Assembly: GCA_030692045.1 (NCBI GenBank) | Contig: JAUYCX010000119.1 | Span: forward strand, 25,688 to 89,687 | Reading direction: 5' to 3' | DNA from: Candidatus Omnitrophota bacterium | Lineage (GTDB): Bacteria > Omnitrophota > Gorgyraeia > JAUYCX01 | DNA length: 64,000 bases | Shown here: piece after piece, positions 1 through 64,000 of the stretch | Layout: each line of letters begins with the position of its first letter | Position numbering within the stretch: the first letter of the stretch is position 1 | Notes under the pieces: generated by a model | Told to the model about the DNA's origin: nothing | What the model saw: only the letters and a program-made list of their open reading frames with translations | Database searches by the model: none | Position numbers and translations under genes: made by a program

Positions 1-1
1 T

Positions 2-394
2 GTTGTTTCAACTCAGGATCAAGCAAAGCAAATTCTAATCGAGGCGCTTAAGGGAGGGGATTTTGCCAGCCTGGCTACCCAATATTCCAAAAGTCCTTCT
101 GCTTCCAAAGGGGGCGATTTAGGGTTTATTGCGCAAGCGAAATTTCCTCAGCTGGATGCAGTGCTTTCTACTTTAGAGGTGGGAGGGATTAGTAATGTAG
201 TTAAAGGTCCGGATGGTTTTTATATTGTAAAATTAGAGGAGAGAAAGGGCGGAAAGGAAAAGCCCCTTTCAGATGTTTGGGATGAAATTAAGGAAGGCCT
301 AACAGTTATGAAACAAAGTCAGAAACTCCAAGATTACATTACTAAGTTAAAACAAAACGCAAAGATTGAAATACACGAGGACCTTTTAAGATAA
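2..394 (+). CDS. PpiC/parvulin-type peptidyl-prolyl isomerase (PrsA/SurA-like foldase), 5'-truncated
   Basis: Frame +2 is open from the window start: GGDFASLATQYSKSPSASKGGDLGFI...ISNVVKGPDGFYIVKLEERK is the rotamase signature; stop at 394. Confidence 0.85.
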   Translation, partial: VVSTQDQAKQILIEALKGGDFASLATQYSKSPSASKGGDLGFIAQAKFPQLDAVLSTLEVGGISNVVKGPDGFYIVKLEERKGGKEKPLSDVWDEIKEGLTVMKQSQKLQDYITKLKQNAKIEIHEDLLR

Positions 395-413
395 GGCAAA
401 TTTAGTATTAGTA

Positions 414-1310
414 ATGGAAAAAAACAAAATTAGAGTACTAATTATTGCAGGCGTAATGGCGCTTTTGGCTGCAGTACTTATGTTTTTATATCTTCAACAA
501 GAAAAGGCTAAAATTGAATCTGACAAACCCGTTATGCCGGCAGCTGAAGAGGTTTCCATCTTGCAAGCCACAAAGGATATTTCTCGAGGACAAATTGTAG
601 AAAAGAACGCAGTGGTTTTTAAAAAAATCCCGGTAAATTTTATCCAGCCAGGGGCAATCAGCAATTTAGATGCGGCAGTAGGTAAAATAGCTTTGGTAGA
701 TATTTTATCAGGCGAGCAAATTACTACCACCAAGCTTGCTAATCCTGCCACTTCCTTAACTGCGAGTAGCAGTGCATCAACCTTGTCTATGATGACCCCT
801 CCTGGCAAAAGGGCAATCACCATCTCCATTGAGCCCTTAATGGCAGTGGGTGGTATGGTTAGGCCCGGAGACTATGTGGATGTTTTAGCAAACTTTCCTC
901 TGCCACAAGAAGTAGGCGGTAAACAGACTGTTCAATTAGTCACGGTTACACTTTTTCAGAATGTATTAATTTTAGCAGTGGGTACCCAAATAAGAGGGCC
1001 GACCAGCCGAGGCGCCAAACAAGATACAACTGTTTCGCCAGAACAGAATACTATTACTGTAGCTTTATCTCCACAAGAAGCAGAATTAATTAGTTTTGCC
1101 CAGGAGCAGGGTAAATTAAGATTGATTCTGCGTCCACCTTTAGATACACAAACACAAGCATTACCTCCTGCCACAGCTGAGGCTTTATGGCAGCATATTT
1201 TATCTACTCAAGGCTTGCAAATGCAGATGTCCACAGAAGAATCCCAGCCAGTAAGCGTTGAAAAAAAACCCTCTTCTTCAGTGGAGGTTTATCGGGGAGG
1301 CAAAAGGTGA
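414..1310 (+). CDS. cpaB: Flp pilus assembly protein CpaB/RcpC
   Basis: N-terminal TM; SAF domain (ATKDISRGQIV); PGKRAITI...VGGMVRPGDYVDVL; LFQNVLILAVG; ITVALSPQEAELI...GKLRLILR. Confidence 0.93.
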   Translation: MEKNKIRVLIIAGVMALLAAVLMFLYLQQEKAKIESDKPVMPAAEEVSILQATKDISRGQIVEKNAVVFKKIPVNFIQPGAISNLDAAVGKIALVDILSGEQITTTKLANPATSLTASSSASTLSMMTPPGKRAITISIEPLMAVGGMVRPGDYVDVLANFPLPQEVGGKQTVQLVTVTLFQNVLILAVGTQIRGPTSRGAKQDTTVSPEQNTITVALSPQEAELISFAQEQGKLRLILRPPLDTQTQALPPATAEALWQHILSTQGLQMQMSTEESQPVSVEKKPSSSVEVYRGGKR

Positions 1311-3010
1311 GTATTAAGTGTTCTAAAAGAGTTCTCTTTTTATTTTTCTTAGGGCTAATTTTACAGTTTTTAATTTTTAGTCAAAAGGCCTTTTCTGCTA
1401 TTGATTTTACTATTGATTCCACATTAGAAGATAGGGATTTAGAATTTATTGTAGGAGAGGTCCAGACTGTTAAGGCATCAACGCCAACAAGGGTGGCTGT
1501 GGCTGACCCTAACATTGCAGATGTAGATAAGGTTGAAGGGGATGATATTGTACTATCAGCAAAAAAAGCCGGCACAACACTTCTTACTATTTGGGATAAA
1601 TACGGCCAGAAGTCAATTGGTATCAGGGTCTATGCAGAGAATTTAGAAAATCTGCAAAACCGGCTTAAAAAACTTCTGGCTAATTTCAAGATACAAAATT
1701 TATCCATTAAGACGAGCAGGGAAGAAGGAAAGATAATTTTAAATGGCCAAATTCTTTCCGACGATAAAAAACTGTTAGACACTGTGCTGGAGACTTTTTC
1801 TGATAGGATAATAAACCTTATACAGCCCATAGACCAAACAGATATTGTGCAAATTGATGTGCAGGTTTTGGAATTAACCAAATCTGCCACAGAGGAATTA
1901 GGCATTAGTTGGCTTTCGGCTTTGCAAGTTAGAGAAGAGCCGTATTCTTCTTCTACCTCTACAACCTCAGGGATTACAACTACCCTGAACAAGATAGATA
2001 CTTTTGCTAAAGCTTTTAGAGTAGTTGATTGGAGTCGTGATGCCTTAACCGCGAAGTTAAATATGCTAATTTCTCAAGGCAAAGGCAAGGTTTTATCTCG
2101 GCCAAAGTTAGTTTGTTTAAGCGGCAAAGAAGCAGAATTTCTTGTGGGTGGAGAGATTCCTATTATTACAACCACCACTAGCGTGGGAGGCAATGTCGCT
2201 ACCCATGTTCTGTTTAGAAAATATGGGGTTAACCTTAAGGTTAAGCCTGTGGTAAGAAATGATGATATTGATACTACAATATACACAGAGGTTAGTGATG
2301 TAGATTGGGGAAATGCTGTAACTGTTTCTGGCGCTAGAATTCCAGCCTTTGCTTCCAGGAGCGCCACTACACAGGTGTATTTAAAAGATGGCCAAAGTGT
2401 ATTTTTAGCTGGTTTAATCAAGAATAAGGACTCAACCAACATTGGTGGCATCCCAGTATTAAAGGATATTCCTTTTTTAGGAGCAATGTTTAGGTCAAAG
2501 AGCATTTCTAACGCAGATACAGAATTAGTTATTTGCCTAACCCCCACAATTGTTAAAACTGGTAAAAGACCCACGACAATCGGTACACAAAATTTAAGTG
2601 CAGTTCCTCCGATACATCTTCCCATCCCTGCAGCTGAAGATGAGGCGCAGGCTATCTTAGAAGCGCCCATAGACACAGTTGAACTTGTTCCTTTCAAAAA
2701 TGAAGATTTTTCAGACAGTAGGCTTAGTTACGCAAGAAGCGTGCAAGAAAAAATTGCCCAAGCTATTGTCTTTCCTGGGGAGGCAAAAATAAATAACTGG
2801 GAGGGAATGGTTAAACTTACCTTGCATATACTTTCCGACGGAAGTTTAATTTCAGCTTCCATAAAAGAATCTTCAGGTATTGATGTCCTTGATGAGAGTG
2901 CCCAAGTCACAGCCAAGAAACAAGCTCCTTTCACTGCCTTTCCCTTAGATATTACAACTGCAGAACTATCCATCGATGTTGCGGTAATTTATAAATTAGA
3001 TTCTAAATAA
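1307..3010 (+). CDS. cpaC: Tad secretin CpaC/RcpA with a C-terminal TonB/TolA-C domain
   Basis: GTG start overlapping the cpaB stop; signal peptide (AFSA); pilus-formation N domain (RVAVADPNIADV); secretin motifs SRPKLVCLSGKEAEFLVGGEIP and GIPVLKDIPFLGAMFRS...TELVICLTPTIV; TonB_C-like tail. Confidence 0.9.
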   Translation: MSIKCSKRVLFLFFLGLILQFLIFSQKAFSAIDFTIDSTLEDRDLEFIVGEVQTVKASTPTRVAVADPNIADVDKVEGDDIVLSAKKAGTTLLTIWDKYGQKSIGIRVYAENLENLQNRLKKLLANFKIQNLSIKTSREEGKIILNGQILSDDKKLLDTVLETFSDRIINLIQPIDQTDIVQIDVQVLELTKSATEELGISWLSALQVREEPYSSSTSTTSGITTTLNKIDTFAKAFRVVDWSRDALTAKLNMLISQGKGKVLSRPKLVCLSGKEAEFLVGGEIPIITTTTSVGGNVATHVLFRKYGVNLKVKPVVRNDDIDTTIYTEVSDVDWGNAVTVSGARIPAFASRSATTQVYLKDGQSVFLAGLIKNKDSTNIGGIPVLKDIPFLGAMFRSKSISNADTELVICLTPTIVKTGKRPTTIGTQNLSAVPPIHLPIPAAEDEAQAILEAPIDTVELVPFKNEDFSDSRLSYARSVQEKIAQAIVFPGEAKINNWEGMVKLTLHILSDGSLISASIKESSGIDVLDESAQVTAKKQAPFTAFPLDITTAELSIDVAVIYKLDSK

Positions 3011-3011
3011 G

Positions 3012-5168
3012 ATGAAATCCAGAACCATTGCTTTCTTTAGCAATAAAGGAGGAGTAGGCAAAACCTTTATTGCGGTTAACTTGGCTGTGGCGCTTGCCAA
3101 GGAAAGAAAAAAGGTCTTGCTAATTGATTTGGATTTTCATGCTGGCCAGGATATGGCCAGGATGTTAAATATCTCTCCTAAGATTAGCTTAGCAGATATC
3201 CTGCCTGATTTAGAAGAAAAATTAGAAAAACCAGAGGCAATTAAAGAAAATTGCGTAGCCCATTCCTCAGGTGTAGACCTAATTACCGGGATTATCCGGC
3301 CCAGACAAGTTTCCCAGATAACTGCGCAAGGCGTGGGTGTATTCTTAAACAAGGCTTGTTTAATTTATGATTACATATTAGTGGATGTTGGCTTGGCATT
3401 TAGCGAAACCTTAATTACGGTTTTTGACCATTCTAACCTAATTATTTTGATACTCACCCCGGATATTCTGGCAGTGTATCAAGCCAAAGGTAGTTTAGAG
3501 ATTTTGCAGGGTTTACATTTTCCCTTAAAAATGGTTAGAGTCATTTTGAATAGAGCCGGGAGTAAGGGCGGGGTTACTTGGCAGGAAGTGCGCTCTGTGC
3601 TTCCCTGCGAGATATTTGCAACTATTCCTTCTGAGGGTAAAGTTGTGGGTTTGGCATTAAACCGGGGCGTGCCGGTAGTAATTGATAGTCCTAAAACCAA
3701 GGTTTCCGAGTCATTCAAGAAATTAGCCAGGGATGTTTTAGATCCGGAAATTTTTATAGAGCCGCAGGAGCTTTCGCAGCTACGTACAACGCAAGAATCT
3801 CTCCCCACAGAAGAGCTTTGGGAAAAATTTGCTTTGTTTGAGCCCATAGAAAGAGACAAGGCTTATTTTGAGGAAGAAAAGGACGAAATAACAAAACTAA
3901 AGAAAAAGATTCACGACCAATTGTTAAGTAAGATGGATTTAAGAAGAATGGATTTTGCAGTTCATTTTGATCCTGTTCGGTCAAAGGAGTTAAGAATAAA
4001 TACTGAAAAGGCGATTGCCGAGCTTTTGGCTGAACAAACCGGAGCGCTGCTTACCTCTTTTGAGGTGCGCAGCCGCCTGATTAAAGAAATCACTGACGAG
4101 GCAGTTGGTTTAGGGCCATTGGAGGAACTTATTGCTGACCCAGACATATCAGATATTATGGTCAACAACAAGGACGAAGTTTATATTGAGCGCCTTGGCA
4201 AGATTGAATTAACCAATAAAAAATTTATCTCCAATGAACAGGTGCGCTCAGTTATTGAGAAGATAATTGCGCCCTTAGGCAGAAGAATAGATGAGTCTGT
4301 GCCAATGGTTGATGCCAGGCTTCCTGATGGCTCGCGTATAAATGCAATTATTCCACCGCTTTCTTTGGGTGGGCCAATACTTACAATCAGAAAGTTTGGC
4401 AAGGAACGTTTAACAATGAATGACCTTTTAACGCATTTCAAAAGTCTATCCCAACCTATGGCAGAATTTTTAAAGGCTTGTGTTTTGTCTCGAAAAAATA
4501 TCATTATTTCAGGCGGAGCCGGTTCAGGTAAGACTACACTTTTGAATATACTTTCTTCCTTTATCCTTGAGAATGAGCGCATAATTACAATTGAGGATGC
4601 TGCTGAGCTTAAGCTTAAACAAAACCACTGGGTTCGATTGGAATCAAGGTCACCCAATATTGAAGGTAAGGGTGCAATTACTGCTCGGGACCTATTTATT
4701 AATACCCTGCGTATGCGGCCTGATAGAATTATCATTGGTGAATGCCGCGGAGCAGAGGTTCAGGATATGCTTCAGGCAATGAATACCGGCCATGACGGTT
4801 CATTATCCACAATTCACGCTAACTCCACCCACGATGCTATTGCCAGGTTAGATTCTATGATTTTGATGAGCGGTTTAGAGCTTCCTTTAAGGGCAATCCG
4901 CGAGGCTATCACCTCGGCAATTGACATTGTTGTGCATACAGCCAGACTCTCAGATGGCTCAAGAAAGCTCATTCAAATAACTGAAATTGCTGGTATGCTG
5001 GATGAAACACACCCTAATCTTAAGGATATTTTTATGTTTGTGCAAACCGGTGTGGATGAGAAGGGTAAGGTATTAGGTGAATTTAAGGCAACCGGCTACA
5101 TTCCTAGCTTTTTTGAAGACCTTAAGGCACACGGAATTTCTTTATCTGCTGAGGTATTTAAATCCTAA
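3012..5168 (+). CDS. cpaF: Fused CpaE/TadZ (MinD-like) - CpaF/TadA pilus ATPase
   Basis: N-terminal deviant Walker A KGGVGKT and IDLDF; C-terminal TadA motifs GLGPLEELIADPDISDIMVN, DARLPDGSRINA, GGAGSGKTT, LRMRPDRIIIGECRG, AMNTGHDGSLSTIHAN. Confidence 0.93.
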   Translation: MKSRTIAFFSNKGGVGKTFIAVNLAVALAKERKKVLLIDLDFHAGQDMARMLNISPKISLADILPDLEEKLEKPEAIKENCVAHSSGVDLITGIIRPRQVSQITAQGVGVFLNKACLIYDYILVDVGLAFSETLITVFDHSNLIILILTPDILAVYQAKGSLEILQGLHFPLKMVRVILNRAGSKGGVTWQEVRSVLPCEIFATIPSEGKVVGLALNRGVPVVIDSPKTKVSESFKKLARDVLDPEIFIEPQELSQLRTTQESLPTEELWEKFALFEPIERDKAYFEEEKDEITKLKKKIHDQLLSKMDLRRMDFAVHFDPVRSKELRINTEKAIAELLAEQTGALLTSFEVRSRLIKEITDEAVGLGPLEELIADPDISDIMVNNKDEVYIERLGKIELTNKKFISNEQVRSVIEKIIAPLGRRIDESVPMVDARLPDGSRINAIIPPLSLGGPILTIRKFGKERLTMNDLLTHFKSLSQPMAEFLKACVLSRKNIIISGGAGSGKTTLLNILSSFILENERIITIEDAAELKLKQNHWVRLESRSPNIEGKGAITARDLFINTLRMRPDRIIIGECRGAEVQDMLQAMNTGHDGSLSTIHANSTHDAIARLDSMILMSGLELPLRAIREAITSAIDIVVHTARLSDGSRKLIQITEIAGMLDETHPNLKDIFMFVQTGVDEKGKVLGEFKATGYIPSFFEDLKAHGISLSAEVFKS

Positions 5169-5171
5169 ATA

Positions 5172-5513
5172 ATGAGAGCTATAAATATTAGCCAGGGTAC
5201 AACGCTTGCGCAAAAACTGGATGTTGCGGATAATTTTTTTACGAGATTAAAAGGGCTTTTGGGTGAGAAAGAATTAGCCAAAGGCAATGGACTTTTAATT
5301 AAATCTTGCAATTCCATTCATACATTTTTTATGCGCTTTGCCATTGACGCTATTTTTGTGGATAAAAATAATAAGGTAGTAGGATTAGTTAAAAATCTTA
5401 AGCCATTTAGGCTAAGCCCTATCTTTTTTAATGCCTCTTTTGTCATAGAACTTCCTTGTCAAACCATTGCAGAAACCCATACCCAAATCGGCGACTATAT
5501 TTCTCTCCTTTAA
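5172..5513 (+). CDS. DUF192 family protein
   Basis: ADNFFTRLKGLLG...GLLI..CNSIHTFFMRFAIDAIFVD...VIELP, typical of DUF192, which often accompanies tad loci. Confidence 0.85.
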   Translation: MRAINISQGTTLAQKLDVADNFFTRLKGLLGEKELAKGNGLLIKSCNSIHTFFMRFAIDAIFVDKNNKVVGLVKNLKPFRLSPIFFNASFVIELPCQTIAETHTQIGDYISLL

Positions 5514-5515
5514 TA

Positions 5516-5603
5516 GGGACACATCCCATTTATTTTTTTGTTGGCCTTCCTCTACCTTTACTACTGATAGTTAAACTAGGTCAAGAAAAATGGGATGTGT
5601 CCC
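5516..5603. repeat. Inverted pair of REP-like elements (REPIN-like doublet)
   Basis: GGGACACATCCCATTT at 5516-5531 and its exact reverse complement at 5588-5603. Confidence 0.85.
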
Positions 5604-5613
5604 TAACTAACCC

Positions 5614-5649
5614 AAAAAAATACCCGCCATCGTTAAAGATAGCGGGTAT
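5614..5649 (-). terminator. Intrinsic terminator of the 5666-6436 gene
   Basis: ATACCCGC/GCGGGTAT stem, with an A7 run on + that reads as a U-tract on -; lies just downstream of the stop at 5666. Confidence 0.75.
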
Positions 5650-5665
5650 GGCTGTGATAAGTTTA

Positions 5666-6436
5666 TTAAGGCGCTACAAATTCCACAGTAACTTTCTTTT
5701 CTGCAAAGTGTGTGCTTGGTGCGTTTTCAAGGGCACGTACCACCAGTTCAAATTTATCACCACTTGAGCCCTGAGGTGCATCAATTGTCAGTCTTCCATG
5801 AGGAAAAGCAGGGTTACCATCATCTGCATATCTTATAATGCTTGGAATTTGTCCTGCTACTAAGATATACCCCTGTTCATTGAGCTGCAATCCTTCAAGG
5901 ACAATAGCCTGTTCCTGATGCTGTCCTTCCCTGACTCTAATGTAGGTGGTTAAAGTATCATTAAGCCTGATACCTTGATTAAGGGTTCCAGTTGCAGGAA
6001 TGATTTTGACTGGTATTTCAGCAGTTTGTGTATTGTGGGGGTCGCCGTCTCTGGCCGCAACTGAAATAACATAATTACCCGTTTGTGGCGCATACCCAGA
6101 GATATAAATAGCCACTACGACAGAGGCATATCCAGGAGAGTTTACCGGCGCTAAAACCTCAGCGTAAGTGCCAAAGCTTGAAGCATTGACAGATAATGTT
6201 AAATCATCGCCATCAAAATCTTTTGCTGTAATTGCCACAAATTCTGTGCTCCCTGCTGCTGATTGTTTGAATTCGTAACTACGAATATTATCAATTATCG
6301 GCGCTGTTGGGTTTAAGGTTCTGCCGCCGCCACCGCCGCCTTCATCTGGTGGTTCAGATATAGGCATCAAGGCAAATCCATTCGCGGCATATGATAGAAC
6401 AAACAAAATAGAGATTAGAATTAAAAGCTTTTTCAT
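5666..6436 (-). CDS. Secreted protein with cadherin-like/Ig-like beta-sandwich domain(s)
   Basis: Strong SD AAGGAGG; signal peptide MKKLLILISILFVLSYAANGFA; Gly6 linker; APII...ITAKDFDGDDLTLS...GNYVISVAARDG cadherin-like pattern. Confidence 0.7.
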   Translation of the reverse strand: MKKLLILISILFVLSYAANGFALMPISEPPDEGGGGGGRTLNPTAPIIDNIRSYEFKQSAAGSTEFVAITAKDFDGDDLTLSVNASSFGTYAEVLAPVNSPGYASVVVAIYISGYAPQTGNYVISVAARDGDPHNTQTAEIPVKIIPATGTLNQGIRLNDTLTTYIRVREGQHQEQAIVLEGLQLNEQGYILVAGQIPSIIRYADDGNPAFPHGRLTIDAPQGSSGDKFELVVRALENAPSTHFAEKKVTVEFVAP

Positions 6437-6622
6437 TTTCCCCTCCTTCTAAGAATTATTAACTTTTTTCTTTAAACCTAACTCTTAAAATTATGCAAAT
6501 TATTTTTAATAGACATCACCTCCTTAAAGTTTCGCTTAATCATTTATGCAAAAAGTATAACATAGGCAAACCCATTTTCAAGGCGTAAACAGGCATTCTC
6601 AGAAAGCGGTTTCCTTTTAATA

Positions 6623-7360
6623 GGGACACATCCCATTTTTCTTGACCAATTAAACCTTTAATGCTAAAATTCTTCTATGCCACGCATAGCAAGAATAGTC
6701 GGTGTTGGGTATCCTCACCATATAATTCAAAGGGGTAATAACCGTCAGCAAATATTTTTTGATAATACAGATAAGCAGTTTTATTTGGATTTGCTTCAAA
6801 AGTACAGCCAGGAGTGTGGCTGTAAGATAAATGCCTTTTGTCTCATGGATAACCATGTTCATATATTGGCCATCCCAAACAAAAAAGATTCTCTGGCAAA
6901 AACCATGCAAAAGCTAAGTCTTAGATATACCCAGTACATTAATAAAAAGTATAATAGAACAGGTAGATTATGGGAATGCAGATTTCATTCTTGTTTGGTT
7001 GACAAAGATGAATATCTTTGGTCAGTTTGCAGGTATATAGAGAGTAATCCTTTGCGCTCGAAGTTAGTCAGCAAAGTAGACGATTATAAGTGGTCTAGTG
7101 CAAAGACCAATGTTTCTTTAAAAGGTGGATTTAGTTTTGTTGAACCGATATGGAAAAGCTATGTTGACCGAGATGAATATATAAAATTTTTGAATAAGCA
7201 GGATGATGAACAAGAGATAGAACGAATAAGAAAAGCTACATATAGTGGCAAACCCTTAGGCAAAAAAATTTTTCTTGAAGAAATAAGTGAAAAGCTTAGT
7301 GTTGTTATCAGTAATAGAGATAGAGGAAGGCCAACAAAGAAGATAAATGGGATGTGTCCC
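6623..7360. mobile_element. RAYT (REP-associated tyrosine transposase) cassette bounded by inverted REPs
   Basis: GGGACACATCCCATTT at 6623-6638 and its reverse complement at 7345-7360 bracket the transposase gene. Confidence 0.75.
6642..6670 (+). promoter_or_regulatory. Sigma70-type promoter of the RAYT gene (likely leaderless mRNA)
   Basis: TTGACC-17 bp-TAAAAT with an extended TGn; ATG starts 7 nt after the -10 and there is no SD. Confidence 0.6.
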
Positions 7361-7363
7361 TAA
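6677..7363 (+). CDS. REP-associated tyrosine transposase (Y1 HUH, IS200-like/RAYT)
   Basis: MPRIAR...HHIIQRGNNRQQIF, AFCLMDNHVHIL (HUH), RTGRLWECRF, RYIESNP, YKWSS. Confidence 0.92.
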   Translation: MPRIARIVGVGYPHHIIQRGNNRQQIFFDNTDKQFYLDLLQKYSQECGCKINAFCLMDNHVHILAIPNKKDSLAKTMQKLSLRYTQYINKKYNRTGRLWECRFHSCLVDKDEYLWSVCRYIESNPLRSKLVSKVDDYKWSSAKTNVSLKGGFSFVEPIWKSYVDRDEYIKFLNKQDDEQEIERIRKATYSGKPLGKKIFLEEISEKLSVVISNRDRGRPTKKINGMCP

Positions 7364-7375
7364 AATTAAGTTAAG

Positions 7376-7403
7376 TTGACAAAGTACATAAATGTGATAT
7401 ACT
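7376..7403 (+). promoter_or_regulatory. Sigma70-type promoter for the 7487-9280 gene
   Basis: TTGACA-16 bp-TATACT with an extended TGn. Confidence 0.6.
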
Positions 7404-7407
7404 CATG

Positions 7408-7472
7408 ATGTCCAATCTGAATGGAGTAGATTTGAAATAAAAGGGTTGTGATGAATAAATGTCCATTCTGAA
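7408..7472. repeat. Direct repeat ATGTCCAWTCTGAA x2, possible operator
   Basis: Copies at 7408-7421 and 7459-7472 (1 mismatch), between the promoter and the ATG; a partial copy at 8412-8423. Confidence 0.45.
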
Positions 7473-7486
7473 CTATGAGCTAGAAA

Positions 7487-9280
7487 ATGGGTGTAGTTTA
7501 TAAGTTAACTGATAAAGTCAAAGATTTTATAATCTCCCAAAAAAAAGCAAATCCTAACTTAAGCTGCCGTGGCTTAGCGAATATTGTAAAAAAAAGATTT
7601 CAAATTACTCTCTCCAAATCCTCCATTAATGACATAATTAAACAAGCAGGTTTGAGCAGTTCAGTTGGCATGAGGCCAAAACTACCTGGCCGACTTCTTA
7701 AGCAAGAGCCAAGAGAAGTACCTAAAATAAGTGCTGCGGAGAAAAAAGAGCTTCTAACATTTAGCCAAGAAAGAACACCTGTTTTAGAACAGCCAAAGCC
7801 TTTAGAAAAAGTAGCCGAATTCAAACCAGAAGAAAAGAAGCAGGTTGAAATTAGAAAAAATAAATGGGATGTGTCCCTAATTAAGGGATCAGCTGAAGAG
7901 CCACAACTAATTGAAATTAAAGGAGATGAGATAATAGACAATTTAGGCTTTTTCTTTTTCAAAGCAGTGGAATGGCGAATAGCAGACAAGCCAATTTTAG
8001 CAATGATTCTTAAGCCGTTTCTTTCAGCAGCTATTGCACAGGACTTAGAAATAAAAGCCCAGATTTTAGTTTATTTGTTTGCTTTTGGCTCTGCGGATTT
8101 AGAGGCAATGACAGCTTATTCAGGCAAAGGGCTTTGGCTAATAAATCAGCTCAATAATCCCCAAGCGCTTTCAGCTTTACCTGCTTTTGTGGAGTCGCTT
8201 AAAGCAATCAAGGGCTTAACCTTAGGTTTTTTGAGTGGCGTAAATCACGCCTTTACAGAGGTTAATTTCTTTAAGATTATCTTGGCAGATAACACGGTTA
8301 TTTATCTTGATGGCAAACTTCATTCTTTATGGCAGGAAGCGGATATCCCAGCAGTAATGTCGTCAACTCTTTATGAATCAAAGAGTTACATAAAGAACAT
8401 CTTCCAAGACAATGTCCAATCTGTGATTTTATTTACTGCACCGGGTTATCTTAATTTTTCAAAATCTTTCTACGAATTTGTTTATGCTTGCGAGGACAAT
8501 CCCCAAAAAAGAATGCTTAGAATTAGCTTACATAATCATCAAAAGGATGAGATTAGTGCTCCTGTAAAGATTCCTGGCCAAAAACGCTTTTTTTCAATGG
8601 GTTTTTGGCCCTGGCAAGAAGAGGGTGCCAGATTTATCCATGAGGATATACGTCTGGTAAACAGCTTTTTTTGTGAAGCCCTGGACAAAACAATTTATTT
8701 TAGTGAAATAAAGGTTAATCTACCACAATATCAATCATTCCAAGGACTTAAGATAAGAGCAGCTTTATTAAGAGACTGGGGTTTAAGTTGGCCCAGGTTG
8801 GGAGTTTTAACTAATCAGCCATTTGAAAGGCCAATGGAAGAGATAATTACGGAATATTTAACTCGCTGGCCAAATCTCGACGAGGGGTATCAGGATTTTT
8901 TAAAAAAATCTGAGAAATCTCTTTATACCCAACCTCAAAAAGCCCTGGGATTAGCAGCGCTGCAAAGTGATGAATATGCCTTGTCTTCGGGCAAGTTAGA
9001 TTTGTGGCAAAATTTGAACTATTTAGTTTCGCATCTAAATAACTTCTGCTCAAGGCATTTTTTCCCCAAAGAATACGAAAAAGCAGATTTCTCGACGCTG
9101 AAACAGAGGTTTTACAGCCTTCCCGGCAAGCTCGACAAGCGAAACAATAATCTTTCTGTTACTTTTATCCTGCCTTCTGACTATGCCTTTCAAAAAGAGC
9201 TTATGTATGCCATAAGAAGAGTTAATGAAAGTAATATAAAAGACCCTCAAAATCATAGACTTTGGCTTAAGCTCAAATAG
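7487..9280 (+). CDS. HTH protein with a degenerate DDE-transposase-like C-terminal region
   Basis: N-terminal NPNLSCRGLANIVKKRFQITLSKSSINDIIKQAG HTH; C-terminal LTN...EIITEYLTRWPNL and LKQRFYSLPGKL resemble IS4/IS1380-like C-termini; a REP copy at 7862-7877 is translated as KWDVSL. Confidence 0.55.
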   Translation: MGVVYKLTDKVKDFIISQKKANPNLSCRGLANIVKKRFQITLSKSSINDIIKQAGLSSSVGMRPKLPGRLLKQEPREVPKISAAEKKELLTFSQERTPVLEQPKPLEKVAEFKPEEKKQVEIRKNKWDVSLIKGSAEEPQLIEIKGDEIIDNLGFFFFKAVEWRIADKPILAMILKPFLSAAIAQDLEIKAQILVYLFAFGSADLEAMTAYSGKGLWLINQLNNPQALSALPAFVESLKAIKGLTLGFLSGVNHAFTEVNFFKIILADNTVIYLDGKLHSLWQEADIPAVMSSTLYESKSYIKNIFQDNVQSVILFTAPGYLNFSKSFYEFVYACEDNPQKRMLRISLHNHQKDEISAPVKIPGQKRFFSMGFWPWQEEGARFIHEDIRLVNSFFCEALDKTIYFSEIKVNLPQYQSFQGLKIRAALLRDWGLSWPRLGVLTNQPFERPMEEIITEYLTRWPNLDEGYQDFLKKSEKSLYTQPQKALGLAALQSDEYALSSGKLDLWQNLNYLVSHLNNFCSRHFFPKEYEKADFSTLKQRFYSLPGKLDKRNNNLSVTFILPSDYAFQKELMYAIRRVNESNIKDPQNHRLWLKLK

Positions 9281-9311
9281 AAACCGCTTTCTCAAATCCT
9301 AAAATTTTCTC

Positions 9312-9341
9312 TTGACGCCCATATAATATATATGTTATATT
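9312..9341 (+). promoter_or_regulatory. Sigma70-type promoter of the pilin operon
   Basis: TTGACG-18 bp-TATATT with an extended TGn, immediately upstream of the riboswitch. Confidence 0.55.
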
Positions 9342-9353
9342 TTGAGTGCAAGA

Positions 9354-9455
9354 AACGGAAGCGAAAAGGCGCGGCCTAATAAGTTTATTAGGACAAGCAA
9401 AGCCACGGGTACTTAAAAGCTTCTTAAAAAGTATAGCCGGGTTGCCGAAACCGTT
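9354..9455 (+). ncRNA. c-di-GMP-I (GEMM)-like riboswitch aptamer, variant
   Basis: GGC..[CCTAATA-AGTT-TATTAGG]..GCAAAGCCACGGGT...ATAGCCGGGTTGCCGAA resembles the GEMM core; AACGG (9354-9358) and CCGTT (9451-9455) can close P1; sits upstream of pilus genes. Confidence 0.72.
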
Positions 9456-9485
9456 AAGGTTTTTAGTCAACTCGGCTATTTTTTT
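9433..9485 (+). terminator. Riboswitch expression-platform terminator
   Basis: ATAGCCGGGTTG (9433-9444) pairs with CAACTCGGCTAT (9468-9479), with an inner AAACC/GGTTT helix and a following T-tract; it overlaps the aptamer 3' strand. Confidence 0.78.
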
Positions 9486-9497
9486 AAGGAGCCAGGG

Positions 9498-10292
9498 ATG
9501 ACAAAAAAAATTCCAGAAAAAAATACTCTACCCTTGGAGGAAAGGGGGAGTTTTTATTTTGAGCAAATCTTAATGGCTTTAAAAAAGTTTTGCATTGAGA
9601 GCCATAATCAGTTTATCAAGCCACATCATAGCCAAGACTCTAAAAATGTATCTTTTAACGCAGATATACGTGGTTCGACAAGCTCACCATCCCTCGAACC
9701 ATCCCGAGCGAAGTCGAGGGACAAATCCAACGCAGATAAACGCAGATTTATCATCGCAAACATCTGCGACCATCTGCGTTACATCTGCGGGAATCTGCGT
9801 TCAAAACTGGTTTTTCAGAAATCTTCTAGCCAAGCCGCAGTAGAATATTTAATTATCCTCTGCGCAGTGCTCACCCTATTCTTACTTTCCAATGCAGTTT
9901 TATATCCCAGAATAAAACAGACAGCCACAAATCTTTTTATAAAGTCAACCAAGGCAATTGTGGGAAGTGAGGAAAGTGCTCCGCCAGAGCCAGAGCCGCA
10001 GGGATGCGCTCGGATTAGTTGGTATGTATCTAGATTTAGAGACGGGATGAATAGGTTTGTAGATAGAGGCACATCCACGAATTTAACTCAACTTCAGTTT
10101 ATGAATTTGCAAAATTGTGCCGTAGAGGATTGTTCAGCGCGATACCAAGTATGTTGGCAGCGCATTTGCGCACTCACAGGTGTCTGTCGAGACCTTGATC
10201 CTAATGGACATTATATTAATACTCACGGGCTATATACTCTGAGTTGGCAAGGATGTGGTCGCTCAGTAAGTTGTAGATTTCGTTTAAATTAA
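9498..10292 (+). CDS. Prepilin-like protein with a Cys-rich C-terminus; long leader contains an inserted repeat; start uncertain
   Basis: SSQAAVEYLIILCAVLTLFLL class III-like site and TM helix; several Cys in the C-terminal domain. Confidence 0.6.
   Translation: MTKKIPEKNTLPLEERGSFYFEQILMALKKFCIESHNQFIKPHHSQDSKNVSFNADIRGSTSSPSLEPSRAKSRDKSNADKRRFIIANICDHLRYICGNLRSKLVFQKSSSQAAVEYLIILCAVLTLFLLSNAVLYPRIKQTATNLFIKSTKAIVGSEESAPPEPEPQGCARISWYVSRFRDGMNRFVDRGTSTNLTQLQFMNLQNCAVEDCSARYQVCWQRICALTGVCRDLDPNGHYINTHGLYTLSWQGCGRSVSCRFRLN
9657..9801. repeat. Composite palindromic repeat: AACGCAGAT/ATCTGCG units with a nested TTCGACAAGCTCACC...CCCGAGCGAAGTCGAGGGA element
   Basis: Three AACGCAGAT units are followed by four ATCTGCG units; an unrelated hairpin element is nested at about 9671-9722. 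Confidence 0.75.
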
Positions 10293-10298
10293 CTGTAA

Positions 10299-10850
10299 AT
10301 GATGAAACTTTTATACAAAATAAAAGACAAAAATTCTCAACACACCATTGAATATTGTGTAATCATTGCCTTGGTGGCTTTGGGAATTATTTTAATGCGC
10401 AATTATGTTTATCGCTCAATATTTGCCGGAATGAAGATGTGGGAGGATGAGGTAGCTGATTCGTTGGAAGATGCAATAGAGCCGCCGCCGCTTCGGACGA
10501 TTACACTTCGTTTCAGGTATTATAGAACTACGGCTGTGAGGGTGGATAGGTATCCTTACTTAGACTATACTTTAGAATTATTAGATGTACCTGATTGTCC
10601 CTATAGAACTGTGGATGAATTTGGAGTGGAGACACTTGATTATCGCACAAATGGTTGCATACCAGCGGGTGGAAGTTGTAGTCATGCACCCATATATGGG
10701 GTTACCCCACGTTGCTGGGAAAAAAGAGCAGGAACTCGTGACTTACGAGGCTTTCAAACAGTAATCCAGATAGATGGAAGGGGTTGTTTTAAAATACCTA
10801 CTAACATTTGTGGTCAACCTATGCCCCCTCCTGAATGTAGAGATTGTTAG
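10299..10850 (+). CDS. Prepilin-like protein (minor pilin) with a Cys-rich domain
   Basis: KNSQHTIEYCVIIALVALGIILMRNYVYRS. Confidence 0.75.
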   Translation: MMKLLYKIKDKNSQHTIEYCVIIALVALGIILMRNYVYRSIFAGMKMWEDEVADSLEDAIEPPPLRTITLRFRYYRTTAVRVDRYPYLDYTLELLDVPDCPYRTVDEFGVETLDYRTNGCIPAGGSCSHAPIYGVTPRCWEKRAGTRDLRGFQTVIQIDGRGCFKIPTNICGQPMPPPECRDC

Positions 10851-10866
10851 GAGCAAAGGAAAAGTT

Positions 10867-11016
10867 ATGTTTCGCTTAAACAAAAAAGCCCAACACTTAA
10901 TTGAATACGCCATAGTTATTTCATTAGTGGCGGCGGTAATGGTGGCAATGCGCACATATGTTTATCGAGCCACACAAGCCACCTTAAAGACAATTGAAGA
11001 TGAGTTTTTTAAGTGA
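10867..11016 (+). CDS. Flp-like small pilin (49 aa; start re-assigned from 10774)
   Basis: MFRLNKKAQHLIEYAIVISLVAAVMVAMRTYVYR, preceded by AGGAGCAAAGGA. Confidence 0.75.
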   Translation: MFRLNKKAQHLIEYAIVISLVAAVMVAMRTYVYRATQATLKTIEDEFFK

Positions 11017-11031
11017 GGACATAAGTTATGT

Positions 11032-11061
11032 TCCGCCAAAGGTCTGTGGCGGACTCATTAA
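11032..11061 (+). repeat. 30-bp hairpin-leader repeat, copy 1
   Basis: TCCGCCAAAGGTCTGTGGCGGACTCATTAA, identical at 11689-11718; each copy directly precedes an SD. Confidence 0.85.
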
Positions 11062-11076
11062 AGGAGGTGAACAGAT

Positions 11077-11262
11077 ATGAGCAGGAAGAAAAGGTATAGA
11101 GCAGAAAAAGGCCAAAGCACCTTGGAGTATATCGTCATTGTAGCTGTGATTATTGGCGCAGTGATTATCTTTGCCACAAGTACGCTAAAGCCCAAAGTAG
11201 GCGAAAGTTTAAACCATGTGGCAAACCAAATGGAAGTAGTAGTAAATCGAATAACCTATTAG
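11077..11262 (+). CDS. flp: Flp family type IVb pilin (candidate major pilin)
   Basis: 61 aa, KGQSTLEYIVIVAVIIGAVIIF; strong SD AAGGAGGTG. Confidence 0.82.
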   Translation: MSRKKRYRAEKGQSTLEYIVIVAVIIGAVIIFATSTLKPKVGESLNHVANQMEVVVNRITY

Positions 11263-11292
11263 TTTCTTTAAAATAGATGGGGGTGAAATAAA

Positions 11293-11637
11293 ATGCTGAA
11301 ATTAAGAAAAAGAGGTCAGAGCACTGCCGAGTATGCAGTCCTAATTGGATTAGTGATTGCAGCAGCAGTGGGTATGCGTATATATGTTGAGCGCGGGCTT
11401 AAAGCCAGAACGCACGGTGCTATGGAGTATTTAACCAAGGAGACTAATGCGATTGATGGTTCAACCTTTAACCGTCAATACGAACCATATTACATGAATC
11501 AGCAGTATGAGGTTACACAGAATGCACAAGATAGAACAAAATTGAGAGAAGGTCAGAAAGTTGAGGTAACTGCCAATGCCAAAACCACTCGTGCTACAGG
11601 TGGTTTTTCAGAATATGGTAATGTAGTAGAAGAATAA
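11293..11637 (+). CDS. Flp/TadE-like pilin
   Basis: RGQSTAEYAVLIGLVIAAAVGMRIYVERGLKAR...QYEPYY. Confidence 0.8.
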   Translation: MLKLRKRGQSTAEYAVLIGLVIAAAVGMRIYVERGLKARTHGAMEYLTKETNAIDGSTFNRQYEPYYMNQQYEVTQNAQDRTKLREGQKVEVTANAKTTRATGGFSEYGNVVEE

Positions 11638-11649
11638 ATGTTTCATTTT

Positions 11650-11681
11650 ATCCTTGACCCACCTACGGCGAGGTCAAGGAT
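11650..11681. other. 10-bp stem-loop (mRNA stabiliser or weak terminator)
   Basis: ATCCTTGACC...GGTCAAGGAT, directly after the 11637 stop. Confidence 0.55.
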
Positions 11682-11688
11682 TAATTCG

Positions 11689-11718
11689 TCCGCCAAAGGT
11701 CTGTGGCGGACTCATTAA
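11689..11718 (+). repeat. 30-bp hairpin-leader repeat, copy 2
   Basis: Identical to 11032-11061. Confidence 0.85.
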
Positions 11719-11736
11719 GGGGGTGTAAATAAGACA

Positions 11737-12066
11737 ATGCTTAAAATAAAGAAAAAAATGGCACAGAGTACATTAGAGTATGCGATTTTAATCGTGGTTA
11801 TTGCCGGAGCTTTCTTAACTACACAGATGTGGCTTAAGCATGCAGTGCAGGGTAAAATAAGGTCTTCAGCTGATGATATTGGAGAGCAATTTTCTACTGC
11901 CTTTAGCAATGCGGATCTCAACTTTGATTCATATAGTAAGACTAATGAAACGGTTGTATCTAAAATTACCAAATCTACGCTTTTGGATGATGCTACCTCG
12001 AATAAGATTGACTCAATTAATTTATCGCATAACCAAGAATACTGGGGTCCAACATCAACACCGTAA
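11737..12066 (+). CDS. Flp/TadE-like pilin
   Basis: MAQSTLEYAILIVVIAGAFL...AVQGKIRSSADDIGEQF. Confidence 0.8.
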   Translation: MLKIKKKMAQSTLEYAILIVVIAGAFLTTQMWLKHAVQGKIRSSADDIGEQFSTAFSNADLNFDSYSKTNETVVSKITKSTLLDDATSNKIDSINLSHNQEYWGPTSTP

Positions 12067-12121
12067 AATCGCGCAAGGTTTGAAAACGATGCTAAAAGGG
12101 GTAAGTGTGGATAGGGTTCAT

Positions 12122-12493
12122 ATGGTAATTAAAGACAAAAAGGCGCAGCAGATAAGTGAATATGCTATTGTGTTAGCTTTAATTGTAAGCGCAGCTGCAG
12201 GCATGCAATTTTATGTTCAGCGCGGCTTGCAAGCCAGATACAAGGGTGCCACAGAAAAGCTTATCAGAGAGGCACGTGTAGCCACTATGCGCGACCCTGT
12301 GCCTATTCATGTTTCTATGCAATATGAACCCTATTACACCAAAAGTGAATACGAGATAACTCAGAGTAGTCACAAGCAGGAGAATCTTTCCACACACGCC
12401 GAGATTAGAACAGGATTATTGAGTAGGTCAATAAGTGAATCTACCTTGCGTAAAGGTTCTCAGGAAACCTTGCCAGCTAAGTTGGGAGATTAA
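12122..12493 (+). CDS. Flp/TadE-like pilin (start re-assigned from 11873; 12089 also possible)
   Basis: KKAQQISEYAIVLALIVSAAAGMQFYVQRGLQAR...QYEPYY. Confidence 0.75.
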   Translation: MVIKDKKAQQISEYAIVLALIVSAAAGMQFYVQRGLQARYKGATEKLIREARVATMRDPVPIHVSMQYEPYYTKSEYEITQSSHKQENLSTHAEIRTGLLSRSISESTLRKGSQETLPAKLGD

Positions 12494-12497
12494 GTCA

Positions 12498-12830
12498 ATG
12501 AAAAATTTAAGGGCGCAAAGCTTAACAGAATATGTAATTGTTTTGGGGTTGGTGGTAGTTGCGCTTACCACTATGCAGGTTTATATGCGTCGGGGTATTC
12601 AAGCAGTAGTTAAAGTTTCTGCAGATGAATTAGGCTTCCAGCAAAATAGCGAGGATGTGCTTGACCCGGCTAAGCAGGGCTTTTTAAGGAGCTTTCACTC
12701 TCAAGTTAATTCCCAAAGCCAGCGTCGAATGGTGGGTGTCCCAGGAGTTCTAAATAAAGATATTGATGAAAGTAGCACTTTTTCCTTAAATGGTATATAT
12801 TTTTTGGGTAATGAGGAGAAAAGTTTGTAA
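12498..12830 (+). CDS. Flp/TadE-like pilin (start re-assigned from 12435)
   Basis: MKNLRAQSLTEYVIVLGLVVVALTTMQVYMRRGIQA. Confidence 0.78.
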   Translation: MKNLRAQSLTEYVIVLGLVVVALTTMQVYMRRGIQAVVKVSADELGFQQNSEDVLDPAKQGFLRSFHSQVNSQSQRRMVGVPGVLNKDIDESSTFSLNGIYFLGNEEKSL

Positions 12831-13151
12831 ATGGATAAACACGCGCAGATTAGTTTAGAGGCAATTATCTTGATTATCATTGTGGTAGCCGCGCTTCTTA
12901 CTATGGATATTTATTTAAAACGCGCTATACAAGGTAGATGGCGAGGGGCTTCTGATGAGATAGGCGAGCAATACGAATACGGACATACCAATAGCGATTT
13001 TACGTTTAGCGTAGTAAGTAATACCGAAACGTTAATTAGTACTGAAGAAACTCGTCAAGGGGAAGGCAATGTCGTGATTACTACCAACAGAGTTGACTTA
13101 ACTGATATGTCAGAAACCAAAACAGGCACAGAATATGTGGAAGGTTATTAA
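12831..13151 (+). CDS. Flp/TadE-like pilin
   Basis: HAQISLEAIILIIIVVAALLTMDIYLKRAIQGRWRGASDEIGEQY. Confidence 0.78.
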   Translation: MDKHAQISLEAIILIIIVVAALLTMDIYLKRAIQGRWRGASDEIGEQYEYGHTNSDFTFSVVSNTETLISTEETRQGEGNVVITTNRVDLTDMSETKTGTEYVEGY

Positions 13152-14331
13152 TAAAGCGCAGACAGCCAGTGAATTGGCAATCTTTGGCACCATACTGGTA
13201 TTTGTGATTGGCGTACTTATTCGCTTTGCGCTTTCTTTTAACTATAACCAAGATTATCAAATGAGGGCTTTTAAAAGAGCATTGCAGTTATCTTATGCCA
13301 ATCAAGCTGACTCAGCAAATAGGTCTTTAGCCAGTGTTACAATTATCAATGATAGGGATATTCCAGAATTAAGCGACCAATTAGGCATAATGCAGCGCAC
13401 TCCCTATTTTGCCTCAGCCACAGCTATGTATAACAGTATGTTATTTGGCTCAACACGTTATCCTTATTACTTCCAATGGTGTGGTTCTGCGCCTGAGTGG
13501 TTGGATGATGGCCATCCTGATGCCTTGCCAGTAAATGATATTTATGTCAACAATGAACGCATTGTGCTTTCTGTGGCTGATTATGCTAAATACCCTTGTC
13601 CAGAGGGAGAGGAAAGAAAAAGGCAGATTATCTGGAGTGACCCAAAGTGGGCTGAGGCAGACCCTAATCCCAGTGGCAGTGACTATTGGCGTTGGTTAAG
13701 GTTTAAATGCGAAGACATTGACCCAGATGGAAGCCCGGATAATGGCCTTAATATTACCAGCGCCGATATTGATAATGACGGAAAAGAAGAAACTATCTTT
13801 GCGGCAATGGGTTGTCAGGAGGTAGTATGTGAGCCTGAAGACCCATTAGACCATGATAGCCCGGAAATTTGTAATTTAGTTTTTCATATTGCGGAGGTTA
13901 CAGTTTTAGATAGTCAATTAGGTGAAATTGACACAACCATTAACTCTGCAGATTTAAGAGATGAAGTAGAGCCTCAGGGTTTTAAACCAGGTTATAAGAT
14001 TTATGCGCGAGTAAATCCTGGTTCAAGCCATCAAAAACAAGAAACTTACACTGAAATAACCAATACCAATCAGGTAAGACGCGCAGATTTTATTTCTCGT
14101 GAAATACAGCTTAATCCCGCACATATTGACTATTATGGAAATCAGTTAAACGAACCTAATAACTGGCATGGTTTTTATTGGAGAAATAGAGACAGGCTTG
14201 TTCCGATAGCTAATGAAAGGTGTCAAGACCTTAATAAGGATAGGACTTGTCTGGATGTAAACGAAGCAAAGCTTTATGTCAGGAGTAGAATTAATGTGGG
14301 AAAAACGCGTATCTGGAAAACGCCTCATTAA
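13135..14331 (+). CDS. Large minor pilin/adhesin-like protein
   Basis: KAQTASELAIFGTILVFVIGVLI; acidic Ca-binding-like loops (DIDPDG, ADIDNDGKEE); several Cys. Confidence 0.7.
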   Translation: MWKVINKAQTASELAIFGTILVFVIGVLIRFALSFNYNQDYQMRAFKRALQLSYANQADSANRSLASVTIINDRDIPELSDQLGIMQRTPYFASATAMYNSMLFGSTRYPYYFQWCGSAPEWLDDGHPDALPVNDIYVNNERIVLSVADYAKYPCPEGEERKRQIIWSDPKWAEADPNPSGSDYWRWLRFKCEDIDPDGSPDNGLNITSADIDNDGKEETIFAAMGCQEVVCEPEDPLDHDSPEICNLVFHIAEVTVLDSQLGEIDTTINSADLRDEVEPQGFKPGYKIYARVNPGSSHQKQETYTEITNTNQVRRADFISREIQLNPAHIDYYGNQLNEPNNWHGFYWRNRDRLVPIANERCQDLNKDRTCLDVNEAKLYVRSRINVGKTRIWKTPH

Positions 14332-14545
14332 GGCGCAGGTAACCATAGAATTTACCTTTTGCTTGGTAATAGTGGTCTTGCTTTTTATTGCCTCTTTTTA
14401 TGCCCTTATTTGGGGAGTGGATATTTTGGTGGTCAGAACAACTAATTATGAGGCAAGTATGATTGGCGGTCGTGACCAGGTGGTTAAGGAGGATTTTTAT
14501 ATAACTCCTCCAATGAGTATAATACCCTTGATAAATCGGGAGTAG
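14294..14545 (+). CDS. TadE-like pseudopilin (start re-assigned from 14276)
   Basis: SD AGGAG at 14281; KAQVTIEFTFCLVIVVLLFIASF. Confidence 0.72.
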   Translation: MWEKRVSGKRLIKAQVTIEFTFCLVIVVLLFIASFYALIWGVDILVVRTTNYEASMIGGRDQVVKEDFYITPPMSIIPLINRE

Positions 14546-14557
14546 AGAGGTATTGGA

Positions 14558-16561
14558 ATGTTTCTTAAATTTCAACATTTTAAAAAAGGCAGGGTTTCTG
14601 GTCAGGTTGCCATTTTTATAATTTTAATTATTGCGATTATATTTTTATTTGTAGCTGTGCTAATGAATGTGGGTCAAGTGGCTTTAAACAAAACCATAGT
14701 TACCATTGCCGCAGATAGTGGAGCAATTACCTTGGCCTCTTATATTGGCAGTTCAGCGCGTTTTAATAAATATAGTTCAATGGGAGGCGCGAGAGAAATA
14801 TGTTTTTATACTGGATTTTTTGCTGGTCTCTTGAAGTTTCTGGCTGTTATAGTTGCTTTAATCACGATGAACCCTGCAAGCCTTTTCTGGACGATTGTGG
14901 CTTATGCTGGCGTAGCATTATCTGGAATAGCAATGATATTAGGAACAAGGGTTAATCATGGTCAAGTTCAGGCATTTAATAAAGAACAAGAGAAACTAAG
15001 CAAAGAACAGCAATTTCAGGAAAGGGCAATTCAAGCAGCTTTATTTCTGGCAGTTACGGATAATAAGCAAATCACGGATGATCAGCCTGGCAGGCAAGAC
15101 CAAGATATGGATGGCTTAATAAATGATGAGGTTAGTTATTTTGGAGACTGGTATTTAAAACAGAGGTTACAAGGTTTGGTGAGAGATGAGGAAGTTGCCG
15201 CTGCCATTAATACTTTCTTAGATGTTTTAAGAAGCACCGACGATTACCTTGGCTTTGCAGATTATCTTTATAAACGCGACCCTGGTGGTGTCCATTTCCC
15301 CCTCTGCAATCCTGAGGACCCTGTTAACTGGAACCCCACAGGCTATGAATGCGGAGTTTATTTCTGGATGGGCTCTGATGAGGGTAGTCGTCCAGTGACA
15401 GACAAACTAATGATGTTTCCTAATTTTTATGATTTGGAACAAAATGTGCCTTCTGCACCCATAGTTGATGGTTGGCCCATTGACAATATCGGGAATTTTG
15501 ATTTACGCTTTTGGCTGCCGGGAACTACCATAGACCCCCCTAATCCTGGAGAAGACGCTCAGGTTTGTGGTCGTGGTCGCGAAGGTGACCCGGGTTGCCC
15601 ACATTGTTATTTGGGCTGTAATATTCTTACGCGGCAGCCACCTGATGATGCAGTTGACCATTTAAAAGGCAGTATTAATGCCTTTCAAAGATTAGCCAAG
15701 GGATATTGCTGGCAGGAAGGTGATAAGACACAATGTGCTCCAGGAATTCTCCAATTAAGCCTAAATACTTTAATTCAGCAATTTCCTAATGGCTGGTTTA
15801 AACAGTTTTATAACCCTGAGACAAATGCAGATTGGTTTGATAGATTGCAAGAATGGCAAAATGATATTATAGCTTGGAGTGAGGAATTAGGAGTGATTAG
15901 AAATACCCTTAATATTCAGATTAGACAACATCAACAAACTCTACAAGGCATTGTAGACCCAATTTTACGCCAGCCATATTTAGACCGCATTGAAGAATTA
16001 AGTATCCTTGCGGGGAAGGTAGAAGCGGTTTTAGGTATGTTTGGTATGTTAGGCGGGCCTGTTTTTGGATTTGTTCAACGCATAACTTTACTTAGAAATG
16101 CAATTGAAGCTCTGAGCATCGTTGAACCTATTGTGCGCACTTCCATAGAGGCAGGTAACAAGGCTGTGTATGGCTGGGATGATAATCCAGAGGATGATAA
16201 TTTAGGCTGCCATGTGGTAAAGGTGGAGGCGGAAATGCCTTTAGAGCTTCCCCTGATATATTTAGATGAAGGAACATTTAGAGACTGCTATAAACGTCTT
16301 AACGAAACAGGCCGGGTCAAGGTCACGGTAACTCGCTTTGACCAAAGCAAGTCAGAGATGCGATTTGCTTTAGGCATACCCATTTGGAAATTTAATTTTA
16401 GCAACCCCTGGAAACCTGGCACATTTCAAGGTAATTGTACAAATGAGTCTGAGTGGGAGAGGGCATTGCCCTATGGAGTATCTAGCAGTGCCTGTGCTTG
16501 TTATGGACCTGAGCCAGCAAATATGATGTTTATAGGATGTGATGCGGAATGTCCATTCTAA
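14558..16561 (+). CDS. TadG-like pilus protein
   Basis: SGQVAIFIILIIAIIFLFVAVLMNVGQV...AADSGA (Tad domain); DQDMDG loop; Cys-rich regions. Confidence 0.75.
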   Translation: MFLKFQHFKKGRVSGQVAIFIILIIAIIFLFVAVLMNVGQVALNKTIVTIAADSGAITLASYIGSSARFNKYSSMGGAREICFYTGFFAGLLKFLAVIVALITMNPASLFWTIVAYAGVALSGIAMILGTRVNHGQVQAFNKEQEKLSKEQQFQERAIQAALFLAVTDNKQITDDQPGRQDQDMDGLINDEVSYFGDWYLKQRLQGLVRDEEVAAAINTFLDVLRSTDDYLGFADYLYKRDPGGVHFPLCNPEDPVNWNPTGYECGVYFWMGSDEGSRPVTDKLMMFPNFYDLEQNVPSAPIVDGWPIDNIGNFDLRFWLPGTTIDPPNPGEDAQVCGRGREGDPGCPHCYLGCNILTRQPPDDAVDHLKGSINAFQRLAKGYCWQEGDKTQCAPGILQLSLNTLIQQFPNGWFKQFYNPETNADWFDRLQEWQNDIIAWSEELGVIRNTLNIQIRQHQQTLQGIVDPILRQPYLDRIEELSILAGKVEAVLGMFGMLGGPVFGFVQRITLLRNAIEALSIVEPIVRTSIEAGNKAVYGWDDNPEDDNLGCHVVKVEAEMPLELPLIYLDEGTFRDCYKRLNETGRVKVTVTRFDQSKSEMRFALGIPIWKFNFSNPWKPGTFQGNCTNESEWERALPYGVSSSACACYGPEPANMMFIGCDAECPF

Positions 16562-16758
16562 TAAAGAAAAATAAAGCCAGCTTTGCCATTGAGTATTGTA
16601 TGCTGATTATAATATTGGTGGCTGCGCTTTTATTGATGCAGTACTATATTATTCGAGCTTTTGCTGGCAGATGGAGAACAACCGGCGATGTATTTGGTTT
16701 TGGCAAGCAGTATGAGCCGGATGTAACTGTGGTATGTGAGGGTGAGGAATGTCCATAA
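16549..16758 (+). CDS. Small Flp/TadE-like pilin
   Basis: KASFAIEYCMLIIILVAALLLMQYYIIRAFAGRWRTTGDVFGFGKQYEP. Confidence 0.72.
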   Translation: MSILIKKNKASFAIEYCMLIIILVAALLLMQYYIIRAFAGRWRTTGDVFGFGKQYEPDVTVVCEGEECP

Positions 16759-16810
16759 AGAGAGGTTAATCGTTGAAGGGTTGCGTAGCTAGAAAGGTTG
16801 AATATATGTT

Positions 16811-16951
16811 AAATCCGAAATCCGAAGCACGAAATCCGAAACAATGTTCAAATTTCCTAAATCCGAATGACCAAAACCAAAGCTGTTTTGAACATTTGGA
16901 CATTAGAACATTCGAGCTTGTTTCGAATTTCGGATTTCGAATTTCGAAATT
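16811..16951. repeat. Palindromic heptamer-repeat element (AAATCCG / TTTCGAA units)
   Basis: AAATCCGAAATCCGAAGCACGAAATCCGAA...TTTCGAATTTCGGATTTCGAATTTCG can fold into a long imperfect hairpin in the intergenic space. Confidence 0.75.
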
Positions 16952-17004
16952 AACCTTGTTGCCACATAATTCAACACTCTCATTGACGAAAGACGAGAAA
17001 TAAT

Positions 17005-17853
17005 ATGCTTCAATTTGCCATAATTCTATTAACCTTTGGAACAGTGGGGCTTTTAAGCGGACAATATATTCCAGTGTTGGTTGAGAAGATTCACAAGATT
17101 AATCTTAAACGCGCAGAGAAATTGGCAGATAAAACAGAAAGAATATTTTTAAAAGTTCGCATTGATAAAATGATTTTATTCTATCTGCTTTCACCAATTG
17201 TATTAGGCGGCATAGGATATTTTATCTTGCATAATCTTTTGGGTGTGTTAGTAGGAGCTGGCATCGCATTAGTTATTCCCAGTATCTATATAAAAAATCT
17301 CCAGACGCAGCGTAGGACCAAATTTCATAAACAGCTTATTGACGGCCTGTTACTATTATCCAGCTCTCTTAAGGGGGGCTTAAGTTTAATCCAGGCATTG
17401 GAAATAATGGTTGAGGAAATGCCTCCGCCTTTAAGCCAGGAGTTTGGCATTGTTTTAAGTGAGAATAAGATGGGCGTATCTTTGGAAGAATCTTTTAAAC
17501 GGCTTTATCAGAGAATACCCAGTCCCGAACTAAATCAGATGATTACAGCCATAATTCTGGCGCGGGAAACCGGCGGAAATTTACCTTCTATCTTTTCCAG
17601 GTTGGTTACTACCTTAAGAGAGAATACAAAGATTATCCAAAATATTCAGACTCTGACTTTGCAGGGCAGGCTGCAAGGCACAATTATGTCAGCCTTACCA
17701 ATTGTTTTTGGGATATTTGTGTTTACAGCTAGTCCTGGTTTCTTTAATATAATGTTCGAATCAGAAACAGGCAAGGCGCTCTTAATTTACTCAGTAATTT
17801 CAGAGGTTATTGGTATGATTTTAATTCGTAGAATTAGTAAGATTAGTTTTTAA
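17005..17853 (+). CDS. tadB: Tad inner-membrane platform protein TadB (T2SSF family)
   Basis: QLIDGLLLLSSSLKGGLSLIQAL...PLSQEF...ETGGNL...TLQGRLQG. Confidence 0.9.
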   Translation: MLQFAIILLTFGTVGLLSGQYIPVLVEKIHKINLKRAEKLADKTERIFLKVRIDKMILFYLLSPIVLGGIGYFILHNLLGVLVGAGIALVIPSIYIKNLQTQRRTKFHKQLIDGLLLLSSSLKGGLSLIQALEIMVEEMPPPLSQEFGIVLSENKMGVSLEESFKRLYQRIPSPELNQMITAIILARETGGNLPSIFSRLVTTLRENTKIIQNIQTLTLQGRLQGTIMSALPIVFGIFVFTASPGFFNIMFESETGKALLIYSVISEVIGMILIRRISKISF

Positions 17854-18110
17854 GTGAGGACATAAGTTATGGAGACATATATTAATAAAAATCTTAACGA
17901 CATAACTTATAAGTCCGAACTTATCCCGACGAATATGTCAAAATTATCGAAGAGAATTTTGACATGGTTTATGAGTCGGGATACAATTGATAACATTTGC
18001 CCATTGCGTAAACATCCCAAAAATCTCTACGATATTTTTGGGATACGCTATGGGGTTAATTCGCGCAAACAACTTATGTCACTTTCGTTCCATAAGTTGT
18101 GCGCTCATTA
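17847..18110. repeat. Non-coding MITE-like insertion with imperfect inverted ends between tadB and tadC
   Basis: Left end AAGTGAGGACATAAGTTATGG versus right-side ACAACTTATGTCACTT and CCATAAGTTGTGCGCTCATTA; the left 25 bp are identical to 11006-11030. Confidence 0.5.
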
Positions 18111-18112
18111 AT

Positions 18113-18982
18113 ATGATAATCCTTATTACATTATTAATTTTTATGGCTGTATTTCTTCTGGTGTACTTTATTCTCTCTAAAGGCAAAACTGCTGATATTA
18201 AACCGCCTACACTTCCCTTGGAAAAGGAGATAAGTTTTGAAAAGAAAGGGTTTATGCGTAATTTATTTTCTCACATTTCACTAATTAATAAACCCTTGGC
18301 TGGAGCATTTAGGTATGGCTTATCACGCAAATTATATTCGGCAAAAATAAAGATTTCCATAGAGGAATTTTTCCTAATTAAGGAATTACTAATTATAACT
18401 TTACTTGTTTTATTTTTACCAATGATAAAACAACTTAGCCCGATTTTTTATTTAGTGCCAATTATTGTGGGCTTTTTTCTGCCGGATATCTGGTTAATTA
18501 TGAAAATAAAGGCAATTAAGCAAGAGCTCGTAAAAAATTTGCCAGATGCCATTGACTTATTGAACTTGTGCGTAAATGCCGGCTTAGATTTTATGTTAGC
18601 CCTAAAATGGGTGATTGATAAATCCCCTGCCAATGCCTTAATTGATGAATTAAATTTGGTGATGCAGGAGATTAATTTAGGCCGTCCCAGAAAGGATACC
18701 TTAATTGATTTAGCCAAAAGATATGATATTGCAGAGTTATCTACATTTAGCCGCACCTTGGTTCAGGCAGACAGGATGGGCACCTCAGTAGCCGAGGCAT
18801 TGAATATACTCTCTGAGGATATGCGCTTGAGTAGATTTCGTCTGGGAGAGCAGATGGCTTTAAAGGCGCCCATAAAATTACTTTTTCCGCTTTTGGTTTT
18901 TATTTTTCCAGTGGTAGGGATTATTATTGGCGCGCCGATTATTTTACAATTTTTGCAGACAAAGACATTTAGCGCGTTTTAG
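18113..18982 (+). CDS. tadC: Tad inner-membrane platform protein TadC (start re-assigned from 17987)
   Basis: LPDAIDLLNLCVNAGLDF...EINLGRPRKDTL...QADRMGTSVAEAL...KAPIKLLFPLLVFIFP. Confidence 0.9.
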   Translation: MIILITLLIFMAVFLLVYFILSKGKTADIKPPTLPLEKEISFEKKGFMRNLFSHISLINKPLAGAFRYGLSRKLYSAKIKISIEEFFLIKELLIITLLVLFLPMIKQLSPIFYLVPIIVGFFLPDIWLIMKIKAIKQELVKNLPDAIDLLNLCVNAGLDFMLALKWVIDKSPANALIDELNLVMQEINLGRPRKDTLIDLAKRYDIAELSTFSRTLVQADRMGTSVAEALNILSEDMRLSRFRLGEQMALKAPIKLLFPLLVFIFPVVGIIIGAPIILQFLQTKTFSAF

Positions 18983-19021
18983 AAAATGATTACACAGAGA
19001 TTTCTGAAAAAAGATAATTTA

Positions 19022-19211
19022 AACACGAATGGACACGAATTACACACAAATGTCCACGAATTTAATATTTTTTGCCTAATTTGTAAGCAGATTTTAAAAG
19101 TGTTTATTAGCTTTGATGAAAACAATTTTAACACGGATTACCACGGATTTTTTACGGATTTACACGGATTTTATCCGTTAAATCAGTTCTTTTATCCGTG
19201 TATATCCGTGT
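19022..19211. repeat. CACGAAT and CACGGAT/ATCCGTG palindromic short-unit repeats
   Basis: Repeated CACGAAT at 19022-19061; ACGGAT x4 followed by ATCCGT x3 at 19130-19211, just upstream of the giant ORF. Confidence 0.75.
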
Positions 19212-19243
19212 CTAAAAATTAATTTTCAACAGTCTCAAATAAG

Positions 19244-22200
19244 ATGGACCAAGGAAGTAACAGACAATCTGAGAGCCAAGATACGATAGGCAAGAAGCCA
19301 TTTAAGAGTAGCTTTAAGAAGTGGCTTAGAATAGTTGCCTTGATTATAGTGGCTGTGTTTTTGCCTGAGCAGGTTTCCTGGGCAATTGAATATAATCCTG
19401 CTGTGCTCTGGAAGAATCTTATTTTCCAAGGAGCCAACTATCAGCATAACTTAGCCGCTAATTTTAAAATACCTAACCAGAATGTCAAGGTTCCCAAAGA
19501 GCTGATTATTGCCGAAAATGTCAGGCAAACTTTAAAGCAGTTTGCATACAAGACTATAAAGGATGTGCAACTTGCACCCAATCTAATCATTAGCCCTGCC
19601 AATGACGAGGGAGTCTTCTTAACCTCAACCAAAATCCAGAAAATCTATGAATGGTTAATTGACCCAGAAACTAAGCTAATTAACTGCGCCTCCCAATCTT
19701 TGCATTTCATTGATGTTCTCTTAAGTGGCTATGGAATAAAGGCTTCCATTGAAGAAATGTCCATTCTGGCAATCCTCACTGATATCCTTTCTGGCAATAT
19801 TGAGGAATATAAAGGAAGATTATATTTATCAATGTATAGTATTATGCAGGTTGCCAGGAATTATGGCTTAGACCTCTATCCCACCAAAATAACTCCTGAT
19901 TATTCTACTTTAAAAGCCTTACGAACACCATTTATTGCGCATTTTAATCAGCCCAAACATTTTGTGTTAGTTACTGCAGTTACTGAAGAAAAGGTTTGGA
20001 TGATTGAGCAAGGAAATACCCCAACATTCCTGCCTTTAGAGAAATTCTTCAAAGAAATAAGCGGCTATGTTTTAGTCGGCAAAGCTGATAGCCCCAAAGG
20101 CCTTTCCTTAGTTACGCCTGAGCAAGCCAGAGAGGTTTTTGGCGCTGGCAGAAATGATGTTTACAGATTCCGTACTCAGGACTTAAGGCAATCTCGGCCA
20201 ATAATTAACAATAACTATCGGACTAATAGTAGATTTGCCTCGGCAATGCCAAATAGATTTGCCTCTCCTATACCTCGCACAAGTTTACCTAAAATAAGTC
20301 GGTCTAACTATGTTCTGCCTCGACAAAGCCCGCCTCAACTTAGCAGGCCTGCTTCTATTAACCAAAGTAGAAATGCTCTTGCGTATAGCAGAAGTGCGCT
20401 GGCTTATAATTATGGTAATGCATATAGCAATTATCGAGGCGGTGTTGGTGGCAGAGTAATCTCTGGTGGAGGTAGCAATGGTCGGATATTTGAAGACCGT
20501 TCAAACCTATTAAGAGGACCGAGCATGTTTGATGTTTTGTTAGGTAGTTTGATAAGTATTGGATTTGCCTTTATACCAGTGCCAGGAGCCCAAGCTGGAA
20601 TCCTATCTAAAATTCCTATGGCATTTACAATGGGGCTTTCTGATTTTACCAGTGCATTCGCCGCTTATGGTGTTTATAAATGGGGTTGGGACCCTGCCTG
20701 GGCGCAGTTTGGAGCAATGGTTACTAACATTGCCATACCTATGGGTATGCAGAGGGTTATGGCGCCTCGCTTGGAGAACTTGCCTGCTGGTTTTATTGGA
20801 CCACGCAACATTTTGCCTAAGACTCTGGGCTGGGGTTTAGCTGAATTGGGCAAGGGTTTTGCCATGGGTGTTTTAATGGGTTCAATTAATGCCGGCACAA
20901 CCTTAGTAGTTCAAAATGCTTTAAAGGGTTGGAAGACTAATCCCGCAGTAAAACAGGCAATGATTTCTCTATTAGGCACAGCTATTAGTGTGCCTGTGGA
21001 GTCTTTTGTTTTAGGCAGTTTAGGTGATAAGAGTCATTTTGATTATAAAGATAAAAATGGAGAATTTCACAGCCCTAATTTTAAAAATGAGTTGTTTAGC
21101 CTAAGCAATGGCTGGCAAGCTCTAAAATTCAGTCTTAAAAATCCTGAGTTTCAGAATTTTATGATTTCTGAGTCAGTCTCTACGGGAATTATATATGGCG
21201 CCTACAAAGCTGGCAAGATGAATTCTCCTAACAGTTTGATTTTAGGCAAGAGTATTGGGCAGGGTCTTGGCCAGTGGTTGGGAAATAAATATTCGCCTAT
21301 ATATAATCCCAAAACCGGTAAGTTGACAGAAAATAAATGGGTAAATCTCCTGATTAATAGTTCGCTTTCAGCAGGAGCATCAATTGCCTTAAGTTCTTGG
21401 CAAGGCAAATATATCAGCAATTTAGGCAGATACGAGAGGGGAAATCTTACGCCTTTGCAAGTTGAATCCATTAATTTCTTAGCCACAAATTTATTGTCCA
21501 GTTCTATATCAAGCCTAAGCGGAATAAGCCTAAACGGTTTGGAGAAAGTTGAATTTTGGGGTGAGTTCAAAAAGAATTTCATAAATGCCGCAGAAAATTA
21601 TCAAACTGTAGGCGGCTCAGCAGAATTTATGGCGCTTGACCCTCTCTCCACTACTGAAAATTATTATAGATTTCAGGTTGCCAGCAATATTTTTAGATTG
21701 AATAGATATGCGACGAATCTAAATGATATGGCGGGAATTTTGGATTTACCTCAGCGCGCAGATAAAATCTGGCGCAGAATGGAAAGGGAAAATAAAAGAT
21801 TGTCACAGCCCCTCTCTGATAAAGAACTGCGCAAAAAATGGCGCGAAGCAGTTAGCGAAGATATTAAAAGTAATGCCGGCGTAATGAAATACACCACCTC
21901 TGTTTTGCACCAGCAGGCAGTGCAGAATTTAACTGCACCCATAAATCTGGGCTTGCAGCTTGGCTTAGGATATTTAGGTCGTCGCATAGAAGCAATCCCT
22001 CATTTTGGTAAATATTTAAGATTTGAAACCGGCGGCTCTGTGAGAATTAAGCGCTCAATAGAAAAAGATATGTTTCAGGATGCCTTTCCTGCTCTGGATG
22101 CAGGTAGAATTACGCAAGAAGGTGGCAAGTTATTTTATACAGAAGAAGCAGATGATACGCCCAAGGAAATAGCTAAGTTATATCCAGAGTTACATTCAGA

Positions 22201-25200
22201 AGTAGATGAACCAAGGGAAATTGGTTCAATTTGGCAGGATGAGAATGGTGTATTTTATATTCAGCCCCTCCCCCTCTTCGGAAAAGCAACCCAAAGTTAT
22301 GATATGGAAGGCAGCGGTCTTATTGCCGAAGGCAATTTACCCATAATTCCTGGTTCTCAATCAGCCGAGGGTTATTCTGCGCGCATTCCCACCAAAGCCA
22401 CGCATCTGCAAACCTATAAGCAGCACTTAGGATGGTTAGGTAGGTTTGCGGATAAAATAGGAATTTGGAAACCCTCTTCAGATTATGACCCTAACCGTGT
22501 TGTAAAAGTTGATGCCCTGCAAGTTAAGAACAATTGGTTTGATAAAAAACTTCTCACAGGAGTGAATCAATCCTTTCTTCAATCTGTATCAGAAAGTAAG
22601 CAACCTGCAGAGGCTAAGCTGCGTGCATGGAGAGTGTATGACTTAAGAAACAAAAAACAATTAATTGGCTTTTTTGGCATAATCCCTAAGAAAGGTGAAG
22701 CGCCAGGCATATATCAAGGCGGTAAAGTCATCGCACCTCTTTTTGCCACTTGGGTAGATAAGGGAATACCGCAAGCGGTATTTAAATTTGGAGAGAAATT
22801 AGCCTTTACATACACAACACATTCTGCAGGCGCTCAGAGTACGCCAGCACAACCGTTTATTCTTTATGGCAGTATCAAGAAAACAGGCGAAACAACTTGG
22901 CAGATAAACCAAGGTTCTATAGTGCCATTTAACTTAACTGCCGGAAGAAAAGATGCGTTTGGTTCTCCCTTTGCTGTTCAAGACGGACAGGCTTTGCATA
23001 CAATTCCTCAATCGTTTATTGCTGACCTTATGAAGCCTAACTCCTTCGAATCTCATATGGGTTTTGCAGGCGTATCCCCACACAAACATTTAACTAAACC
23101 AGAAGTTCGTTATAAACCAGGCGTAGGCTATATTCCTTTACCTGCATCCCCTGTTTCCCAACAACCTACTGTTTCCCAACAACCTACTGAATACAAAAAA
23201 GAATCACAATTAACTCAACCAGGCGTAGGTCTTGCGGCTAAACGTTCCTTTGGTTTTTCTTCCACAACTACTGAGACCACACTACAGAATAACATTAACC
23301 AAATTGAGCTTTCTGGATTTACTTTAGGCGGCAATCCCATCATCACGCAAACAGGCACAACTTTTGCGCCCTCCAGAAGTTTTATTTCTGGTAGCTATGA
23401 CAAGCCTTTAATTACAGAAACCCGTGTAACCACGCACACTATCTCTAAGGAAATGGGTAGTTTGGCTATGACTACTATAAACGGCCCTGCAGCCGCTGCA
23501 GTTTCTACAACCAGCGATATCACTACTACTGTAACCGATAGAACTTTAGAAACAGGAAAGGAAATACAAATCTCCTCGATGCATAAGCCCGCTTCAAGAA
23601 AATGGGAAACTGTAGAAGGAGAGATGCCTAAGGGCACAAAAGAGCATGAAGAAACTGCAGAGCAGACACAAACCAGATTGTCTGGCAGGCATTCTCCTGG
23701 TTCTAGACCTCCCTGGTTAACCTCCCAGCCTTTGTCAATGCCTTTAGACACTGGCGTTATTCATAAGCTTGACATAACCGATTCTGGAAAGGGCTATATT
23801 GATATAAAACAAAGATGGCAAGAGGCAGGATATTCTCTCGCAGGTGTGGATTTATGGGGTCAACGCTATGAGCAGCAAATGACCTCATTTACCCAAACAC
23901 CTTTAAACACAAAATCCATTCGAGTGTTTGCCGATGAGAATTACTTTAGAACTCTTCCAAATGTAAGCAAAAGCAAGCTGGATACAGCTTTTATTCAGGG
24001 ACACCTTGAAAGACAGGGCGCAACAGAGGTAGTAGTGAATGCCTTTGGAGAAGCTAAATCTTTAGGAGGAACTGCAGGTTTCCAAAGAGACAACCTAACC
24101 CTCAACTTCTTCGCAGCAGACAAACAAGGCAGCTATTCCTTAAATCCTTTCTTTTTTACAGAAAGCCGTCTTGGTGAGGATTTCTACCAAGGCACAGCTT
24201 ATATTCACCGTCAAGGCTTAAAGAGAGACGATAAACAAGGCACAATTACGGCCCAGATAATGCGCGTCTCAACCTCTGGTTCTATGAGAATCTCGCAGTC
24301 AGCAGAGAAGGAAATGTTTCATAATGCCTTTCCAGGATTGGATGCGAGTAAGATTACTCAAGAAGGCGACAAACTATTTTATAAAGCGGGAGACAAACCT
24401 AGAGAAATTGGCTCTATTAAGCAGGGCAAAGATGGCGCAACTTATATTCAACCCTTCTTTGGAGGAGTAACAAGACGTTATGATATGACAGGCAAAGGCG
24501 GACAACATCTTGCACAACAGGATTATTTTGAGGTGGATGAACGTCAAGCCAGAAGACCAGAATTTACCTTCAAAGCTGGTCAAAAATATAACATCGGCAC
24601 AGGCAGTAATTGGAAAGGTGTTAACTTGAGTGAGGGTGCTCAGGGTGAGATAGAAAAAGCAGCGCTTTTTGGTGATGGAAGCCTAATCCATCCGCCTATG
24701 GATTCAGATAATCATCCAGTTGAGCCAATTGCCTCAGGACTTTATATTGGCTCAGACTTTGGCGGAAATTTTTCTGGCTGGGCAGTGTATGCAGATGCTG
24801 GCGCCAGGGCTCAATATCGAAACTGGGGCGTTGAGATTACCAATAAATTAGTTTACTCAGGTCAAATGCAAAATATCACAGAAGCTCAGGCAGAAAAACA
24901 AATGGCGCATTCCAGTAACTCTAAAGGGTTGTTTGATGCAGACAAGGTTTCCTGGTGGCAGCGCGCAATTAATCCAGAAACCGCTAAGTATTTTGCTGAC
25001 TACAAAGAGTATTGGCAGTATCATGAAACGCATCCAGGTAGCCAATCCAGGTTAGAAGCAGAATTCAAAAGCCCTGAAAATAGAATGGCAATCATAAATA
25101 ATCAGCCCACAATCACAGCTTTAGCTGAGGTTAGCTTTGATAAGATAGGCACAGCTGTTGAGGAGGGCCATTGGGTGATGCCCAATACAGGATTAGATAC

Positions 25201-28200
25201 AGCCACCATAACTTATATGCCGGATGGCAGGATTAGCGGCAACATTCACAATTTTGATGTTATCACCCAGCAACGTGTTACGCAGGCAAAAGCGCTTATG
25301 GCTTCAGGCAAGCGTATTATTGATGAGAGAATGTTTCAAGATGCCTTTCCAGGATTGGATGCGAGTAAGATTACTCAAGAAGGCGACAAACTATTTTATA
25401 AAGCGGGAGACAAACCCAGAGAAATTGGCTCTATTAAGCAGGGCAAAGACGGCGCAACTTATATTCAGCCTTTTGGCATAGGAACCAGAGGCTATGATAT
25501 GACAGGCATAATTCCAGAGGAGACTGCGCAAGGCTTAGAAAATCTCGGTAAAGATTTTAATAGAAAATTAGTTGAGAATGCCGAGGTGATTGTTCCGGTT
25601 GTCGCATTAAATGGCCAACTAATTGAGAATAGTGATATTGTAACCCTTCACTCAGGATTAGCCTTATTTACTAACCCGCAAGAAGCAGTGCCTTATCTAA
25701 CTCCTGAAGGAGATATGCCGCTTAGACTATCAGATTGTTTCTACCAGAAAGCTCGCAAGGGTTATGAGGAGCTCAGGCCTGCTTTAAGAACAATGCAAGA
25801 CCTCTTTGCTGACATAGGACTTTTAGGGGAGCAAAAGAAAGATACTTCTTCTAAATACGCAACACTAAGAATAGCAATAAATAACTACCTTACCCAAGAC
25901 GCAGATTTTAATAGCCTCTCAAAATCTGGTTTGGTGGATATCACGGGAAATGTTTATACCAGCCGTCTCCGGTCAGAAGGTATTGCACCTTTAAGAACAG
26001 CTCCCCTTACTACGGGTGTAATGCGGTTTAATCCAAATACGGATACAGTGTATTTGGGAGTGCAGGCGCAATTAGGAGGCAAGGCACAAGGAAGTCTTTA
26101 TTTGTCCCCTGAATTTACCAACGTAGACCCTGGTTTAATGTTAGGATTACAGACCTATAAAAATTATGACCAGGGCTTGATGCGCAGTATTGCTCCGCAA
26201 GAACAAAAGCCCCAGGACCAATCTGCCCCAGAAAAGTCTAATCAGCGCGGTTTTGATATGGACATCTCTCCTTTTAGGTCAGCCACACACTTAACCGGCT
26301 TGACTTCACAGCAAGGCGCTGTTTTAGCTAACCAAGGCACCTTGGAATACCTGCATTTTGGCCAGAAACTGCATAAGAATTTTGGTCAGGGCACAATTAT
26401 TGAGGGCGAGATTGAAACCCCTCATGTCGTGGTTCCAGGCGCTGAGACATCTGCCGATGGTACGTTTAAGGTTACAGAGATTCACACTGCTGATAAATTT
26501 AAAGGTATGATGATGTTTGGCGGTAGAGAGCGCGGTGGCATTGCCACAATCGGTGAAGGGTTCACTAAGACAAACTCTGAGCCATCAATCTCACTCATTG
26601 CCAGAGGATACGCTGGAGGTCTGGTTATTGCCAAGGTAGTGGCAGAACTAAAAGACTTAGGTCAGTATAATGTCAATACTACCTTAGGCAACAAGATTAG
26701 TGGCAATGAAAGAATATTTTTCTTAAAAGACACAAAACAGGCAAAAGGAAGAATGGCAGCTGGCATTGCCGGCGAAGGACAGAGATTAGAAACCGGAACA
26801 GTTGGATTAGGCTTTGAACCCATCAAGGACTCAAAAGGCAAGGACTTAAAAGGCGCCTACGGCTTGAAAGGCGAAGGCACAGGTGTGGCTCTCTGGGATT
26901 TTAGTAGTTTATTACCCCTTGAGGGCTCAGGGACTCAGGGAGAAAAAATGAATCGCAATGTGCGTGGCTTCATTGCAGAAACCGCAGCCAAGAAAGGTAA
27001 AGTATTTTATGATGAAGTAGTCCCCAAATATATCCCCTATTATGGCTTATTTTCCAATGGCCCAATAAAAGGATTAGACTTTGGTCCTAATCTTTCTGTC
27101 TATGCACCAGACAAGAATCTTAGTCAGTGGGACATTGGACTAATTCAGCGCACATTAAATATCAATGAACAGGGTATCTCTGAAATTGGAAATATAAACG
27201 TTAGTTCTGCCACACTAAGCAATTTAAGAAATAATACACCTCTACACACCCGAGAGGTTATTAGCCAAGAGGAATGGGACAAAAAAGAATTACAAGAGCC
27301 AGGATTAAAAGAGACGCTGCGCGACAACAATAATTTCCGTTTTGGCAGAAACCTACTAATTAATGACATTGGTCCTGGCACAAAGATGCTGGTTGTGCCA
27401 AAAGGAAGAGGTGCGCCCAATGAGTTCCACATTGATTTCTTTAAAGAGGTAAATGATGGCCAAATAATTCCCGGCAGAAAATTCTGGGTAGAAAATAAAG
27501 GTCAAGGCATTCTTTCCTTTGATATCTTAAAAGAAGATTTAGATAATTTCAAGATGGCAGGCCTGAAAGCAGATTCTAAGAAGCCAGATTACTTACTCTA
27601 TAATGATTGGCATGCTTATATGTCAAAGCCGGCAATGACACGTTACATTGGCTCAGGTCTTTATTACGGTGTGAAGGCTTATCTTAATGAACATCCCAAA
27701 CAAAAAGTAGAAGATGTTATGAAAGATGTCTTAACCGACACCTTTAAAAATTTACGCTTAAATGGACACACTTTAGATAGTCAAACTTTAGATAACTTAA
27801 CTTCTATTGTTTCCCAGTTGTTTGATTCAAAGGTCAGCCAGAAAAATAGAGATACACTTTTAGCTTCATTAGGCGAAGAAATTGCTAAGATTTCAGGATT
27901 AGATAAAAACCCGTTTTTGTTAGCACAGGTATATGAAAAACTGCAGCCAGTGATGGATGCAGAGGGAAAAGTTGACCATTATCGCATTACCGCAGGTGTT
28001 GAAGGTTACAAAGAGCTTACTGCTACTTATGATGTGCGATATGAAGATTTACCTACTGTAAAAAAAGATGGAACACCTTTAGGCGGAAGCACACCTTATA
28101 TCCTTGCCGGCCAGCGTTTTGCTGCACCATCTGTTCAAGGAGTGATGTCAGGTTTTAAAAGCGATAAGCCAGATGAGCAACTTACGCCATCGTCAGACCC

Positions 28201-31200
28201 AACCGAGCCATTAGAACGAGTAAATGCCACAGCCGAATTAGACTACCTGGGAACAAATTCTAAGGAAGGCATAATAATTGATACTCCCTGGATGTCTCAA
28301 GTGAGTGTAGGTGCAGGTCCTGATGGTAAACCAGTTATTCGTCTGTTTGGTTTACAGGATGATACCTTTAACCTTGAACATTATGAAATTGGAAAAGGCG
28401 GTGCCTATTATGGCTGGGGCGGCGGGATTTTAAGAGACTGGTCTGGAGGTTCAAAAATAGATTTTGTCAAACAAAAGGGCGAAGATGGTAAGGAACAATA
28501 TGTTCCGATAATTAGGGATGGTGGTATTAAGAATGGCGGTCAGTTTAGGCCAGTATTTGCCAATGAGCTGGGTATTGTGGATAGGAAGATAGATGTGGAT
28601 AGTGAGACAGAAGCAAATGGCACTTTAGCCCTGCTTTATGGAAACAAGGGTTGGTGGAAAGCTGATGTCAAAGAAGAAAATGGCAAAGAATATAATACCT
28701 TTACTCCTTTAGGTCTTCTTTTATTTACAACCAGTCCTGATTTAATCCAGTCTGGTCATATTGCCAGTGTTTCTGACTTATATGGAGTCAAAGATTATTT
28801 AGCCGGTAGTTCAAATCAGTTTAATTTTGAGAAGGGTAGTGCGCGCTGGAATGAAAAAGCAGGTATTACATTATCCTTTACAAATCCTAATTTTGGCGAT
28901 GGCAAACGTTTTGATGTTTTGCTTCACGGCACCAAGAACAAGCCATCCCCAGAAGCAAGTTCAGATAGTCAACCTCAAGTAGTTAATGATTTAGTGGGAA
29001 CTTATAATAAGGATAATAAAGGTCCTGCACAAGTTGATTATCGCAATGTTGAGGTAGCTAAAACAGAATTTCCCGACGCAGAAGAGGGTTCAATTAAAAA
29101 CTTTGCCACAGCAGAGATTGCCAAAGAAGGTCTGGCTCTACAGCCATTCCAAACAGTTGCTACTTCTGCCTGGGGTTTGCCAGGGGTTGCCAGCTTAGCC
29201 ACTGTTTCAGCTGGTCTAAATACTTTATCTCTGACACATAATCTAAAAATTCAGAAGGGTAGTGTTTATATCTCGCCTCAGGGAGAACAGGTTTTTGGAA
29301 AAGATACATTTGCATATCAAACACTAAAGCTAACTGAAATCCCTAAGGATATTCAGAAAAAAGTAAATTATTTAGCTGAGCATACAGGCTTAGGAAAGCC
29401 TAAAAACTTAGAAGGCGAGGTTACCCTGTATGGCCAATTTGTAATAACTGATAAGGGTAGTAGTTTTGTTCCATTTTCTTCTGACTTCAATATTTCTTCT
29501 CTGGGGAAAAATGGAGAAAGGCATAAATTTTATATTCGAAAAGATTCTGAAGGCCGCATACGTTCTTTTGATATTCCTTCTATTACCGATGAAATGCCTG
29601 AGGCAAAAAAGAGATTAGAAAGCCTGCAAATGACAGCCTGGAGTGGGCGCGCTACAAAAGACTTGCTTAGCGGGATTTTAAACTCACCTACAATTCTTGC
29701 AGCCTCAGTTTTGATTCCTCCTCTTTCTGGGGCAAGAACTTTAGGAATAGCCCGTTCAGGAGTTTCAGCAGCATCAAAATCATCAATATGGCTGCGACTA
29801 ACCTCAAGAATATGGACAAAGGTGTTAGGAAAACCTTGGGGTGCAGTGGGCTTTGCCAACGCAGGAAGAGCTGCTAAGGCATTGGGCATTGCTAAGGTAA
29901 TAGGTAGAGTTGCAGGTTATACAGCAATTACTACTGGGACAAGTGCAGTAGGAGCCTATCACTGGGATAAACATTTATTAAAAGATGCACATTTAGAGAA
30001 AAATATAGAAGCTCAGCTAAGAGAAAAAGGTAAGCAAAATATTTATAACCCCTCTGCGGTAAAATCCTTCTTTAAAGGTACATTTTTAACTCCTGGCAGG
30101 AATTTATTACGTACCCCCTTCATAGCCAACTGGTTGGGCATTCATAGCCCTAACATTGATGTCTTATCTTCATTTGAGGCATTTAATTTTAATGATTGGG
30201 CTTATCAGCAAGGTTTATTAGGTTTGCCCTTATCTTACTCTGCAGGTGCTTTACGAAGCTGGCTAAGCGTAGCCACATTTTCTTCACAACTTAGCTTTTT
30301 ATTAAACCCCTTAGGAACAGGAAAAGAATATTATGCCATGGCAAAAGGTTTAGGCTCTGGAGCGTTACTCGGAGAAGGAGCAAGATTAGTTGACATCGCA
30401 TATTTATTAGGCCAGTATTCAGGTGCTAGAACAGGGTTTAAAGGCATAGGCAATAGCTTAGAAAGGGCTCGCTCCACATATCAACTAACAGGCAGATTGT
30501 CTGGTTTAATGACACGAACAGAGCAGCTCTTTAAGACCACTCCCAAATTTATGTTTGTAAATACAGCCTTTGGCTTTATGCTTCCACTTTTAAAAGGTGG
30601 TGAAGGTATTTCTCCTGAAACCCTATCCAAGAGTCTAAAGGCAGTGGCTTATCAGATGGATACCATCATCAAGTCTTCTTTTGGTATGGCTTTAACCTCT
30701 GAACTTTTAGGCTTTGCCATAGGCAAAGCAACAAATAGAATTCCACAACTTAATAATTGGTCAACTTGGCAGACAATTGGGTCTGGTGTTGGCTTGACAG
30801 GTGTAGGTTATGGTTTATTACCTTTGTTGGGAAGAAAACTTGATGGCAGGCTTGGTAATGTTGTTTCTGATGCAGGCATATTTATTGGTGGCATAGGTCT
30901 TAGCTTAATCACAAAAGGCATAACCAAAGGTATTGTTGATAGTCGCATTGGTAGAGGATTAATAGCTTTTGAAGATAGGGTAGATAACTGGGGGCGTTTA
31001 GCAAAATATCCTACAAAGTTAGGTTTGGGTTTGGTCAAATTAGGTGGTAAATCCTTCAAACTTACTGCTAATGCCTTTTCCACAGGCAGCATATGGTATG
31101 GTGCTAAAGTAGCAGGAGTGGATTATCTGATAAGTTATGCCCAATATTGGTTACAAAAAGGCACTCCCCAAGAAATAGCCAAGCCTTCTTATCTGGATAA

Positions 31201-34200
31201 GTCCGCACCTCACCTTAGAGAAAAATTAGGTTATATTTTTATGACGGGTCTGTTTATTAATGCCTTTTCCAAGTTAGGTAAGGTTGCCACTAAGACATTT
31301 CGTCGCATACGCTCAGAAGAATACAAAGGTATGAGGTCTGTCTTGAGGGAGAGTGGGGATAAGTATTATAAGCAAAATCTAAAGGGTAGCTATGATTTGG
31401 GAACCAATATTGCCCGCACGATTTCAGAAAATAAAACTTTCCAAAAAGTAATGGGCACTGCATTTGCCGGTTCCAAAGGTTTAGGTTATGATTTAGTTTT
31501 AAGGGGAACCTTTGGAAATCTATTTAGGGTAATTGCGACCTTAGGTCCTTCATTAGAATTGTTTTCTTATCTTTCCGGCAAAGCCCTGGTTTCCAAAGAC
31601 CATAACACTGGTTTGGAAAATGCCTTGTGGGAAGCATCTTTTGCCGCTTTTGGAAATGAGGATGCATTAAAGAAATATAAAGCAGAAGGATTAATTGGCG
31701 AAGATGGAGCTTGGAGAGAGGCTAAAAAGATACTTGGTAGTTTTGGTAAGTTTGGTTGGGATTCGCAAAAAGAATTTCTCAATAACATCTACAATAACTT
31801 TGGAGCTTTAGTTAATCCTTTGACTAGCAAAGATGGAAGAATAGGTGTGCTTGCCAATTTATTTAAGGTCGGATATTTGTCTGTTGTATTTGGAACACAC
31901 GATGGCATAAAACGTGATGCAAATGGTAGAATAATTTATGATGAAACAACCGGTAAACCAATTGTAGATGAGAACTTAAAAGGATTAGCTAAGGTAACCT
32001 CAGTTAAAGAAGCCTGGAGCAAGCTTTCTTATGTGTTTTGGAATAGAAAGTTTTGGGAGATGCCCATTAGGGCTTGGAATACCCTTGACCGCCAAAGCCT
32101 TTTATTCTCCTTTACTTTGGCTGTGCTTCAGCCATTTGCTGAGCCAGTTTTGAGTAACATTAAACGCGGGAATTTTGGTAAAGGCTTTGAAGCTACCGGC
32201 GAAGGTGTTAAAGCTAGCTTTGGTTTTGAAGGATTGGGAAAATGGTCTCAGAAAAGCAATGTTTCATCTGCCTCTGGAAGATTAGGGCAAGGTGTAAAGG
32301 GATGGATATCTGGAAACGCCCGTATGACTGTGCAAGGAACAATTGAAGAGGTAAATGAACAGTTTATCCAGATAGCAATTGCACCACTTGCAGGCGGGAT
32401 TAGTCCTTTATTAGAAATGGCTCATTTCTCTAAAGAAAGAGCTATGGCTATCCAGCAATTCATTGAAGAGGATGCTGAAGAGTTGGGCTCGCCCAATGGT
32501 AGCGATGCAGGAGCAAAATATAACGCTGGCCGCAATTTCTGGGCAAAGTGGTCATCTGGCAGGCCAGGTGGAAATGAGGCTGTTCTTAGATTATTAAATT
32601 CTCCCCACAGAGACATTGAAGGCTTTATCTACAGCAGTTACTCTCAGAAAACCCCAGCACGTCAGGCAGTAGAGGACTTACAGGATTATGGTTTATTAGG
32701 TTCGCATGGCTTTACGCTTTTGGGAAAACAGATAATTAGAGCCCAGGCAGGCCAGAGTTTGCAAGCAGTTGATGTGGCTGGGATAACCCAAAAAGATATA
32801 GAAGATTATGTAGCCTCCAGAACACCTGTAGCTGGAGAGCAGAAGGACATTAGGAAATTCTTTACCTCCAATGGCTTTGTGGATGTGAGTGGAAAGTCAA
32901 GGAACCTTACCCCAGAAGGACAACAAACAGTTGTTGCTTTTGCAGATTTGGCATCTCAAGATGGCAACCCCATTATGAGATTTGTGGATTTACTTTATGG
33001 TGCATCTCAAGGAAAAGGTTTGAATAAAACTGTTGTGCGTGTTAATGGCTCAACATTTGCAGTTGGACAGCTTTTGGAAGTTATGCATAAGCCGGAAAAA
33101 GATAAAGCAGGAAATCTCACAGGCAGGGCAATTGTGAGTTATGTTAACCTAAGACATCCCAGTTTAATGGGCGATGTAGTGATTGCCAGCGCTGGAAGTG
33201 CCAGCAGGCAAACAGCGCAGGATTACATTGACTCAGTCAAACAGCAATCAGTGGGTTTGAAACCAGTAGGTTGGATTGGCAAGGAAGGTAAAAAAGGCGC
33301 AATTCAAATTATGGCAATTGATGGTTTAAGAGCACAAACTGACGTAGAAGATTTTGCCTTGCCTGGCAAAAATATTATTTATGTTGATTTAGATTCCTGG
33401 GAGGTAGAGGAATCTATAGAAACTAACTCTGCCATACAGCATGGCCTTAAAGAATTAGCTCAATGGAATAGAACAGGCAGAACATTAGTCCAAAAAGGAA
33501 AGATTGCCTCGCCAATACAATTATCAGACTGGGCAAAACAACATCCCTTTGATGCTCCCAGATTTCAAGGCTTCGCTCATCAAAATGCACAGGCAATTGC
33601 GCCTTTGGCGCAATTGCCCTTAGTAGTTACTGGCATTCGCAGAGAATTTGGTAAACACGATGAAATTATTCTTTCCAGTTTAACTGACACCGCATTAGTA
33701 GATAGATTAATTGAGTTAGTGGTAGATACAACGAGCTCTTCTCACGATAAAAAATCCGGCTATGAAAAAGCCAGGGCATTAATGCAAACTCCAGAATTTC
33801 AAGGTTTATCTGACTATGCAAAACTCCAACGTATTCAAGAAGTAGCCGGAAAATTAGCTGAAAGCAAAGATACGCAAAAGCAAGCCGCTCCTTTCCAAGA
33901 AGCATTTGGTTTGGATTACTTTACAATGATAAGAGCGCAAGGTGTATTTGAAACTGTAAAGGGATTAGATGAAGGTTTAGTTAACAGAGTTAGTTTTGCT
34001 GATGCCTTAAATATTAGCTTTGCCTCTGGCGCTGGTTTAAGCAGAGGACAGGTCTTAAGAAATACAATCTCTGGTTTGATAACTCAAAAAAGCCCAATTT
34101 ATCAGGCAATGGAATTGCTGAAGTCTCTGCCTTTGACCTATCAGGGAATTAAATCTATTGCCAGAGAAACCGGCTTAAAACCTGAACAAGTGGCGCAACT

Positions 34201-37200
34201 TTATGATGTAGGAATAAGCAGCCAGAAATTTGAGGCAATGGCTAAGGTTTATAAAGTAGCCAAAAAAATAGACCCCTCATTGAGATTAGTTATGCGTATG
34301 CCAGTTGAAAGCTATTCTTCAGGCAATTTGCTTAGAGAAATTGTCTCTAAATTAGACCGCAGCGCTTTAGAAAAACAAGGCAGGGCTGATGTATTTGATA
34401 CCTTAGATAGAATTGCCACTGCCTCCCAACAAAGAGCGCCAACTCTTGCAGATGCGCAAACAGTTGCCACTGCAATGAGAATTTCTCCTGCCGAGGTTAT
34501 TCCTCTATTTACTTCTGCCCTTCCCCTTGAAATATTGAATAGACGTTACACCAACCTACAAAATTTAGGCATAGATTTATCCCGCACCAGCATAACTGTG
34601 GATGATTTAGTTAGAGGCAGGATAGATTTTGCTAAGAATTCACAAGCGCCTGAATTATCTGCTGCCTGGAATGATTTGCAAAAGACTCCCCCTACTCCTG
34701 AAACAATCTTAAGAATTGCTAATAGGCACAGCATTAGCGAAGAAAAAGTGCTTTTGCTGCATTTTGGCTTAGATTTTGATTGGAGCAATCCTGATATCCA
34801 GAGAAATTATCAAAAAATAGCACAAATAAATAGTGCTTTGGCTAAACGAGAAAGCACAGGTGAAGAATTAAGATATCAAGATGGCTCTGCGTTTAGAGTC
34901 AACATTTCCTCAATTCATACAGGAAGGTTTGGCTGGCAAACAAACGATGTTCCTTTTGAGTTTAATCTTGATGATATGCTTACTTTGTCAAATGGCAGAG
35001 TTATCGTCGGACAAGATGGAAATCGTCAAGAAATTCCGGTTGTGTGGGGTTTTAATGGTAAAACAAAGGGAGAAAGTCCGCTTAAGGATTTGCTCAGACC
35101 AAATACTATTCCTTTCCACAGAGTTGTTGATTTACAGAAGCATGTCAACAATTTAGGCATTTCGCCAAACGGAATTGGGAAAATTCAGATTGGCATTGGC
35201 TCACGGCAAGAAGCAAGTTTTGCCTTTGGATTAAAGGGCGAAGATGGCGCAAGAATACTTTATCTTCATCCTTCTATTTTAAGAAATCCAGCTCTTACAA
35301 AACTTGCCATTGATTTTGGTTTTAATGGTCATAATGGTAGAGCCCAGAATATTAAACACACAGCCAAGGCATTATTGAAGTTTAGTCATACTGCTGATAG
35401 CAAAGATTTAGGGATAAGTAGTATTGATAAATTAAGACAGGGTTTAGAAATAGATTTATCCGCAGGAAGAAAGCATCCTTCCAACACAACCATAAAACAA
35501 GCTGTGAGTGTGGCTGTGGCAATGTTGCCAGGAAAGAGCGCAACTGGTTCAGTAAGTAGAATTGCTGATGAGTTGTATACAGAATTAAGTAGAGCTGATA
35601 GCCTCATAAAACTCAAACCTACAGAAACTGCTCCTGCACCTTCGCCTGCTGCAGCAACTCCTCTGGAGCAAAGGGTAAAAGAAATTATTCAATTAGCCGC
35701 AAAGCTTGACCAGGCGCCTTCTGATACGCCTGCAGGTTTAGAAGAATCGCAGCAAGTCTGGAGAGAGTTTGAGCAATTAGCCCGAGAGAATATGCAGTTA
35801 ACCCAACAGGCATTGGCTTTAGCCGAGGAGCATGTGGGAAATAGGGGGGGGAAAATTTCCTTAGATGTCTTTGGATTGGAATTGGTGAATATGGAGAAAA
35901 TGCCAGCACCAGTCCCTGAAGTGCCAGAAGCACCAACTCCTGCACCAGCTCCGACGCCAGCACCACAACCAGCGCCCAGAATTGACCCTATTTTAGCCGC
36001 AACTCCGGATGGCGAGTATCTTCCGATGGGCGGTTTCTGGAGGCTTTGGGCTGGCAGCGGATATTCACCTGCACACGAACAGGGCTGGAAACTGCATGTA
36101 GCATTTACTGAACAGGATGCGGCTGATGTTCTTTCTGCAGTCTTGCCAATTCTGCAAAGAAATAATATTCCTCATAAAGTTGTAAATGACGTAGAAAAAT
36201 TGCGAGAAATAAATAACCCGACTTCAAGCGGCGAAACCCAGATAGGCAAGAATATTGCAATATATGCTGTAGAGGTTAACGACCCCTCGGATAGAGAGGC
36301 TGTGGAACAGGCCAGGCAAAAAGCACGTGGATTAGCATTAGAGATAGATCAGGCGTTAAGAGGCAGGGGATTTAGAGCCCCTGAAGGCCTTGTCTGGGAT
36401 GCACAGGGCCAAAGAGGAGATAAACTTATCTCCGGTGGAGAAAGCGGATTAGTCGGGTATAGATTCGGTTCTTTCAATGATTATAAAGTAATAGACAGGT
36501 TTGGAAATGTCCAGCCAGACGAGCGCGATAGGTATAAATTAGCGCATGGCCTTACAAATGTAACCTTGACTCCTCCTAAGGCACCACAAGCACTAGCTCC
36601 AAAAATTCCAGAAGCACCCACAACACCAGCTCCTGCGCCAATGCCTGCCCTGAGCAGCGTCGAAGGGCCAGCGCCAGCCGATGAATCCTCATCGGTGCGG
36701 TCGGTAGAACTTGATGGGTCTGAGGTGCTAAGGAAGGTTGTTGATAGAGCGCTAAGGCAGGAAGACTCACCTCCAACAGCTTCAATGCCAGCGCCAGCGC
36801 CTCAAGCGCCAGAAGCGCCACAAACCGCCAAACCACAAAAACCCTCAGGCACTAATGTGGAATTTCTTGGCTTACAAACCTTGTATGAATGGTTAGCTTA
36901 TTATACAAAATTAGCTATTTGGAATATAAAGCAGTCTCGTACAGCCAAATCAGAAGTTTCTCCAGCTGCTGCGAAAAAGCCTTCCCCTGCTCCACGTATT
37001 ATAGGCAAAGCTCCTGGCCAGCGGTCCCCTGACACCGCGTCGCCGGGTATTCCCCCCGTCATTACCTCACCAGCTGGCTGGAATTGGAACAACTTTATAC
37101 AAACGGCAAATAAAGATTTTCTCAAAGAAGGCCAGCGTGTTTTTGTAGAACGCTCCGAATTACCAGAACCCGCTACTGGCGAAGGCATTATTGTCCGGGA

Positions 37201-40200
37201 TGGATTATCTGGCGAATTGCGCGTCAAACGAATTTCCAATAATGAATTGTTACCACTTGAAGCTATTAAGGCAATGGATGGGGCCAGAGCCTCTCGACGA
37301 ATTCGAGCCGATGGCAAAGAGGTGGCAGTTCTTTATCGTGTCATTAGAGGAGATGAAGAAACTCTTAAAACATTACAGCATCAAGGCCTATTTTCTCCCG
37401 GTTTAGTGGCCTTTAATGGCGACAGACAGAGACTCTATGAACAATTGAATGAACGTTTTATAGGAGGATTAAGAGACCTTGACATTTCCGATCTTCTGGA
37501 TCTTAGATGGGACTCTGCTATTATAGGAGACCAGCATAATACTATCATAACCCCGCTTATGTCGTTTACAGCAGATCCATATCGTACCAGGTCTTTCGGA
37601 ACATATAATCCAGGAGATAAACCCATTCAACGTTTCATTGTTGAGTTAGAGGTTCCCGTTGATCGAATCATTGAGCTAAAAGAGGAGAAAAGAAGTCGCT
37701 CTCTCACACATATCCGCAACGCGATTAGAAAACTTTCTTCCAACCATCAGTATTTATTCGTCCGTGCGCCTGACCAATACGAGAGTGAATATACCTCTTT
37801 GACGGAGCATATCCCAGCAGAATATATCACAGGAATATATGTGGATACATTACCGCCATCCGTCGCCGCTCAGGCAATAAAGGCAGAAGAACTTGCCCGG
37901 CCTCCCACAACGCCACCAGCCGCGCAATCTCAACCAACACCGCAAGCTGTGTCACAAGATGATCTGGAAAAGTTTATTGAGAATATGTCGCCAGAGCAGG
38001 TTAAAGCGGCTTTCTCTGATATTATTCCAGCTCCTAAACTTCGAGAAGCAATAGCCAAGCCTTCTCAAAGAATGGATATTTTCTTAAGGCATCTTACACA
38101 TAATCAGATTGCCGTCAAAGCAATGGGTGGCAGAGCCCCTGGCGAAATTTCTGCAGTATTGCCAGTTTCAGAGGTGCAGAGCATTCTTTCTCAAAAAGGC
38201 TCTGCACATTTAAGCAATGAAGAAGCAAAAACTTTGCTTGAGGCATTTGTGAGTGCTGATAGCCATCAATTAAAGGCAAGAATTTTAAGAAGTTTAATCA
38301 GAGCTAACTCAATCATCTCATTTGAAAAATTGCCAGCAGAAAATAGGCACGCCTTACGAATGGAATTCGTTAGGACTTTTAAACAAACCTCAGATGATGA
38401 TTTAAGAGGGATGGTCATAGACTATTTTGTCAGAACACATACTGGTCTTCTAAAACAACAGTTAAGAGCGCAACAACAGTTGGAGCGCTTAAGCGATGAA
38501 GAACTATTGCAGTCTGCAAAGATAGCCTTACACAAATCTTTATTGAGTTTAGATGAATCTACTGTTGAATTTAGCTTAATGCATTGGCTTAATCGAGTTA
38601 GAAATGAATTACGCGCCGAAAGAGATAATAGATTACTTCGCACAAATAAGAGTCGAGAAAATTCAGGATTGGGAAAATTGAGAATTGAGTCTCTCGATGA
38701 CCTAATGCATGTTGACGATGAACGAATTTTAGCTGATGTTATTGCAGATACAAAAGCTATCCCACCAGATGAGCAAGTTAAGATAGCCTCTGAACAGGCA
38801 CGCCTTAGAGCTTTAGTTGCTGCAATACCCAATGCCCAAGAACGCTTGGTCTTAGGTTTTCGTTTAGGTATTTATGGAAGACTGACACTTAGAGCAATGG
38901 CAGAGATTGCCGGTGTCTCATACGAACGCATCAGGCAGATAGAAAAAAGCGCAGAACAAAGGCTAAGGAAATTAAAACTTGCTGATAATGTCTCTAAGGA
39001 GCCCATTGACGCTGGGGAGATTTCCCATCCCATTCAGGCGCTTAAAGATGCTTTTGCACCAGCAAGAGAAATAGCTAATAATAACCGAAAAATTCAAGAG
39101 AATTTTAGCCAAGAATTTGAAACGCGTTTAACTAAAGCACGATGGTATGAGCAAAGATTTAGAGAAGAGCCAACAATACCTACTCTTCATAAATTAACTG
39201 GAATTTCTATCTCGACCCTGCGTGACCATAAACCTGAAGTTGAACAGGTTATTAAAAGATTATTTGAATCTCCCGAAGGTGCAGAAGTTGTAGTAAACAA
39301 GAGAAAACAAGTTTTACCAGATATTCGCTTACTAAGCTTATTAAAAGATGACAAACAACGATTAGTATGGGGGCTACATTTTGGTTATTATACTAAAGAC
39401 AGAAAGACTATGCCGCTAAGGACTATTGCAAAAATAGCCGGAGTCTCAGAAGCAAGAATAAGAGAGATAGATAAAAAGGCAGGAGAAAAGTTGGCAAGAC
39501 TAAACAGGCTATATGAGATAGCTCCAGAGCTTTACTCAGGTATGGCCCCAGAGGTTTTCTTAGATGTAGAGCCTATCGAGGTCGTTAGAGAAGTTTTTGC
39601 CCCTGAAAGAGAACGTGCTTTTCCCAACATATTAAGAACTCGTTTAACTGAGGCAATAACTGAGGCAATACGGAATCAAACCATATCTTCATCAGTTGTT
39701 CTTACAATACCTACTCTCAATAAATTAACGGGAATTCCTATAAATACACTACGTAACCATCCCGAAGTTGTTAAGGAAGTATTAGACAAATTTGGTTTGC
39801 AGGTAAGAGTAAGAACGTATAAAAAAGAATCACCCAAAGTTTATGACTTAGCCGCAGGTCTGGCTTTGCCGGTTTTAATCCCTGGGGCAGGTATTTTTAT
39901 CTTGGCTGGACTATCAGCTGGAGGATTAGGATACTTGGCTTATAAAGCAGTTAAGAGCGCTCAGGCAAAAAAGGCAGAAAGACTTGCCCGGGCGCCCACA
40001 ACGCCACCAGTCGCGCAATCTCAACCAACACCGCAAGCGCCGGCTGTTCAAGCGCCCGCGCCGCCAAAAGATTTTAGCGGTAGTGATTTTGGACAATATA
40101 CTTCTGACATAACTGATCGCGGTCGTTTAAAGATTATAGATGATTACATTCTAAAGCAATTATCCCAAAATCCATTAGGAAACAAGCCTTTAATTATAGA

Positions 40201-43200
40201 TGTTGGCATTGGCGCCAGGGCTTTAGGAGATGCTTCCGGAGTTCCTTCGCCTACTTTCTTTGAATTAGCTGAACGGTTAAGAGAAAGATTTGGTGCCGAC
40301 GGCTTTACGCTCGTGGGTATTGATAATAATGATTCTATTGTGCAGGAAGCCAATAAGCATATCGCAAAAATGAGGCAGGATGATTCTAATTTTCCTACAA
40401 ATATCCAAGTTATCCACGGAAGTTTCTCCACCGCTGCCCAGCAGTTTAAGGGCAAGGCTGATTTAATTCGCAGTATGGCAGTACTCCATTACTATGATGC
40501 TAATACGCGCAATCAATTCCGTTCCTATCTATCCGAAGCGCTTAAGGAAGGAGGTAAATTTATAGAGGGAGGTTTTAATTACTCTATAGTTCACGAAAAA
40601 GATAAGTCGAGGTTGACACCAAAAACATTAAATGTAAATTTAGAGGACCATAGGATTTCTGGTTATGTTGTTGGGATTATCCCTGATGCCCCTCAATCTT
40701 TAATGCCTTTATTAGAAGAAATTTCTAGAGCAAGAAGTAGCTTTAGTTCTTCACTCCCTGTAACCTCACCGATGTCCAATCGTGAAGTCGCCATAAAAGT
40801 AGCGCCTGACGTAGCTCAAAGTTTAACTTATGACAGGTATATGGTTAGTAATCCTTTACCTGGTTTCCTTTCTTTTAATTTGGATGATACAGGCGAACTG
40901 CAGCAATCAAGCCGCCTAGATGCAAAAGCCTATTTTATTCATACAGAATTACAAAACGAATTTAAACCTGCTGATTTTAGAGCTTATACGCAGAATTTAC
41001 TCACAGCAGCACCTTTAAAAGAGCGAATCAATGAAATGGTAAGAGCTAGAGCAGATCAATTCTATCCAAATGAAGTTACTTTCGAACTTCTTTTCTCCAG
41101 AGTTGATAAGTTTATTAGAGATAGTGCAGCTGAAGCAATAGCGCCACCGCCTATTGCACCGCTGGCTGCCCCTGTGCAAACTGCCTCTCCTTCTCCACAA
41201 ACCGCCAAACCCCAAAAACCCACAGGCACAAATGTGGAAATGCTCGGTTTGCAAACCTTGTATGAATGGTTAGCCTATTATACAAAATTAGCTATTAAGA
41301 GCGCTCAGGCAAAAAAGGCAGAAAAACTTGCTCGGGCGCCCACAACTGAAGCAAAAGAAAACACGCCCCCATTCTTCGATCCAAATGTAAATTATACCCG
41401 GCCGCTCCCAAATATTAATGAAGTAATATCATCTTTCATGAGTGACCTTATATTTAATCAATCTCTGGAATTAAAGCTTAAATTCTTAGATTTATTATTC
41501 CCAAGAGATAGAAAAGAAATGGCTAAATTTTTTACACGAGCCCTATTAGTAAGCGGAGAAACACATGGCGGATTCGCTTCTGCGCAATTTAACAATCGAG
41601 GCGTTACCTTAGCCGAGTCAGGAGACTTTGAATCAGCTGTCCGCGATTTCAAACGCGCTATCAGCGCTGACCCTACCAATACTCTGGCTTATCGTAATTT
41701 AGCAAAGTTATTGCTTAGACAAGGAAAGGCCTTTGAGGCATCACGGGCTTTTGTTAAATCATTCCCTCAGCCCCCTGAGTCACGTAGAGTAAAAGCAGAA
41801 AAAATTGTTTATCTAAACGGCAGAGACTTGGCTTTGCTCTTAGGTTTAGCAGGATTATTTGCTTCATCGCCAGCTAAAGCTCAGACAGGTAGCGTGGGTG
41901 ATAATATCGTGGAGGGCATTGACCAAGTAATTTCTCAATGGCTGCCAAATCATGCAGATTTTGTGTTATGGGCTGGAGCAACCTCAATAGTTCTTAGCTC
42001 AATTGCCATATTTAGTTTTGTGGCTTGGCGGTTTAGAAAATCCGCTGGCCTTAAGTTTTATCTAACCACACCTGCAGGAAAAATTGATTGGAAAGCAACC
42101 ACCAGCGCAATTATCATTGTTCTGGGCAGTATCCCACTTGCGGGCTTAAGTATTGGCGCTGTCAAAACAGCACTTGAGGCTCAAACATTTTCTCCAGAGG
42201 CAAAGGCTTCTGCTGCAGAAATATTGGGTCTAATAGGAGCGGTTTTGCCTTTAATAACTGTTGGCTGGATTGCCATTGATAAAATCTGGAATAAGACCTT
42301 AAATATGATTCGAGGAGATTCTCAACCTTCTAAGCGGCCAAAATCCGGTTGGGGAAAGAATTTACTCATTCTTGCAGGTTTGGCAGGTCTTTTTGGCTCA
42401 AGCCAGCCGCCAGCAAAAGCAGGCACAACACCTGATACTTCTCCAGCGCCGAGGGCTAAAACAGAAGAGATAATTTACCCGACTCAAAATATTGATATTG
42501 CAAAGGCTCTTACCGACTTCTCTTCAATGCTGATTAGTTTAAATGATTCAGGCGCGCTTACACCTGAGCAAATGGCATTATTAGAGGAATATAATAATAC
42601 TACTATTAATTCAGTTCCTGAAGTAAGAATTTTGCTTGAGCAGATTAATTCTCGCTTAAGTTCAGCTTCTGCAAAGGTAGATACAGTTTTTGTGAATTTG
42701 GATAAAACAACCGTAAGGGACCTTAAACTTGGTATGAAGGTGGCATTTACAACCAGGTTAAACGGTAAGCAGATTGGAGATCCTCAGACAGGAACAATTA
42801 GAGAAATCAAAAGAGGCCCACCTATTGGAGAATTCCGGAATCGAAGCGTAGAAATTACTGTTGAAACAGATCCTTATGAAAAGGAATTTAACTTTGATGG
42901 TTTAAAATTTAAAGCAAAAATGCCTTCATTTGAATTACCCTTCACTGCTCCTCCAAACCAAACCCTAAGACAAGCTGGTTTTGACAAAGTCTATGAAATT
43001 ATAACTCCGGTCCAGCCAGCACCGGTTGATTCAACTCTACCTGTCTTGCCTGATTCTCTTGACAGCAGAATTAAGAAATTAAATATAGAAGAATTCAATC
43101 TGCTTTTGCAGGTTGCTCCTTCACCAGTAAAAGAATATTTATTTAGGGTGCAAGAAGCACAGATGAAAGGAATGATTGGTTTGGTTAATTGGTTGGAATT

Positions 43201-46200
43201 ATCAGCCAGCAGTAATGGCTTAACTTTACCTTCTTTTGAGCAAGCCGAAGAAAAGAGGCAAGTTATAATGTTAGCACTTAGGCACCAAGAACTTGAGCCC
43301 ATACGAACAGAAACTTTAAATAGAGCCTTAGAATACATTAGAGATAACTTTACTGAATTTTACAGATTTGTAATGGCTAATTTAGATGCGTTAGAGTTAG
43401 ATCATAATGGTAAGAATGATTTCTATTATCGTATAGGTGAAAGAGGCAAGGTGTATTATCCTGAGGCAACTTTAGGTCAAAGGCCTGCAGTTATCGCAGC
43501 TAGATTATTCCATGAAGTTATACACAGCTATTTCGATAGAATATATGGGGAAAATTCAGCAATTGGGCCTTGGGGTGAATATAGCGCAGACCTCTTACAG
43601 GATATGGTTGCGAAGTATGAAAGCAGGCTCCAAGGTGAAAAGGATTATTTCTCGGTTAAGAGATTAGAGCCTGAATCAAGGTTTCATTGGGGACCCTCGT
43701 TTGATGCCTGGATGACTGCGAATGCAGATAGTTTATCTAAAGTCTGGCCAGAGTCTGTGCGTGTCAGGTTAGCTCAGATACATTCTGAAAGAGCGTTATT
43801 AGAACAGATGTCAAAGTTAGGTACAGATACCCAAAAACAGCGTCCGCCTGAGCCGCTAAAGCCAATTGAACAAAAGAAAGCTAAACAGCAATCGCCAACT
43901 GATATTCCGAGTGGCTCACAGAAGGGTCAATCTAAGCCATCAGATGAGAGTGCTTTGCCGGCGCCTGAGCCTTTTGGCTTGCCAGTTGCACCCATAAATC
44001 TATTACTTATTATTCCTCTATTCTTAAGCAGCACAGGCAAAGGTCTAAAGACAGTGTTTGGCATACGAGAAGCATTTGCTCAATCAGCGCCTTCAGAAAA
44101 TAATCTGGCTGAAATTAATCATTCTAAGCAAGCTCAAAATAACATTGGAATTGGAATTGGACCTCGAGGTCCCACCATAAGAATGCAAGCCGGCATTCTC
44201 GCAATGCCGCGCCTTGCAACAACAGAAGCGCGAGAAAATATCACAGATTACACAGATTCTCTCTGTGAACAATCTGGTAACACAGATTACACAGATGTTG
44301 TAGGTAATCAAGGCCAAGTAAGATTGCCAGTGCTTTTGGCAATAGTGGGTTTAGGCTTAGCTGTAAATGCCATAGGCTTAATACCGGCAGTAATAATTGC
44401 CATAGCAGTATTAGGATTTATCTTAATTAAGGCCAGAGTTACCGAAGGTGCCACAGGTTCTGAAACTACATCTAACAGAACTGGTGCATCTACAAGTGCA
44501 ACTGGTTCTAAGGGTGCATCAACAGGTGCAACATCTAAAGCAGAAACCACAACTGCTAATACTAATGGCTCTGGTTCTCAAAAGGGTCAGACAGTAAATA
44601 AACCTTCATTCAGCGAAAGATTAAGAGTAATTAAAGCTCAAGCAATTCGCAGAATAAAGGATTTTGTTGTTTATCGTGCTAGAGCTCCAACGGCGCTTGC
44701 TCATAGACTTGTTTCTTCTGCAATTGTCATTCCTGAACACAAAGACCTCGCAATTCCTTCCTTAAATAGATTCAAAGGCAATAATCCTACAATTCTTGGC
44801 CGGCTTTTAGGCTTTATCTTCAATGATTTAGCGCACATTATAAACGGAGAATTGAATTGGGAGCGTTGTATTTTGAAAGCTGGTAAAGCCGGCGGCAAGT
44901 TAGCTGTGGTTATTTATCCTACCTATGACCACGATGGAAGCTTTAATCCCGGTGAGTTAGAAAGGTTGGTCAAAGAGTTAGCAACCAAAGGTTACCGTGT
45001 AATAGGCGCGCGTGTCAGTTCGGTAAATGAGCTTATTAACGCGGTCTTGAATTTTACACAACAAGAAGCTGCTTCATTGTTATTCATAGGCGGACACGGA
45101 AGTCAATATTCTATTCAATTAGGAGCAGAGCTTCCTCTTGTTGAAGATAGCAATAAGTTGACGATATATAATCTACACCTTCTTTCTTTAGCGAGAAAAA
45201 GCTTAGCTAATAATGGCGTTATTGTTCTTACGTCTTGCAAAACTGGAAAAGGAGGGGTTGGTGGGTTCAACATAGCCAATGAGGTTGCAAAGGTATTCTC
45301 ACAGGCAAAGCATATTTTTGCGCCTGAAGAATCACCGTATGGTGCTGTTACTTGCGAATTGATATTTGATGACAATAGTGATGTTATGGGAGTTAAGTAT
45401 GATTACCTTGGCTCTGTTAAAGATTATTATGATGCAATAACCAATAGAAACTCAGAACCCGATTTAATTCAAAGAAGAGAAAGAATTCACAGCCTACTCC
45501 CCTATATTAGAGAAATAATTGCTCCAGCGGTGATTATTATGGTTATAGCTTTATTCTTTGGCGTTTCGCCTGTTTTGGCAGGTCCCGTAGTTGCCGGCGC
45601 AACAGTTGTAGTTGGTAAAGGTGTTTTAATAGTAGCATTGAAAATGGTTTTAGCAGTTGCAGTGGGTCTGGCTATTGCCAGAATGTTTAGCAAAGGCGCA
45701 CATTCCGTGGCAGTGCGTTCAATAAAAGGTCTGGCTGGTCGTTTTGGCACCCCCTCCGCCAAAACCGACCGCCAGGCCTCTTTTAGAAGGCTACCTTCAC
45801 TAAAATCTATAACTAATATAGTTCTATTCTTAATGGCATTATTCTTGGTGCTTCCTGCAGTGCAGACAGTTCTGCATGAATTAGGACATGCCATTGTCTA
45901 CATGCTCATCGGCTTTTCACCACATCTCTATATGGGCAATGACCTTAAATCTTTGATTTCTTTAGGAAATTATTTTCAATTTAATATTCAGGAGCCTTTT
46001 GAGTGGCTGGGCAAATTGCTGGATACACGCGGAGCTGTAACTGCGCCAATTGATATAAATGCTTCCCAAGAAGCTGTATTGCAAATAATGGAAAAAATGA
46101 AGCATCAGCCCAAATTCGTTTTGTTCTTACTTAATATCTCAGGAAGTTTGCTTAGGGCATTGGTTATCTCACCCATTCTTTATTTCTCATTTAAATTGGC

Positions 46201-49200
46201 ATTCCCGCTTAGGTTAGATGAATATGAAAGTTTTAGAAATGACTTAACTGAAACGGCCTTAGAAAAATTAAGAAGATGGGTTATGTTTGTTCCGTTGATA
46301 ATAGGTTCAACAGTGATACTCATTTCAGAGGGAGCATATGTGTTTGTGGTAGGAGATAAAAATTCTGATTGGGTGCAGGCTGCACAAATTTCAGGCCTGC
46401 CACGTGCATTGATAGGCTTAATTATCTTACTGCCGCTTGTTACACTTGTTGCTTACGACATTATCAAATTTGTTAGAGAGGAAATTAAACAGAATAAAAT
46501 TATTGCTCAGTTTGAAAAAGGCGAAGAAAAGGGAGGTGCAAAATGGTTAAGATTAATTTACAGGAACTGGAATTTGACCACTTGGTTGAATTCAGCAAAG
46601 ACCGCACAATCTTTGCGGCAGCTCGCCAGAACGGTAGCGGCCACATTAGGCTCTTTCTTGTATTCCAAGACAATGGCAATGTCTACACCAGAAATGGCAC
46701 AGCAGACAGCTGGGAACAGCTCTTTGGCCAAGATGCTGAAATTGTTAGTGGCAAAATTACTCTCGCTCTTAACAACCATATCCCGGTTTACAAAGTCAAC
46801 GGCTCGCACGCTTAAAGAGAGTAAGCGAGCCGTTGACTCTTCTCGCGTTATTGAACTTACAATTGTAGCTCTATCGCCATTCCTTGTAGGGTTTAGCCAA
46901 GGAACAATCATTGCCGTTGTAATTCCTCTTGTGGCTACTTTCGCACTTTTACTCTATCTTAAACATCGTGCTGGTATGTTACCTTCCACAATCGCCCTTA
47001 TCTTAGGTGTTGGTATTGGGGTATCATTATGGCCGTTATTGTCTATCGTTATTAAATCACAACAGCCGATTCTTTCTCAGATAGCACAATTAGGATTAGC
47101 TTTATCCATTTTGGGTACTATCTTAAATGGATGGAGATTAAGACAATTAAGCAACCTCTCAATTTCTAAACTTATCGCGCCTTATAGTAATGATGAAGAC
47201 CAAACAACACTGCGCCAGCAATTCAAGTCTAACAACCTCTTCCAATATTATGCCAATGCTGTGATAATTGCAGCAGTTTCTATGGTCAGTAGCGTGATGC
47301 TTTTGTTAGTTAATTTACATAACCTCAGTGCGCAGTCATTAACTGCGCAAGGTTTAATCTTGGCCAAGATTGGTTTTGCGATGACAGTTGTGTCTTTGGT
47401 TATGGGCAATATTATTTTCCATAGAGCCGCAATAAGACATCAACAAGGATTAGTCACTACCGGCCTCTATTCTAAGGTAAGACATCCGATTTATTTAGCT
47501 TGGCTGGCGGGAATTTTAGGTATAGTGATGATGTTTCCCAATATTTACTCAGGTTTGTTCTTTGTAACCTTCCTAATTACAGCCAAGACAGAAGCCGTTA
47601 AAGAAAACATTGGTTTGTGGCTTGAGTATGGTCAAGAATATGCTCAATACACCCATAAAGTTCCTGCCTTAGAGCTGAGAGTTTTGAGGTTAGTGAAGAG
47701 AATACTGCCGTTTGTGATTATTGCAAGTGTTATTTTTGCCAACCCTGCCTTGTCAGCGCCAATGATAGATGTATCCCATTCCAACATCTGGGATATCTTA
47801 GGACCGATTAGCATATTGGTTTTCTTGGTGACTATGGCAAATGACCCGCCAAATGATGAGCGAAAGCCACGACGAGAATTTGGAACGAAGGATGTGCAGG
47901 ATCGTTTTCCAGACCTTGTTTCTGCTCGAACAATCGTCTTTAAGTGGAGGGCCCTTTACAAACTTGATTATGATGAAATCTGCTCTATTCTTGAGTTCAT
48001 TCAAGGTAACTTAGGGTGGTGGGAGCAGTTGGCGCACTCCGAGCCAATGAGTGGCACGCCATATAAACAAATCAAAGGTTTTCCAGCTATGGCCAGGGCT
48101 TATGAGAAAGTGGACCGAAGCTTTCAGATATTGCGAGGGCTCATCGAAGTCGTGCAGGAGGCCGTAAAGGAAGTTGAGGAACAGGTGGGATTCAAGAGCC
48201 TACCTCAGTCTTGGCGGTTTACTATGTTAGCGCTAGCTGCGAAAACATTGGATGAAAAACACAGTCTGGACGCTGTTCGGGATCATCTGACTGATGAGTA
48301 TATTAGGCGATTCGAGGAACGCAGTGAGAGCAGAGGTCAAAGGCTATGGAGCCATCCCATTGTGACCTTGGTTGCTGCCTTAATTACTCTCGCCTTGATG
48401 TACCCAACATCAGGTGCGGGCGTTGCAACAATAAGCGCAAATGGTTTGCCAGCGTTTATTACTAAAGTTGTGGTTATTTTAGGTATTCTAATGCCTTTTG
48501 GCCTCATTTTAAATAATAGGCCAGAAGAAAATAGATGGATAAGCGAGATAAAGCAAAGAATTGCTGAAATTGCCCAGAGACATCCTCGACAAGTAAAAGG
48601 TTTGGTAGCTTTTGTGGTTATATTCTTTTTGGAAAAATATTTGAGGCAAGGTATCGCAGAAAAAGTCGCAGCTGAAATCCAGGGTAGTCATAGACTAAGG
48701 GATTTAGAGACATTTCAACAGATACAGGGAGAATTCATAGAATATTTACAATCACATTCAGCAAGTCTATTGACCGCAATGGGTATTTCAATGTTTATAG
48801 ATGAAATTCAGAGAGACTTAATGGCTCTTAGAATATTAGCCGATAGCATAATTAATGAGGCATTGGCAAGAGATGTATCACTGCAGGGTCAATTAAGAGT
48901 TTTATCTGAGTTAACATTAAGGCATCTACAATCACCTTCCAATCCAAGAATACAACGAATAAATAGAAGCGCTTGGCGTATTGAAGTCGAAATAGCCAAG
49001 ACGCTGGGAATTTCTGAATGGTTATTTAGAGAAGGATGGGGGAGGGATTATGGCATTGAGCCAAGAAATGAGCCTCCTGCTGGACCTCAAGCTGGCGCAG
49101 TGCGGCACATAGTTGTGTTTCCTTTGATTGCTGTAGTGGGACTGGCAGGATTGTTGTTGACTGCAAGCGCAACTGTTGTTGGCACAGTGTTGCTTAGCGT

Positions 49201-52200
49201 TGCAGTGATTACAGCTCTTACGCTGGATTGGTTAAGGGACAGTCCCTATAAGTTACATAGAAGAGGGACTGTCCCCAAACTCTGGTCAGGCAAGGTTAGT
49301 CCTGCCCAAGCGCCGCCAACCCCTATTTCTCGCAAACCCTCACCTCTTGATCCTCGCTATGCTGAATTAGAAAACTACCCTCCAGAAATACTTCGCAATA
49401 TTGTCTTAAATGTATCTACAACAGAACCAGAAAAACCGCACCGCGTCAAAGGATTACTCTCCAGAATAAAGAAAATTTTCTTTATTGGTATATTATTACT
49501 AATTAATCTCTTTGCCGCAACAGCTCAAGGCGCGCAATTCTCAATGGATGCAACTGGTAACTTGTCTGTGCGAGTTGAATCAGGCGATACATTTGGAGGA
49601 ATAGTTCCAAAGATTAGAGGTACTCAACAGGTGGTTGCGCCTGAACAACGTCTTCCTTTATTTGTCGGCTCACTTTGGGGTCAAGATGGTGTTGTACAAA
49701 AGGTTTATGGAGAAATTAAACAGTCTAATCCGGATTTTGTGGATATAGATAAGATTCGTCCGGGACAAATAATATATTTACCCTTAGATTTGCCAGAATC
49801 TGTTAAACAAGCACTTGCTCCGCAACTTATGGAAGCTCTACCCACAGTTTTGGTAGCCGCTTCAAAGCCTGATTCATCAAAGGTTAAACCAGAAGCAGTT
49901 GCTGTTGCTTTGCTTGACACAGTTAAGATTGGCGCTACGGTTAAAGTGGTTCCAGATGCCCTTACCTATCCATCTAAAGTTAATCCTCCATCAGCACAGC
50001 ACATTAATTTAGCAATGGCTCTAATTGTAGGCGTGGGTCTTATCTTAGGAATTGCCATTGCCCAGTCTTTAAAATCCAGAATTTCCCGAGAAAAACCTGA
50101 GTTTATGAACATAGCTCCTGCGCCTATTAGCGCTACACATACAAGTGAACCAGCAGTTGCCACAATAGAAGAAGTACCAGCAGAAGCAAAGGCAGAAGCA
50201 GAGAGTGTGAGCATACAACCTTGGCCGACTGAATATGTTCCAGCTGTGGCGCCAGTTAATGCTGATGTTTTGCGTAGAATAAAAGAAGCCTTAGATTCTC
50301 CAGACACCAGATATTTAGAGCGCATTCGCGATGTAGAATGGCTCATTGATGATTTAAAGGCAATGCAGCAATTACTTGCGCCCGAGGATATTGAAGAATT
50401 AACACAATTATTAGAAAGATGTTTAAAAGATGATAGGCCGGGTTTAAAGATGTTAGCAATCGCTACTATTTTGAATTTGGGTTTACGGGCGACTAAAGAA
50501 GAAGCTGTCGAATTCTTAAATCACCACAAGAGAGAGTTATTGCCTCAGGTGAGAAAATTAGAAGCAGAAAGTAAAGTTTATCTGGAAAAAGCCCAGGCCT
50601 TTAGAAAACAAGCAGAGACAATTAAGGGGTTGGATGAATTAGATAAAGCCCGAACCGCCCAAGTAAGATTTGAGGAATTGATGTTTATTGCCGGCTGGAT
50701 AGGAACAGCTTTGGAAAAGATTGCTTTAGCAGAAGTTGCTTCAGAGGTTACTACAACAATGACTGCGGACTTAAGGCAAAACCCCTCCAATGACCTTAAG
50801 TCCGCAGAAGCAAATAAGCCAGGAGTTGAAGGCTTTACAACAATAGAAGTTAGCTTTGCATTGGCAATCTTGACAGCTGTTTATTTAATCAATCCTGTTT
50901 TGGGATTAGGTTTAGGCGCTGTTATGGTAGTTGCGGCTTTGGCAGCTAACAGAAGAACAGGCCTTAGGCGAAGTCGAAGCATTACCGCATTAGTGGGAGC
51001 TTTGGTAATATTATTATCTTCCCTTAATATTCAGGGTTGTGCCATGATGAAGCTTGGTAACACAACCCATCCAGACTATTCAACCGCAAAAGTGGATAGA
51101 GCTCTCTATGAACATCGTGGAGAAAACCCAGAAAACAATGCAACGCACCCTGATACAACTTCAAGCCAGCCAGTAGCTTTAGAAACTGAAATTAAACCTG
51201 TTAAGAGAACAGAAGTAGGGACGTCTTTGACGACCATCGGAAGGGTGTCCCCTGCAAAAGAAGTTAGGGACAGCCTTAGCTTGAGAGAGAAAGACGTCCC
51301 TACTTCAAACCAAGAAAAAACTGCACAGCCAATTAGAGCACCGCCAGTTAAACAAGATAATCCGTCGCCTCAAACTCAATACATAGTCAAAAAAGGTGAT
51401 ACACTTTGGAGAATTGTTGGTGCACAATGGCCAACAGTTTACAATGCCAATCCAGAAATCCAGAATCGTCCCGGCGAACAATTGGGTCCTCAATATCCTG
51501 ACACAAAACAAATCGTAATTATTTATCCAGATGAAATTTTAACACAGATTACACAGATTGAAACTACAGATTACACAGATACTGCAACCGCAAGGGACGC
51601 AAAAGAAAAAACAGAAGAAACCGCGGAAGCCGCAAAAGCTCGAGAAGACTCACTTAAAGCTGAAAAGGCAAAACAACAAGCGCAAGCCCAAGCCAAAGCT
51701 GAGCAAGCCGAAAAAGAGAGACAACATGCACAAGCCGCAAAAGCAAAACAAGATTCAGTTGAGACTGCAAGAATTATAGCCGCCAGACAAGATTCTTTAG
51801 AGGCTGCTAGAATGGCTGCACAGGAAACAGCTCAAGCCAAGGCTGATTCATTAGAAGCTATAAGAAGAGGACAACAATTTGATTTCTTAAAAAAGATTAA
51901 GCTTGCGTTATCTTCAGCTTTTGGTTTTAATCCCATATTTTTATGGGGCAGTTTATTTGTCCTTGCTTTAGCTTTAGTAGCTTATCGTATGCGAATGAAG
52001 AATGAGGCAAATGGCATAGCTGTTAACTCTGCTCCTAAACCTGCATCCAGAAGAAGAGTAAAAATTGATGCCTCCAGCGACCCAGTTAGTCCAGCTGTAG
52101 TCAAGCCACAACCAGCACGCAGAGCCACAAGACCCCAGTCTCGAAAATCTGCATCTAAGAAATTGCATCAACTGTTTAAACACAAAACCCTTGCTTATCA

Positions 52201-55200
52201 ATTAAAAAGCTTAGCTTTAGATTTAACTCCTTTTGCCTGGTTTGTCTTGGCTAAGTCAGCCAATATAGAACATTCTTGGTTAGCTTTGCCAATTATTGGT
52301 CTAATAAGATTTTTGGTTGTGTTTAATATGGTGACCAGCCACGAATCTGCGCACGCCAGTCAAGCTCTTGAGTATGGTGATACTACAGCAGATAGAATTA
52401 GCAGAAATCCTTTTACTCATCTGTATTGGAGATCCCGCGATGGCTTACCTGCCTTCTACAAAGTATTTTCCTTTATGGGCTCTACATCAATGCTTATTAC
52501 CTCTGTAATATTTGGCTTGCCTTTGGGTTTTGGTTCAGCCAGGCCAGTAGTATTTAATTCTAAACCAGATTATCAGGTAAGAAAGATAAAATTTGCTGGT
52601 CCAAAAATCAATTTAATTCGGGGACTTGTGGCTCTCGCTTTAGGCGCGCTGGCAGTAAAACTTGGCTTAGCTTATCAGGAATATTACATTCCAGTTTTAC
52701 AATACATCGCAATATTAGAGCTTATATATGCAGTGTTTAATTTAATACCTTTGCCTCCTGCTGACGGAGCTGTAGCGCTTTTTGGTAAAAGGGTTAATCA
52801 ATCATTAAACATTGGTGGTATGAATATTCCTGCCAATACCTGGGGTATTGCTGGATTAATTATTCTTTTGAAAACAGGAATTTTATTTAAGCTTTTTGCC
52901 GGCATTTTATTATTGGTAAATTATTTTATGCCCGCAGAGGCAGGATTATCCAGTTTAACCGATGGACTTATCAAGGCATCAATCATCACTTATATATTAG
53001 CTCATGCAGGGATGTTGGTAAAAGGAATTGCAGAACAGAAATCAGGGACGTCTTTGAAGAGCATCGGAAGGCTGTCCCTTTCAAGAGGTGTAGGGGACAG
53101 CCTTAGCTTGAGCGTGAAAGACGTCCCTAATTCAATGCTCAGGCAGCAGGCAGCTGTAAAGAAATTGTTGCTGTTAGCAGTTACAGGCTCTTTGATGTTA
53201 ATTGCTCAGCCAGCTTGGGCTGACACAAATCCTGGCTCGTGGAGCACTGGAGAAAATATTCTTGCCTTTGGGGGTATTTTGCTTGTGGCTCATCTGGTTT
53301 TGCGTTTCATTGTGAGCCTGATTGCCAAATTCAAACCCAGATTTACTCAAAAACATTTATTTACAATTCTCTTGCCATTTATGTTAGCGGTTAATCTCAA
53401 TTTGTCTTGGTCGCTAAGGCATCTTAATACGTTCTTTAGTTATTATTTCGCAAACCTTACTGATGCGGCGCTGGTGGCTAATGTTATTTTGGCTATTCGT
53501 GAAATGACTTCCAAACGATTATTGAAGCCAAGCACGCTGGTTAAATTCATTGGTTTGATATGGGTTGGTTCTATCATTTTTGAAGTAAGTTCAGGCTTAC
53601 AAAACTGGCTGGCACTTCACTTGATGGATAAAGAAATAAGACTTGTTTTCGGCCAAGGAGATATCGTAGCTTATGGCGCAGGTTTGTTATGGTTCTTACT
53701 GCATAGTTTACGCCAGCGTGCAGTAATTAATGCTAAGGTTCAAACTGTAAATAGAAGAACTTCCTCTTTTGTAAGACCAAGACAAAGCTCTCGTCGAGAC
53801 TTTGCTAAAGAGCTAAGAAACAATTTACCTTTTGGGCTAATGGTTCTCTTTGGCTTGGGTGTTTTGGCTACAACCTATTTATTTAATCCCACATTAATAT
53901 CTACCTTGGGCTTGGGTTTGATTTTTGGTTTAAGCAAAACAGATAGTGGTTCGCAGGATGAACATCACCACAGAGAATTAAAAGAGGCAAACGAATGGGT
54001 TGAAGAAGCGCGTCAGCATAGAAAGAAAAAAGAATATCAGGGTGCCATGGAATCTTATGAAATTGCAATAGAGCTTTATGGAATTGTAGCCAGTGGTTCT
54101 ATTGTGCCTACTGTTCAAGAGACTGCCCGTGGTAATTTAGCCCATGCTCGTAGAGAACTCCAGTCAGTTTTAGCCCAGATTGAACAGGCAATGTTAGATT
54201 TCATTGCTGATAAATTTGCTTATGCCAAAGCGCAGAAGGGCATTCGTGATTATGCTGCATTTAAGAGAGATTTAGAAGAAGAGCTTCTGAAAAAGGAGCC
54301 TGAAGGATTAGAAGCAATTTCTCAAAAAAGAAAACAGTCTATTTATAATAGCTCAGAAAGAATTAGACAAAGGTTAAGCCAAATCAGAGCGCCCGGCGTA
54401 TCCACAGAAGTGATACCGCGCAGGGTAGTTTATCAAATAAGAAAAGCATACTTTAATGAACTTTATGATGGCATTCACGCTGGGATAAAATCAATTTTCG
54501 TTCCCTTAGGGCAGAGAAGTTACTCTATTTCTGGTATGCTTTTTGATATTTTGGGAAGGAGAATTCCTGATAACGAAAGCGCCTTAAAAGCCTTATTTAA
54601 TGATGTTAACTTTAAGGATTCTATGGGTAAAACTCACCGTGCATTAGCTCGTCGGCTTAGGAAATTTGAAAGAGGAGAATTAGAAAAAAGCAAGGCAGTT
54701 CTTTACGATATTGCGGCATTAATCATTCGCGCAAATACTCGATTAGTTGAGGCATATCAGGGATTAGTTCCTGATTATGAATTGCCAGAAGTTGAGACAG
54801 TTAAGAAAGCGCCTAAGCCTACAGAGGAAGTTGTCATTCCTGATGCAGAGATAAGAGAGATTATTTTAGAGGCAATAGAAGAACTTTACAAGCTAAGAAG
54901 TAACTATGCAGAATATAGACTTTTCTATGAAGAGATTATCAGAGTAGTTAGTCAAGCTTTAGAACAAAGAGGGGTGTCTGAGGCAGGCAAACAAGTTCAA
55001 AGAGTAATTTCTCGCTCAAAGCCTATTAAAAAACGTTTAGCCCAGATAGAGCGTGAATTCTTAAGGCCAGCAAGAACAGAAGCAGTTGGGGGATTTGTAG
55101 ATTATTATGCAATTTTAGGCGTGGAAAAAGGTCCTTTAGCTAATTCCAGAGAGATTAATCGAGCCTTTGATGGTTTACCCAAAGACAGAAAAACTGAGCA

Positions 55201-58200
55201 AGCCTACAACGCCTGGAAGGCCTTACATGACCTTATAAAATCTAAACAGCAACCATCAGATAGACTTTCACCCAAACAAGCATATGACGAAGAATGGTAC
55301 ATCTTGCACCGTGAAACACACTTATCTTGGGCAAAGAAGGTTGATGCTAAATTAGGCACACACTATCTTGACAAAATTAGACCTCATAGAGTCAGAAGAC
55401 ATTTAGGCTTGATTGTACCTTTCTTATTGGCAACAGGATTGTTGGCGTTGTCAGTAGACAGAGTCTTTGGCGCAACAGAGAATTCTAATGGAATTTTTGA
55501 AATCAATTCCAATCTGATAACGCTCTCTATCGCGGTTATCATAGGCGTTGTGTTGATAGACCAACTTTCTAAGTTAATCATCAGGCTGAATTTGTCAGAG
55601 ATTATATGTGAAGATGAAGGGGATACGTATGTTCCTTACACAAATAAATCCCAACCATTTTCTAAGGCTATCATTCCAGGCGTATTGGACTTGGTGAATA
55701 TTAGGCATGCCAGAGAGAAGCTTTCAACTCAATTATCGCTCATGAGTTTATTATTAAGAATATTGATATTGGCCGGACTTTCATCTGCCATAGTGTGTGT
55801 TATTCAAGGCAATGGTAGAAAAGCCATTGTAGTTGGGCTTAGCTTAATGATAGGGGCAGCAATAAATGTATTATTTGACGATCTTAGAACTAAACCTCAA
55901 GGCTCAACAGATTGGATTCTGTTATTCGAGTCGCCGCTCTTTACTAATCTCTCTGATATTTTTGTAGATGCGAGTATAGCCTTAATCACAGTATCCCTTG
56001 TTGGCGTTGAACTTCTTTTTCCATCTTTTAAACCGCTACTCAACAATAACAGCTTCGTTGCCATTGCTACTGCTGGCTCAATTTTCGCAGCATTGGCATT
56101 TACTATTGGCAAGGCCCGATATTATTACTTCTTGGTGAATAGTCACAAAGAAACGGTCGTAATCGATGAGGCATTTTCCAGAATCTTGCGTTTCTTAGGC
56201 AAGGGCGGCAAGGCGCTTCGTATTTTGATTCCGTTTATCTTTATGACAATTGCCTCTGTCGGCAGGGCATTGGCTGGAACAGGTAATGCTATATCAACTC
56301 ATCCTTGGATATGGCTTTTAGTTGTAGCAGCTTTTGCTATTGTGGCTGGAGTTTATCCAAGAAATTCAAAAGCTAAACAAAGAGCTGATAGGACACCTAT
56401 TAAGCCACATGCGCCACCGCTTATTAGAAGACTAAGACAGTTGCCTATTGTCTTATTAGTTCTCTTACAATTAGCAACCGCACCTTTAATCTATATCAAC
56501 TTTACAAGGGATGTTTTTGCAGAGCAATCCCAAAACACAACCACAATTCTTGTTAGAGGTCCACCGGCATTAGTTAAGACAGAAGCGGGTTACTTGTTTG
56601 TTTCCCAAGAGGGTAAACCATCCTTACCTTTGGGTGGCGCTGCTTGGTTACTTAGCATTTGGCCGCTTTTGGTAGGGATAGCAATAGTTTTAATTCCATT
56701 ATTATACAGAACAGGAATTATTGTAAGAATAGTTAATGCCACCAAAACAAAGGCACAGGTTAAAGTTGCACCAGTAAGGGCAGGACCAGAAAATAAAATC
56801 GAGGAAGTTCACAAAGACAGTCCTGCAAGCTCACCCTCCGCACAAGCTGCATTTCTCGAGAGAGGTTCCTACCTTAAGTTAATCGAAAGATTGGCAGATA
56901 CCAGTGATGTGTCGCAAGCCACTCTTATGCAGGCATATTTAGACGCCAGAAAAGAACTCTATGAAGCCATTCAGTCAGAAGATGCAAAGTTAAGACAACA
57001 GGCGTTAGATATTTTTAGCTTAGTACATCAAGCATTAGAGATTTCTACTGTATCCAATGTTAGCCTACGGTGGGTTCATACCTTAAATAGATTTCAATTT
57101 GTGCATTGTAATATCTGCGGTTCGGAAGCTCATCTTCCCATCAGTGTATTCTTTATCAATGGTGTGGGTTTTGATATTGATCGATGTCAAAATTGTGGAT
57201 TATTCTTCGTTAATCCTCAGCCTTCAGATAGATTTTATACTGAGCTATACAGTGAAGAATATTTTACTTCAGGCGACGGTCAGGTCGGCTTTAATGGTTA
57301 TGAACACTCCAGAAGAACTACTATCGCGCGCCTACAATTAGATACGTTACAGCGATACGCGGAAAGAATCAGAGATTTCCTTGAGGTAGGAGGTGCTACG
57401 GGTTATGTATTAAGAGAAGCAAGAAATCGAGGTTGGAAGACCAAGGCGGTGGAAATTTCTGATTATTGTGCGGGTAAACTCAGAGAACAGGGTTTTGACG
57501 TCTATCAAGGTAATTTAGAGGAAGCTGGATATTCAGATGAAAGTTTTGATGCAATGGCTGGCTTTGACTTGTTAGAACATGTGCGCAACCCGTTTGCTTT
57601 CTTGAAAGAGGCAAATCGTATTTTAAGAAACGGTGGTCATATTATTCTGAGGGTTCCTCGCGTCCCTGACACTACTAAAGGACCAACTGTCCATTTAATT
57701 GATCATCTTTATCACTTTACGCCGGATAGTATTATTAAGTTATTGGAGCGTGCTGGCTTTGAAGTGGTAAATGTAGAAGATAGTGGCGCTTTCTATTCAG
57801 AAGAAGGCGTAGGCTTAAATTTAACAGTGGTGGCTTATAAACTTGACCCAGTTGGTTCTAAGCCAAAGATAAATGCAGTTAATTTACGCACAAATAGAGG
57901 CAGTTCCAATATTCATTATTTACTCGCCTCTGTTTTGACTCTGCCATTTTTGTTCTTACTAAATCGTTATATCTTTTACACAGCAGTTAATAATTTATTA
58001 TCACATAATCTCCTCGGTATACTTTCTTCGATACTTAATTTAGGCTTTTTCTACGTTCTGCTCTTCACAGCTACTTATAATATTATTACTACAATTTTGA
58101 TCCTCTTTGATTCAAGAACAAAAGGCTGGTTGAGTGAATCTAAATACGCCACCGCTATTCCCAAGTTTAAGCCCGAAGGTATGCCTTATCCAAGCCACAC

Positions 58201-61200
58201 AGTTATGGTGCCAGTCTATAAAGAAGATTGGGCAACTGTAAGAGAGACCTTGGATGCTGCCTTGGCAGCTACAACTAACTATAATCGGGTTGCCGGGGAA
58301 GGAAGAGGTAATATTGTTGTTTGTGATGACGGGCTGATGGTAATGACAAATAATCATCCTTTTGAGTTTATTGAGAGAGTAAAGGCAAAAAGAGTTGTAG
58401 GACTTGCTCTTACGCAGGTAGAACAGGAAGTTTTAAATCGGATTGAGTATTACCAGGCAAACAATATTACATGCGTGGCCAGACCAAAGCACCAGCCCGG
58501 TATATTTGAAAGAGCCGGACAATTTAAGAAAGGGACCAACTTAAATCACACTCATCTATTAGCTGATTTAATCGATGAATCAATGAATAGGGGTCTAAGC
58601 TATGCAGATGCGCTGGAAGAAGCACGCAATAATCCAGAATACAAAAACACCTTCATTATGGGCCAAGTGAACTTAGGAGAAGTAATGCTATTCCTCGATA
58701 AAGATTCCTTGATTGGCTCAGATATTATCAGAAAAGTTATGTCTGAATTCTTATTAGATACCCGTATCGCTGGTGTCGTAATAAGAGGCGCTGCCATTAA
58801 TGAGAATGAGAATGTTTTTACCTCTATTTATGGACAGGGAATGAAAGTATTCTTCTGGCCATTGACGAGATTATGGGCTAAATATGGAGCGAGCTTGTTT
58901 TATGGTAAAGGGTTCTTCAGGAGAGATGTATTAAGGAGGATAGGATATTGGCCATATAAGCAGGTTGCAGAAGACATGGTTGCATCTTTTGGCGCCATAA
59001 CGCTTAAAGATGAAGCCAGAGGAGAGAATTATTACTTTAAGTTTGTGGATTATCCAATGGAAGCGCTCAAAGAAGGTATACCCAATCGACCGGTGTCTGC
59101 AATTATTCAATTCCGTAAATTTACCTATGCTTCGCTTAATGCGGTTTTTCGTCCTCTAAAAGAGTGGTTACTGCATAGCCCATTCCAAAGAGTATTTATA
59201 GATCTCTTAAAAGATAAAGGAGTACGCTGGGAGCAGAAAATTCATATTCTTTATACATTTAGCTATTACTTGAACTCTCTATTTATCATTGGTGTTTTCT
59301 TTAAGCACCTTATCTTCTCATCGCTTTTGGGTATTCATTCCAATCATACTTGGCATTTGTTGTTTGGAATATTTGTAGGTTCTATACCATTTACTACCAT
59401 TACCATCGCTTCTTACATTAAAGCCTGGAGAGTGAATAGAGAGACATTCTCATCGGTTAAATTTATCGGAAGAATTATACCTCGCGCATTACTTGTTTAC
59501 TTTGCGTTAATCGTATTCTTCTTAGGAATGGGTTTCCATACCTTTACTTCTGCAAGTAACTACTTGGTATTTAATAAAAAAGTTATCTTTGGAACTACGC
59601 CTACAGATAAAGAAGATTTTCGTCCAGTTAGAGAGATTGCGTCCGATATTGCAAGACAGCTTAAGCCAGGACTTATTACAAGTTTAATTTATTTGGTCTT
59701 GGCTATCGTAGCCCTTGGTTTGGGCCGCTTCAATGCCACCGAGCTGTACTTGGTAGTTCCTGGCTTATTGAGCAGCGTCTCAGCGATTATCGCACCTTTT
59801 GCTTTTGATGCGCAATTGATGAGGAAGATACGTCAGGAAATAAAGAGTAGTGTTTCAAATTTACTCGGTAAGATATCTGATCGATTCGGTAGATTTAGAC
59901 TTGGACTTAGATGGAGACCTGGCGTTGAAATTAGCCCACAGCCAGTAATGGTGACAGAAAATTTATGTTTCAGGCCCAGAGTTATAATGAGAAGTCAAAA
60001 GGTAACGCCTATAATAAGGACTATTCTGTTTACGATACTGCTTAATCTTCTTCCTGCGAATGGCCGTTTTGTTACCCTAGCCGAAGAGCAAAATGTAATA
60101 GTTGTAGTAATGCCAACGCCGCAGTTGACAGAGCTAAAAACAATTGATACTAATGCAGCTTATCAGTGGATTAAATCCCAAATTCATCCTAAAACAGGAC
60201 TGGTAAGGTCATTTGAAAATCTTCCCAAGGAAGACCCATCTTTTGGCGTAACCTGGACGTATAATCAGGCGCAAGCTATACAAGCTGCGCTTGCCCAAGG
60301 CGATGTTAGAACTGCCGAGCGCTTAGCTAAAGCAGCATTGAGATTAAAGAAGAATAATGGCGCTTGGTTTGGCGCATATGTCACAGAAACCGCTGAAGTA
60401 GCCACAGCTCTTCCAGAACAAAAGACCAGCGCAGTTGGATTTAATCTGGCTATGGGACATTCTCTGTTAAATCTTTTAGAAAAGACAGAAGATAAAGACT
60501 TAGCCGCACAAATTATCAGCGCTGTTATGGATTTAGCAGGGTGGTTAAATTATTATTATCGTGATGAAGGTAAGTATGCATTTGTCACTAACGCAGAGAA
60601 TAATAATGGCGTGCGCACAGAATTTAATGAGCGCACCTTTGCCTTCTATTATCAGCTGTATAACCAGTTTAATAACAGGCAACATCCTTATAGGGCATAT
60701 TTAAAGGAAGCGATAAAGGTAAAACAAGCCCGGGAATTAAAGACAAGAGCAGATAAGATTGTCAAATGGCATCAAGAGAAGATGTACAACCAAGAAAAAG
60801 GCCGTTATGAAGCTGGATATAAAGATGCCGATAGTAAAGAACTCATTGAAGAACTTATCGCAAATCTTCCTAAAGATGACCCGCGATACTGGGCAAGAGA
60901 TATGTGGGGCTATCCGCAATACTTAGCTCCAATTATGGCATCTGTGGCAGGGCTTAATCCCCAAGATTTTGCCGGCGGACTGGATTGGCTCTTAGCCCAT
61001 CAATCTACCGTTGAAATTGACGGCAAAACCTATAAAGGTTTCCCGCGCTGGTTAGGCACTCCTTCTTTATGGGGTAAAGGCATATCAGAAGCAACTGTGG
61101 CTTTGCAATTAGTTGGACGCAACAAAGAAGCAGAAGAATTGTTATTGACATTATCTGCAATGCAGCAGGAAAATGGCAGTATCTTAGAGGCAGTAGGTGA

Positions 61201-64000: not shown

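Follow-up and report, generated by a model that had tools for sequence, protein, structure and literature searches.

A giant Omnitrophota gene behind a Tad/Flp pilus locus has a conserved C39-type head and a candidate self-cleavage junction

The gene described here stands at the end of a Tad/Flp pilus locus and matches the already published Omnitrophota giant-protein class, as a C39-headed, multi-enzyme and membrane-threaded type. Across the phylum its conserved part, as judged from alignments, is residues 1-301 only, a head that in the structural model bears a papain-like C39 fold and ends in a motif resembling a double-glycine leader. New here are the head boundary at residue 301, the junction motif and a family-wide depletion of cysteine; the giant-gene class itself is already known. 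We give the overall explanation, a giant gene of the C39-headed type together with the mechanism proposed below, a probability of roughly 0.6. Coordinates are collected in Table 1.

Table 1. Features of the Tad/Flp locus and of the giant gene; positions refer to the window, residues to the giant protein
Feature	Residues (aa)	Window position	Strand	Evidence or remark
RcpC/CpaB		414-1310	+	Pfam RcpC 3.1e-27
Secretin with C-terminal TonB_C		1307-3010	+	Pfam Secretin 2.5e-43; TonB_C 5.5e-12
TadZ-like ParA/MinD ATPase fused to TadA/CpaF T2SSE ATPase		3012-5168	+	T2SSE 6.2e-60 and CbiA/ParA
At least 8 Flp-type pilin/pseudopilin ORFs		10299..16758	+	Q-S-T-x-E-Y motif, then hydrophobic stretch; Flp_Fap weak, 3e-4
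TadE/G-like ORF, 667 aa		14558-16561	+	Weak Pfam Tad 1.5e-3
tadB, platform protein		17005-17853	+	T2SSF 3.3e-19
tadC, platform protein		17987-18982	+	T2SSF 4.1e-11
Intergenic region before giant ORF		18983..19243	+	Four ACGGATT copies ~10 nt apart (19133-19170), inverted ATCCGT copies after
Giant ORF, window part		19244..64000	+	14,919 codons; runs on to C51 end (18,015 codons)
N-terminal TM helix	26-47	19319..19384	+	KD segment 22-40; AlphaFold2 helix 26-47; basic stretch before
C39 (double-glycine protease) fold, predicted	145-281	19676..20086	+	Pfam PF03412 1.6e-09
Junction motif	290-301	20111..20146	+	[LIV](-12)-[ST]-D-x-[EQ](-8)-[AS]-x-x-[VI](-4)-x-G(-2)-[AS](-1); candidate cut after A301
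Orphan, TM-poor, nearly Cys-free arm	302-6,865	20147..39838	+	No Pfam/NCBIfam/PHROG match for aa ~300-5,590
Gly-rich hydrophobic block 1	~400-780	~20520-21540	+	14% Gly; two KD>=1.6 segments
~100-aa unit, three copies	922-1025, 1666-1758, 1995-2096		+	Chunked all-vs-all blastp
Gly-rich block 2	~3460-4410	~29640-32460	+	10-15% Gly; no KD>=1.6 segment, seven >=1.2
RamC_N / LanL-LanKC N-terminal-like module	~5,595-5,754	36026..36505	+	Pfam RamC_N 1.6e-11
Sigma-70-family module, regions 2-4; diverged duplicate	~6,393-6,586; 6,696-6,866	38420..39841	+	Sigma70_r4 4.4e-11
Membrane-threaded multi-module region		39839..64000	+	~67 of the window part's 70 KD>=1.6 segments
Methyltransferase	~7,009-7,104		+	Module of 39839..64000
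TPR	~7,449-7,499		+	Module of 39839..64000
ICMT-like	~9,373-9,442		+	Module of 39839..64000
Weak M50-like	~11,125-11,180		+	Module of 39839..64000
LspA-like Peptidase_A8		55538-55999	+	Module of 39839..64000
CxxC..CxxC plus Methyltransf_23		57107-57772	+	Module of 39839..64000
Two Big_5		~62264-62941	+	Module of 39839..64000

The window, the whole 64,000-nt stretch of DNA that was analysed, is positions 25688-89687 of contig JAUYCX010000119.1 (C51). The preliminary description of this DNA had proposed a hidden ORF of at least 44.7 kb and at least 14,919 aa directly downstream of tadC, and the ORF listing with open ends indeed gives frame +2 an ATG start and no stop up to the window end. The frame remains open to the final base of C51 without a single N, thus lacking the in-frame stops that had been named as a refuter, whereas the remaining five frames carry 718-1,703 stops each over the equal stretch (4.0-9.5% of codons). 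The nearest in-frame stop 5' of the ATG lies at window position 19220, 8 codons away. Given the stop rate of 6.5% per codon expected from base composition, log10 P for 18,015 stop-free codons is about -528. GC1>GC2>GC3 holds in all 6-kb bins of the ORF except the final partial bin. The gene is native to its host genome by codon usage (RSCU correlation with the genome 0.94-0.98, the same in all pieces) and by GC3 (0.30-0.36 against a background of 0.325 +/- 0.049). With at least 44.8 kb inside the window, and 54.0 kb or more along the contig, the ORF exceeds the length by which the class is recognised (>20 kb, or >10 kaa for the catalogue of 2026). The stop-free frame is very probably a genuine single giant gene of the published class.

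Upstream lies a Tad/Flp locus with RcpC/CpaB, a secretin, TadZ/TadA ATPases, TadB, TadC and Flp pilins. As in other Tad/Flp (type IVc) pilus systems, RcpC, secretin, TadZ/TadA, TadB, TadC and several Flp-type pilins form one co-oriented locus; here, in contrast, the secretin bears TonB_C, TadZ is fused to TadA, the locus is broken up by transposase-like genes and the prepilin peptidase family match is on another contig. No TadV/Peptidase_A24 prepilin peptidase was found by Pfam among the window ORFs scanned, and the sole PF01478 match of the assembly is on contig C9, outside the Tad locus. Unlike classical Tad loci, this one has a giant gene after tadC; we know of no giant gene in a classical Tad locus. 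The position claimed for the ORF is borne out by the two T2SSF-domain ORFs that precede it, with no terminator-like site found in the 18983..19243 interval. TadC is encoded upstream of the head, on the same strand, in 47 of 68 related loci, and in 43 of the 53 that have at least 3 kb of upstream sequence; orf11873, orf13135 and orf14558 likewise recur upstream in related loci. The intergenic region holds four of the five ACGGATT copies of the 64-kb window. As a feature shared by the family the phased array was rejected: among 59 upstream regions four copies occur only in the window, and one related locus (L024) has a different 7-mer.

The related loci (n=68) were found by an alignment-based profile scan of genome contigs; a single-protein query scan of genome contigs gave no relative. 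Fifty-two of these same-head records are labelled Candidatus Omnitrophota/Omnitrophica, in agreement with the earlier statement that giant genes lie beside Tad/T2SS-like loci in this phylum, which also fits the published class. The remaining 16 belong to bins under the labels Planctomycetales/-ia, Deltaproteobacteria or Ignavibacteriae, and head rows of same-order or same-class genomes are identical to rows from Omnitrophota-labelled records. Residues 1-300 are matched in 66-68 of the 68 loci and positions past residue 300 in 0-3; by HSP ends, similarity stops at residue 301 in 19 loci and at 298-305 in 40. The head precedes a long open frame in every locus; where the frame closes early, in four loci, it resumes in a different one (N gaps in three cases, a frameshift in the fourth). 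Among proteins of 579-2,000 aa, a homologue search returned 2 partial records named 'cysteine peptidase family C39 domain-containing protein'.

After a basic stretch the head has a TM helix, present in 47/47 related frames of at least 1,000 aa, whose motif F39-x-P41-E42-Q43...A47..Y50 consists of invariant columns (65 rows, 61 different). The first 100 aa have no Pfam match at E<=1 and therefore no Flp_Fap likeness. A class-III signal was considered for the head and rejected, because 'AIEY' comes after the hydrophobic helix and not before it. The AlphaFold2 model (pLDDT >=88 over residues ~80-300) places an extra small subdomain, aa 80-144, ahead of the C39 fold. Support for that fold comes from a profile comparison with PDB (6mpz_A, 1.1e-07), from Foldseek (probability 1.00, TM-to-target 0.66-0.72) and from superposition on 6mpz_B (VIA Z 12.8, rmsd 2.2 A, 121 residues); the model also scores against C39-like domains (3zua Z 11.4; 3b79 Z 12.3). 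Cys148 and His239 are each invariant in 65/65 rows, and position 255, 16 residues past His239, is D in 47 and E in 6 of 65, E in the window protein. The catalytic Cys, His and acidic positions are thus kept, and activity is predicted from the alignment. Canonical C39 domains are cytoplasmic and fused to ABC transporters. The head resembles the AMS/PCAT C39 domains (LahT 6mpz, PCAT1 4ry2/8vp5, ComA 3k8u/5xe8) in its modelled fold (Z 11.8-12.8), in the C-G context of the Cys, in the H-[FY]-V context of the His and in the acidic residue 16 past the His; it differs in the TM helix before the domain, in the extra subdomain, in carrying enzyme and putative substrate site on one polypeptide, and in having no ABC transporter domains after it (neither the membrane nor the ATPase domain of an ABC transporter within the first 1,500 aa or, among the Pfam matches listed, later). 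In LahT the corresponding His101-Asp117 spacing is also 16 (PMC6363468).

Past the head, a long N-terminal part without family matches gives way to unrelated enzyme and membrane modules, as the preliminary description had it and as sliding Pfam, NCBIfam and hydropathy scans agree. Its scaffold of ~5,400 aa has to be extended, as TM segments are missing as far as aa 6,866; by hydropathy the longest TM-free stretch is aa 572-6,866 (6,294 aa). Of the relatives, 34/47 likewise lack any strongly hydrophobic segment from aa 300 to aa 1,000. Of the two blocks described as Gly-rich and hydrophobic, the first is both, and the second is Gly-rich and only mildly hydrophobic. Exhaustive HMMER with aa 900-2,099 gave 2 weak matches (2.8e-07, 9.1e-05) among 1.84 billion representatives; aa 780-1,980 against proteins of 5,500-17,500 aa gave 1,953 candidates, none at E<=1e-3; the best ESM Atlas score for aa 3,460-4,410 was 0.82, under the useful range; and within the first ~7,500 aa PHROG matches were confined to the methyltransferase and sigma modules. 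When aa 1,600-2,399 were modelled by single-sequence AlphaFold2, pLDDT was 31, with only the two ~100-aa repeat units at 59-75. The protein is not repeat-built, as had been stated: chunked all-vs-all blastp gave only scattered local duplications (the ~100-aa unit x3, the duplicated sigma-like unit, two Big_5 and TPR arrays). The RamC_N-like module also matches NCBIfam lanthi_synth_IV at 3.4e-14, far under its curated cut-off. The sigma module covers positions 4-163 of 165 of NCBIfam sigma70-ECF (7.4e-10), and its matches elsewhere in 200 genomes of the class are all in frames of 190-399 aa. Past the TM-free stretch, hydrophobic segments are interspersed with enzyme and regulator modules that diverge from their ordinary counterparts and yet retain signature motifs (LspA-like Asp motifs, LEVGGATG, CxxxCxxC). 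Crude hydropathy, as distinct from DeepTMHMM, counts 70 KD>=1.6 segments in the window part, 77 for the C51 ORF and 178 when all pieces are pooled. Just 2 Cys occur within aa 1-8,200, against a background of 1.33%, and family-wide Cys makes up 196 of 164,757 residues in bodies (0.119%) versus 1,583 of 110,212 in flanking ORFs (1.436%), a 12-fold depletion. Body matches between relatives are few, for example an 834-aa stretch common to the window protein and L058 of the other main head clade, and they do not track the head tree.

Does the head cut its own protein? The junction columns read L38/I17/V9 at -12, E44/Q10 at -8, V35/I29 at -4, G in 62/62 ungapped rows at -2 and A42/S10 at -1, and residues 291-300 are modelled with pLDDT 95. 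The double-glycine leader consensus is Leu(-12)-X3-Glu(-8)-Leu(-7), Val(-4) and Gly-Gly/Ala/Ser (PMC6363468). Like such leaders, the junction has hydrophobic residues at -12 and -4, Glu/Gln at -8 and Gly-Ala/Ser at -2/-1; it departs from them at -7, where Ala/Ser replaces Leu. Self-cleavage at 301/302, after G300-A301, appears possible, at a little under even odds. We consider it rather unlikely that the head protease instead acts elsewhere, for example on small double-glycine peptides or on Tad-machine partners, or only tethers the protein like the non-catalytic HlyB C39-like domain, with residues 290-301 as a structural tail. The deviation at -7 points that way, as do the start of the motif just 9 residues past the end of the fold, the scores of C39-like domains and the fact that both options were left open (West-Roberts et al., 2023; 10.1101/2023.11.21.568195). 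Yet C39-like domains lack the catalytic Cys (PMC6363468), whereas here all 65 rows keep both Cys and His, the motif agrees with the leader consensus at five positions and has the right polarity, and similarity among relatives stops at the G-A pair. Less likely still is a polyprotein, which its own C39 and S8 peptidases would cleave at numerous points to yield individual enzymes, with the gene resembling an operon without stops. This idea, raised in the 2023 preprint (10.1101/2023.11.21.568195), agrees with the C39 head, with a Peptidase_S8 module (1.7e-17) in the C51 tail and with unrelated modules that retain catalytic motifs, but the body shows no enrichment of leader-like motifs over local shuffles (relaxed pattern, 2 observed versus 2.2 expected in the C51 ORF and 1 versus 1.9 in C97+C76; minimal GG pattern, 7 versus 15.1), S8 sites not being predictable. 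Polyprotein dicing could also begin with a cut at 301.

The preliminary description had also called for extension of the contig to a stop; the frame indeed stays open to the last base of C51, and a stop is not reached within it. In the whole assembly, frames of at least 1,500 aa comprise one 5'-complete giant head, one giant tail with a stop and three fully open middle contigs, and the pieces on these five contigs (C51, C52, C10, C97, C76) total ~43.7 kaa. C97 and C76(-) share an exact 70-nt overlap that preserves the frame, and together they encode 19,677 aa up to a stop on C76 (contig position 79,773-79,775). We lean towards all five being one gene of ~43.7 kaa, given the single start and stop, a head search that matched C51 alone, the same codon usage in all pieces and a ~110-aa repeat family common to the end of C51 and the start of C52. 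The competing view, of at least two distinct giant genes, or of strain variants, with a true length nearer 18-25 kaa than 44 kaa, is less probable but a serious contender: no sequence overlap was found for C51-C52 or C52-C10, so that the gene is not closed; the end of C10 and the start of C97 are only 90.5% identical, and this difference of ~10% implies that more than one strain is present; the final 131 nt of C51 have a depth of ~306x versus ~14x; and bin contamination is 7.5%. A low-depth joint 7854>15781, in one Logan contig, was discounted, being probably a repeat or from another organism. The runs listed as containing the C51 tail include no RNA data set. An assembly chimera or non-coding artefact is extremely improbable, although the sequence comes from a metagenome bin and the TPR array interrupts Logan contigs. 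Against it stand the P of ~1e-528, the coding-type GC pattern along the frame, family domains in frame throughout, the same architecture in 68 other loci and a 41,591-nt Logan contig from a second assembler (probable source run). The latter shows 0 differences over L082 1-13,720 and reaches 27,871 nt further upstream; it therefore spans window positions ~25,420 to past 64,000, and the chimera named earlier as a refuter is contradicted over this span, the check covering ~25,420-64,000.

Comparison with published giants is made with the parts of the reports drawn on here, and with a Pfam scan of 39 overlapping segments (E<=1e-3; E<=1e-2 for the window part), one segment being represented by the best 25 of 41 families, all TPR-like, S8 or PG_binding. 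The gene resembles the 'Archaeovorin'-type giants (West-Roberts 2023, 10.1101/2023.11.21.568195) and the giant ORFs >20 kb (Seymour 2023, PMC10066038) in phylum, in an ORF far above 20 kb, in a domain-poor N-terminal region, in C39 near a signal/TM segment, in numerous TM segments, in divergent methyltransferases, peptidases and TPR, and in a T2SS/Tad-like system ahead of it, which is conserved in relatives. Methyltransferases, peptidases, TPR and C39 near the N-terminus, by which the Archaeovorin subtype is recognised, are all present. It differs in having sigma-70-like, RelA/SpoT, LspA-like, Rce1-like and radical-SAM modules instead of SecA_DEAD, HEAT, GT, GH and NUDIX among the matches listed. 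SecA_DEAD or SecA preprotein-binding domains are described in 'most' full-length giants (10.1101/2023.11.21.568195); among the matches listed for the assembled pieces none is SecA_DEAD at E<=1e-3, the gene having unassembled gaps, and the sole PF07517 match of the assembly is a canonical SecA in a 995-aa frame on C84. HEAT, GT5/GT1 glycosyltransferase, glycoside hydrolase and NUDIX are absent among the Pfam matches listed for ~43.7 kaa, and so are the dockerin/TSP3 repeats of dockerin-type giants. The 'multi-enzyme metabolic cluster' giants and the 24-protein PF03412 (C39) cluster (Nielsen & Lui 2026, 10.64898/2026.06.07.730766) are similar in being composed of a wide range of Pfam families, none of them dominant, in signal-peptidase-II and methyltransferase content, in TM or SP+TM topology and in Tad/T2SS and transposase genes in the flanks; in contrast, their sugar-metabolism and kinase clusters are not seen among the matches listed here. 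In the portion used, that catalogue covers architectures, not the head/junction boundary or Cys depletion. Likewise, as far as the main texts are used here, West-Roberts 2023 and Seymour 2023 name no cleavage site, and the words 'cysteine' and 'sigma' have 0 occurrences in those of the two giant-gene preprints.

We propose that the giant gene would be co-transcribed with tadB-tadC and that the head TM helix would act as a signal anchor, N-in by the positive-inside rule, which would place the C39 domain and the start of the arm at the outer surface of the cytoplasmic membrane. There the junction might be cut after A301 by the protein's own C39 domain, either in cis or by that of an adjacent molecule, and the cut would free the N-terminus of a hypervariable, Cys-poor surface arm that would remain tethered through the downstream TM-rich enzyme raft. 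The product may function on the surface of the cell, where it meets other cells, as in the published view of the class, for which an antiparallel beta-helix has also been published. More tentatively, and with less confidence than the cut itself, C39-headed Omnitrophota giants may share a maturation cassette (F-x-P-E-Q signal anchor, C39 and its own double-glycine site) that launches and then releases a hypervariable Cys-free arm beside TadB/TadC, the bodies being exchangeable cargo in which ordinary genes, e.g. a sigma factor, were captured in single lineages. Some observations sit uneasily with the mechanism: among the matches listed no ABC domain follows C39, unlike in canonical cytoplasmic C39 proteins; the topology is drawn from the positive-inside rule and crude hydropathy; cytoplasm-type modules (RamC_N-like, sigma-70-like) lie inside the supposedly exported TM-free arm; and SecA_DEAD is missing among the listed matches of the assembled pieces.

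In the 2023 preprint, the lack of cleavage-point information is said to have blocked structure analysis (10.1101/2023.11.21.568195). If the cassette reading is true, it supplies an initial, exact answer, valid across the phylum, to the question of whether and where giants are cleaved, namely after residue 301. The comparative yield is a conserved 301-residue head, a predicted protease followed by a leader-type motif, at which similarity among relatives ends. Given that the conserved part is limited to this head, a construct of ~330 residues, which is expressible, can stand in for an unmanageably large protein, and the 12-fold Cys depletion offers a simple marker for the parts likely to be exported. 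Omnitrophota giant genes are documented by the thousand, and the window gene adds one, of at least 18 kaa and plausibly ~44 kaa; at the latter length it would take up ~6% of the 2.19-Mb genome.

We find that the giant open reading frame is a real gene. The preliminary description had claimed a stop-free frame of at least 44.7 kb, and this is borne out, as no stop occurs in the window (14,919 aa) nor up to the final base of its contig, C51, where the frame is still open after 18,015 codons counted from the ATG, with 0 N. The nearest upstream in-frame stop lies 8 codons before this ATG. Over the length of this frame, each of the five others contains 718 to 1,703 stops (4.0-9.5% per codon); given the stop frequency predicted from base composition, 6.5%, the log10 probability of 18,015 stop-free codons is about -528. 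GC1 exceeds GC2 and GC2 exceeds GC3 in every full 6-kb bin, codon usage correlates with that elsewhere in the genome (RSCU r = 0.968), and GC3 is 0.324 (background 0.325 +/- 0.049). Independent contigs were taken from another assembler's assembly of the sequencing run that is the probable source of the DNA. One of 41,591 nt matches positions 1-13,720 of the 20,000-nt end piece of C51 (L082) with 0 differences and extends 27,871 nt further upstream; its span, and with it this check, covers the window from about 25,420 to past 64,000, and it breaks at a TPR array. The last 131 nt of C51 (L082 19870-20000) fall within a 273-nt Logan contig of about 306x depth, compared with about 14x elsewhere. 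These terminal nucleotides are a high-copy or widely shared repeat, which probably caused the assembly break.

How far does the gene continue? The assembly (GCA_030692045.1) comprises 2,187,264 bases in 119 contigs and is 95.7% complete. Giant pieces were sought among all its stop-free frames of at least 1,500 aa, to which contig C10 (1,194 aa, open throughout) was added. Only one giant is 5'-complete and 3'-open, that of C51 (18,022 codons stop-to-end), and only one is 5'-open and ends in a stop, on the minus strand of C76 (14,198 aa), while C97 (5,502 aa) and C52 (5,012 aa) are open end to end. C97, plus strand, joins C76, minus strand, through an exact 70-nt overlap, in frame, yielding 19,677 aa up to the stop. 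Over 158 aa, the start of C97 and the end of C10 agree at 90.5% identity, a strain-level difference indicating that the sample or bin contains more than one strain of the giant gene. The end of C51 and the start of C52 have in common a repeat family of about 110 aa and, in addition, a 21-nt exact match; no sequence overlap was found from C51 to C52 or from C52 to C10. Codon usage of all pieces matches the genome (r = 0.94-0.98). The simplest reading, to which we give a probability of roughly 0.6, is that all pieces make up a single gene encoding about 43,740 aa (18,015 + 5,012 + 1,036 + 19,677); the firm lower bound on the protein is 18,015 aa.

Features of the Tad/Flp locus and of the giant frame (aa counted from the ATG at window position 19244; raft, aa ~6,866 onward)
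Feature	Coordinates	Strand or placement	Basis or remark
Secretin with C-terminal TonB_C domain	window 1307-3010	same strand as giant ORF	Pfam
TadZ-like ParA/MinD ATPase fused to TadA/CpaF ATPase	window 3012-5168	same strand as giant ORF	Pfam; one 718-aa ORF
IS200-like Y1 transposase	window 6677-7363	between tadZ/A and pilin genes	
597-aa ORF with transposase-type HTH	window 7487-9280	between tadZ/A and pilin genes	
At least 8 Flp-type pilin-like ORFs	window 10299-16758	between transposase genes and tadB	Q-S-T-x-E-Y, then hydrophobic stretch
Giant ORF, window part	window 19244..64000	+	14,919 aa, ATG start, without stop; ORF listing, open ends allowed
RamC_N/LanL-like piece	aa ~5,595	arm	family match
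Sigma-70-family module, near-complete	aa ~6,393-6,586	just before first TM cluster	regions 2-4
Diverged duplicate of sigma-70-family module	aa 6,696-6,866		module plus duplicate, window 38420-39841
Methyltransferases, TPR arrays, ICMT-like, weak M50-like, LspA-like		raft	
Two Big_5, PG_binding_1, Peptidase_S8		raft	
B12-binding + radical SAM; HD_4 + RelA_SpoT		raft	
Ig-like Por_Secre_tail/FlgD_ig domain		raft	
Guanylate-kinase-like, FAD-binding, amino-acid-kinase, Rce1-like, GNAT		raft	

In the head (aa 1-301), with which the protein begins, a basic stretch precedes a TM helix (aa 26-47 in the AlphaFold2 model), after which come a small subdomain spanning aa ~80-144 and, at aa 145-281, a C39 fold. 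Alignment and model are based on 65 rows, 61 of them different; mean pLDDT is 79.8, reaching at least 88 for residues ~80-300. The best structural matches (Foldseek, VIA-align) are double-glycine proteases, 6mpz_B ranking first (Z 12.8; 121 residues at rmsd 2.2 A) ahead of PCAT1 and ComA, and the head profile matches 6mpz_A at 1.1e-07 with the Cys and His motifs aligned. Cys148 and His239 are invariant in the alignment. An acidic residue occupies position 255 in 53 of the 65 rows, and its spacing of 16 from the histidine is that of LahT His101-Asp117 (PMC6363468).

Relatives of the head are widespread and relatives of what follows it are few. With the first 1,500 aa as query, 15 of 40 related genomes gave matches, limited to residues ~7-318 and a few patches, and these heads start open frames, the longest of them 12,652 aa. 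A six-head alignment used against public genomes yielded 68 loci, of which 52 are titled Candidatus Omnitrophota/Omnitrophica and 16 come from metagenome bins that bear the label Planctomycetales/-ia, Deltaproteobacteria or Ignavibacteriae; in the head tree the window clusters with three Omnitrophota records (support 100/94). In every one of the 68 loci the head starts a long frame, open to the locus end in 64; in the remaining four it resumes in a different frame, after an N gap in three cases and a frameshift in one.

Twelve residues at the end of the head, aa 290-301, form a junction that we number -12 to -1. Its column counts in the 65 rows are L38/I17/V9 at -12, S25/T16 at -11, D32 at -10, E44/Q10 at -8, A37/S15 at -7, V35/I29 at -4 and A42/S10 at -1, and at -2 all 62 ungapped rows have G. 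The double-glycine leader consensus (PMC6363468) has Leu at -12, Glu at -8, Leu at -7, Val at -4 and Gly-Gly/Ala/Ser at the end, and the fit to it is good, with the exception of -7. Column conservation stops after -1. Likewise, residues 1-300 of this protein are matched by 66-68 of the 68 loci and those past 300 by 0-3, and alignments made with a 3,700-aa query end exactly at residue 301 in 19 loci, within 298-305 in 40 and beyond 330 in only 3. Conservation, coverage and alignment ends thus mark the same boundary at about residue 301. For the three closest heads (40-47% identical) similarity stops at 301, with none detectable beyond; the few body matches belong to more distant heads, such as that of the related locus L058 (834 aa at 27%).

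We infer that the head helix would be a signal anchor. Because its N-terminal flank carries net positive charge, the helix is expected to lie N-in, and this orientation would therefore place the C39 domain and the following arm (aa 302 to ~6,865) outside the cytoplasmic membrane. There the C39 domain would cut after A301, acting in cis or on another molecule, and the freed arm would remain tethered through the raft. Two points speak against this placement: the canonical C39 domain belongs to the cytoplasmic portion of an ABC exporter, and modules of cytoplasmic type occur within the arm. The junction motif could instead be a structural element. Repeated dicing of the giant body by the C39 domain finds no support in this analysis, because the body shows no enrichment of double-glycine motifs; this result bears on the C39 domain and not on the S8 module.

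The arm is almost without relatives in any search, and no family match occurs in it before the RamC_N/LanL-like piece. The sigma-70-family module looks like a lineage-specific capture: of 200 genomes from the class, 58 have a match, in every case as an ordinary sigma factor in a frame of 190-399 aa. A hydropathy scan of aa 572-6,866 found no segment of KD 1.6 or above, and aa 300-1,000 lack a strongly hydrophobic segment in 34 of the 47 relatives with at least 1,000 aa available. The first 8,200 aa contain two cysteines, including the catalytic C148; the background frequency is 1.33%. This depletion is family-wide, cysteine amounting to 196 of 164,757 aa (0.119%) in related frames versus 1,583 of 110,212 aa (1.436%) in flanking ORFs.

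In the raft, hydrophobic segments (about 70 in the C51 frame, 178 across all pieces) alternate with enzyme and other modules. The embedded enzyme copies are divergent paralogues: LspA scores 125.7 bits stand-alone versus 35.1 embedded, and guanylate kinase 155.4 versus 35.1. The embedded LspA-like module keeps its Asp motifs, which align to the stand-alone copy. Canonical SecA is present elsewhere in the genome. In the assembly, at 95.7% completeness, RelA_SpoT is matched only by the embedded copy on C97 (9878-10237), beside HD_4, no stand-alone one being found. Immediately 5' of the Methyltransf_23 module lies a CxxC...CxxC pair (window 57107-57196, aa 12,622-12,651), holding four of the 30 cysteines of the 18,015-aa frame; this suggests a zinc ribbon retained in an otherwise Cys-poor protein. 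LEVGGATG is kept after this pair, and CxxxCxxC is also present.

The class of Omnitrophota giant genes is already published and the window gene belongs to it. Giant ORFs above 20 kb occur along with Tad genes in most Omnitrophota classes, and peptide evidence exists for a 39,678-aa protein of V. archaeovorus (PMC10066038). West-Roberts et al. (bioRxiv 10.1101/2023.11.21.568195) describe giants with N-terminal C39 domains, many TM segments and divergent domains, most with SecA_DEAD, preceded by a T2SS-like system and possibly cleaved. Nielsen & Lui (bioRxiv 10.64898/2026.06.07.730766) catalogue 916 proteins, including a 'multi-enzyme' class and a cluster of 24 proteins with a C39 architecture, and describe Tad flanks. 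The window gene fits the multi-enzyme, C39-headed type; Archaeovorins, in contrast, are defined by HEAT, GT, GH, NUDIX and SecA_DEAD content, which its assembled pieces lack. Among the Omnitrophota giant-gene papers searched, none mentions 'double-glycine' and these two preprints alone combine 'Velamenicoccus' with 'C39'; their main texts contain 0 occurrences of 'cysteine' or 'sigma'. What is added here is the head/junction boundary and the cysteine depletion, which make the cleavage question testable.

The placement downstream of tadC also holds, as Pfam puts TadB and TadC before the giant frame on the same strand, within a Tad/Flp locus of RcpC, secretin, TadZ-like/TadA, two transposase-type ORFs, TadB and TadC. 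The transposase genes resemble the transposase-rich flanks reported for other giants. Several of the pilin-like ORFs, at 106-398 aa, are longer than classical Flp pilins, and a TadE/G-like ORF lies between the transposase genes and tadB. The single Peptidase_A24 match of the genome is on another contig. No terminator-like site was found between tadC and the giant frame. Just 5' of the latter, ACGGATT occurs in four direct copies spaced by about 10.3 nt (window 19133-19170), out of 5 in the whole window, with ACGAAT-type variants before and three inverted ATCCGT copies after them (window 19025-19212); the repeats may be a regulator-binding array, which the related loci do not share. On C76, minus strand (region 70000-82369), the genes directly behind the giant stop encode a protein of 1,539 aa that has a Hint/intein-like domain at its C-terminus, a pair of small PilZ proteins and a GH94 phosphorylase.

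Follow-up and report, generated by a model that had tools for sequence, protein, structure and literature searches.

The window, by which we mean the whole 64,000-nucleotide stretch of Omnitrophota DNA that was analysed, holds a giant open reading frame (ORF) that starts at an ATG at position 19,244 of the forward strand, runs without a stop to the window's end (14,919 codons) and reaches at least 18,015 residues at the end of its contig (C51); the product is rich in transmembrane segments from about residue 6,870 onward. Upstream lies a Tad/Flp-type secretion and pilin cluster (Table 1), with genes for RcpC, a secretin, an ATPase, two T2SSF proteins and Tad, and with small class III signal/Flp-like genes. 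An IS200-type transposase sits inside this cluster and, together with a second transposase-like ORF (positions 6677–9280), separates the ATPase gene from the pilin genes. A row of about nine small genes whose N termini are of the class III signal/Flp-like type ([KR]-[AG]-Q-x-x-x-E-Y) and which have weak Pfam matches occupies positions 9498–14545, ahead of the Tad gene. The intergenic region 5' of the giant ORF (positions 19020–19215) carries short repeated words of the ACACGGAT/CACGAAT type together with their inverse; these words may represent a hairpin or a mobile repeat of small size. One DNA sequencing run, which may be the source of the stretch itself, contains it without differences, and no RNA run is listed with it.

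Several features of the giant protein lie far from its N terminus. A near-identical repeat, TNVE-x-LGLQTLYEWLAYYTKLAI, occurs at about residues 5,880 and 7,340 (window positions of about 36,880 and 41,260), some 1,460 residues apart. Past the window, still on contig C51, seven TPR-like repeats with a spacing of 34 residues occupy residues 16,380–16,610, followed near residue 16,860 by what we judged by eye to be a subtilisin-like motif. The same genome (G000) has other open giant-ORF fragments, one of 14,198 residues ending on contig C76 and two that span the whole of contigs C97 and C52 (5,502 and 5,012 residues), which may encode the rest of the giant protein.

Table 1. Features of the giant ORF and its upstream cluster (window coordinates; residues counted from the ATG of the giant ORF)
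Feature	Residues	Position	Strand	Basis or remarks
Tad/Flp-type secretion and pilin cluster		414..18982	+	upstream of the giant ORF
Giant ORF		19244..64000	+	scattered methyltransferase, TPR, sigma-70 r4, SPase II-like, Big_5 and other matches
Signal-peptide-like region	1–47	19244..19384	+	basic n-region, hydrophobic core, conserved FLPEQVSWA
Family-specific N-terminal extension	86–139	19499..19660	+	AF2 pLDDT 95–98
C39/papain-fold peptidase core	140–279	19661..20080	+	Pfam, Foldseek, VIA-align
Predicted nucleophile	Cys148	19685..19687	+	Cys in 110/117 aligned domains; invariant in 89-row alignment
Predicted general base	His239	19958..19960	+	His in 116/117 aligned domains and 137/137 representatives; invariant in 89-row alignment
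Column of catalytic Asp	Glu255	20006..20008	+	D 83, E 19 of 116
Double-glycine-type leader motif	287–301	20102..20146	+	L-15, V-12, A-7, V-4, G-2, A-1
Arg/Ser/Asn-rich low-complexity insert	302–425	20147..20518	+	composition
Gly/Ala-rich hydrophobic segment	426–600	20519..21043	+	homologous to relatives' post-motif segment

The N terminus of the giant protein appears Sec signal-like, as judged from its n/h/c pattern (KKPFKSSFKKW / LRIVALIIVAVFLP / EQVSWA) and from a conserved motif, F-x-P-[ED]-Q-x-x-[WQ]-A, which is kept in 112 of 145 homologs and occurs once in this genome, in this protein; signal peptidase I would be predicted to cut after A47. The extension that follows is confidently modelled by AF2 as a helix plus strands packed ahead of the protease core. 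The core itself matches Pfam Peptidase_C39 (PF03412) over residues 195–278 (E 2.5e-10; 40.8 bits against a cut-off of 22), the Cys-bearing first third of the profile being unmatched by sequence. The AF2 model built from an 89-row alignment (pLDDT 91.4, pTM 0.89; 39.5 pLDDT from the single sequence) has as its top fold matches leader-bound LahT (6MPZ), PCAT1, and ComA, with 6mpz as the best Foldseek match (E 5e-6) and a VIA-align Z score of 13.5 against 6mpz_A (rmsd 2.4, 121 residues aligned); Atlas matches were to generic C39 clusters (<0.9). The earlier note's reading of the ORF head as a C39 peptidase placed elsewhere than on an ABC transporter is thus borne out by the Pfam score and the LahT/ComA fold: Pfam finds no ABC domains in residues 1–14,918, TIGR03796 reaches 21.5 bits against a cut-off of 853, and the fusion to ABC membrane and ATPase domains that marks PCAT/AMS proteins is absent. 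PF03412 retrieves no second C39 gene from this genome, which is 95.7% complete.

Cys148, the predicted nucleophile, is the sole Cys among the first 2,164 residues, and the catalytic Cys is kept in 135 of 137 representative homologs (the other two are unaligned there). The presumed third catalytic residue is Glu rather than Asp, and the oxyanion Gln at Cys-6 is present in only 1 of 133 homologs. In LahT the supposed oxyanion Gln stands 4.3 A away in 6MPZ and is not in contact, according to the available part of PMC6363468, which softens the lack of this Gln in the giant-protein family.

Directly after the domain, 8 to 22 residues past its end, lies a sequence with the grammar of a double-glycine leader: L287, V290, A295, V298, G300, and A301 occupy positions -15, -12, -7, -4, -2, and -1, and G302 follows, all as the earlier note had written them. 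G300-A301, V298, A295, and V290 agree with the double-glycine rule (GG, GA, or GS at -2/-1 and hydrophobic residues at -4, -7, and -12), in which Ala is allowed as far as the rule is set out in the part of PMC10885120 available. The leader is internal, in the protease's own chain, and not on a separate small N-terminal precursor, and the NCBIfam leader models do not match the segment. The predicted scissile bond is A301|G302, between nucleotides 20146 and 20147. A position-specific scoring matrix (PSSM) derived from homologs scores the site 13.5; scores of 15.7 and 12.9 occur in unrelated proteins of this genome, so the motif alone is not rare by this measure, yet it is the top scorer among some 18,000 positions of the giant protein. 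A chance motif was rejected on its conserved position directly after the domain in homologs.

We examined this conservation with queries that ended at residue 281, before the motif, and that matched 225 of the 401 genomes of the phylum, some matches spanning the signal region only. From 289 matches, 110 loci were taken (the best 30, 60 from further down the list, and 20 distant or multidomain, with some truncated loci skipped), giving 118 domain hits, or 117 after removal of half of one split hit. A regular expression written from the literature rule ([LIVM]x7[IVLM]xG, within 50 residues past the domain) was found after the first or only C39 domain in 93 of the 107 genome loci with a complete tail; the background rate was 16–23%, with 125 hits in 545 downstream windows and 56 in 353 windows from the giant itself. 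A second set consisted of the 150 best among 371 representatives at 50% clustering; 13 were dropped, and the other 137 were complete at the domain end and in the tail. The strict expression came after the first domain in 136 of these 137; a PSSM score of at least 5 was reached in 128 of 137, as against 25 of 2,053 background windows, and because the training motifs of the PSSM overlap this set the regular expression is the cleaner test. Since kin are not independent, these counts are descriptions and not p-values. Conservation of the motif in homologs, proposed as a check in the earlier note, is thus strong; no clear motif is seen in a handful of first domains, such as L083, L097, and L103. 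A homolog search for longer proteins returned three, and a homolog carries the source label Ca. Omnitrophica.

Position by position, Gly(-2) is present in 109 of 114 aligned rows and -12 and -4 are aliphatic; in the 133 sites selected as PSSM-positive, every -12 and -4 residue is aliphatic and every -2 residue is Gly. Position -1 is mostly small (A 73, S 22, N 16, D 9, G 8, K 4, M 1), with N, D, K, or M in 30 of the 133. Of 133 sites that follow a Cys-type domain, 101 have W, L, or M at -3, and 15 different residues are seen at +1. The role of -7 as a large hydrophobic leader position, also put forward in the earlier note, is weak in the family: Ala (67), Ser (20), Lys (16), and Gln (12) prevail, Lys or Gln accounting for 28 of the 133, and a large hydrophobic residue occurs in 11. 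Across homologs -15 lies 4 to 25 residues past the domain, a bounded linker.

The sequence after the motif changes abruptly. In most relatives a Gly/Ala-rich hydrophobic segment starts 10–25 residues past the motif; here its homolog comes about 125 residues later, a profile of 19 relatives' post-site segments matching residues 430–484 (E 3.8e-5; E 2.9e-10 with P0011). The site is a junction, at which this protein carries an insert of about 115 residues and relatives switch right away to unrelated or bacteriocin-core-like sequence. The Arg/Asn/Ser-rich stretch described in the earlier note stands as to its composition (19 R, 17 S, 14 N, and 11 G among the 124 residues of 302–425; pI 11.7), which suggests disorder, but it is a lineage-specific insert and not a conserved feature, none of the 117 other downstream segments being homologous to it. 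In a distant branch the motif is directly followed by amphipathic or hydrophobic helices, which by eye we take to resemble bacteriocin cores. A GlmS-type Cys-Gly-Ile right after the motif was not found in the loci and proteins that we examined.

We favor the interpretation, with a probability of about 0.62, that the C39 head uses its tethered leader to cut its own chain once, in cis, after Gly300-Ala301, and so releases itself. The protein would first be exported by the Sec system and the C39 domain would fold outside the cytoplasm; the tail would then fold back, V290 and V298 entering the leader-binding groove and G300-A301 lying in the narrow cleft at Cys148. One cut would free residues 48–301 (28.7 kDa) and give the giant body a new N terminus at G302. 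In most relatives this terminus would open straight into the Gly/Ala-rich hydrophobic segment, which may resemble a bacteriocin core or a translocation helix; in this protein the basic low-complexity insert would come first. Because it stays joined to the freed protease, the leader would fill the groove and silence the enzyme after one turnover, and for this reason the C39 domain is probably a self-removing prodomain and not responsible for dividing the remainder of the giant into modules. The shape of the modelled tail agrees with such docking: residues 286–305 are predicted with block pLDDT values of 93 and 83, with a helix at residues 292–295 (-10 to -7) and a beta-bridge at F299-G300 (-3/-2), which matches the published description of the leader bound to LahT in 6MPZ, with an extended stretch at -3 to -1 and a helix at -4 to -11 (PMC6363468, available part). 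On this reading the tail would lie docked in the protease cleft.

Some features of the family sit less well with a self-cut in cis. LahT works poorly when -7 is Lys or Asp (in the accessible portion of PMC6363468), and -7 is Lys or Gln in the homologs counted above; the Cys-6 Gln is missing; -1 is often noncanonical; and a clade with Ser in place of Cys keeps the motif. A tethered substrate would be present at high local concentration, and this would account for the relaxation at -1 and -7, for Glu in place of Asp, and for the absent Gln.

The Ser clade bears most on an alternative that we consider unlikely, namely, that the tail is never cut and forms a built-in pseudo-substrate or structural cap, the domain serving as a chaperone or inhibitor, like the noncatalytic C39-like domain of HlyB, with any activity directed at other substrates. 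We found 34 C39-like domains with Ser at the nucleophile position, all in one clade of single origin (support 100/99), in which H-F-G-x-S replaces the catalytic N/P-C-G; the label was set by this motif, and no Cys row falls inside the clade, whose members come from other genomes (L098–L100, L104, L105, L109, and L111–L144). The leader motif is present in 32 of 32 complete Ser-clade domains (2 incomplete ones left out), with A, S, or T at -1 and with amphipathic or hydrophobic helices to follow, and in a PF03412 search of five Ser-type genomes the Ser-type domain was the sole match in four, with no match in the fifth. In these genomes, then, conservation of the motif does not depend on Cys, as a cap would predict, and the frequent noncanonical -1 and the confident modelling of the tail as if it were part of the domain fit a cap as well. 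The Ser, the His, and an upstream His are, however, invariant in the clade at a median identity of 39%, a pattern that suits a dead enzyme and a changed nucleophile equally. Either Ser is nucleophile enough for the tethered cut or the motif has a role other than cleavage, and the domain is a candidate serine-nucleophile papain fold or a candidate pseudo-protease.

Two further observations argue against a cap. A restriction of -2/-1 to small residues and a sharp change of sequence immediately past -1, both seen here, are what a cut site and not a cap would predict. In addition, second and third internal C39 copies retain Cys and His and have the motif in none of 7 cases by PSSM (>=5) and in 2 of 7 by the regular expression, which shows that the motif is not needed for the fold, although these motif-less domains form a single clade and the control they provide counts as one event. 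The copies occur in proteins of 2,300–3,300 residues with two or three C39 domains (L091–L095, from G037, G069, G307, G274, and G025). In each, the tethered motif accompanies the first domain alone; those after it terminate in Pro-rich sequence and may thus be free to cut other substrates.

We regard it as improbable that the same bond is cut in trans by the C39 domain of a neighboring copy, in the way that PCAT peptidases cut separate leaders. Canonical C39 domains do act in trans, and trans cleavage of double-glycine leaders is textbook knowledge (PMC10885120, in the part available). A two-chain fold with domain and tail as separate chains also reached the mark, scoring 0.51 against 0.02 for the best control, a result that is rated weak and for which no contacts are given, its class (<=0.60) holding 18 of 157 solved complexes together with both mismatches that passed (contacts agreeing to at least 81% between runs, partner pLDDT of at least 56); the score lends weak support to the favored reading too, and it may reflect memory of solved C39-leader complexes of the 6MPZ kind. 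The bounded linker, on the other hand, suggests a cis arrangement limited by geometry, the copy number of giant proteins is probably low, and the StbD-CT precedent is obligately cis.

A processive polyprotein protease, for which this would be merely the first of many double-glycine-like sites along the giant, is very improbable. The general proposal was made by West-Roberts et al. (10.1101/2023.11.21.568195, as far as its text is available), and the giant does contain two copies of D-E-T-N-N-L-G-D-G-G, at about residues 15,034 and 15,313. No other site in the 18,015 residues, however, rises above background, the next PSSM scores being 10.6 and 9.5 against up to 15.7 in unrelated proteins; DGG is observed 4 times against 4.2 expected, GG/GA is under-represented, and once the first cut has been made the groove should be obstructed by the tethered leader. 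On the PSSM background and the non-enriched DGG, multiple processing sites and DGG punctuation were rejected for this giant. The two copies themselves (about residues 15,027–15,036 and 15,306–15,315, on contig C51 just past the window) each precede a hydrophobic segment and possibly represent a module junction motif.

We give hardly any credence to cleavage by another host enzyme, such as a prepilin peptidase from the neighboring Tad locus that takes [KR]-G-[AS] plus a hydrophobic helix for a class III-like signal, because, for all that class III-signal genes lie upstream and that the Ser clade has Arg or Lys at -3 in 26 of 32 and a Phe-initial hydrophobic helix directly after the motif in 19 of 32, here -3 is Phe and 124 hydrophilic residues follow, the Cys set prefers W, L, or M at -3, and the -12/-4 spacing is that of the C39 leader rule (PMC10885120, available part).

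Extending the favored reading, self-cleavage in cis after Ala301, to the phylum as a whole is more speculative. We advance only tentatively, and as a doubtful generalization, the idea that giant and other large secreted proteins of this phylum use a self-removing module of C39 domain and leader to unmask a bacteriocin-core-like, membrane-inserting N terminus, like enormous bacteriocin precursors aimed at prey membranes, with one branch using Ser for Cys in the papain fold. Whether and where Omnitrophota giants are cut is a question posed in the literature, and the motif gives one exact predicted bond, conserved across the phylum, that could be tested on a 40-kDa recombinant fragment without culturing the organism. 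The predicted cut would define the mature N terminus for proteomics and structural work and suggests that it is a membrane-inserting segment. If the reading is true, the module would be a compact self-cleaving one with relaxed +1 specificity and possible use as a traceless tag.

Among known systems, the C39 domains of PCAT/AMS transporters (LahT 6MPZ, ComA 3K8U/5XE8, and PCAT1) share with the giant protein the fold (Z 12.7–13.5, rmsd 2.3–2.4), the Cys-His-acid order, and the leader grammar of hydrophobic -12 and -4 and small -2/-1. Unlike them, the giant protein has no ABC transporter, its C39 domain standing behind a signal-like peptide in a chain of more than 18,000 residues; its protease and leader share one chain, with the leader on the C-terminal side; and in its family -7 is mostly Ala, Ser, Lys, or Gln, -1 includes N, D, and K, and there is no Gln at Cys-6. 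The C39-like domain (CLD) of HlyB (3ZUA) has the same fold (Z 12.0) and offers a model for a noncatalytic role and for the Cys-to-Ser clade, whereas the giant protein keeps both Cys and His; to our knowledge, the CLDs of HlyB-type transporters have no tethered leader. FapD, the periplasmic stand-alone C39 protein of Pseudomonas amyloid export, likewise acts outside the cytoplasm, and a homolog of the giant weakly matches NCBIfam C39_FapD (E 0.008, far below the family cut-off). FapD is a separate protein and acts in trans.

StbD-CT, a C39 toxin of contact-dependent inhibition (CDI) from Citrobacter rodentium (PDB 8SSK), has the C39 fold (Z 11.9–12.0) and obligately cleaves its own chain in cis after Gly-Gly, in a linker N-terminal to the peptidase, which frees the active toxin protease (10.64898/2026.05.07.723447, in the part available); in the giant protein the predicted site is C-terminal to the peptidase, with a full leader-like helix, and a cut would free the protease head from its cargo. 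The Omnitrophota giants with N-terminal C39 domains described by West-Roberts et al. share architecture and gene context with our ORF, which is very long, has a signal-like N terminus followed by C39, and lies downstream of a T2SS/Tad-like locus; a C39 domain near a predicted signal peptide and a T2SS/Tad-like locus upstream are reported for these giants, and autocatalytic cleavage has been suggested (10.1101/2023.11.21.568195; 10.64898/2026.06.07.730766; preprint text in part). The literature searched, which includes these preprints in part, names no cleavage site for omnitroph C39 giants and describes no phylum-conserved protease followed by its own full C-terminal tethered leader. Measured against the available text of these sources, the C39 heads on giants and the autocatalytic idea are known, and what appears new is the exact site and a leader of the protease's own, placed C-terminal to it.

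Follow-up and report, generated by a model that had tools for sequence, protein, structure and literature searches.

Repeats that recur within a single very long gene raise the question of whether they are maintained as DNA, to provide sites at which modules are exchanged, or as protein, to serve the chain that they encode. This question is posed by a 64,000-nt stretch of DNA (the window) in which the original prediction had recognised shared linkers, termed C, A and B, between unrelated domains, and had read them as possible recombination handles and/or repeated protease-recognition or export tags in an arrangement resembling MARTX/polymorphic-toxin modularity.

Linkers and modules of the giant gene

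The linkers lie in an open reading frame (19244..64000, + strand) of 18,015 aa, still open where its contig (C51) ends, in a fragmented 2.19-Mb metagenome bin (95.7% complete, 7.5% contamination). A near-identical gene is present in G194, which is listed in the same phylum as G000, and this indirectly supports placing the gene in the Omnitrophota. The frame combines an N-terminal C39 peptidase domain (Peptidase_C39 at aa 195-278, Pfam E 7e-10) with many predicted membrane helices, a simple hydropathy caller returning 71 hydrophobic segments along it. Its other peptidase domains are of the S8 type and, with weak matches, M50- and A8-like. The genome holds further long open frames of 5,012, 5,502 and 14,198 aa, the latter two overlapping by 70 nt, and the four long frames total 42,734 aa. 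The linkers and the modules around them, all on the + strand, are the following.

35899..35935 (+), tile P copy 1, Pro/Ala, 84% identical to copy 2; precedes the lyase-like module
36023..36508 (+), lyase-like module of the class III/IV lanthipeptide synthetase N-terminal type (RamC_N E 4e-13; LanL E 1e-15)
36784..36820 (+), tile P copy 2, Pro/Ala; abuts C1
36818..36919 (+), C1, cassette 5' half; moderately hydrophobic helix with KLAI at its end
37289..37864 (+), ADP-ribosyltransferase (ART)-fold module by predicted structure; R, S/T and E-x-E in their customary positions
37867..37947 (+), A1, basic helix, R-P-P-T (37898-37909) and Pro/Gln tail, lacking a preceding hydrophobic helix
38420..38971 (+), sigma-70-like module with region 4 (Sigma70_r4 E 1e-7)
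39353..39493 (+), second sigma region-4-like HTH (Sigma70_r4 E 6e-4, below cut-off)
39848..39943 (+), hydrophobic segment of 32 residues (aa 6869-6900) flanked by basic residues on both sides; 5' half of its junction, putative membrane hairpin
39951..40038 (+), B2+A2, basic helix, R-A-P-T (39989-40000) and Pro/Gln tail
40085..40684 (+), class I SAM methyltransferase-like module (E 2e-5, below cut-off)
41195..41346 (+), C2+B3, chimera of a C 5' half (41195-41296) joined at KLAI to a B 3' half (41295-41346), with R-A-P-T (41333-41344)
41591..41791 (+), TPR module (E 2e-9)

BLAST searches against the whole 2.19-Mb genome bore out the repeats (E-values from 1e-10 to 1e-36), with all copies in frame and inside 5.5 kb of the giant gene. 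No copy of C, A or B was detected in that genome outside this stretch, the other matches being at most 31 nt long with E of at least 0.012. The two C copies are 91% identical over 102 nt. The near-identity originally described at the DNA level has to be set at 89-96%, and A and B collapse into one family of three copies with a common 45-nt core (A1/A2, 93% over 81 nt; A2/B3, 96% over 52 nt; A1/B3, 89% over 45 nt). Tile P is an additional repeat that the first reading had missed, and the tail of C1 resembles the head of B2 out of frame over 27 nt, a level of similarity equalled by 23 of 2,971 random pairs and so only a weak lead.

The proposed domain order (lyase, ART, two sigma modules, transmembrane segment, methyltransferase, TPR) holds. 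The ART module yielded no Pfam or NCBIfam match and was recognised from a structural model (mean pLDDT 69.5). The top structural matches of this model are ART folds, including TreX (Z 8.4, rmsd 3.0, 108 aligned residues) and cholera toxin A1 (E 7e-4). R89 and E239 are invariant in all five alignment rows and the central S-T-S motif is divergent. The model hence assigns the module to the R-S-E ADP-ribosyltransferase fold, with putative activity. PDB sequence searches with the module returned nothing under E 0.3, and matches in the Atlas (0.88) are leads only. Two matches among 380 other genomes are not independent, because they are the same or near-identical genes already in the profile. The effector label given to these modules suits the ART-fold and lyase-like modules, but not the others. 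A related HTH-like stretch (81%) follows each sigma region 4 (39173-39229 and 39704-39760). The methyltransferase-like module shares 30% identity with one in the giant gene of G109; a conserved methyltransferase-then-TPR order with that gene was rejected, the TPRs not being detectably related (E 0.6).

Mosaic cassettes in two giant-gene families

The linkers behave as halves of a composite cassette. C comes after the lyase and the methyltransferase, the A/B core comes before three different domains, and the available sequence supports a description of the linkers as mosaics of recombined halves. The two C copies differ by six silent changes over 22.5 sites and three replacements over 79.5 (Fisher P 0.004), a divergence mostly at silent sites that supports purifying selection on C, in line with the originally suggested repeated protein tag. 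A1 and A2 lack this signature (pS 0.05, pN 0.09), differing mostly at replacement sites and at only one of 21 silent sites.

A homologue of C (44% identity, E 1.7e-5) was found in one of 400 other genomes, in a giant gene of one other family (G027). Four cassette copies occur there, their 5' and 3' halves swapping at the same KLAI core, so that three such breakpoints are seen across the two genomes. One G027 cassette lies downstream of an M48 peptidase, GT4 domains lie between two other copies, and three copies end in R-G-P or H-G-P. Three pairs of these copies show pS of 0.28-0.49 and pN of 0.04-0.13. C1 continues with W-N-I-K-Q, matching the G027 homologue, and is therefore probably the older form. 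The proposed search for the linkers genome-wide and in related giant genes thus recovered a cassette between different domains in G027, but no further copy in the present genome. Furthermore, the lyase, ART and methyltransferase modules recur in other long frames beside other neighbours and with other linkers. Because the G027 cassette is set between other domains and these modules have changed neighbours, the fixed domain order with unconserved linkers that had been named as contrary to the original prediction was not what we observed.

Searches for additional relatives returned little. DNA searches found no close relative among 30 relatives, the 141 and 492 pattern matches from two metagenome scans with C included none that could be confirmed, and runs X2 and X3 gave short Pro-rich matches only. 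A genome scan yielded two loci (L019 and L020, E 2e-5 to 3e-5), both rejected as chance; L019 encodes an ABC-permease-like protein sharing only a common Lys/Ala-rich tail. Class-level matches in three genomes (G156, G141 and G527; E 0.004-0.007) were dropped as lying outside long frames. At the protein level neither the cassette alignment nor the lyase-C-ART region retrieved a relative, although length limits make this weak evidence. We consider it quite probable that the linkers are a protein-level cassette reshuffled by ordinary recombination.

Arrest-like motifs and the possible function of the cassette

The A/B core terminates in R-A-P-T or R-P-P-T, suggesting a link to ribosome-arrest motifs. 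R, Q and H define the RQH arrest family (PMC10987492), Thr at the A-site maintains wild-type arrest in ApcA (PMC7897499), and RAPT, RGPS and HGPP are present in natural upstream ORFs (PMC7897499; PMC10987492). On the other hand, ApdA and ApdP require Pro, not Thr, at the A-site for stable arrest, and most of 23 assayed RAPP-like sequences of E. coli and B. subtilis did not stall (PMC7897499; PMC10987492). According to a survey of 52,895 genomes, proteomes exclude RAPP-type motifs, which are instead concentrated in small proteins (PMC12992588).

R[AG]PP occurs 11 times in the four long frames, against 0.70 expected and a maximum of five in 300 local shuffles, and 18 times in 22 other giants (5.2 expected), compared to once in the 1,699 other ORFs of this genome (566,674 aa; 4.2 expected). 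The set of 22 comprises G027 and 21 genes chosen for long frames from the 55 further genomes that gave an N-terminal match; many end at contig ends, and five represent one family. RAPT is likewise enriched here (5 against 0.43 expected; 4 with B2 and B3 collapsed, P 0.001), neither RGPP nor RAPT is enriched in the 22 other giants, and K[AG]PP shows no enrichment. With homologous sites merged, non-R x[AG]PP sites start with H or Q in 5/10 cases here and 10/46 in the other giants, as opposed to 1/59 in other ORFs.

In addition, 10 of 16 [RHQ][AG]PP motifs lie 8-35 aa downstream of a hydrophobic segment, the figure for the remaining PP sites being 6 of 58 (P 5e-5; 8/16 for the motifs with an alternative caller), both the distance window and the motif set having been picked after inspection of the data. 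The coupling does not extend to the other 22 giants (2/31), and for R[AG]PT it amounts to 2/6 (P 0.16). A preference at the A-site, once P and T are left aside, is not significant (9/12 versus 28/60 in the proteome, P 0.11). The codons used for the motif vary. The motifs are located at module borders, with 6/16 falling within 35 aa ahead of signal-like segments (P 0.03).

Since the linkers encode a membrane-type helix and a motif resembling ribosome-stalling sequences, they are likely to be built-in pause points. In this reading each cassette joins a helix of the membrane type to a basic helix and a motif of the R-A-P-T type, at which the ribosome likely pauses during engagement of the preceding helix with the membrane. 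Membrane binding would fall to C and the hydrophobic segment, and pulling would release the pause. Duplication within the locus and homologous recombination from cassette to cassette likely spread the copies, with exchange of whole modules as a possible by-product. The full reading, which adds the ribosome pause to the protein-coding cassette and its manner of spread, could equally well hold or fail. A RAPP-type core with an arrest-supporting A-site residue is present in B2 and B3 (RAPT) and in A1 (RPPT). A candidate localization signal upstream of the motif is present for B2 and absent for A1, while the C helix falls under the hydropathy threshold, its hydrophobic moment (0.28) being unremarkable (below the 75th percentile), and C1 has no motif close downstream. 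Weighing against a pause, the C/A/B linkers hold only the weaker RAPT and RPPT forms. It is improbable, if conceivable, that the cassettes are force-gated checkpoints, with translation halted at each helix-basic-RAP unit until the helix is pulled into the membrane. At some of them the chain would be let go and synthesis would then continue, a bacterial parallel to 2A skipping in viruses that would generate separate anchored enzymes without a protease; the same cassettes would also allow toxin-like modules to be gained by in-frame crossover.

The same motifs and the C helix might instead be candidate protease recognition sites, at which a protease of the giant's own or encoded elsewhere cuts a polyprotein into membrane-anchored modules. 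Cleavage of giants is proposed in bioRxiv 10.1101/2023.11.21.568195, where their cleavage points are given as not known, blocking analysis. The C39, S8 and weak M50- and A8-like domains of the gene, the position of the motifs at module borders and, for several, just ahead of signal-like segments, and the different junction motifs carried by other giants (e.g. SSP[AVI]) are all consistent with proteolysis. C39 domains favour double-glycine leaders, however, and C, A and B have none; moreover, the shift from R to H or Q at the first position and the rarity of the motif in the remaining proteome fit a ribosome-arrest family. The tag resembles a ribosome-pause motif more closely than it does a protease site, a possibility absent from the original prediction, and proteolysis appears unlikely.

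A near-neutral origin, in which local tandem duplication and deletion scarred a gene that evolves fast and only a general Pro-rich, helix-bearing character of the linker matters, would account for the confinement of all copies to 5.5 kb, for the mainly replacement differences between A1 and A2 and for the crossed C-C and B-B pairs, a pattern that a C...B block would leave if it had been duplicated and the duplication had then collapsed. Dispersed 40-400-nt repeats of at least 80% identity also occur in 12 of the 22 other giant genes (36 pairs). The conservation of C across families under purifying selection and the strong enrichment of the motif relative to local shuffles nevertheless make this origin quite unlikely.

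Maintenance of the linkers as DNA crossover handles for in-frame insertion, deletion or exchange of whole modules is similarly improbable. In-frame, mosaic copies at 89-96% identity, the three KLAI breakpoints, the near-identical silent sites of A1 and A2 and the recurrence of modules beside other neighbours agree with it. A single crossover would, however, move a half together with its neighbouring domain, whereas the flanks of C and of A/B differ, the silent sites of C drift, and the module homologues elsewhere are joined by other linkers. The searches yielded no sufficiently close relative, and neither orphan cassettes nor variant joints were found in the contigs searched. Shufflons, integrons and diversity-generating retroelements rely on short inverted or hairpin sites with a linked recombinase, or on a reverse transcriptase. 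Here the repeats are direct and form no hairpins (z -1.4 to +0.2), which led us to reject a hairpin mobile-element origin for C, A and B; none of 8 tyrosine and 4 serine recombinase matches lies on C51, and no RVT_1 match was detected in the 95.7% complete genome. With local copies whose halves were copied without the neighbouring domain, the dedicated recombination handles originally envisaged are not supported.

Finally, an assembly artefact in which repeats were joined chimerically with the frame kept open can practically be dismissed. The source is a fragmented and partly contaminated bin, but the copies are 4-11% different and shorter than typical reads, the same mosaic design is found in G027, and a separately assembled 41.6-kb contig from run X1 covers 35000-43000 with zero differences, an agreement that is not independent because X1, possibly the same sample, may be the source of the window.

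Relation to known systems

MARTX toxins are characterised by MARTX/RTX repeats and a C80 autoprocessing cysteine-protease domain, neither of which had a Pfam match in the four long frames (E <= 0.05 / E <= 1e-5; gene incomplete). The giant resembles them in joining unrelated enzyme modules, including an ART fold, and a cysteine-peptidase domain in one chain, and would work alike only if that chain is cut; it differs in its N-terminal C39 domain, its richness in membrane segments and its mostly non-toxin modules. Polymorphic toxin systems feature a C-terminal toxin, an immunity gene and orphan cassettes with a common junction. In the giant the ART module is internal (about aa 6,000-6,200 of 18,015), and the genome contains no orphan linker cassette. 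Membership of either class, whose modularity the original prediction had seen mirrored here, is thus not borne out by their defining features. In the accessible text of PMC5512222, polymorphic toxins and the polyvalent proteins of phages and plasmids likewise combine unrelated catalytic domains in one polypeptide, with recombination proposed at cassettes, but the giant gene adjoins pilus genes in a cellular genome.

Closer parallels are offered by the Omnitrophota giants of the Archaeovorin type (bioRxiv 10.1101/2023.11.21.568195) and the multi-enzyme class (bioRxiv 10.64898/2026.06.07.730766), whose hosts are predatory or host-dependent bacteria. They share with the present gene a C39 domain at the N-terminus, numerous hydrophobic segments, modules of the methyltransferase, peptidase, TPR and glycoside-hydrolase-like kinds, and upstream pilus/secretion genes. 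These giants have at least 30,000 aa and a divergent SecA DEAD domain; the present frame measures 18,015 aa and is still open at the contig end, and no SecA_DEAD Pfam match was obtained in any of the four long frames. Junction cassettes, dispersed in-frame repeats and arrest motifs do not appear in the accessible parts of the two papers, and the multi-enzyme survey, by the same text, scanned tandem repeats only. The cassettes provide exact, short sites for studying the translation, membrane insertion, cleavage and evolutionary assembly of genes that run to tens of thousands of codons.

RAPP-type arrest peptides (SecM RAGP, ApcA RAPG, ApdA/ApdP RAPP and the RQH family; PMC7897499, PMC10987492, PMC12992588) have a common R-[AG]-P core with H/Q variants, followed by Pro or Thr. 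They are known to stall and sit near the C-terminus of small upstream ORFs, regulating the next gene, whereas the giant's motifs are internal to a frame of more than 18,000 codons and its C/A/B copies are weak RAPT/RPPT forms, putative stall sites. The motif is rare in the ordinary proteome in both cases, and a position downstream of a hydrophobic segment recurs in the giant for B2 and for 10 of 16 [RHQ][AG]PP sites. A motif family that proteomes otherwise exclude thus reaches about 15-fold enrichment within giant proteins here. A ribosome pause at the motif, if it occurs, would point to a second use of arrest motifs, as checkpoints within very long membrane proteins.

Linker repeats in the giant reading frame

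The short in-frame linkers reported between unrelated modules of the giant ORF proved to be genuine repeats, with the reservation that the predicted linkers A and B form a single family sharing a 45-nt core.

Repeated linkers (window coordinates)
36818-36919 and 41195-41296: C, two copies (C1, C2), 91% identity
37867-37947, 39951-40038 and 41295-41346: A/B family, three copies of the 45-nt core (A1, B2+A2, B3), 89-96%

A Pro/Ala tile adjoins C1, with a second copy ahead of the lyase-like module. A weak 27-column DNA similarity, in different frames, also links the C1 tail (36909-36935) and the B2 head (39925-39951) at the C/B junction.

The ORF starts at 19244, encodes a C39 peptidase domain (Pfam) at its N-terminal start and is still open at the contig end after 18,015 aa. 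A repeat has copies at 24313-24494 and 25330-25511 and an older one near 22204. Upstream genes have translations resembling, by eye, Tad/type IV pilus components; a series of small pilin-like ORFs spans 9498-14331, two of them with a shared 33-nt element in front (11032-11064 and 11689-11721, 97%). The genome contains three further long frames (5,012, 5,502 and 14,198 aa), the latter two overlapping by 70 nt, with no link to the window contig shown. The genome probably belongs to the Omnitrophota: a homologue of one module carries that name, and a near-identical gene is present in a genome of the same phylum.

The original domain calls held. They comprise a lyase-like module of the lanthipeptide-lyase type (profile matches), an ADP-ribosyltransferase (ART) fold supported by predicted structure, family profile searches giving no match, two sigma region-4 units, a 32-residue hydrophobic segment, a methyltransferase-like module scoring below the Pfam cut-off and a TPR module (Pfam). 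A small beta domain with weak Tudor-like matches (Z 4.6), also present in homologues, precedes the ART fold (37100-37276).

Cassette composition and mosaicism

Most changes between C1 and C2 are silent (6 of 22.5 silent sites, against 3 of 79.5 replacement sites; P 0.004), a bias that a pure DNA handle would lack. Sequence comparison indicates that the linkers are protein-level cassettes. A1 and A2 present the reverse pattern (1 of 21 silent, 5 of 57 replacement), as would be seen for a recent copy.

No copy of C, A or B was identified elsewhere in the 2.19-Mb genome, and the predicted recurrence of linkers between different domains was borne out only as related cassettes in a giant C39-like ORF of G027, a genome from another family. 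When 400 other members of the phylum were searched, G027 alone had a C homologue (44%, E 1.7e-5); a class-level profile search, also of 400 genomes and partly of the same ones, returned no further credible genome. The four G027 cassettes, which part GT4 glycosyltransferases, an M48 peptidase and a lipoprotein-signal-like segment, encompass two with a hydrophobic helix and a basic helix with an R-G-P end, a third reduced to the 5' half of this hydrophobic-helix type, and a fourth in which the 5' half is C-type and the 3' half is that of the first two, with an H-G-P end. Past the KLAI core that ends the C helix, C1 reads W-N-I-K-Q and G027 W-K-V-R-Q; because the C1 continuation resembles that of G027, C2+B3 is probably the derived chimera. 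Three mosaic breakpoints across the two genomes fall at this core. A similar hydrophobic composite on another contig (C76, aa 2070-2116) combines the 5' part of a copy near aa 1361 with the 3' part of one near aa 878 of the same long frame, a mosaic design as in C+B.

Arrest-type motifs and a possible role in membrane insertion

The last residues of the A/B core are R-A-P-T or R-P-P-T. Bacterial proteomes are described as strongly avoiding the ribosome-arrest cores RAPP and RGPP (PMC12992588, accessible part). Natural arrest peptides also carry H or Q at the first position and include RAPT, RGPS and HGPP, and most RAPP-like sequences assayed in model bacteria did not stall (PMC10987492, accessible part); with Thr at the A-site, ApcA keeps its wild-type arrest but ApdA and ApdP do not (PMC7897499, accessible part).

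The four long frames carry 17 R[AG]P[PT] motifs (1.5 expected; 14 once copies are collapsed) and 11 R[AG]PP (0.7 expected), the latter being present once in 1,699 other ORFs. The 22 other giant genes contain 18 R[AG]PP (5.2 expected), spread over 12 genes. Lys control motifs were not enriched, and local shuffles did not reach these counts. Among non-R x[AG]PP sites, H or Q takes the first place in 5 of 10 here, 10 of 46 in the other giants and 1 of 59 in other ORFs. RAPP/RGPP sites in similar context occur in G427 (aa 17556), G156 (aa 8437), G407 (aa 10495) and the window contig (about aa 17549), only the first two being alignable (E 3e-4).

Within the genome, 10 of 16 [RHQ][AG]PP sites lie 8-35 aa behind a hydrophobic segment, versus 6 of 58 control PP sites, with thresholds picked after the data were seen, which counts against a pause. 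From hydrophobic-segment start to motif Pro we counted 49 residues at B2 and 45 in G027 copy 1; helices make their first membrane contact when some 45 residues away from the ribosome catalytic centre (bioRxiv 10.1101/2021.12.23.474019, accessible part). The likeliest reading, to which we give about an even chance, is that each cassette would combine a helix, a basic stretch and a ribosome-pause motif pacing membrane insertion, having spread through local duplication and ordinary recombination. Against a pause, the linkers' own motifs are weak variants, C1 lacks the motif and A1 the helix, C is only moderately hydrophobic, the other giants show no helix coupling (2 of 31), and stalling failed for most RAPP-like sequences assayed in model bacteria.

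The suggestion that the linkers are protease sites appears unlikely. In the G027 giant frame (contig C15), Q-G-G-G occurs four times (0.23 expected), once directly ahead of the C-type cassette; given the specificity of C39 domains, these could be double-glycine sites for that domain. That the linkers are near-neutral scars is somewhat more doubtful, to be set beside the silent bias in C and the recent-copy pattern of A1/A2.

Module movement and known systems

Over long time spans, modules do pass from one giant protein to another. Homologues of the lyase-like module were found in 6 of 380 other genomes, always in ORFs of 1,403-11,275 aa with different neighbours; the ART homologues belong to proteins 5,769 and 2,684 aa long whose repeated junction motifs are different ones, and a methyltransferase homologue lies in the G109 giant. 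None of these ORFs contains C, A or B. The G109 giant frame has some 20 short hydrophobic inter-module junctions of a different cassette type, with FG[FM]V or W[AG]TV at the end.

The dedicated recombination handles originally proposed are improbable, given the silent-biased C. Cassette halves were copied separately from the adjoining domain, which a single crossover cannot explain; local duplication of the C...B block, later collapsed, or patchwork conversion could account for them. Neither hairpin folding of the repeats, a recombinase match on the contig nor a reverse transcriptase match in the genome was found. Dispersed short repeats occur in 12 of the 22 other giant genes. A strong hairpin element within the ORF (51210-51315 and 53037-53142; 86%; z -7.6 and -6.6) is partly read in different frames, its copies resembling mobile insertions that keep the frame open; a 228-aa ORF (6677-7363), whose translation we take to be like a Y1/REP-associated tyrosine transposase, could relate to it. 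An artefactual mosaic is very improbable: a single contig of a separately assembled data set (X1), possibly the window's own source, crosses the stretch with zero differences.

Searches of relative-genome DNA, metagenomes, genomes and proteins found no close relative, and the accessible literature yielded no paper that deals with the junction cassettes of these giant proteins or with arrest motifs in them. In their accessible parts, the Omnitrophota papers examined do not mention arrest peptides or ribosome stalling, nor do the RAPP surveys mention Omnitrophota.

The likeness to MARTX and polymorphic toxins in the original prediction was not sustained, the gene lacking the features tested for polymorphic toxins (PMC5512222, accessible part). 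It also failed the tests for MARTX, shufflons, integrons and retroelements, judged by the usual features of those systems. The gene does fit the description of Omnitrophota giant proteins in the accessible parts of bioRxiv 10.1101/2023.11.21.568195 and 10.64898/2026.06.07.730766. The cassette is not a RAPP arrest peptide, because these motifs are internal to the ORF, but may act similarly.

Follow-up and report, generated by a model that had tools for sequence, protein, structure and literature searches.

The giant open reading frame described here, from the genome of a tiny groundwater bacterium of the Omnitrophota, probably encodes a polyprotein that is threaded through the membrane by the Sec system and cut by LepB and Lgt/LspA. 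The part of the frame considered in most of what follows, the span, is 41820-62290 of the window, the window being the whole 64,000-nucleotide stretch of DNA analysed. As far as sequence can tell, the strongest evidence for internal export signals is their conservation in front of homologous modules, and this evidence appears strong. A sequence-only reading of the same DNA had proposed one translation product punctuated by internal export signals of four classes; conservation, the context of Cys residues, topology and the absence of internal starts favor the single product with internal signals, but "four classes" was an overstatement.

The giant frame and its genome

The span belongs to a single frame, which begins at 19244 and comprises at least 18,015 codons. 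The frame, its upstream neighborhood and the enzymatic and Ig-like domains found in it are as follows (all on the + strand).

3012..18982, +: Tad/T2SS-type locus upstream of the giant (ATPase, TadE/G-like gene, two T2SSF genes)
19244..64000, +: giant ORF that continues past the window, 18,015 aa up to the point where contig C51 ends
19331, +: ordinary N-terminal signal-like helix of the giant ORF
19826..20077, +: peptidase C39-like domain, residues 195-278 (PF03412, E 6.9e-10)
47360..47569, +: ICMT-like membrane methyltransferase domain (domain search)
55538..55999, +: predicted LspA-like (Signal peptidase II) domain inside the giant, divergent (35 bits, above cut-off)
57299..57772, +: SAM methyltransferase domain, preceded by a C-in helix (cytoplasmic side)
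58688..59314, +: GT2 glycosyltransferase domain, preceded by a C-in helix (cytoplasmic side)
62321..62941, +: pair of bacterial Ig-like domains (Big_5, Pfam)

The C39-like domain carries a Cys, a His and an acidic residue at what we take to be the expected motif positions. RamC N-terminal domain and sigma-70 region 4 repeats are also seen inside the giant (window 36026-36274 and 38831-38971). Further open pieces of 14,198, 5,502 and 5,012 aa lie at contig ends of the same genome (C52, C97 and C76), and its giant pieces total 42,641 aa, with exact overlap between C97 and C76 alone. One public-run contig, possibly the DNA's own source, matches 41500-61400 without differences. The bin, with 7.5% contamination, holds two 16S genes of very different score (C17, C79) and two tatC genes (C14, C95).

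The ORF is a member of the published class of Omnitrophota giant proteins. With Archaeovorin-type giants it shares an N-terminal signal with a C39 domain near it, many helices, GT, methyltransferase, glycosidase and peptidase modules, and an upstream T2SS/Tad locus; the accessible text on these giants also lists SecA-like and NUDIX domains and downstream pilZ genes (bioRxiv 10.1101/2023.11.21.568195; 10.64898/2026.06.07.730766; PMC10066038) and gives a length criterion of >90 kb or 30,000 aa, against 18,015 aa here in a frame open at the contig end. The N-terminal 310 residues of the giant have matches in 30 of 60 relatives, several of them within frames of >9,000 aa. In P0088 (Candidatus Omnitrophica) the signal and domain start are identical to those of the G248 match, and G248 belongs to the same class as the present genome; this places the host in Omnitrophota indirectly.

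Predicted export signals in the span

Helices and cleavage sites were evaluated with a purpose-made helix detector, rules and a matrix in place of SignalP and DeepTMHMM, the matrix being derived from 151 N-termini of this genome and noisy. Good geometry was taken as 2-5 K/R, then a hydrophobic core of 10-21 residues, with the cut 17-23 residues from the core start. Every one of the 17 motifs named in the sequence-only reading is present in the giant frame where that reading had placed it. Among its 12 SPI-like sites the geometry is good in nine (41881, 42421, 45580, 47755, 49531, 53221, 55471, 56275 and 60082) and borderline in 56521 (VFA↓E; 27 residues, 2 charges), but two do not hold up, and signal-peptide geometry is likewise present in both lipoboxes (Cys 51038 and 62285). 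The sites are listed below, with ↓ marking the predicted cut.

41828..41881, +: SPI-like signal AKA↓Q; good geometry, paralogous to 42362..42421
42362..42421, +: SPI-like signal AKA↓G; good geometry, then a 521-residue helix-free segment
45515..45580, +: SPI-like signal VLA↓G; long core, another hydrophobic stretch directly after
47702..47755, +: SPI-like signal ALS↓A; C-in helix 13 residues on
49475..49531, +: SPI-like signal AQG↓A; best-supported site of the span
50981..51040, +: lipobox 1, IQG↓C; basic stretch, core and Cys
53165..53221, +: SPI-like signal AWA↓D; C-in helix 12 residues on
55403..55471, +: SPI-like signal VFG↓A; directly upstream of the predicted LspA-like domain
56222..56275, +: SPI-like signal ALA↓G; C-in helix 10 residues on
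56441..56521, +: borderline SPI-like signal VFA↓E
60023..60082, +: SPI-like signal TLA↓E; upstream of the glycosidase-fold domain
62150..62287, +: C-in stop-transfer helix, basic loop and lipobox 2 (FTG↓C)

The two sites that are not credible as signals are 44080, where 18 polar residues separate the site from a helix of opposite orientation, and 61390, where the helix detector finds no hydrophobic core. Weakly hydrophobic motifs ending AQA↓EE, paralogous to each other, follow both glycosidase-fold domains (window 61319-61400; G000:C51 ~89750-89810) and could be shedding sites.

Conservation of signals before homologous modules

For two of the signals, homologues of the module behind them were compared; these modules and a second LysM domain are the following.

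49532..49813, +: LysM-like module (Atlas score 0.89, a lead-level assignment), closed by a C-in helix at 50003
51380..51553, +: second LysM domain, weakly matched in Pfam; the C-in helix that closes it is at 51935
60131..61303, +: (alpha/alpha)6-barrel glycosidase-fold domain (predicted fold, pLDDT 92), with a paralogue after the Ig domains

A query made of the LysM-like module after 49531 together with its signal matched 13 of 400 genomes of the class, from which G094 and G234 were dropped as another family that the profile did not recover; a signal-like segment stands in register in 10 of the remaining 11, the exception being G192. The profile of the mature part alone, with the signal left out, also matched 13 of 400 genomes and adds two, both with a signal, so that an internal signal with its -3 and -1 residues in exact register is found in 12 of 13 genomes in total. 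These signals lie 80 to >1,400 residues inside their frames. Two fairly short proteins, P0088 (941 aa) and P0084 (1,950 aa), have this internal signal too. In 11 that were aligned, K/R gather at -23/-22, the core extends from -19 to -7, position -2 is mostly polar, -1 is A in eight and G in three, and -3 is A in nine, V in one and S in one; the 17 residues before -3 show a mean identity of 13%. A fitting segment occurs by chance at 87 of 3056 positions (2.8%), a figure to be read with the homologues being kin and not independent. No stand-alone donor of the LysM-like module was seen, all 14 matches being in frames of at least 817 aa.

The glycosidase-fold domain after 60082 matched 119 of 400 genomes, mostly as a stand-alone gene of ~650 aa. 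That gene, present in many genomes of the class (L043, L044-L064), consists of PilZ, a helix, a coiled coil and the glycosidase-fold domain. Among the seven best matches outside this stand-alone family, six have a signal directly upstream as judged by eye, namely two RR-type signals with an SPI-like end, two RR-type signals with a lipobox and two plain lipoboxes; G330 has none. An RR-type signal also precedes the domain in P0002 (Pfam TAT_signal, below cut-off), and none does in P0001. Such a swap of signal class at a fixed place argues for signal function. By the sequence-only reading, a lack of conservation of the sites in homologues would have spoken against it; for these two modules the conservation is strong (LysM-like 12/13 genomes, glycosidase-fold 6/7). 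Look-alikes of lipobox 1 with similar first mature residues occur in the giants of G047 and G008.

Bulk statistics of helices and cleavage motifs

Bulk enrichment of cleavage motifs in the giants is modest. Within the span, 7 of 26 N-in helices are followed by a strict AxA motif, where shuffles give 2.5 (p 0.005); the corresponding figures are 13 of 212 for internal N-in helices of ordinary proteins and 0 of 20 for the span's C-in helices. The difference is not significant when the orientation filter is removed (7/74 vs 5.8 in shuffles) or the cleavage rule is loosened (10/26 vs 8.2). The strict rule is insensitive, since the N-terminal control set gave just 6 of 105. The proposal that internal sites score above background helices held in part: by our matrix the N-in helices of the span exceed ordinary internal ones (p 3e-4; medians 4.3 and 1.9, with 3.8 for N-terminal helices), but they do not exceed shuffles (7 vs 4.5).

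In a set of 14 genomes with 362,883 aa of giants the strict motif was found at 13 of 61 in the own giant against 6.6 shuffled, at 11 of 188 in ordinary proteins against 10.6, and in the giants of the 13 other genomes at 25 of 178 against 21.2, which is not significant. Lipoboxes per helix are not enriched (6/260 in giants, 10/516 in ordinary proteins). The giants are poor in Cys (0.3% vs 1.3%), and a Cys after an N-in helix is preceded by G, A or S in 14 of 19 cases in giants as against 8 of 33 in ordinary proteins (p 7e-4); for a Cys behind a C-in helix this holds in 1 of 13. By a rule set after seeing the data, a site is present on 19 of 45 N-in helices that precede segments of at least 80 residues in giants, compared with 1 of 14 in ordinary proteins and 8 of 56 C-in helices. 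In an all-against-all test that paired helices with downstream homologues, hydrophobic strands inside domains swamped the outcome, and the test is kept out of the support.

Prepilin-like, Tat-like and CTERM-like motifs

Only the SPI and lipobox classes are supported in the span, because the prepilin and Tat sites fail their tests. The genome encodes both TatC and a prepilin peptidase. The prepilin-like pattern is at background (30 of 1080 giant helices vs 32 of 1567 ordinary ones; in strict form 2/1080 vs 2/1567). The Tat consensus is RRxFL. The proposed Tat-like site at 53789 lacks the consensus Leu and a cleavage motif and has behind it a hairpin that is paralogous to the one at 50849. The "CTERM-like" anchor is internal, no NCBIfam model matched within 59744-62743, and the stretch reads as a plain stop-transfer helix.

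50828..50941, +: G↓FxxxE-like motif and two-helix hairpin; prepilin reading unsupported
53789..53932, +: RR motif and hairpin; Tat reading unsupported

As prepilin candidates, 50831 fits G↓FxxxE but has a two-helix hairpin behind it instead of a single h-region and ectodomain, and 44312 lacks Glu+5.

Elsewhere RRxF-type motifs are in excess: giants of the 13 other genomes hold 12 against 2.1 expected, six with a core behind, and there are none in the own giant or in 484,290 ordinary internal residues. Tat routing of internal RR-type signals is nevertheless doubtful because TatC was found in just three of seven genomes that have them (4/10 of all genomes searched).

Topology, internal starts and peptidases

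Flanking charge is in keeping with the expectation that outward and inward domains would sort by topology; the side of the membrane is here assigned by the positive-inside rule, for modules after the first 6,800 residues. Ahead of each of five outward-type domains the helix is N-in and carries a site. These domains are the two of LysM type, the glycosidase-fold domain, the Ig pair and peptidoglycan-binding repeats, the last beyond the window. Ahead of the methyltransferase and GT2 domains the helices are C-in. LepB, LspA and Lgt are encoded in the genome.

As a set, the internal signals show no excess of translation starts. An ATG with a Shine-Dalgarno sequence precedes 1 of 45 against 1.7 at random, and any start with a Shine-Dalgarno sequence 5 of 45 against 3.8, which is no enrichment; at ordinary N-terminal signals a Shine-Dalgarno sequence is present in 82 of 172.

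Arrest-type and linker motifs

The tetrapeptides RAPP, RGPP and RAGP are arrest cores that are strongly excluded from bacterial proteomes, being ~10x rarer than AAPP and AGPP (PMC12992588, in which Omnitrophota and giants are absent). They occur 47 times, in 41 clusters, in 363,000 aa of giants and twice in 596,000 ordinary aa, an enrichment that is new here. By motif, in the order given, the counts are 7/4/2 in the own giant pieces (42,641 aa), 20/4/10 in giants of 13 other genomes (320,295 aa; RAPP against 2.6 expected, no significant excess for RGPP); ordinary proteins give 1/0/1 in 595,830 residues. Neither AAPP nor AGPP occurs in the giants of any of the 14 genomes, so the effect is Arg-specific; RAPT is not enriched in giants of other genomes (3 vs 5.5 expected). 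Twelve of the 47 lie 15-45 residues past a helix as against 9% at local random positions, with bins chosen afterwards. Those of the span are listed below.

42812..42823, +: RGPP arrest-type motif
51335..51346, +: RAPP arrest-type motif, just upstream of the second LysM domain
56555..56788, +: RGPP (56555) and RAGP (56777), 27 and 24 residues past a helix end

A linker motif, SSP, is present 25-135 times in the giants of G008, G047, G192 and G325 (loci L003-L007, L072-L083). Across giants of other genomes it is found 282 times against 55.9 expected, with both TCN and AGY codons, and in the own giant it is not enriched (6 vs 8.1). A helix follows SSP within 30 residues in 16% against 7%, a difference that G325 alone drives, and several RR-type signals lie within ~25 residues after SSP. 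A reading of RAP-like and SSP motifs as DNA elements was rejected, since their codons vary.

Antisense and foreign inserts

An intact-looking DUF433 + DUF5615 toxin-antitoxin pair lies on the minus strand just beyond the window (L114:1156-1753; G000:C51 ~90155-90752), and the giant frame stays open through it, with near-identical 28-base repeats on both sides. A second pair of this type, ~40-55% identical, is antisense in another giant piece, on the minus strand just after an RAGP motif (G000:C97 ~2600-3200). Window 46550-46910 reads like an off-frame or antisense insert; it has no family match in Pfam and NCBIfam scans, and a 1.3-kb public-run contig matches both ends in register. The four minus-strand ORFs of the span have no Pfam match. 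When the antisense segments of all giants were compared with ordinary proteins of at least 100 aa from the present genome, none was among the matches listed. Most of the hits in a separate search among protein representatives were repeat proteins of 76 residues.

A processing model and its alternatives

In the polyprotein model a single ribosome would translate the whole frame, internal starts being absent at the sequence level. Short N-in helices resembling signal peptides would reopen the Sec channel so that the next module (LysM-like, Ig, glycosidase-fold or peptidoglycan-binding) goes outward, and C-in helices would halt transfer and, by the positive-inside rule, return the methyltransferase and GT2 modules to the cytoplasm. 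LepB would cut AxA sites, and Lgt/LspA would lipidate and cut lipoboxes, to give type I membrane proteins and lipoproteins, each signal presumably staying behind as a C-terminal anchor on the preceding product, as in flaviviral polyproteins. Cutting is expected at only a subset of the sites first proposed. RAPP, RGPP and RAGP may in addition pause the ribosome until the pull of the translocon releases it, a weaker part of the model suggested by their enrichment. Against the polyprotein reading stand the LysM-like module of G192 and the glycosidase-fold modules of G330 and P0001, which have no signal, and simple threading does not explain P0002, where a receiver domain comes after the glycosidase-fold domain and no helix is seen between them.

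That the giant is uncut, or cut only elsewhere, and that its signal-like helices are uncleaved anchors, relics of captured secreted-protein genes that now set topology, is a rather unlikely alternative. It would agree with the weak bulk AxA enrichment beyond this genome, with RR-type signals in genomes where TatC was not found and with the uptake of foreign DNA by giants, including whole antisense gene pairs; however, an uncleaved anchor has no need for an A or G at -1 and a small residue at -3 that hold their register as the sequence of the helix diverges, nor for the near-constant lipobox context of Cys in proteins that are poor in it, and none of the 14 matches of the LysM-like module is the stand-alone donor that capture would call for. 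Translation of the modules from internal start codons, which would make the giant an operon without stops and the signals true N-termini, is highly improbable: for 2 of the 17 motifs first proposed, a start codon preceded by a Shine-Dalgarno-like word is present within 20 codons, but starts are at the random level given above and far from that of ordinary N-terminal signals, Met is missing from the 45 residues ahead of the domain in 6 of 11 LysM-like homologues, and the ends of the upstream products would be left unexplained.

A two-step scheme, which we regard as unlikely and slightly less probable than uncleaved anchors, is compatible with later signal-peptidase cutting. Here a dedicated protease (the C39 or an S8 domain) would cut lineage-specific linkers, SSP in several giants and perhaps R[AG]P[PT] in this one, to free N-terminal signals. 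The SSP excess in other giants with both Ser codon families and the RR-type signals shortly past SSP are in keeping with it, and Tat export and the layout of P0002 would require such cuts. The absence of SSP enrichment in the own giant, the dependence of the helix-after-SSP excess on one genome, and the position of the C39 domain after an N-terminal signal-like helix, by which it may face outward, speak against it. Autoproteolysis by C39/S8 is proposed in the accessible text of West-Roberts 2023 (bioRxiv 10.1101/2023.11.21.568195), which suggests cleavage of giants into products and gives the cut points as unknown.

Relation to known systems and significance

Glycoprotein polyproteins of flaviviruses and bunyaviruses share with the polyprotein model one frame, alternating internal signal and stop-transfer helices and use of a host peptidase. 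The giant differs in lying on a bacterial chromosome, in being at least 5x longer, in having lipoprotein-type sites and in modules that vary between lineages, and its cleavage is predicted. A bacterial two-protein chain split at an internal signal sequence is known in FbcH of Bradyrhizobium japonicum, the cytochrome b-c1 precursor; FbcH has one site and two products, whereas the giant has ~10 sites in 20 kb for a predicted two peptidase classes. The arrest peptides ApdA, ApdP and SecM (PMC12992588) resemble the giants' motifs in their Arg-specific four-residue cores, some of which in giants lie 15-45 residues past a helix. The known peptides, however, end small leader proteins, with the core close to the C-terminus, and control the expression of a gene downstream, whereas a giant has many such motifs inside a single frame; arrest depends on upstream context and is here putative.

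Internal signals, lipoboxes and arrest motifs, present here, are not described in the accessible text of the Archaeovorin-type papers. The corresponding text of the 2026 Omnitrophota preprint (10.64898/2026.06.07.730766) overwrites internal signal calls as chunking artefacts and contains neither "cleav" nor "lipobox", and that of PMC10066038 and PMC11573180 adds no cleavage sites. A literature search limited to main texts open without subscription found nothing on internal signals or arrest motifs in Omnitrophota giants. The gene class is known, and the processing account with these signals is new and testable; it names both sites and enzymes and offers a conserved module for testing.

In a broader and tentative reading, which we hold to be possible but doubtful, Omnitrophota giants would be operons written as one protein. 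Internal signals of the Sec and lipoprotein types, helices that stop transfer, arrest motifs that sense force and linker cuts particular to each lineage would together allow one ribosome to make dozens of proteins, whether secreted, lipid-anchored or in the membrane, with their order and ratio fixed; any in-frame DNA, even antisense gene pairs, would be tolerated between modules. If the processing account is true, the published whole-protein topology classes need revision, the most avoided tetrapeptides of bacterial proteomes would be used on purpose within one gene, and the largest bacterial "proteins" would be polyproteins.

Follow-up and report, generated by a model that had tools for sequence, protein, structure and literature searches.

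Positions 44900-56010 of the window, the 64,000-nucleotide stretch of DNA analysed here, appear to be a portion of an Omnitrophota-type giant membrane-protein gene. Judged by their sequences, the protease-like modules in this gene are truly homologous to small enzymes of the housekeeping or modular kind and are present as in-frame fusions. The region does fall within one giant open frame carrying diverged protease types, as had been observed in an earlier note on this DNA, and the domain calls made in it are solid: in the profile and structure checks suggested there, the LspA-like (Peptidase_A8) module passed its Pfam cut-off and had LspA folds as neighbours, a caspase-fold module gave structural matches with Z 9-12, and the second of two M50 modules reached 29.1 bits with its flanks. 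In alignments, three modules (C39, caspase-fold and second M50) have their catalytic motifs intact. The same kind of comparison shows an A8 module with an intact Asp dyad and a remodelled substrate-binding part. Maturation of the giant protein in cis is plausible; standard LspA activity of the embedded A8 copy is doubtful.

The frame is open on the forward strand from position 19244 past 64000, with 14,919 aa falling in the window, and no stop codon closes it before the contig runs out, giving a protein of at least 18,015 aa. Over this length we counted 30 Cys, about 84 transmembrane-like segments by hydropathy, and five HExxH motifs where 0.25 would be expected (a ~20-fold excess), two of them inside 44900-56010. 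The locus upstream encodes RcpC/CpaB, a secretin, a CpaE-CpaF-like ATPase and two T2SSF proteins, alongside unassigned ORFs and a transposase of the IS200 type. This Tad/type II secretion-like neighbourhood, together with the N-terminal C39, fits the published class of Omnitrophota giant genes ("Archaeovorin"-type), which share the N-terminal C39, many transmembrane segments, methyltransferase domains and an adjoining locus with secretin, ATPase, T2SSF and RcpC. That such giants may undergo autoproteolysis is a published proposal concerning their C39 and S8 domains (West-Roberts et al. 2023 preprint). The main text of that preprint does not mention M50, caspase, CHAT, LspA, lipoprotein or site-2, and the main text of a 2026 complete-genome preprint, in which "Signal-peptidase-II" content is given for one protein of 147,155 aa, does not mention M50, caspase, CHAT, lipoprotein or the two Pfam accessions. 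The main texts of both describe the giants without internal lipoboxes or the residue-level state of an A8 domain.

Table 1. Features of the window discussed in the text (all coordinates are window positions).
Feature	Position	Strand	Remarks
Tad/type II secretion-like locus	414..18982	+	upstream of giant ORF
Giant ORF	19244..64000	+	no 3' stop in window or contig C51; at least 18,015 aa
N-terminal C39 peptidase module	19685..20077	+	Cys148 to Pfam end at aa 278; after N-terminal hydrophobic segment
Caspase-fold (clan CD; C80/CHAT-like) His/Cys module	44900..45454	+	His in GGHG, Cys in LTSCKTG
Weak M50/M50B-like membrane segment	45854..46597	+	HELGH at 45875
ICMT/PEMT-like membrane methyltransferase module	47357..47569	+	PF04140 30 bits, cut-off 24
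Internal lipoprotein-type signal peptide 1 (predicted)	50945..51040	+	Arg-rich loop, hydrophobic run, NIQG then C
30-aa internal repeat, copy 1	51218..51307	+	19/30 identical to copy 2
M50 (site-2-protease type) module	52190..53113	+	HESAH at 52340, NLIPLPPADG at 52739-52768
30-aa internal repeat, copy 2	53045..53134	+	overlaps last ~70 bases of M50 part, its C-terminal extension
LspA-derived (Peptidase_A8) four-helix module	55538..55999	+	ORF aa 12099-12252
Internal lipoprotein-type signal peptide 2 (predicted)	62183..62287	+	Arg/Lys-rich loop, hydrophobic run, LFTG then C
Big_5 bacterial Ig-like domain	62639..62941	+	PF13205 50.7 bits; ~120 aa past lipobox 2

The C39 peptidase named in the earlier note is indeed carried by the giant ORF, but it lies outside 44900-56010. 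It scored 36.2 bits against a Pfam cut-off of 22 (ORF aa 195-278), its Cys148 and one His were kept in all five giant N-termini, and the region is 31-42% identical to other giants over the ~300 aa compared. The caspase-fold module gave only sub-threshold Pfam matches (DUF4347, E 0.014; CHAT, E 0.029). Of 401 genomes of the class, 19 gave matches to it, and 15 of the 22 matches fall in ORFs 4,891 aa long or longer; the search model was built from 10 of these 22, and His71 and Cys118 were unchanged in the 10 relatives aligned. C80 domains are activated by InsP6. With clan CD peptidases the module shares an alpha/beta fold in which the His ends one strand and the Cys ends a later hydrophobic strand, and its AF2 model (pLDDT 83.9) had as neighbours Tce1 (Z 12.0, rmsd 2.7 over 140 residues), SAVED-CHAT (Z 11.2) and, at Z 9-10, caspases, a GPI transamidase subunit and legumain. 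It differs from the clan in its low identity to the solved structures, 7-15% in VIA alignments and at most 24% in shorter Foldseek alignments, and in recurring chiefly within giant ORFs of the class. The comparison with clan CD and the MARTX domains made from the sequence was right, as Tce1, the best neighbour, was aligned with the C80 cysteine protease domains of TcdB and RtxA by those who solved its structure.

The two M50 calls fared differently. The segment with HELGH does give M50-like matches, but they are weak (PF02163, E 0.0054; PF13398, E 0.25; 15.4 bits, below threshold). In the second module both metal-binding motifs of the proposed site-2 protease, HESAH and NLIPLPPADG, were found intact, and every motif residue (HExxH, NxxPxxxxDG) was unchanged in all eight aligned sequences, among them modules of giants assigned to other families. 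Its Pfam score was 20.7 bits alone and 29.1 bits with flanking stretches, against a cut-off of 27.2. Its identity is 41% to a module in an 18,252-aa ORF of genome G102, and 29-34% to the products of stand-alone genes of ~203 aa. The stand-alone M50 proteins of the class (~200-220 aa; about 100 genes matched across 401 genomes searched) share HExxH and NxxPxxPxDG with it, whereas the embedded module is fused into a giant chain, has an insertion behind the first motif as well as a C-terminal extension common to the G102 giant, and reads PPADG in place of PPLDG. A stand-alone M50 and an RseP-like M50 are found elsewhere in the genome.

The A8 module scored 32.1 and 35.1 bits (Pfam cut-off 25) over profile positions 2-140 of 142, and hhalign against 13 LspAs of the class, to which it is 17-27% identical, gave a probability of 89% (E 2.2e-6, 120 columns). 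NCBIfam LspA models gave at most 15 bits against cut-offs of 200-321. The AF2 model has four helices, with a catalytic loop of pLDDT below 50; LspA structures were its only credible PDB neighbours, a match that is partly circular because the alignment fed to AF2 consisted of LspAs. Shared with LspA (MEROPS A8; 6RYO/6RYP from S. aureus, 5DIR from P. aeruginosa) are the four-helix membrane core, the Asp and Lys of DQxxK, the first Gly of GGAxGN, Gly102, the Asp of GNxxDR, the Pro, Phe and Asn (Asn133) of the PVF-N-x-A-D box, and both dyad Asp (VxDF and FNxAD boxes). The latter, picked out from TDWI and NLSD, match catalytic Asp118 (55910-55912) and Asp136 (55955-55957) when checked against S. 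aureus LspA (PMC6952399). The other boxes have diverged as described: Asn52-x-Gly54-x-AFG is deleted, with a 9-column gap, and GNxxDR is altered, with Asp at the Arg110 position. Further differences are 14-18 aa inserted behind helix 1, a conserved Asn one residue farther from the Asp, and the substitutions Val116 to Ser and Ala135 to Ser. In LspMrs, the S. aureus enzyme, R110A and G54P leave 0% activity and N52A 7%. Searches for relatives of the module gave 0 matches among 1.84 billion representatives and noise only in 400 genomes of the class; further searches likewise came up empty. Embedded PF01252 matches occurred in 2 of 46 genomes searched, one of them under the cut-off, and a 3,142-aa ORF of G021 contains a second A8-like half of the embedded sort, recognised by IDR, the Asp of ..DYW and NLPD.

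LspA is normally small and stand-alone, as the earlier note held: a match over the cut-off was found in 40 of the 41 genomes searched, this one included, and the ORFs concerned were all 147-211 aa long. Typically a gene of ~160 aa beside ileS and lgt, in contrast to the copy embedded in the giant chain, it is present in this genome as a normal lspA next to lgt in a housekeeping ileS-dksA-lspA-lgt cluster. The A8 module does lie between two internal lipoboxes, at distances of 1,500 and 2,096 residues; the lipobox Cys are aa 10599 (window 51038) and aa 14348 (window 62285), and these two, out of only 30 Cys in the giant ORF, sit behind an Arg-rich loop and a hydrophobic run. With a context pattern devised in this analysis, a Cys came next in 6 of the 407 contexts of this kind in 12 giant ORF pieces against 1.88 expected, a modest enrichment. 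Sites resembling these lipoboxes were seen in G102, G027 and G000:C97, and the local alignment score between the G000 and G102 lipobox regions was 60, not significantly above that of shuffled sequences (mean 45.5, sd 6.7). Downstream of site 1 comes a weak LysM-like stretch, and downstream of site 2 the Big_5 domain, a type of Ig-like domain that lies outside the cytoplasm.

We tentatively favor a model in which the giant chain would first be threaded through the cytoplasmic membrane of the cell that makes it and would there be cut into pieces. Lgt and the housekeeping LspA would be the likeliest enzymes at the internal lipoboxes, which the genome's normal lspA product could cut; the Ig-like piece downstream, and possibly the one resembling LysM, would then stay outside the membrane on a lipid anchor. 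[quoted passage not shown] The C39 and caspase-fold modules would cleave soluble linkers, and the A8 module would more probably be a derivative that is specialised, attenuated or non-catalytic, such as a binder of lipoboxes or helices, than a standard signal peptidase II. Viral polyproteins are cut at internal signal sequences by host signal peptidase. They offer an analogy in their long membrane-threaded chain, internal signal peptides as cut points and proteases in the same chain; the giant differs in being bacterial and chromosomal, with sites of the lipoprotein type and not type I, and its cutting is predicted.

The earlier note had read the A8 module as an active, dedicated signal peptidase II cutting the giant's own lipoboxes in cis. 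Both catalytic Asp, Asn133, the DQxxK residues and Gly102 are present, the Pfam score is over the cut-off across the full profile, lipobox sites stand in the same chain, and both the embedded half in G021 and the signal-peptidase-II Pfam content of the 147,155-aa giant (2026 preprint) would agree with such a role. We nevertheless consider it unlikely, given the Asp at Arg110 and the deleted Asn52-x-Gly54 box, the low NCBIfam scores, the rarity of embedded PF01252 and a crude hydropathy and positive-inside reading that is compatible with an active site on either membrane face. The domain identities proposed in that reading hold. The step from proteases and fitting sites within a single chain to self-maturation is a tentative one: the module is without Arg110 and Asn52-x-Gly54, a normal lspA beside lgt is still present in the genome, and the lipoboxes are 1,500-2,100 residues off.

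The loss of activity-required residues and the empty search for A8 relatives, as well as the scarcely recognisable first M50-like segment, the dominance of transmembrane segments in the region and the presence of LspA, stand-alone M50 and RseP-like M50 elsewhere, could also mean that the modules are relics or pseudoenzymes of fused small membrane-enzyme genes, serving only as anchors or scaffolds and not maturing the giant. However, the second M50 motifs (8/8, other giant families included), the caspase-fold His and Cys (10/10) and the C39 Cys and His (5/5) have been retained across family-level divergence, which argues for selection on catalysis, and HExxH is far above expectation; the relic explanation is improbable to us, to about the same degree as an active A8 enzyme. 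Less probable still is that the proteases are effectors aimed at prey or host cells, at their proteins or envelope, and not at the giant itself. Published work does tie the giants to predation and cell-wall attack, Tce1 is a T6SS effector candidate, and the soluble C39 and caspase-fold modules could be set free. The attack on prey envelopes offered as an alternative in the earlier note found no specific support for A8 and M50, which are polytopic intramembrane enzymes that need to share a membrane with their substrate; export of the modules is hypothetical, and the matching sites (lipoboxes and membrane helices) are in the same chain.

The region also contains an ICMT-like membrane methyltransferase module that was absent from the earlier note. 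The NCBIfam isoprenylcysteine methyltransferase model gave it 34.7 bits, far under the cut-off of 160, and the module has a relative in the G389 giant.

The giant gene runs to the end of its contig and encodes at least 18,015 aa counted from the first ATG; three further contig-edge frames of the same genome (14,198 aa on C76, 5,502 aa on C97 and 5,012 aa on C52) may be other parts of it, in which case the total would exceed 40,000 aa. The product carries around 84 hydropathy-defined TM-like segments, densest at aa 8,000–15,000, and 30 cysteines in its 18,015 aa. Low cysteine content is common in the giant ORFs of the class, with eight of 12 pieces at 0.014–0.24% Cys and the giant on contig C11 of G132, another genome of the class, having 2 Cys per 13,992 aa. 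The N-terminal C39 domain, the many TM segments, the T2SS/Tad-like neighborhood and the very long ORF resemble the published Omnitrophota giant genes as described in 10.1101/2023.11.21.568195. A divergent SecA DEAD domain also belongs to that description in the same text; Pfam searches (E up to 0.01) gave no SecA match in the window part of the giant ORF. The features discussed below are listed in the table.

Coordinates of the giant ORF, its modules and its neighborhood in the window
Feature	Window position	Strand	Remarks
Tad/type II secretion-like locus	414-18982		directly upstream of the giant gene; RcpC/CpaB, secretin, CpaE/CpaF-like ATPase, two T2SSF
IS200/Y1-type transposase	6677-7363		
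Giant ORF	19244 to 64000, still open	+	14,919 aa inside the window
HExxH copies	43511, 45875, 52340, 61805 and the contig position equal to window 65570	+	
Caspase-fold (clan-CD His/Cys) module	44900-45454	+	
ICMT/PEMT-like membrane methyltransferase	47357-47569	+	Pfam 30 bits, cut-off 24
Internal lipoprotein-type signal peptide, site 1	51038	+	Cys aa 10599
30-aa repeat, copy 1	51218-51307	+	19/30 identical to copy 2; GTSL..IGR...DSLSL..KDVP.S
Second M50 module	52190-53113	+	
30-aa repeat, copy 2	53045-53134	+	
..DYYAILGV.. stretch	~55100-55280	+	ORF aa ~11955-12010
A8 (LspA-like) module	55538-55999	+	
Internal lipoprotein-type signal peptide, site 2	62285	+	Cys aa 14348

Two of the 30 cysteines are preceded by a loop rich in Arg and then by an uncharged hydrophobic run, ending in ...NIQG at site 1 and ...LFTG at site 2. 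Judged by sequence, both have the features of a lipobox: a positive n-region, an uncharged hydrophobic run, a small residue at -1 and Cys at +1. Neither sits at the N-terminus of the precursor; each is over 10,000 residues into the chain. Upstream of the two sites, no SD-like motif was found before in-frame start codons, in a crude test. A stricter lipobox pattern of published style, adapted for internal sites, matched the giant ORF twice against 0.1 expected, and a looser one four times against 0.8 expected. One of the two stricter matches falls on the Cys of the caspase-fold dyad and was set aside as a false positive. Site 2 fits the stricter pattern, while site 1, with Gln at -2, fits the looser one only. 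Site 2 has a Big_5 Ig-like domain about 120 residues further on, and site 1 is followed by a LysM match that is weak and partial (E 0.015). Across eight other giants and four pieces of the present genome, Cys came next in 6 out of 407 signal-like contexts where 1.88 were expected, with clean lipobox-like sites in G102, G027 and G000:C97 (genomes of the class and a further contig of the present one) and a doubtful one in G389. The site in G102 resembles site 1 and, like it, precedes the shared M50 module, but aligning the lipobox regions of the two genomes locally gave no significant score. Copy 1 of the 30-aa repeat follows lipobox 1 at a distance of about 60 aa, and copy 2 is at the C-terminal end of the second M50 module. 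No third copy was present in the 12 giant ORF pieces, and a blastp-short self-comparison returned no matches. These repeats may serve for recognition or cleavage, or may reflect a local duplication.

An LspA-like domain with both catalytic Asp positions (TDWI, NLSD) had been proposed to lie in this chain, and homology searches bear this out. PF01252 (Peptidase_A8, cut-off 25) matched the A8 module with 32.1 bits when a 500-aa piece was searched and with 35.1 bits in the genome scan, covering profile positions 2–140 of 142. Compared by hhalign with 13 LspAs from the class, the module reached a probability of 89% and an E-value of 2.2e-6 over 120 columns, and MAFFT was concordant. In PMC6952399, the dyad of the S. 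aureus enzyme (LspMrs) consists of Asp118 in the VVDF box and Asp136 in the FNxAD box, and 14 residues are highly conserved. TDWI and NLSD align exactly with Asp118 and Asp136, in columns invariant among the module and the 13 LspAs. We also considered the GNxxDR box as the place of the first catalytic Asp; this was ruled out, and the TDWI assignment stands, because the same text puts Asp118 in the VxDF box.

The module keeps Asp21, Lys25, Gly102, Asp109, Asp118, Phe132, Asn133 and Asp136 (LspMrs numbering). It has Ser for Val116, Ser for Ala135 and Asp for Arg110, and Asn106 is displaced by one position. The Asn52-x-Gly54 box is gone, lying inside a 9-column deletion, and an insertion of 14–18 residues follows helix 1. 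The divergence of the N-x-G and GNxxDR boxes seen in the earlier note was thus real, and in the first case amounts to a deletion. Table 1 of PMC6952399 gives the relative activity of LspMrs variants as 0% for R110A, 50% for R110K, 7% for N52A and 0% for G54P. Given the values for R110A, N52A and G54P, a standard LspA with the changes of the A8 module would be nearly dead. None of the NCBIfam LspA models, whose cut-offs are 200–321, scored above 15.4 bits, a value reached by a model with the cut-off 321.

Modelled by AF2 from an alignment that included the 13 LspAs, the module shows four long helices at a mean pLDDT of 70.5, falling to ~46–54 in the cradle region and below 50 in the first-Asp loop. 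The top five PDB matches of this model were all LspA chains (TM 0.45–0.58, E 0.012–0.17), and the next match had an E-value of 2.8. The predicted fold is consistent with LspA homology, an agreement that is partly circular because the AF2 alignment consisted of LspAs. A protein-language-model look-up, useful as a lead only, placed the module near signal peptidase II clusters (0.85). Orientation was read from hydropathy and the positive-inside rule. Loops rich in Lys/Arg precede the helix at aa 12053 and follow the one at aa 12271, which suggests that six helices are enclosed by two cytoplasmic loops, so that the module would be inverted relative to LspA; the helix 2-3 loop, however, holds two positive charges that point to the normal LspA orientation instead, and the overall reading is ambiguous. 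Upstream of the module, the ..DYYAILGV.. stretch looks by eye like the beginning of a J-domain; it has no Pfam match and no HPD. If the resemblance is real, it would mark the soluble region at aa ~11955-12010 as cytoplasmic.

LspA is normally a small stand-alone protein, as had been stated, with PF01252 above its cut-off in ORFs of 147–211 aa in 40 of 41 genomes. The present genome is among them, with a stand-alone lspA of 161 aa scoring 125.7 bits, in an order that we take to be ileS-dksA-lspA-lgt, the three neighbors being named from their translations. The only other long-frame match in the 41 genomes was one of 19.6 bits in a 3,142-aa ORF of G021. There, an A8-like half-domain (L042, G021:C90:6000-7800), in a frame nearly filling a 9.5-kb contig, keeps IDR, the Asp in ..DYW and NLPD, with both Asp positions and the Asn; its identity to the A8 module is 24%. 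Five further giant-bearing genomes had stand-alone lspA only and no embedded PF01252 match. As a single-protein query against 400 genomes of the class, the module matched, besides itself, six frames at 16–17 bits, which were judged noise because they were short or contained stops. Searches returned no match among PDB sequences (phmmer, E up to 10), none for the module as 216 aa among 1.84 billion representatives (E up to 0.001), and no relative in genome contigs in a related-locus search; no homologue of its neighborhood appeared among proteins of 5,500–17,500 aa or of 1,053–3,005 aa. In none of these searches did a relative of the module turn up. For a giant of 147,155 aa, 10.64898/2026.06.07.730766 names 'signal-peptidase-II', uncommented, as part of the Pfam content. 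Taken together, the A8 module is very probably a true LspA derivative, and its sequence makes standard peptidase activity unlikely.

The canonical site-2 protease reported earlier is well founded: HESAH and NLIPLPPADG both fall in columns invariant in eight of eight aligned sequences, with H51, E52, H55, N184, P187, P190, D192 and G193 of the second M50 module conserved throughout. PF02163 (cut-off 27.2) was borderline, with 20.7 bits on the module alone, 29.1 bits with the neighboring stretches in frame and 34.5 bits on a 4,500-aa piece containing both M50-like parts. The module is 41% identical to one in an 18,252-aa ORF of G102, 26–30% to those of the G027 and G021 giants and 29–34% to stand-alone genes of ~203 aa, one of which is in the present genome. 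On these sequence grounds, we regard the site-2 protease domain call as sound. The other M50-like segment does have its HELGH, at window 45875, but its homology is weak (E 0.0054). HExxH motifs are over-represented in the giant ORF (five observed against 0.25 expected, with a maximum of two in 300 shuffles), yet only two of the five copies lie within window 44900–56010, where the earlier note had placed such domains. The copies at 43511 and 61805 received no Pfam assignment (E up to 0.01).

The proposed C39 peptidase was confirmed at aa 195–278 (PF03412, 36.2 bits against a cut-off of 22), with a match spanning profile positions 45–127 only; its Cys148 and one His are invariant in five of five giant N-termini of 31–42% identity. 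For the clan-CD His/Cys peptidase, Pfam offered DUF4347 (E 0.014, 15.6 bits) and CHAT (E 0.029, 14.2 bits), both below the family cut-offs of 24.6 and 24 bits. Nine relatives of the module in other genomes of the class (25–37% identity) share an invariant GGH and (S/G)C, and His71 and Cys118 are invariant in 10 of 10 aligned sequences. The AF2 model (pLDDT 83.9, pTM 0.81) places His71 after a predicted hydrophobic strand at 63–69 and Cys118 after one at 107–116. Its top Foldseek matches were MALT1, CED-3, caspases and SAVED-CHAT (E ~4e-4 to 2e-3), and VIA-align gave Z 12.0 for Tce1 (rmsd 2.7 over 140 residues), 11.2 for SAVED-CHAT and 9–10 for procaspases, a GPI transamidase subunit and legumain. 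A caspase-type alpha/beta fold with a His-then-Cys dyad is therefore supported by the model matches (Z 9–12) and the invariant dyad. The comparison with MARTX made previously is apt, since the authors of the Tce1 structure (PMC13323088) relate Tce1 to the cysteine protease domain (C80) that TcdB and RtxA carry. A profile of the 10 sequences found the module in 19 of 401 genomes of the class, with 22 matches, 10 of which had built the profile; of the 22, 15 lie in ORFs 4,891 aa long or longer and seven in ORFs of 469–1,695 aa. A related-locus search with the caspase-fold module gave one partial match of 44 residues, in a Ruminococcus MAG.

These modules and sites could be combined in more than one way. 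In the one we consider likeliest, the giant chain would be inserted into the membrane of the producing cell and cut there, and the internal lipoboxes would most credibly be processed by the housekeeping Lgt and LspA. The embedded M50 module could credibly act in a second step, on the helices left over, by analogy with Eep in the Lgt, Lsp, Eep sequence (PMC4173765); soluble linkers could credibly be cut by the C39 and caspase-fold modules. A more ambitious reading is that the giant is a membrane polyprotein with its own partial lipoprotein-maturation line, in which a re-specialised A8 module cuts the lipidated internal sites, M50 clears the helices and lipid-anchored surface pieces are freed from a chain of at least 40,000 aa. 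The altered Arg110 and Asn52 region would then be an adaptation to internal rather than N-terminal sites. The A8 module does lie between the two lipoboxes, as the earlier note pointed out, but it is 1,500 and 2,096 residues away from them, so that this position carries little weight. The most eye-catching candidate, the A8 module, comes without residues that a normal LspA requires. We consider the polyprotein with a re-specialised A8 module a long shot.

It is an open question how proteins of 20,000–150,000 residues are produced, exported and put to use by bacteria, and published work asks whether the giants act whole or cut up without giving cleavage points. The present analysis supplies candidate cleavage points, namely the two internal lipoboxes and the pair of 30-aa repeats, and candidate enzymes, namely the intact M50 module and the recurrent caspase-fold module. 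If the internal lipoboxes are used, the giants would give rise to surface proteins with a lipid anchor by a polyprotein route, which is not mentioned in the main texts of 10.1101/2023.11.21.568195 and 10.64898/2026.06.07.730766. The former has already described such giant genes with their N-terminal C39 and raised the idea of autoproteolysis. Its main text makes no mention of M50, CHAT, caspase, site-2, LspA or lipoprotein, nor does that of the latter of M50, CHAT, caspase, PF01252, PF02163, isoprenylcysteine or lipoprotein. What appears to be new is the state of the embedded LspA copy at residue level, the presence of internal lipoprotein signal peptides in giants poor in cysteine, a recurrent caspase-fold module and an M50 module common to giants of different families.

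An ICMT-like module absent from the earlier note comes after the M50-like segment and before the lipobox region; its relatives include a module in a 27,261-aa ORF of G389 and stand-alone genes of ~220–256 aa in the class. The remaining Pfam content of the giant ORF at window 31244-44743 and 55244-63997 comprises RamC_N, Sigma70 region 4, TPR, several SAM methyltransferase domains and Big_5. Upstream, the Tad/type II locus is broken up by the transposase and several Pfam-less ORFs.
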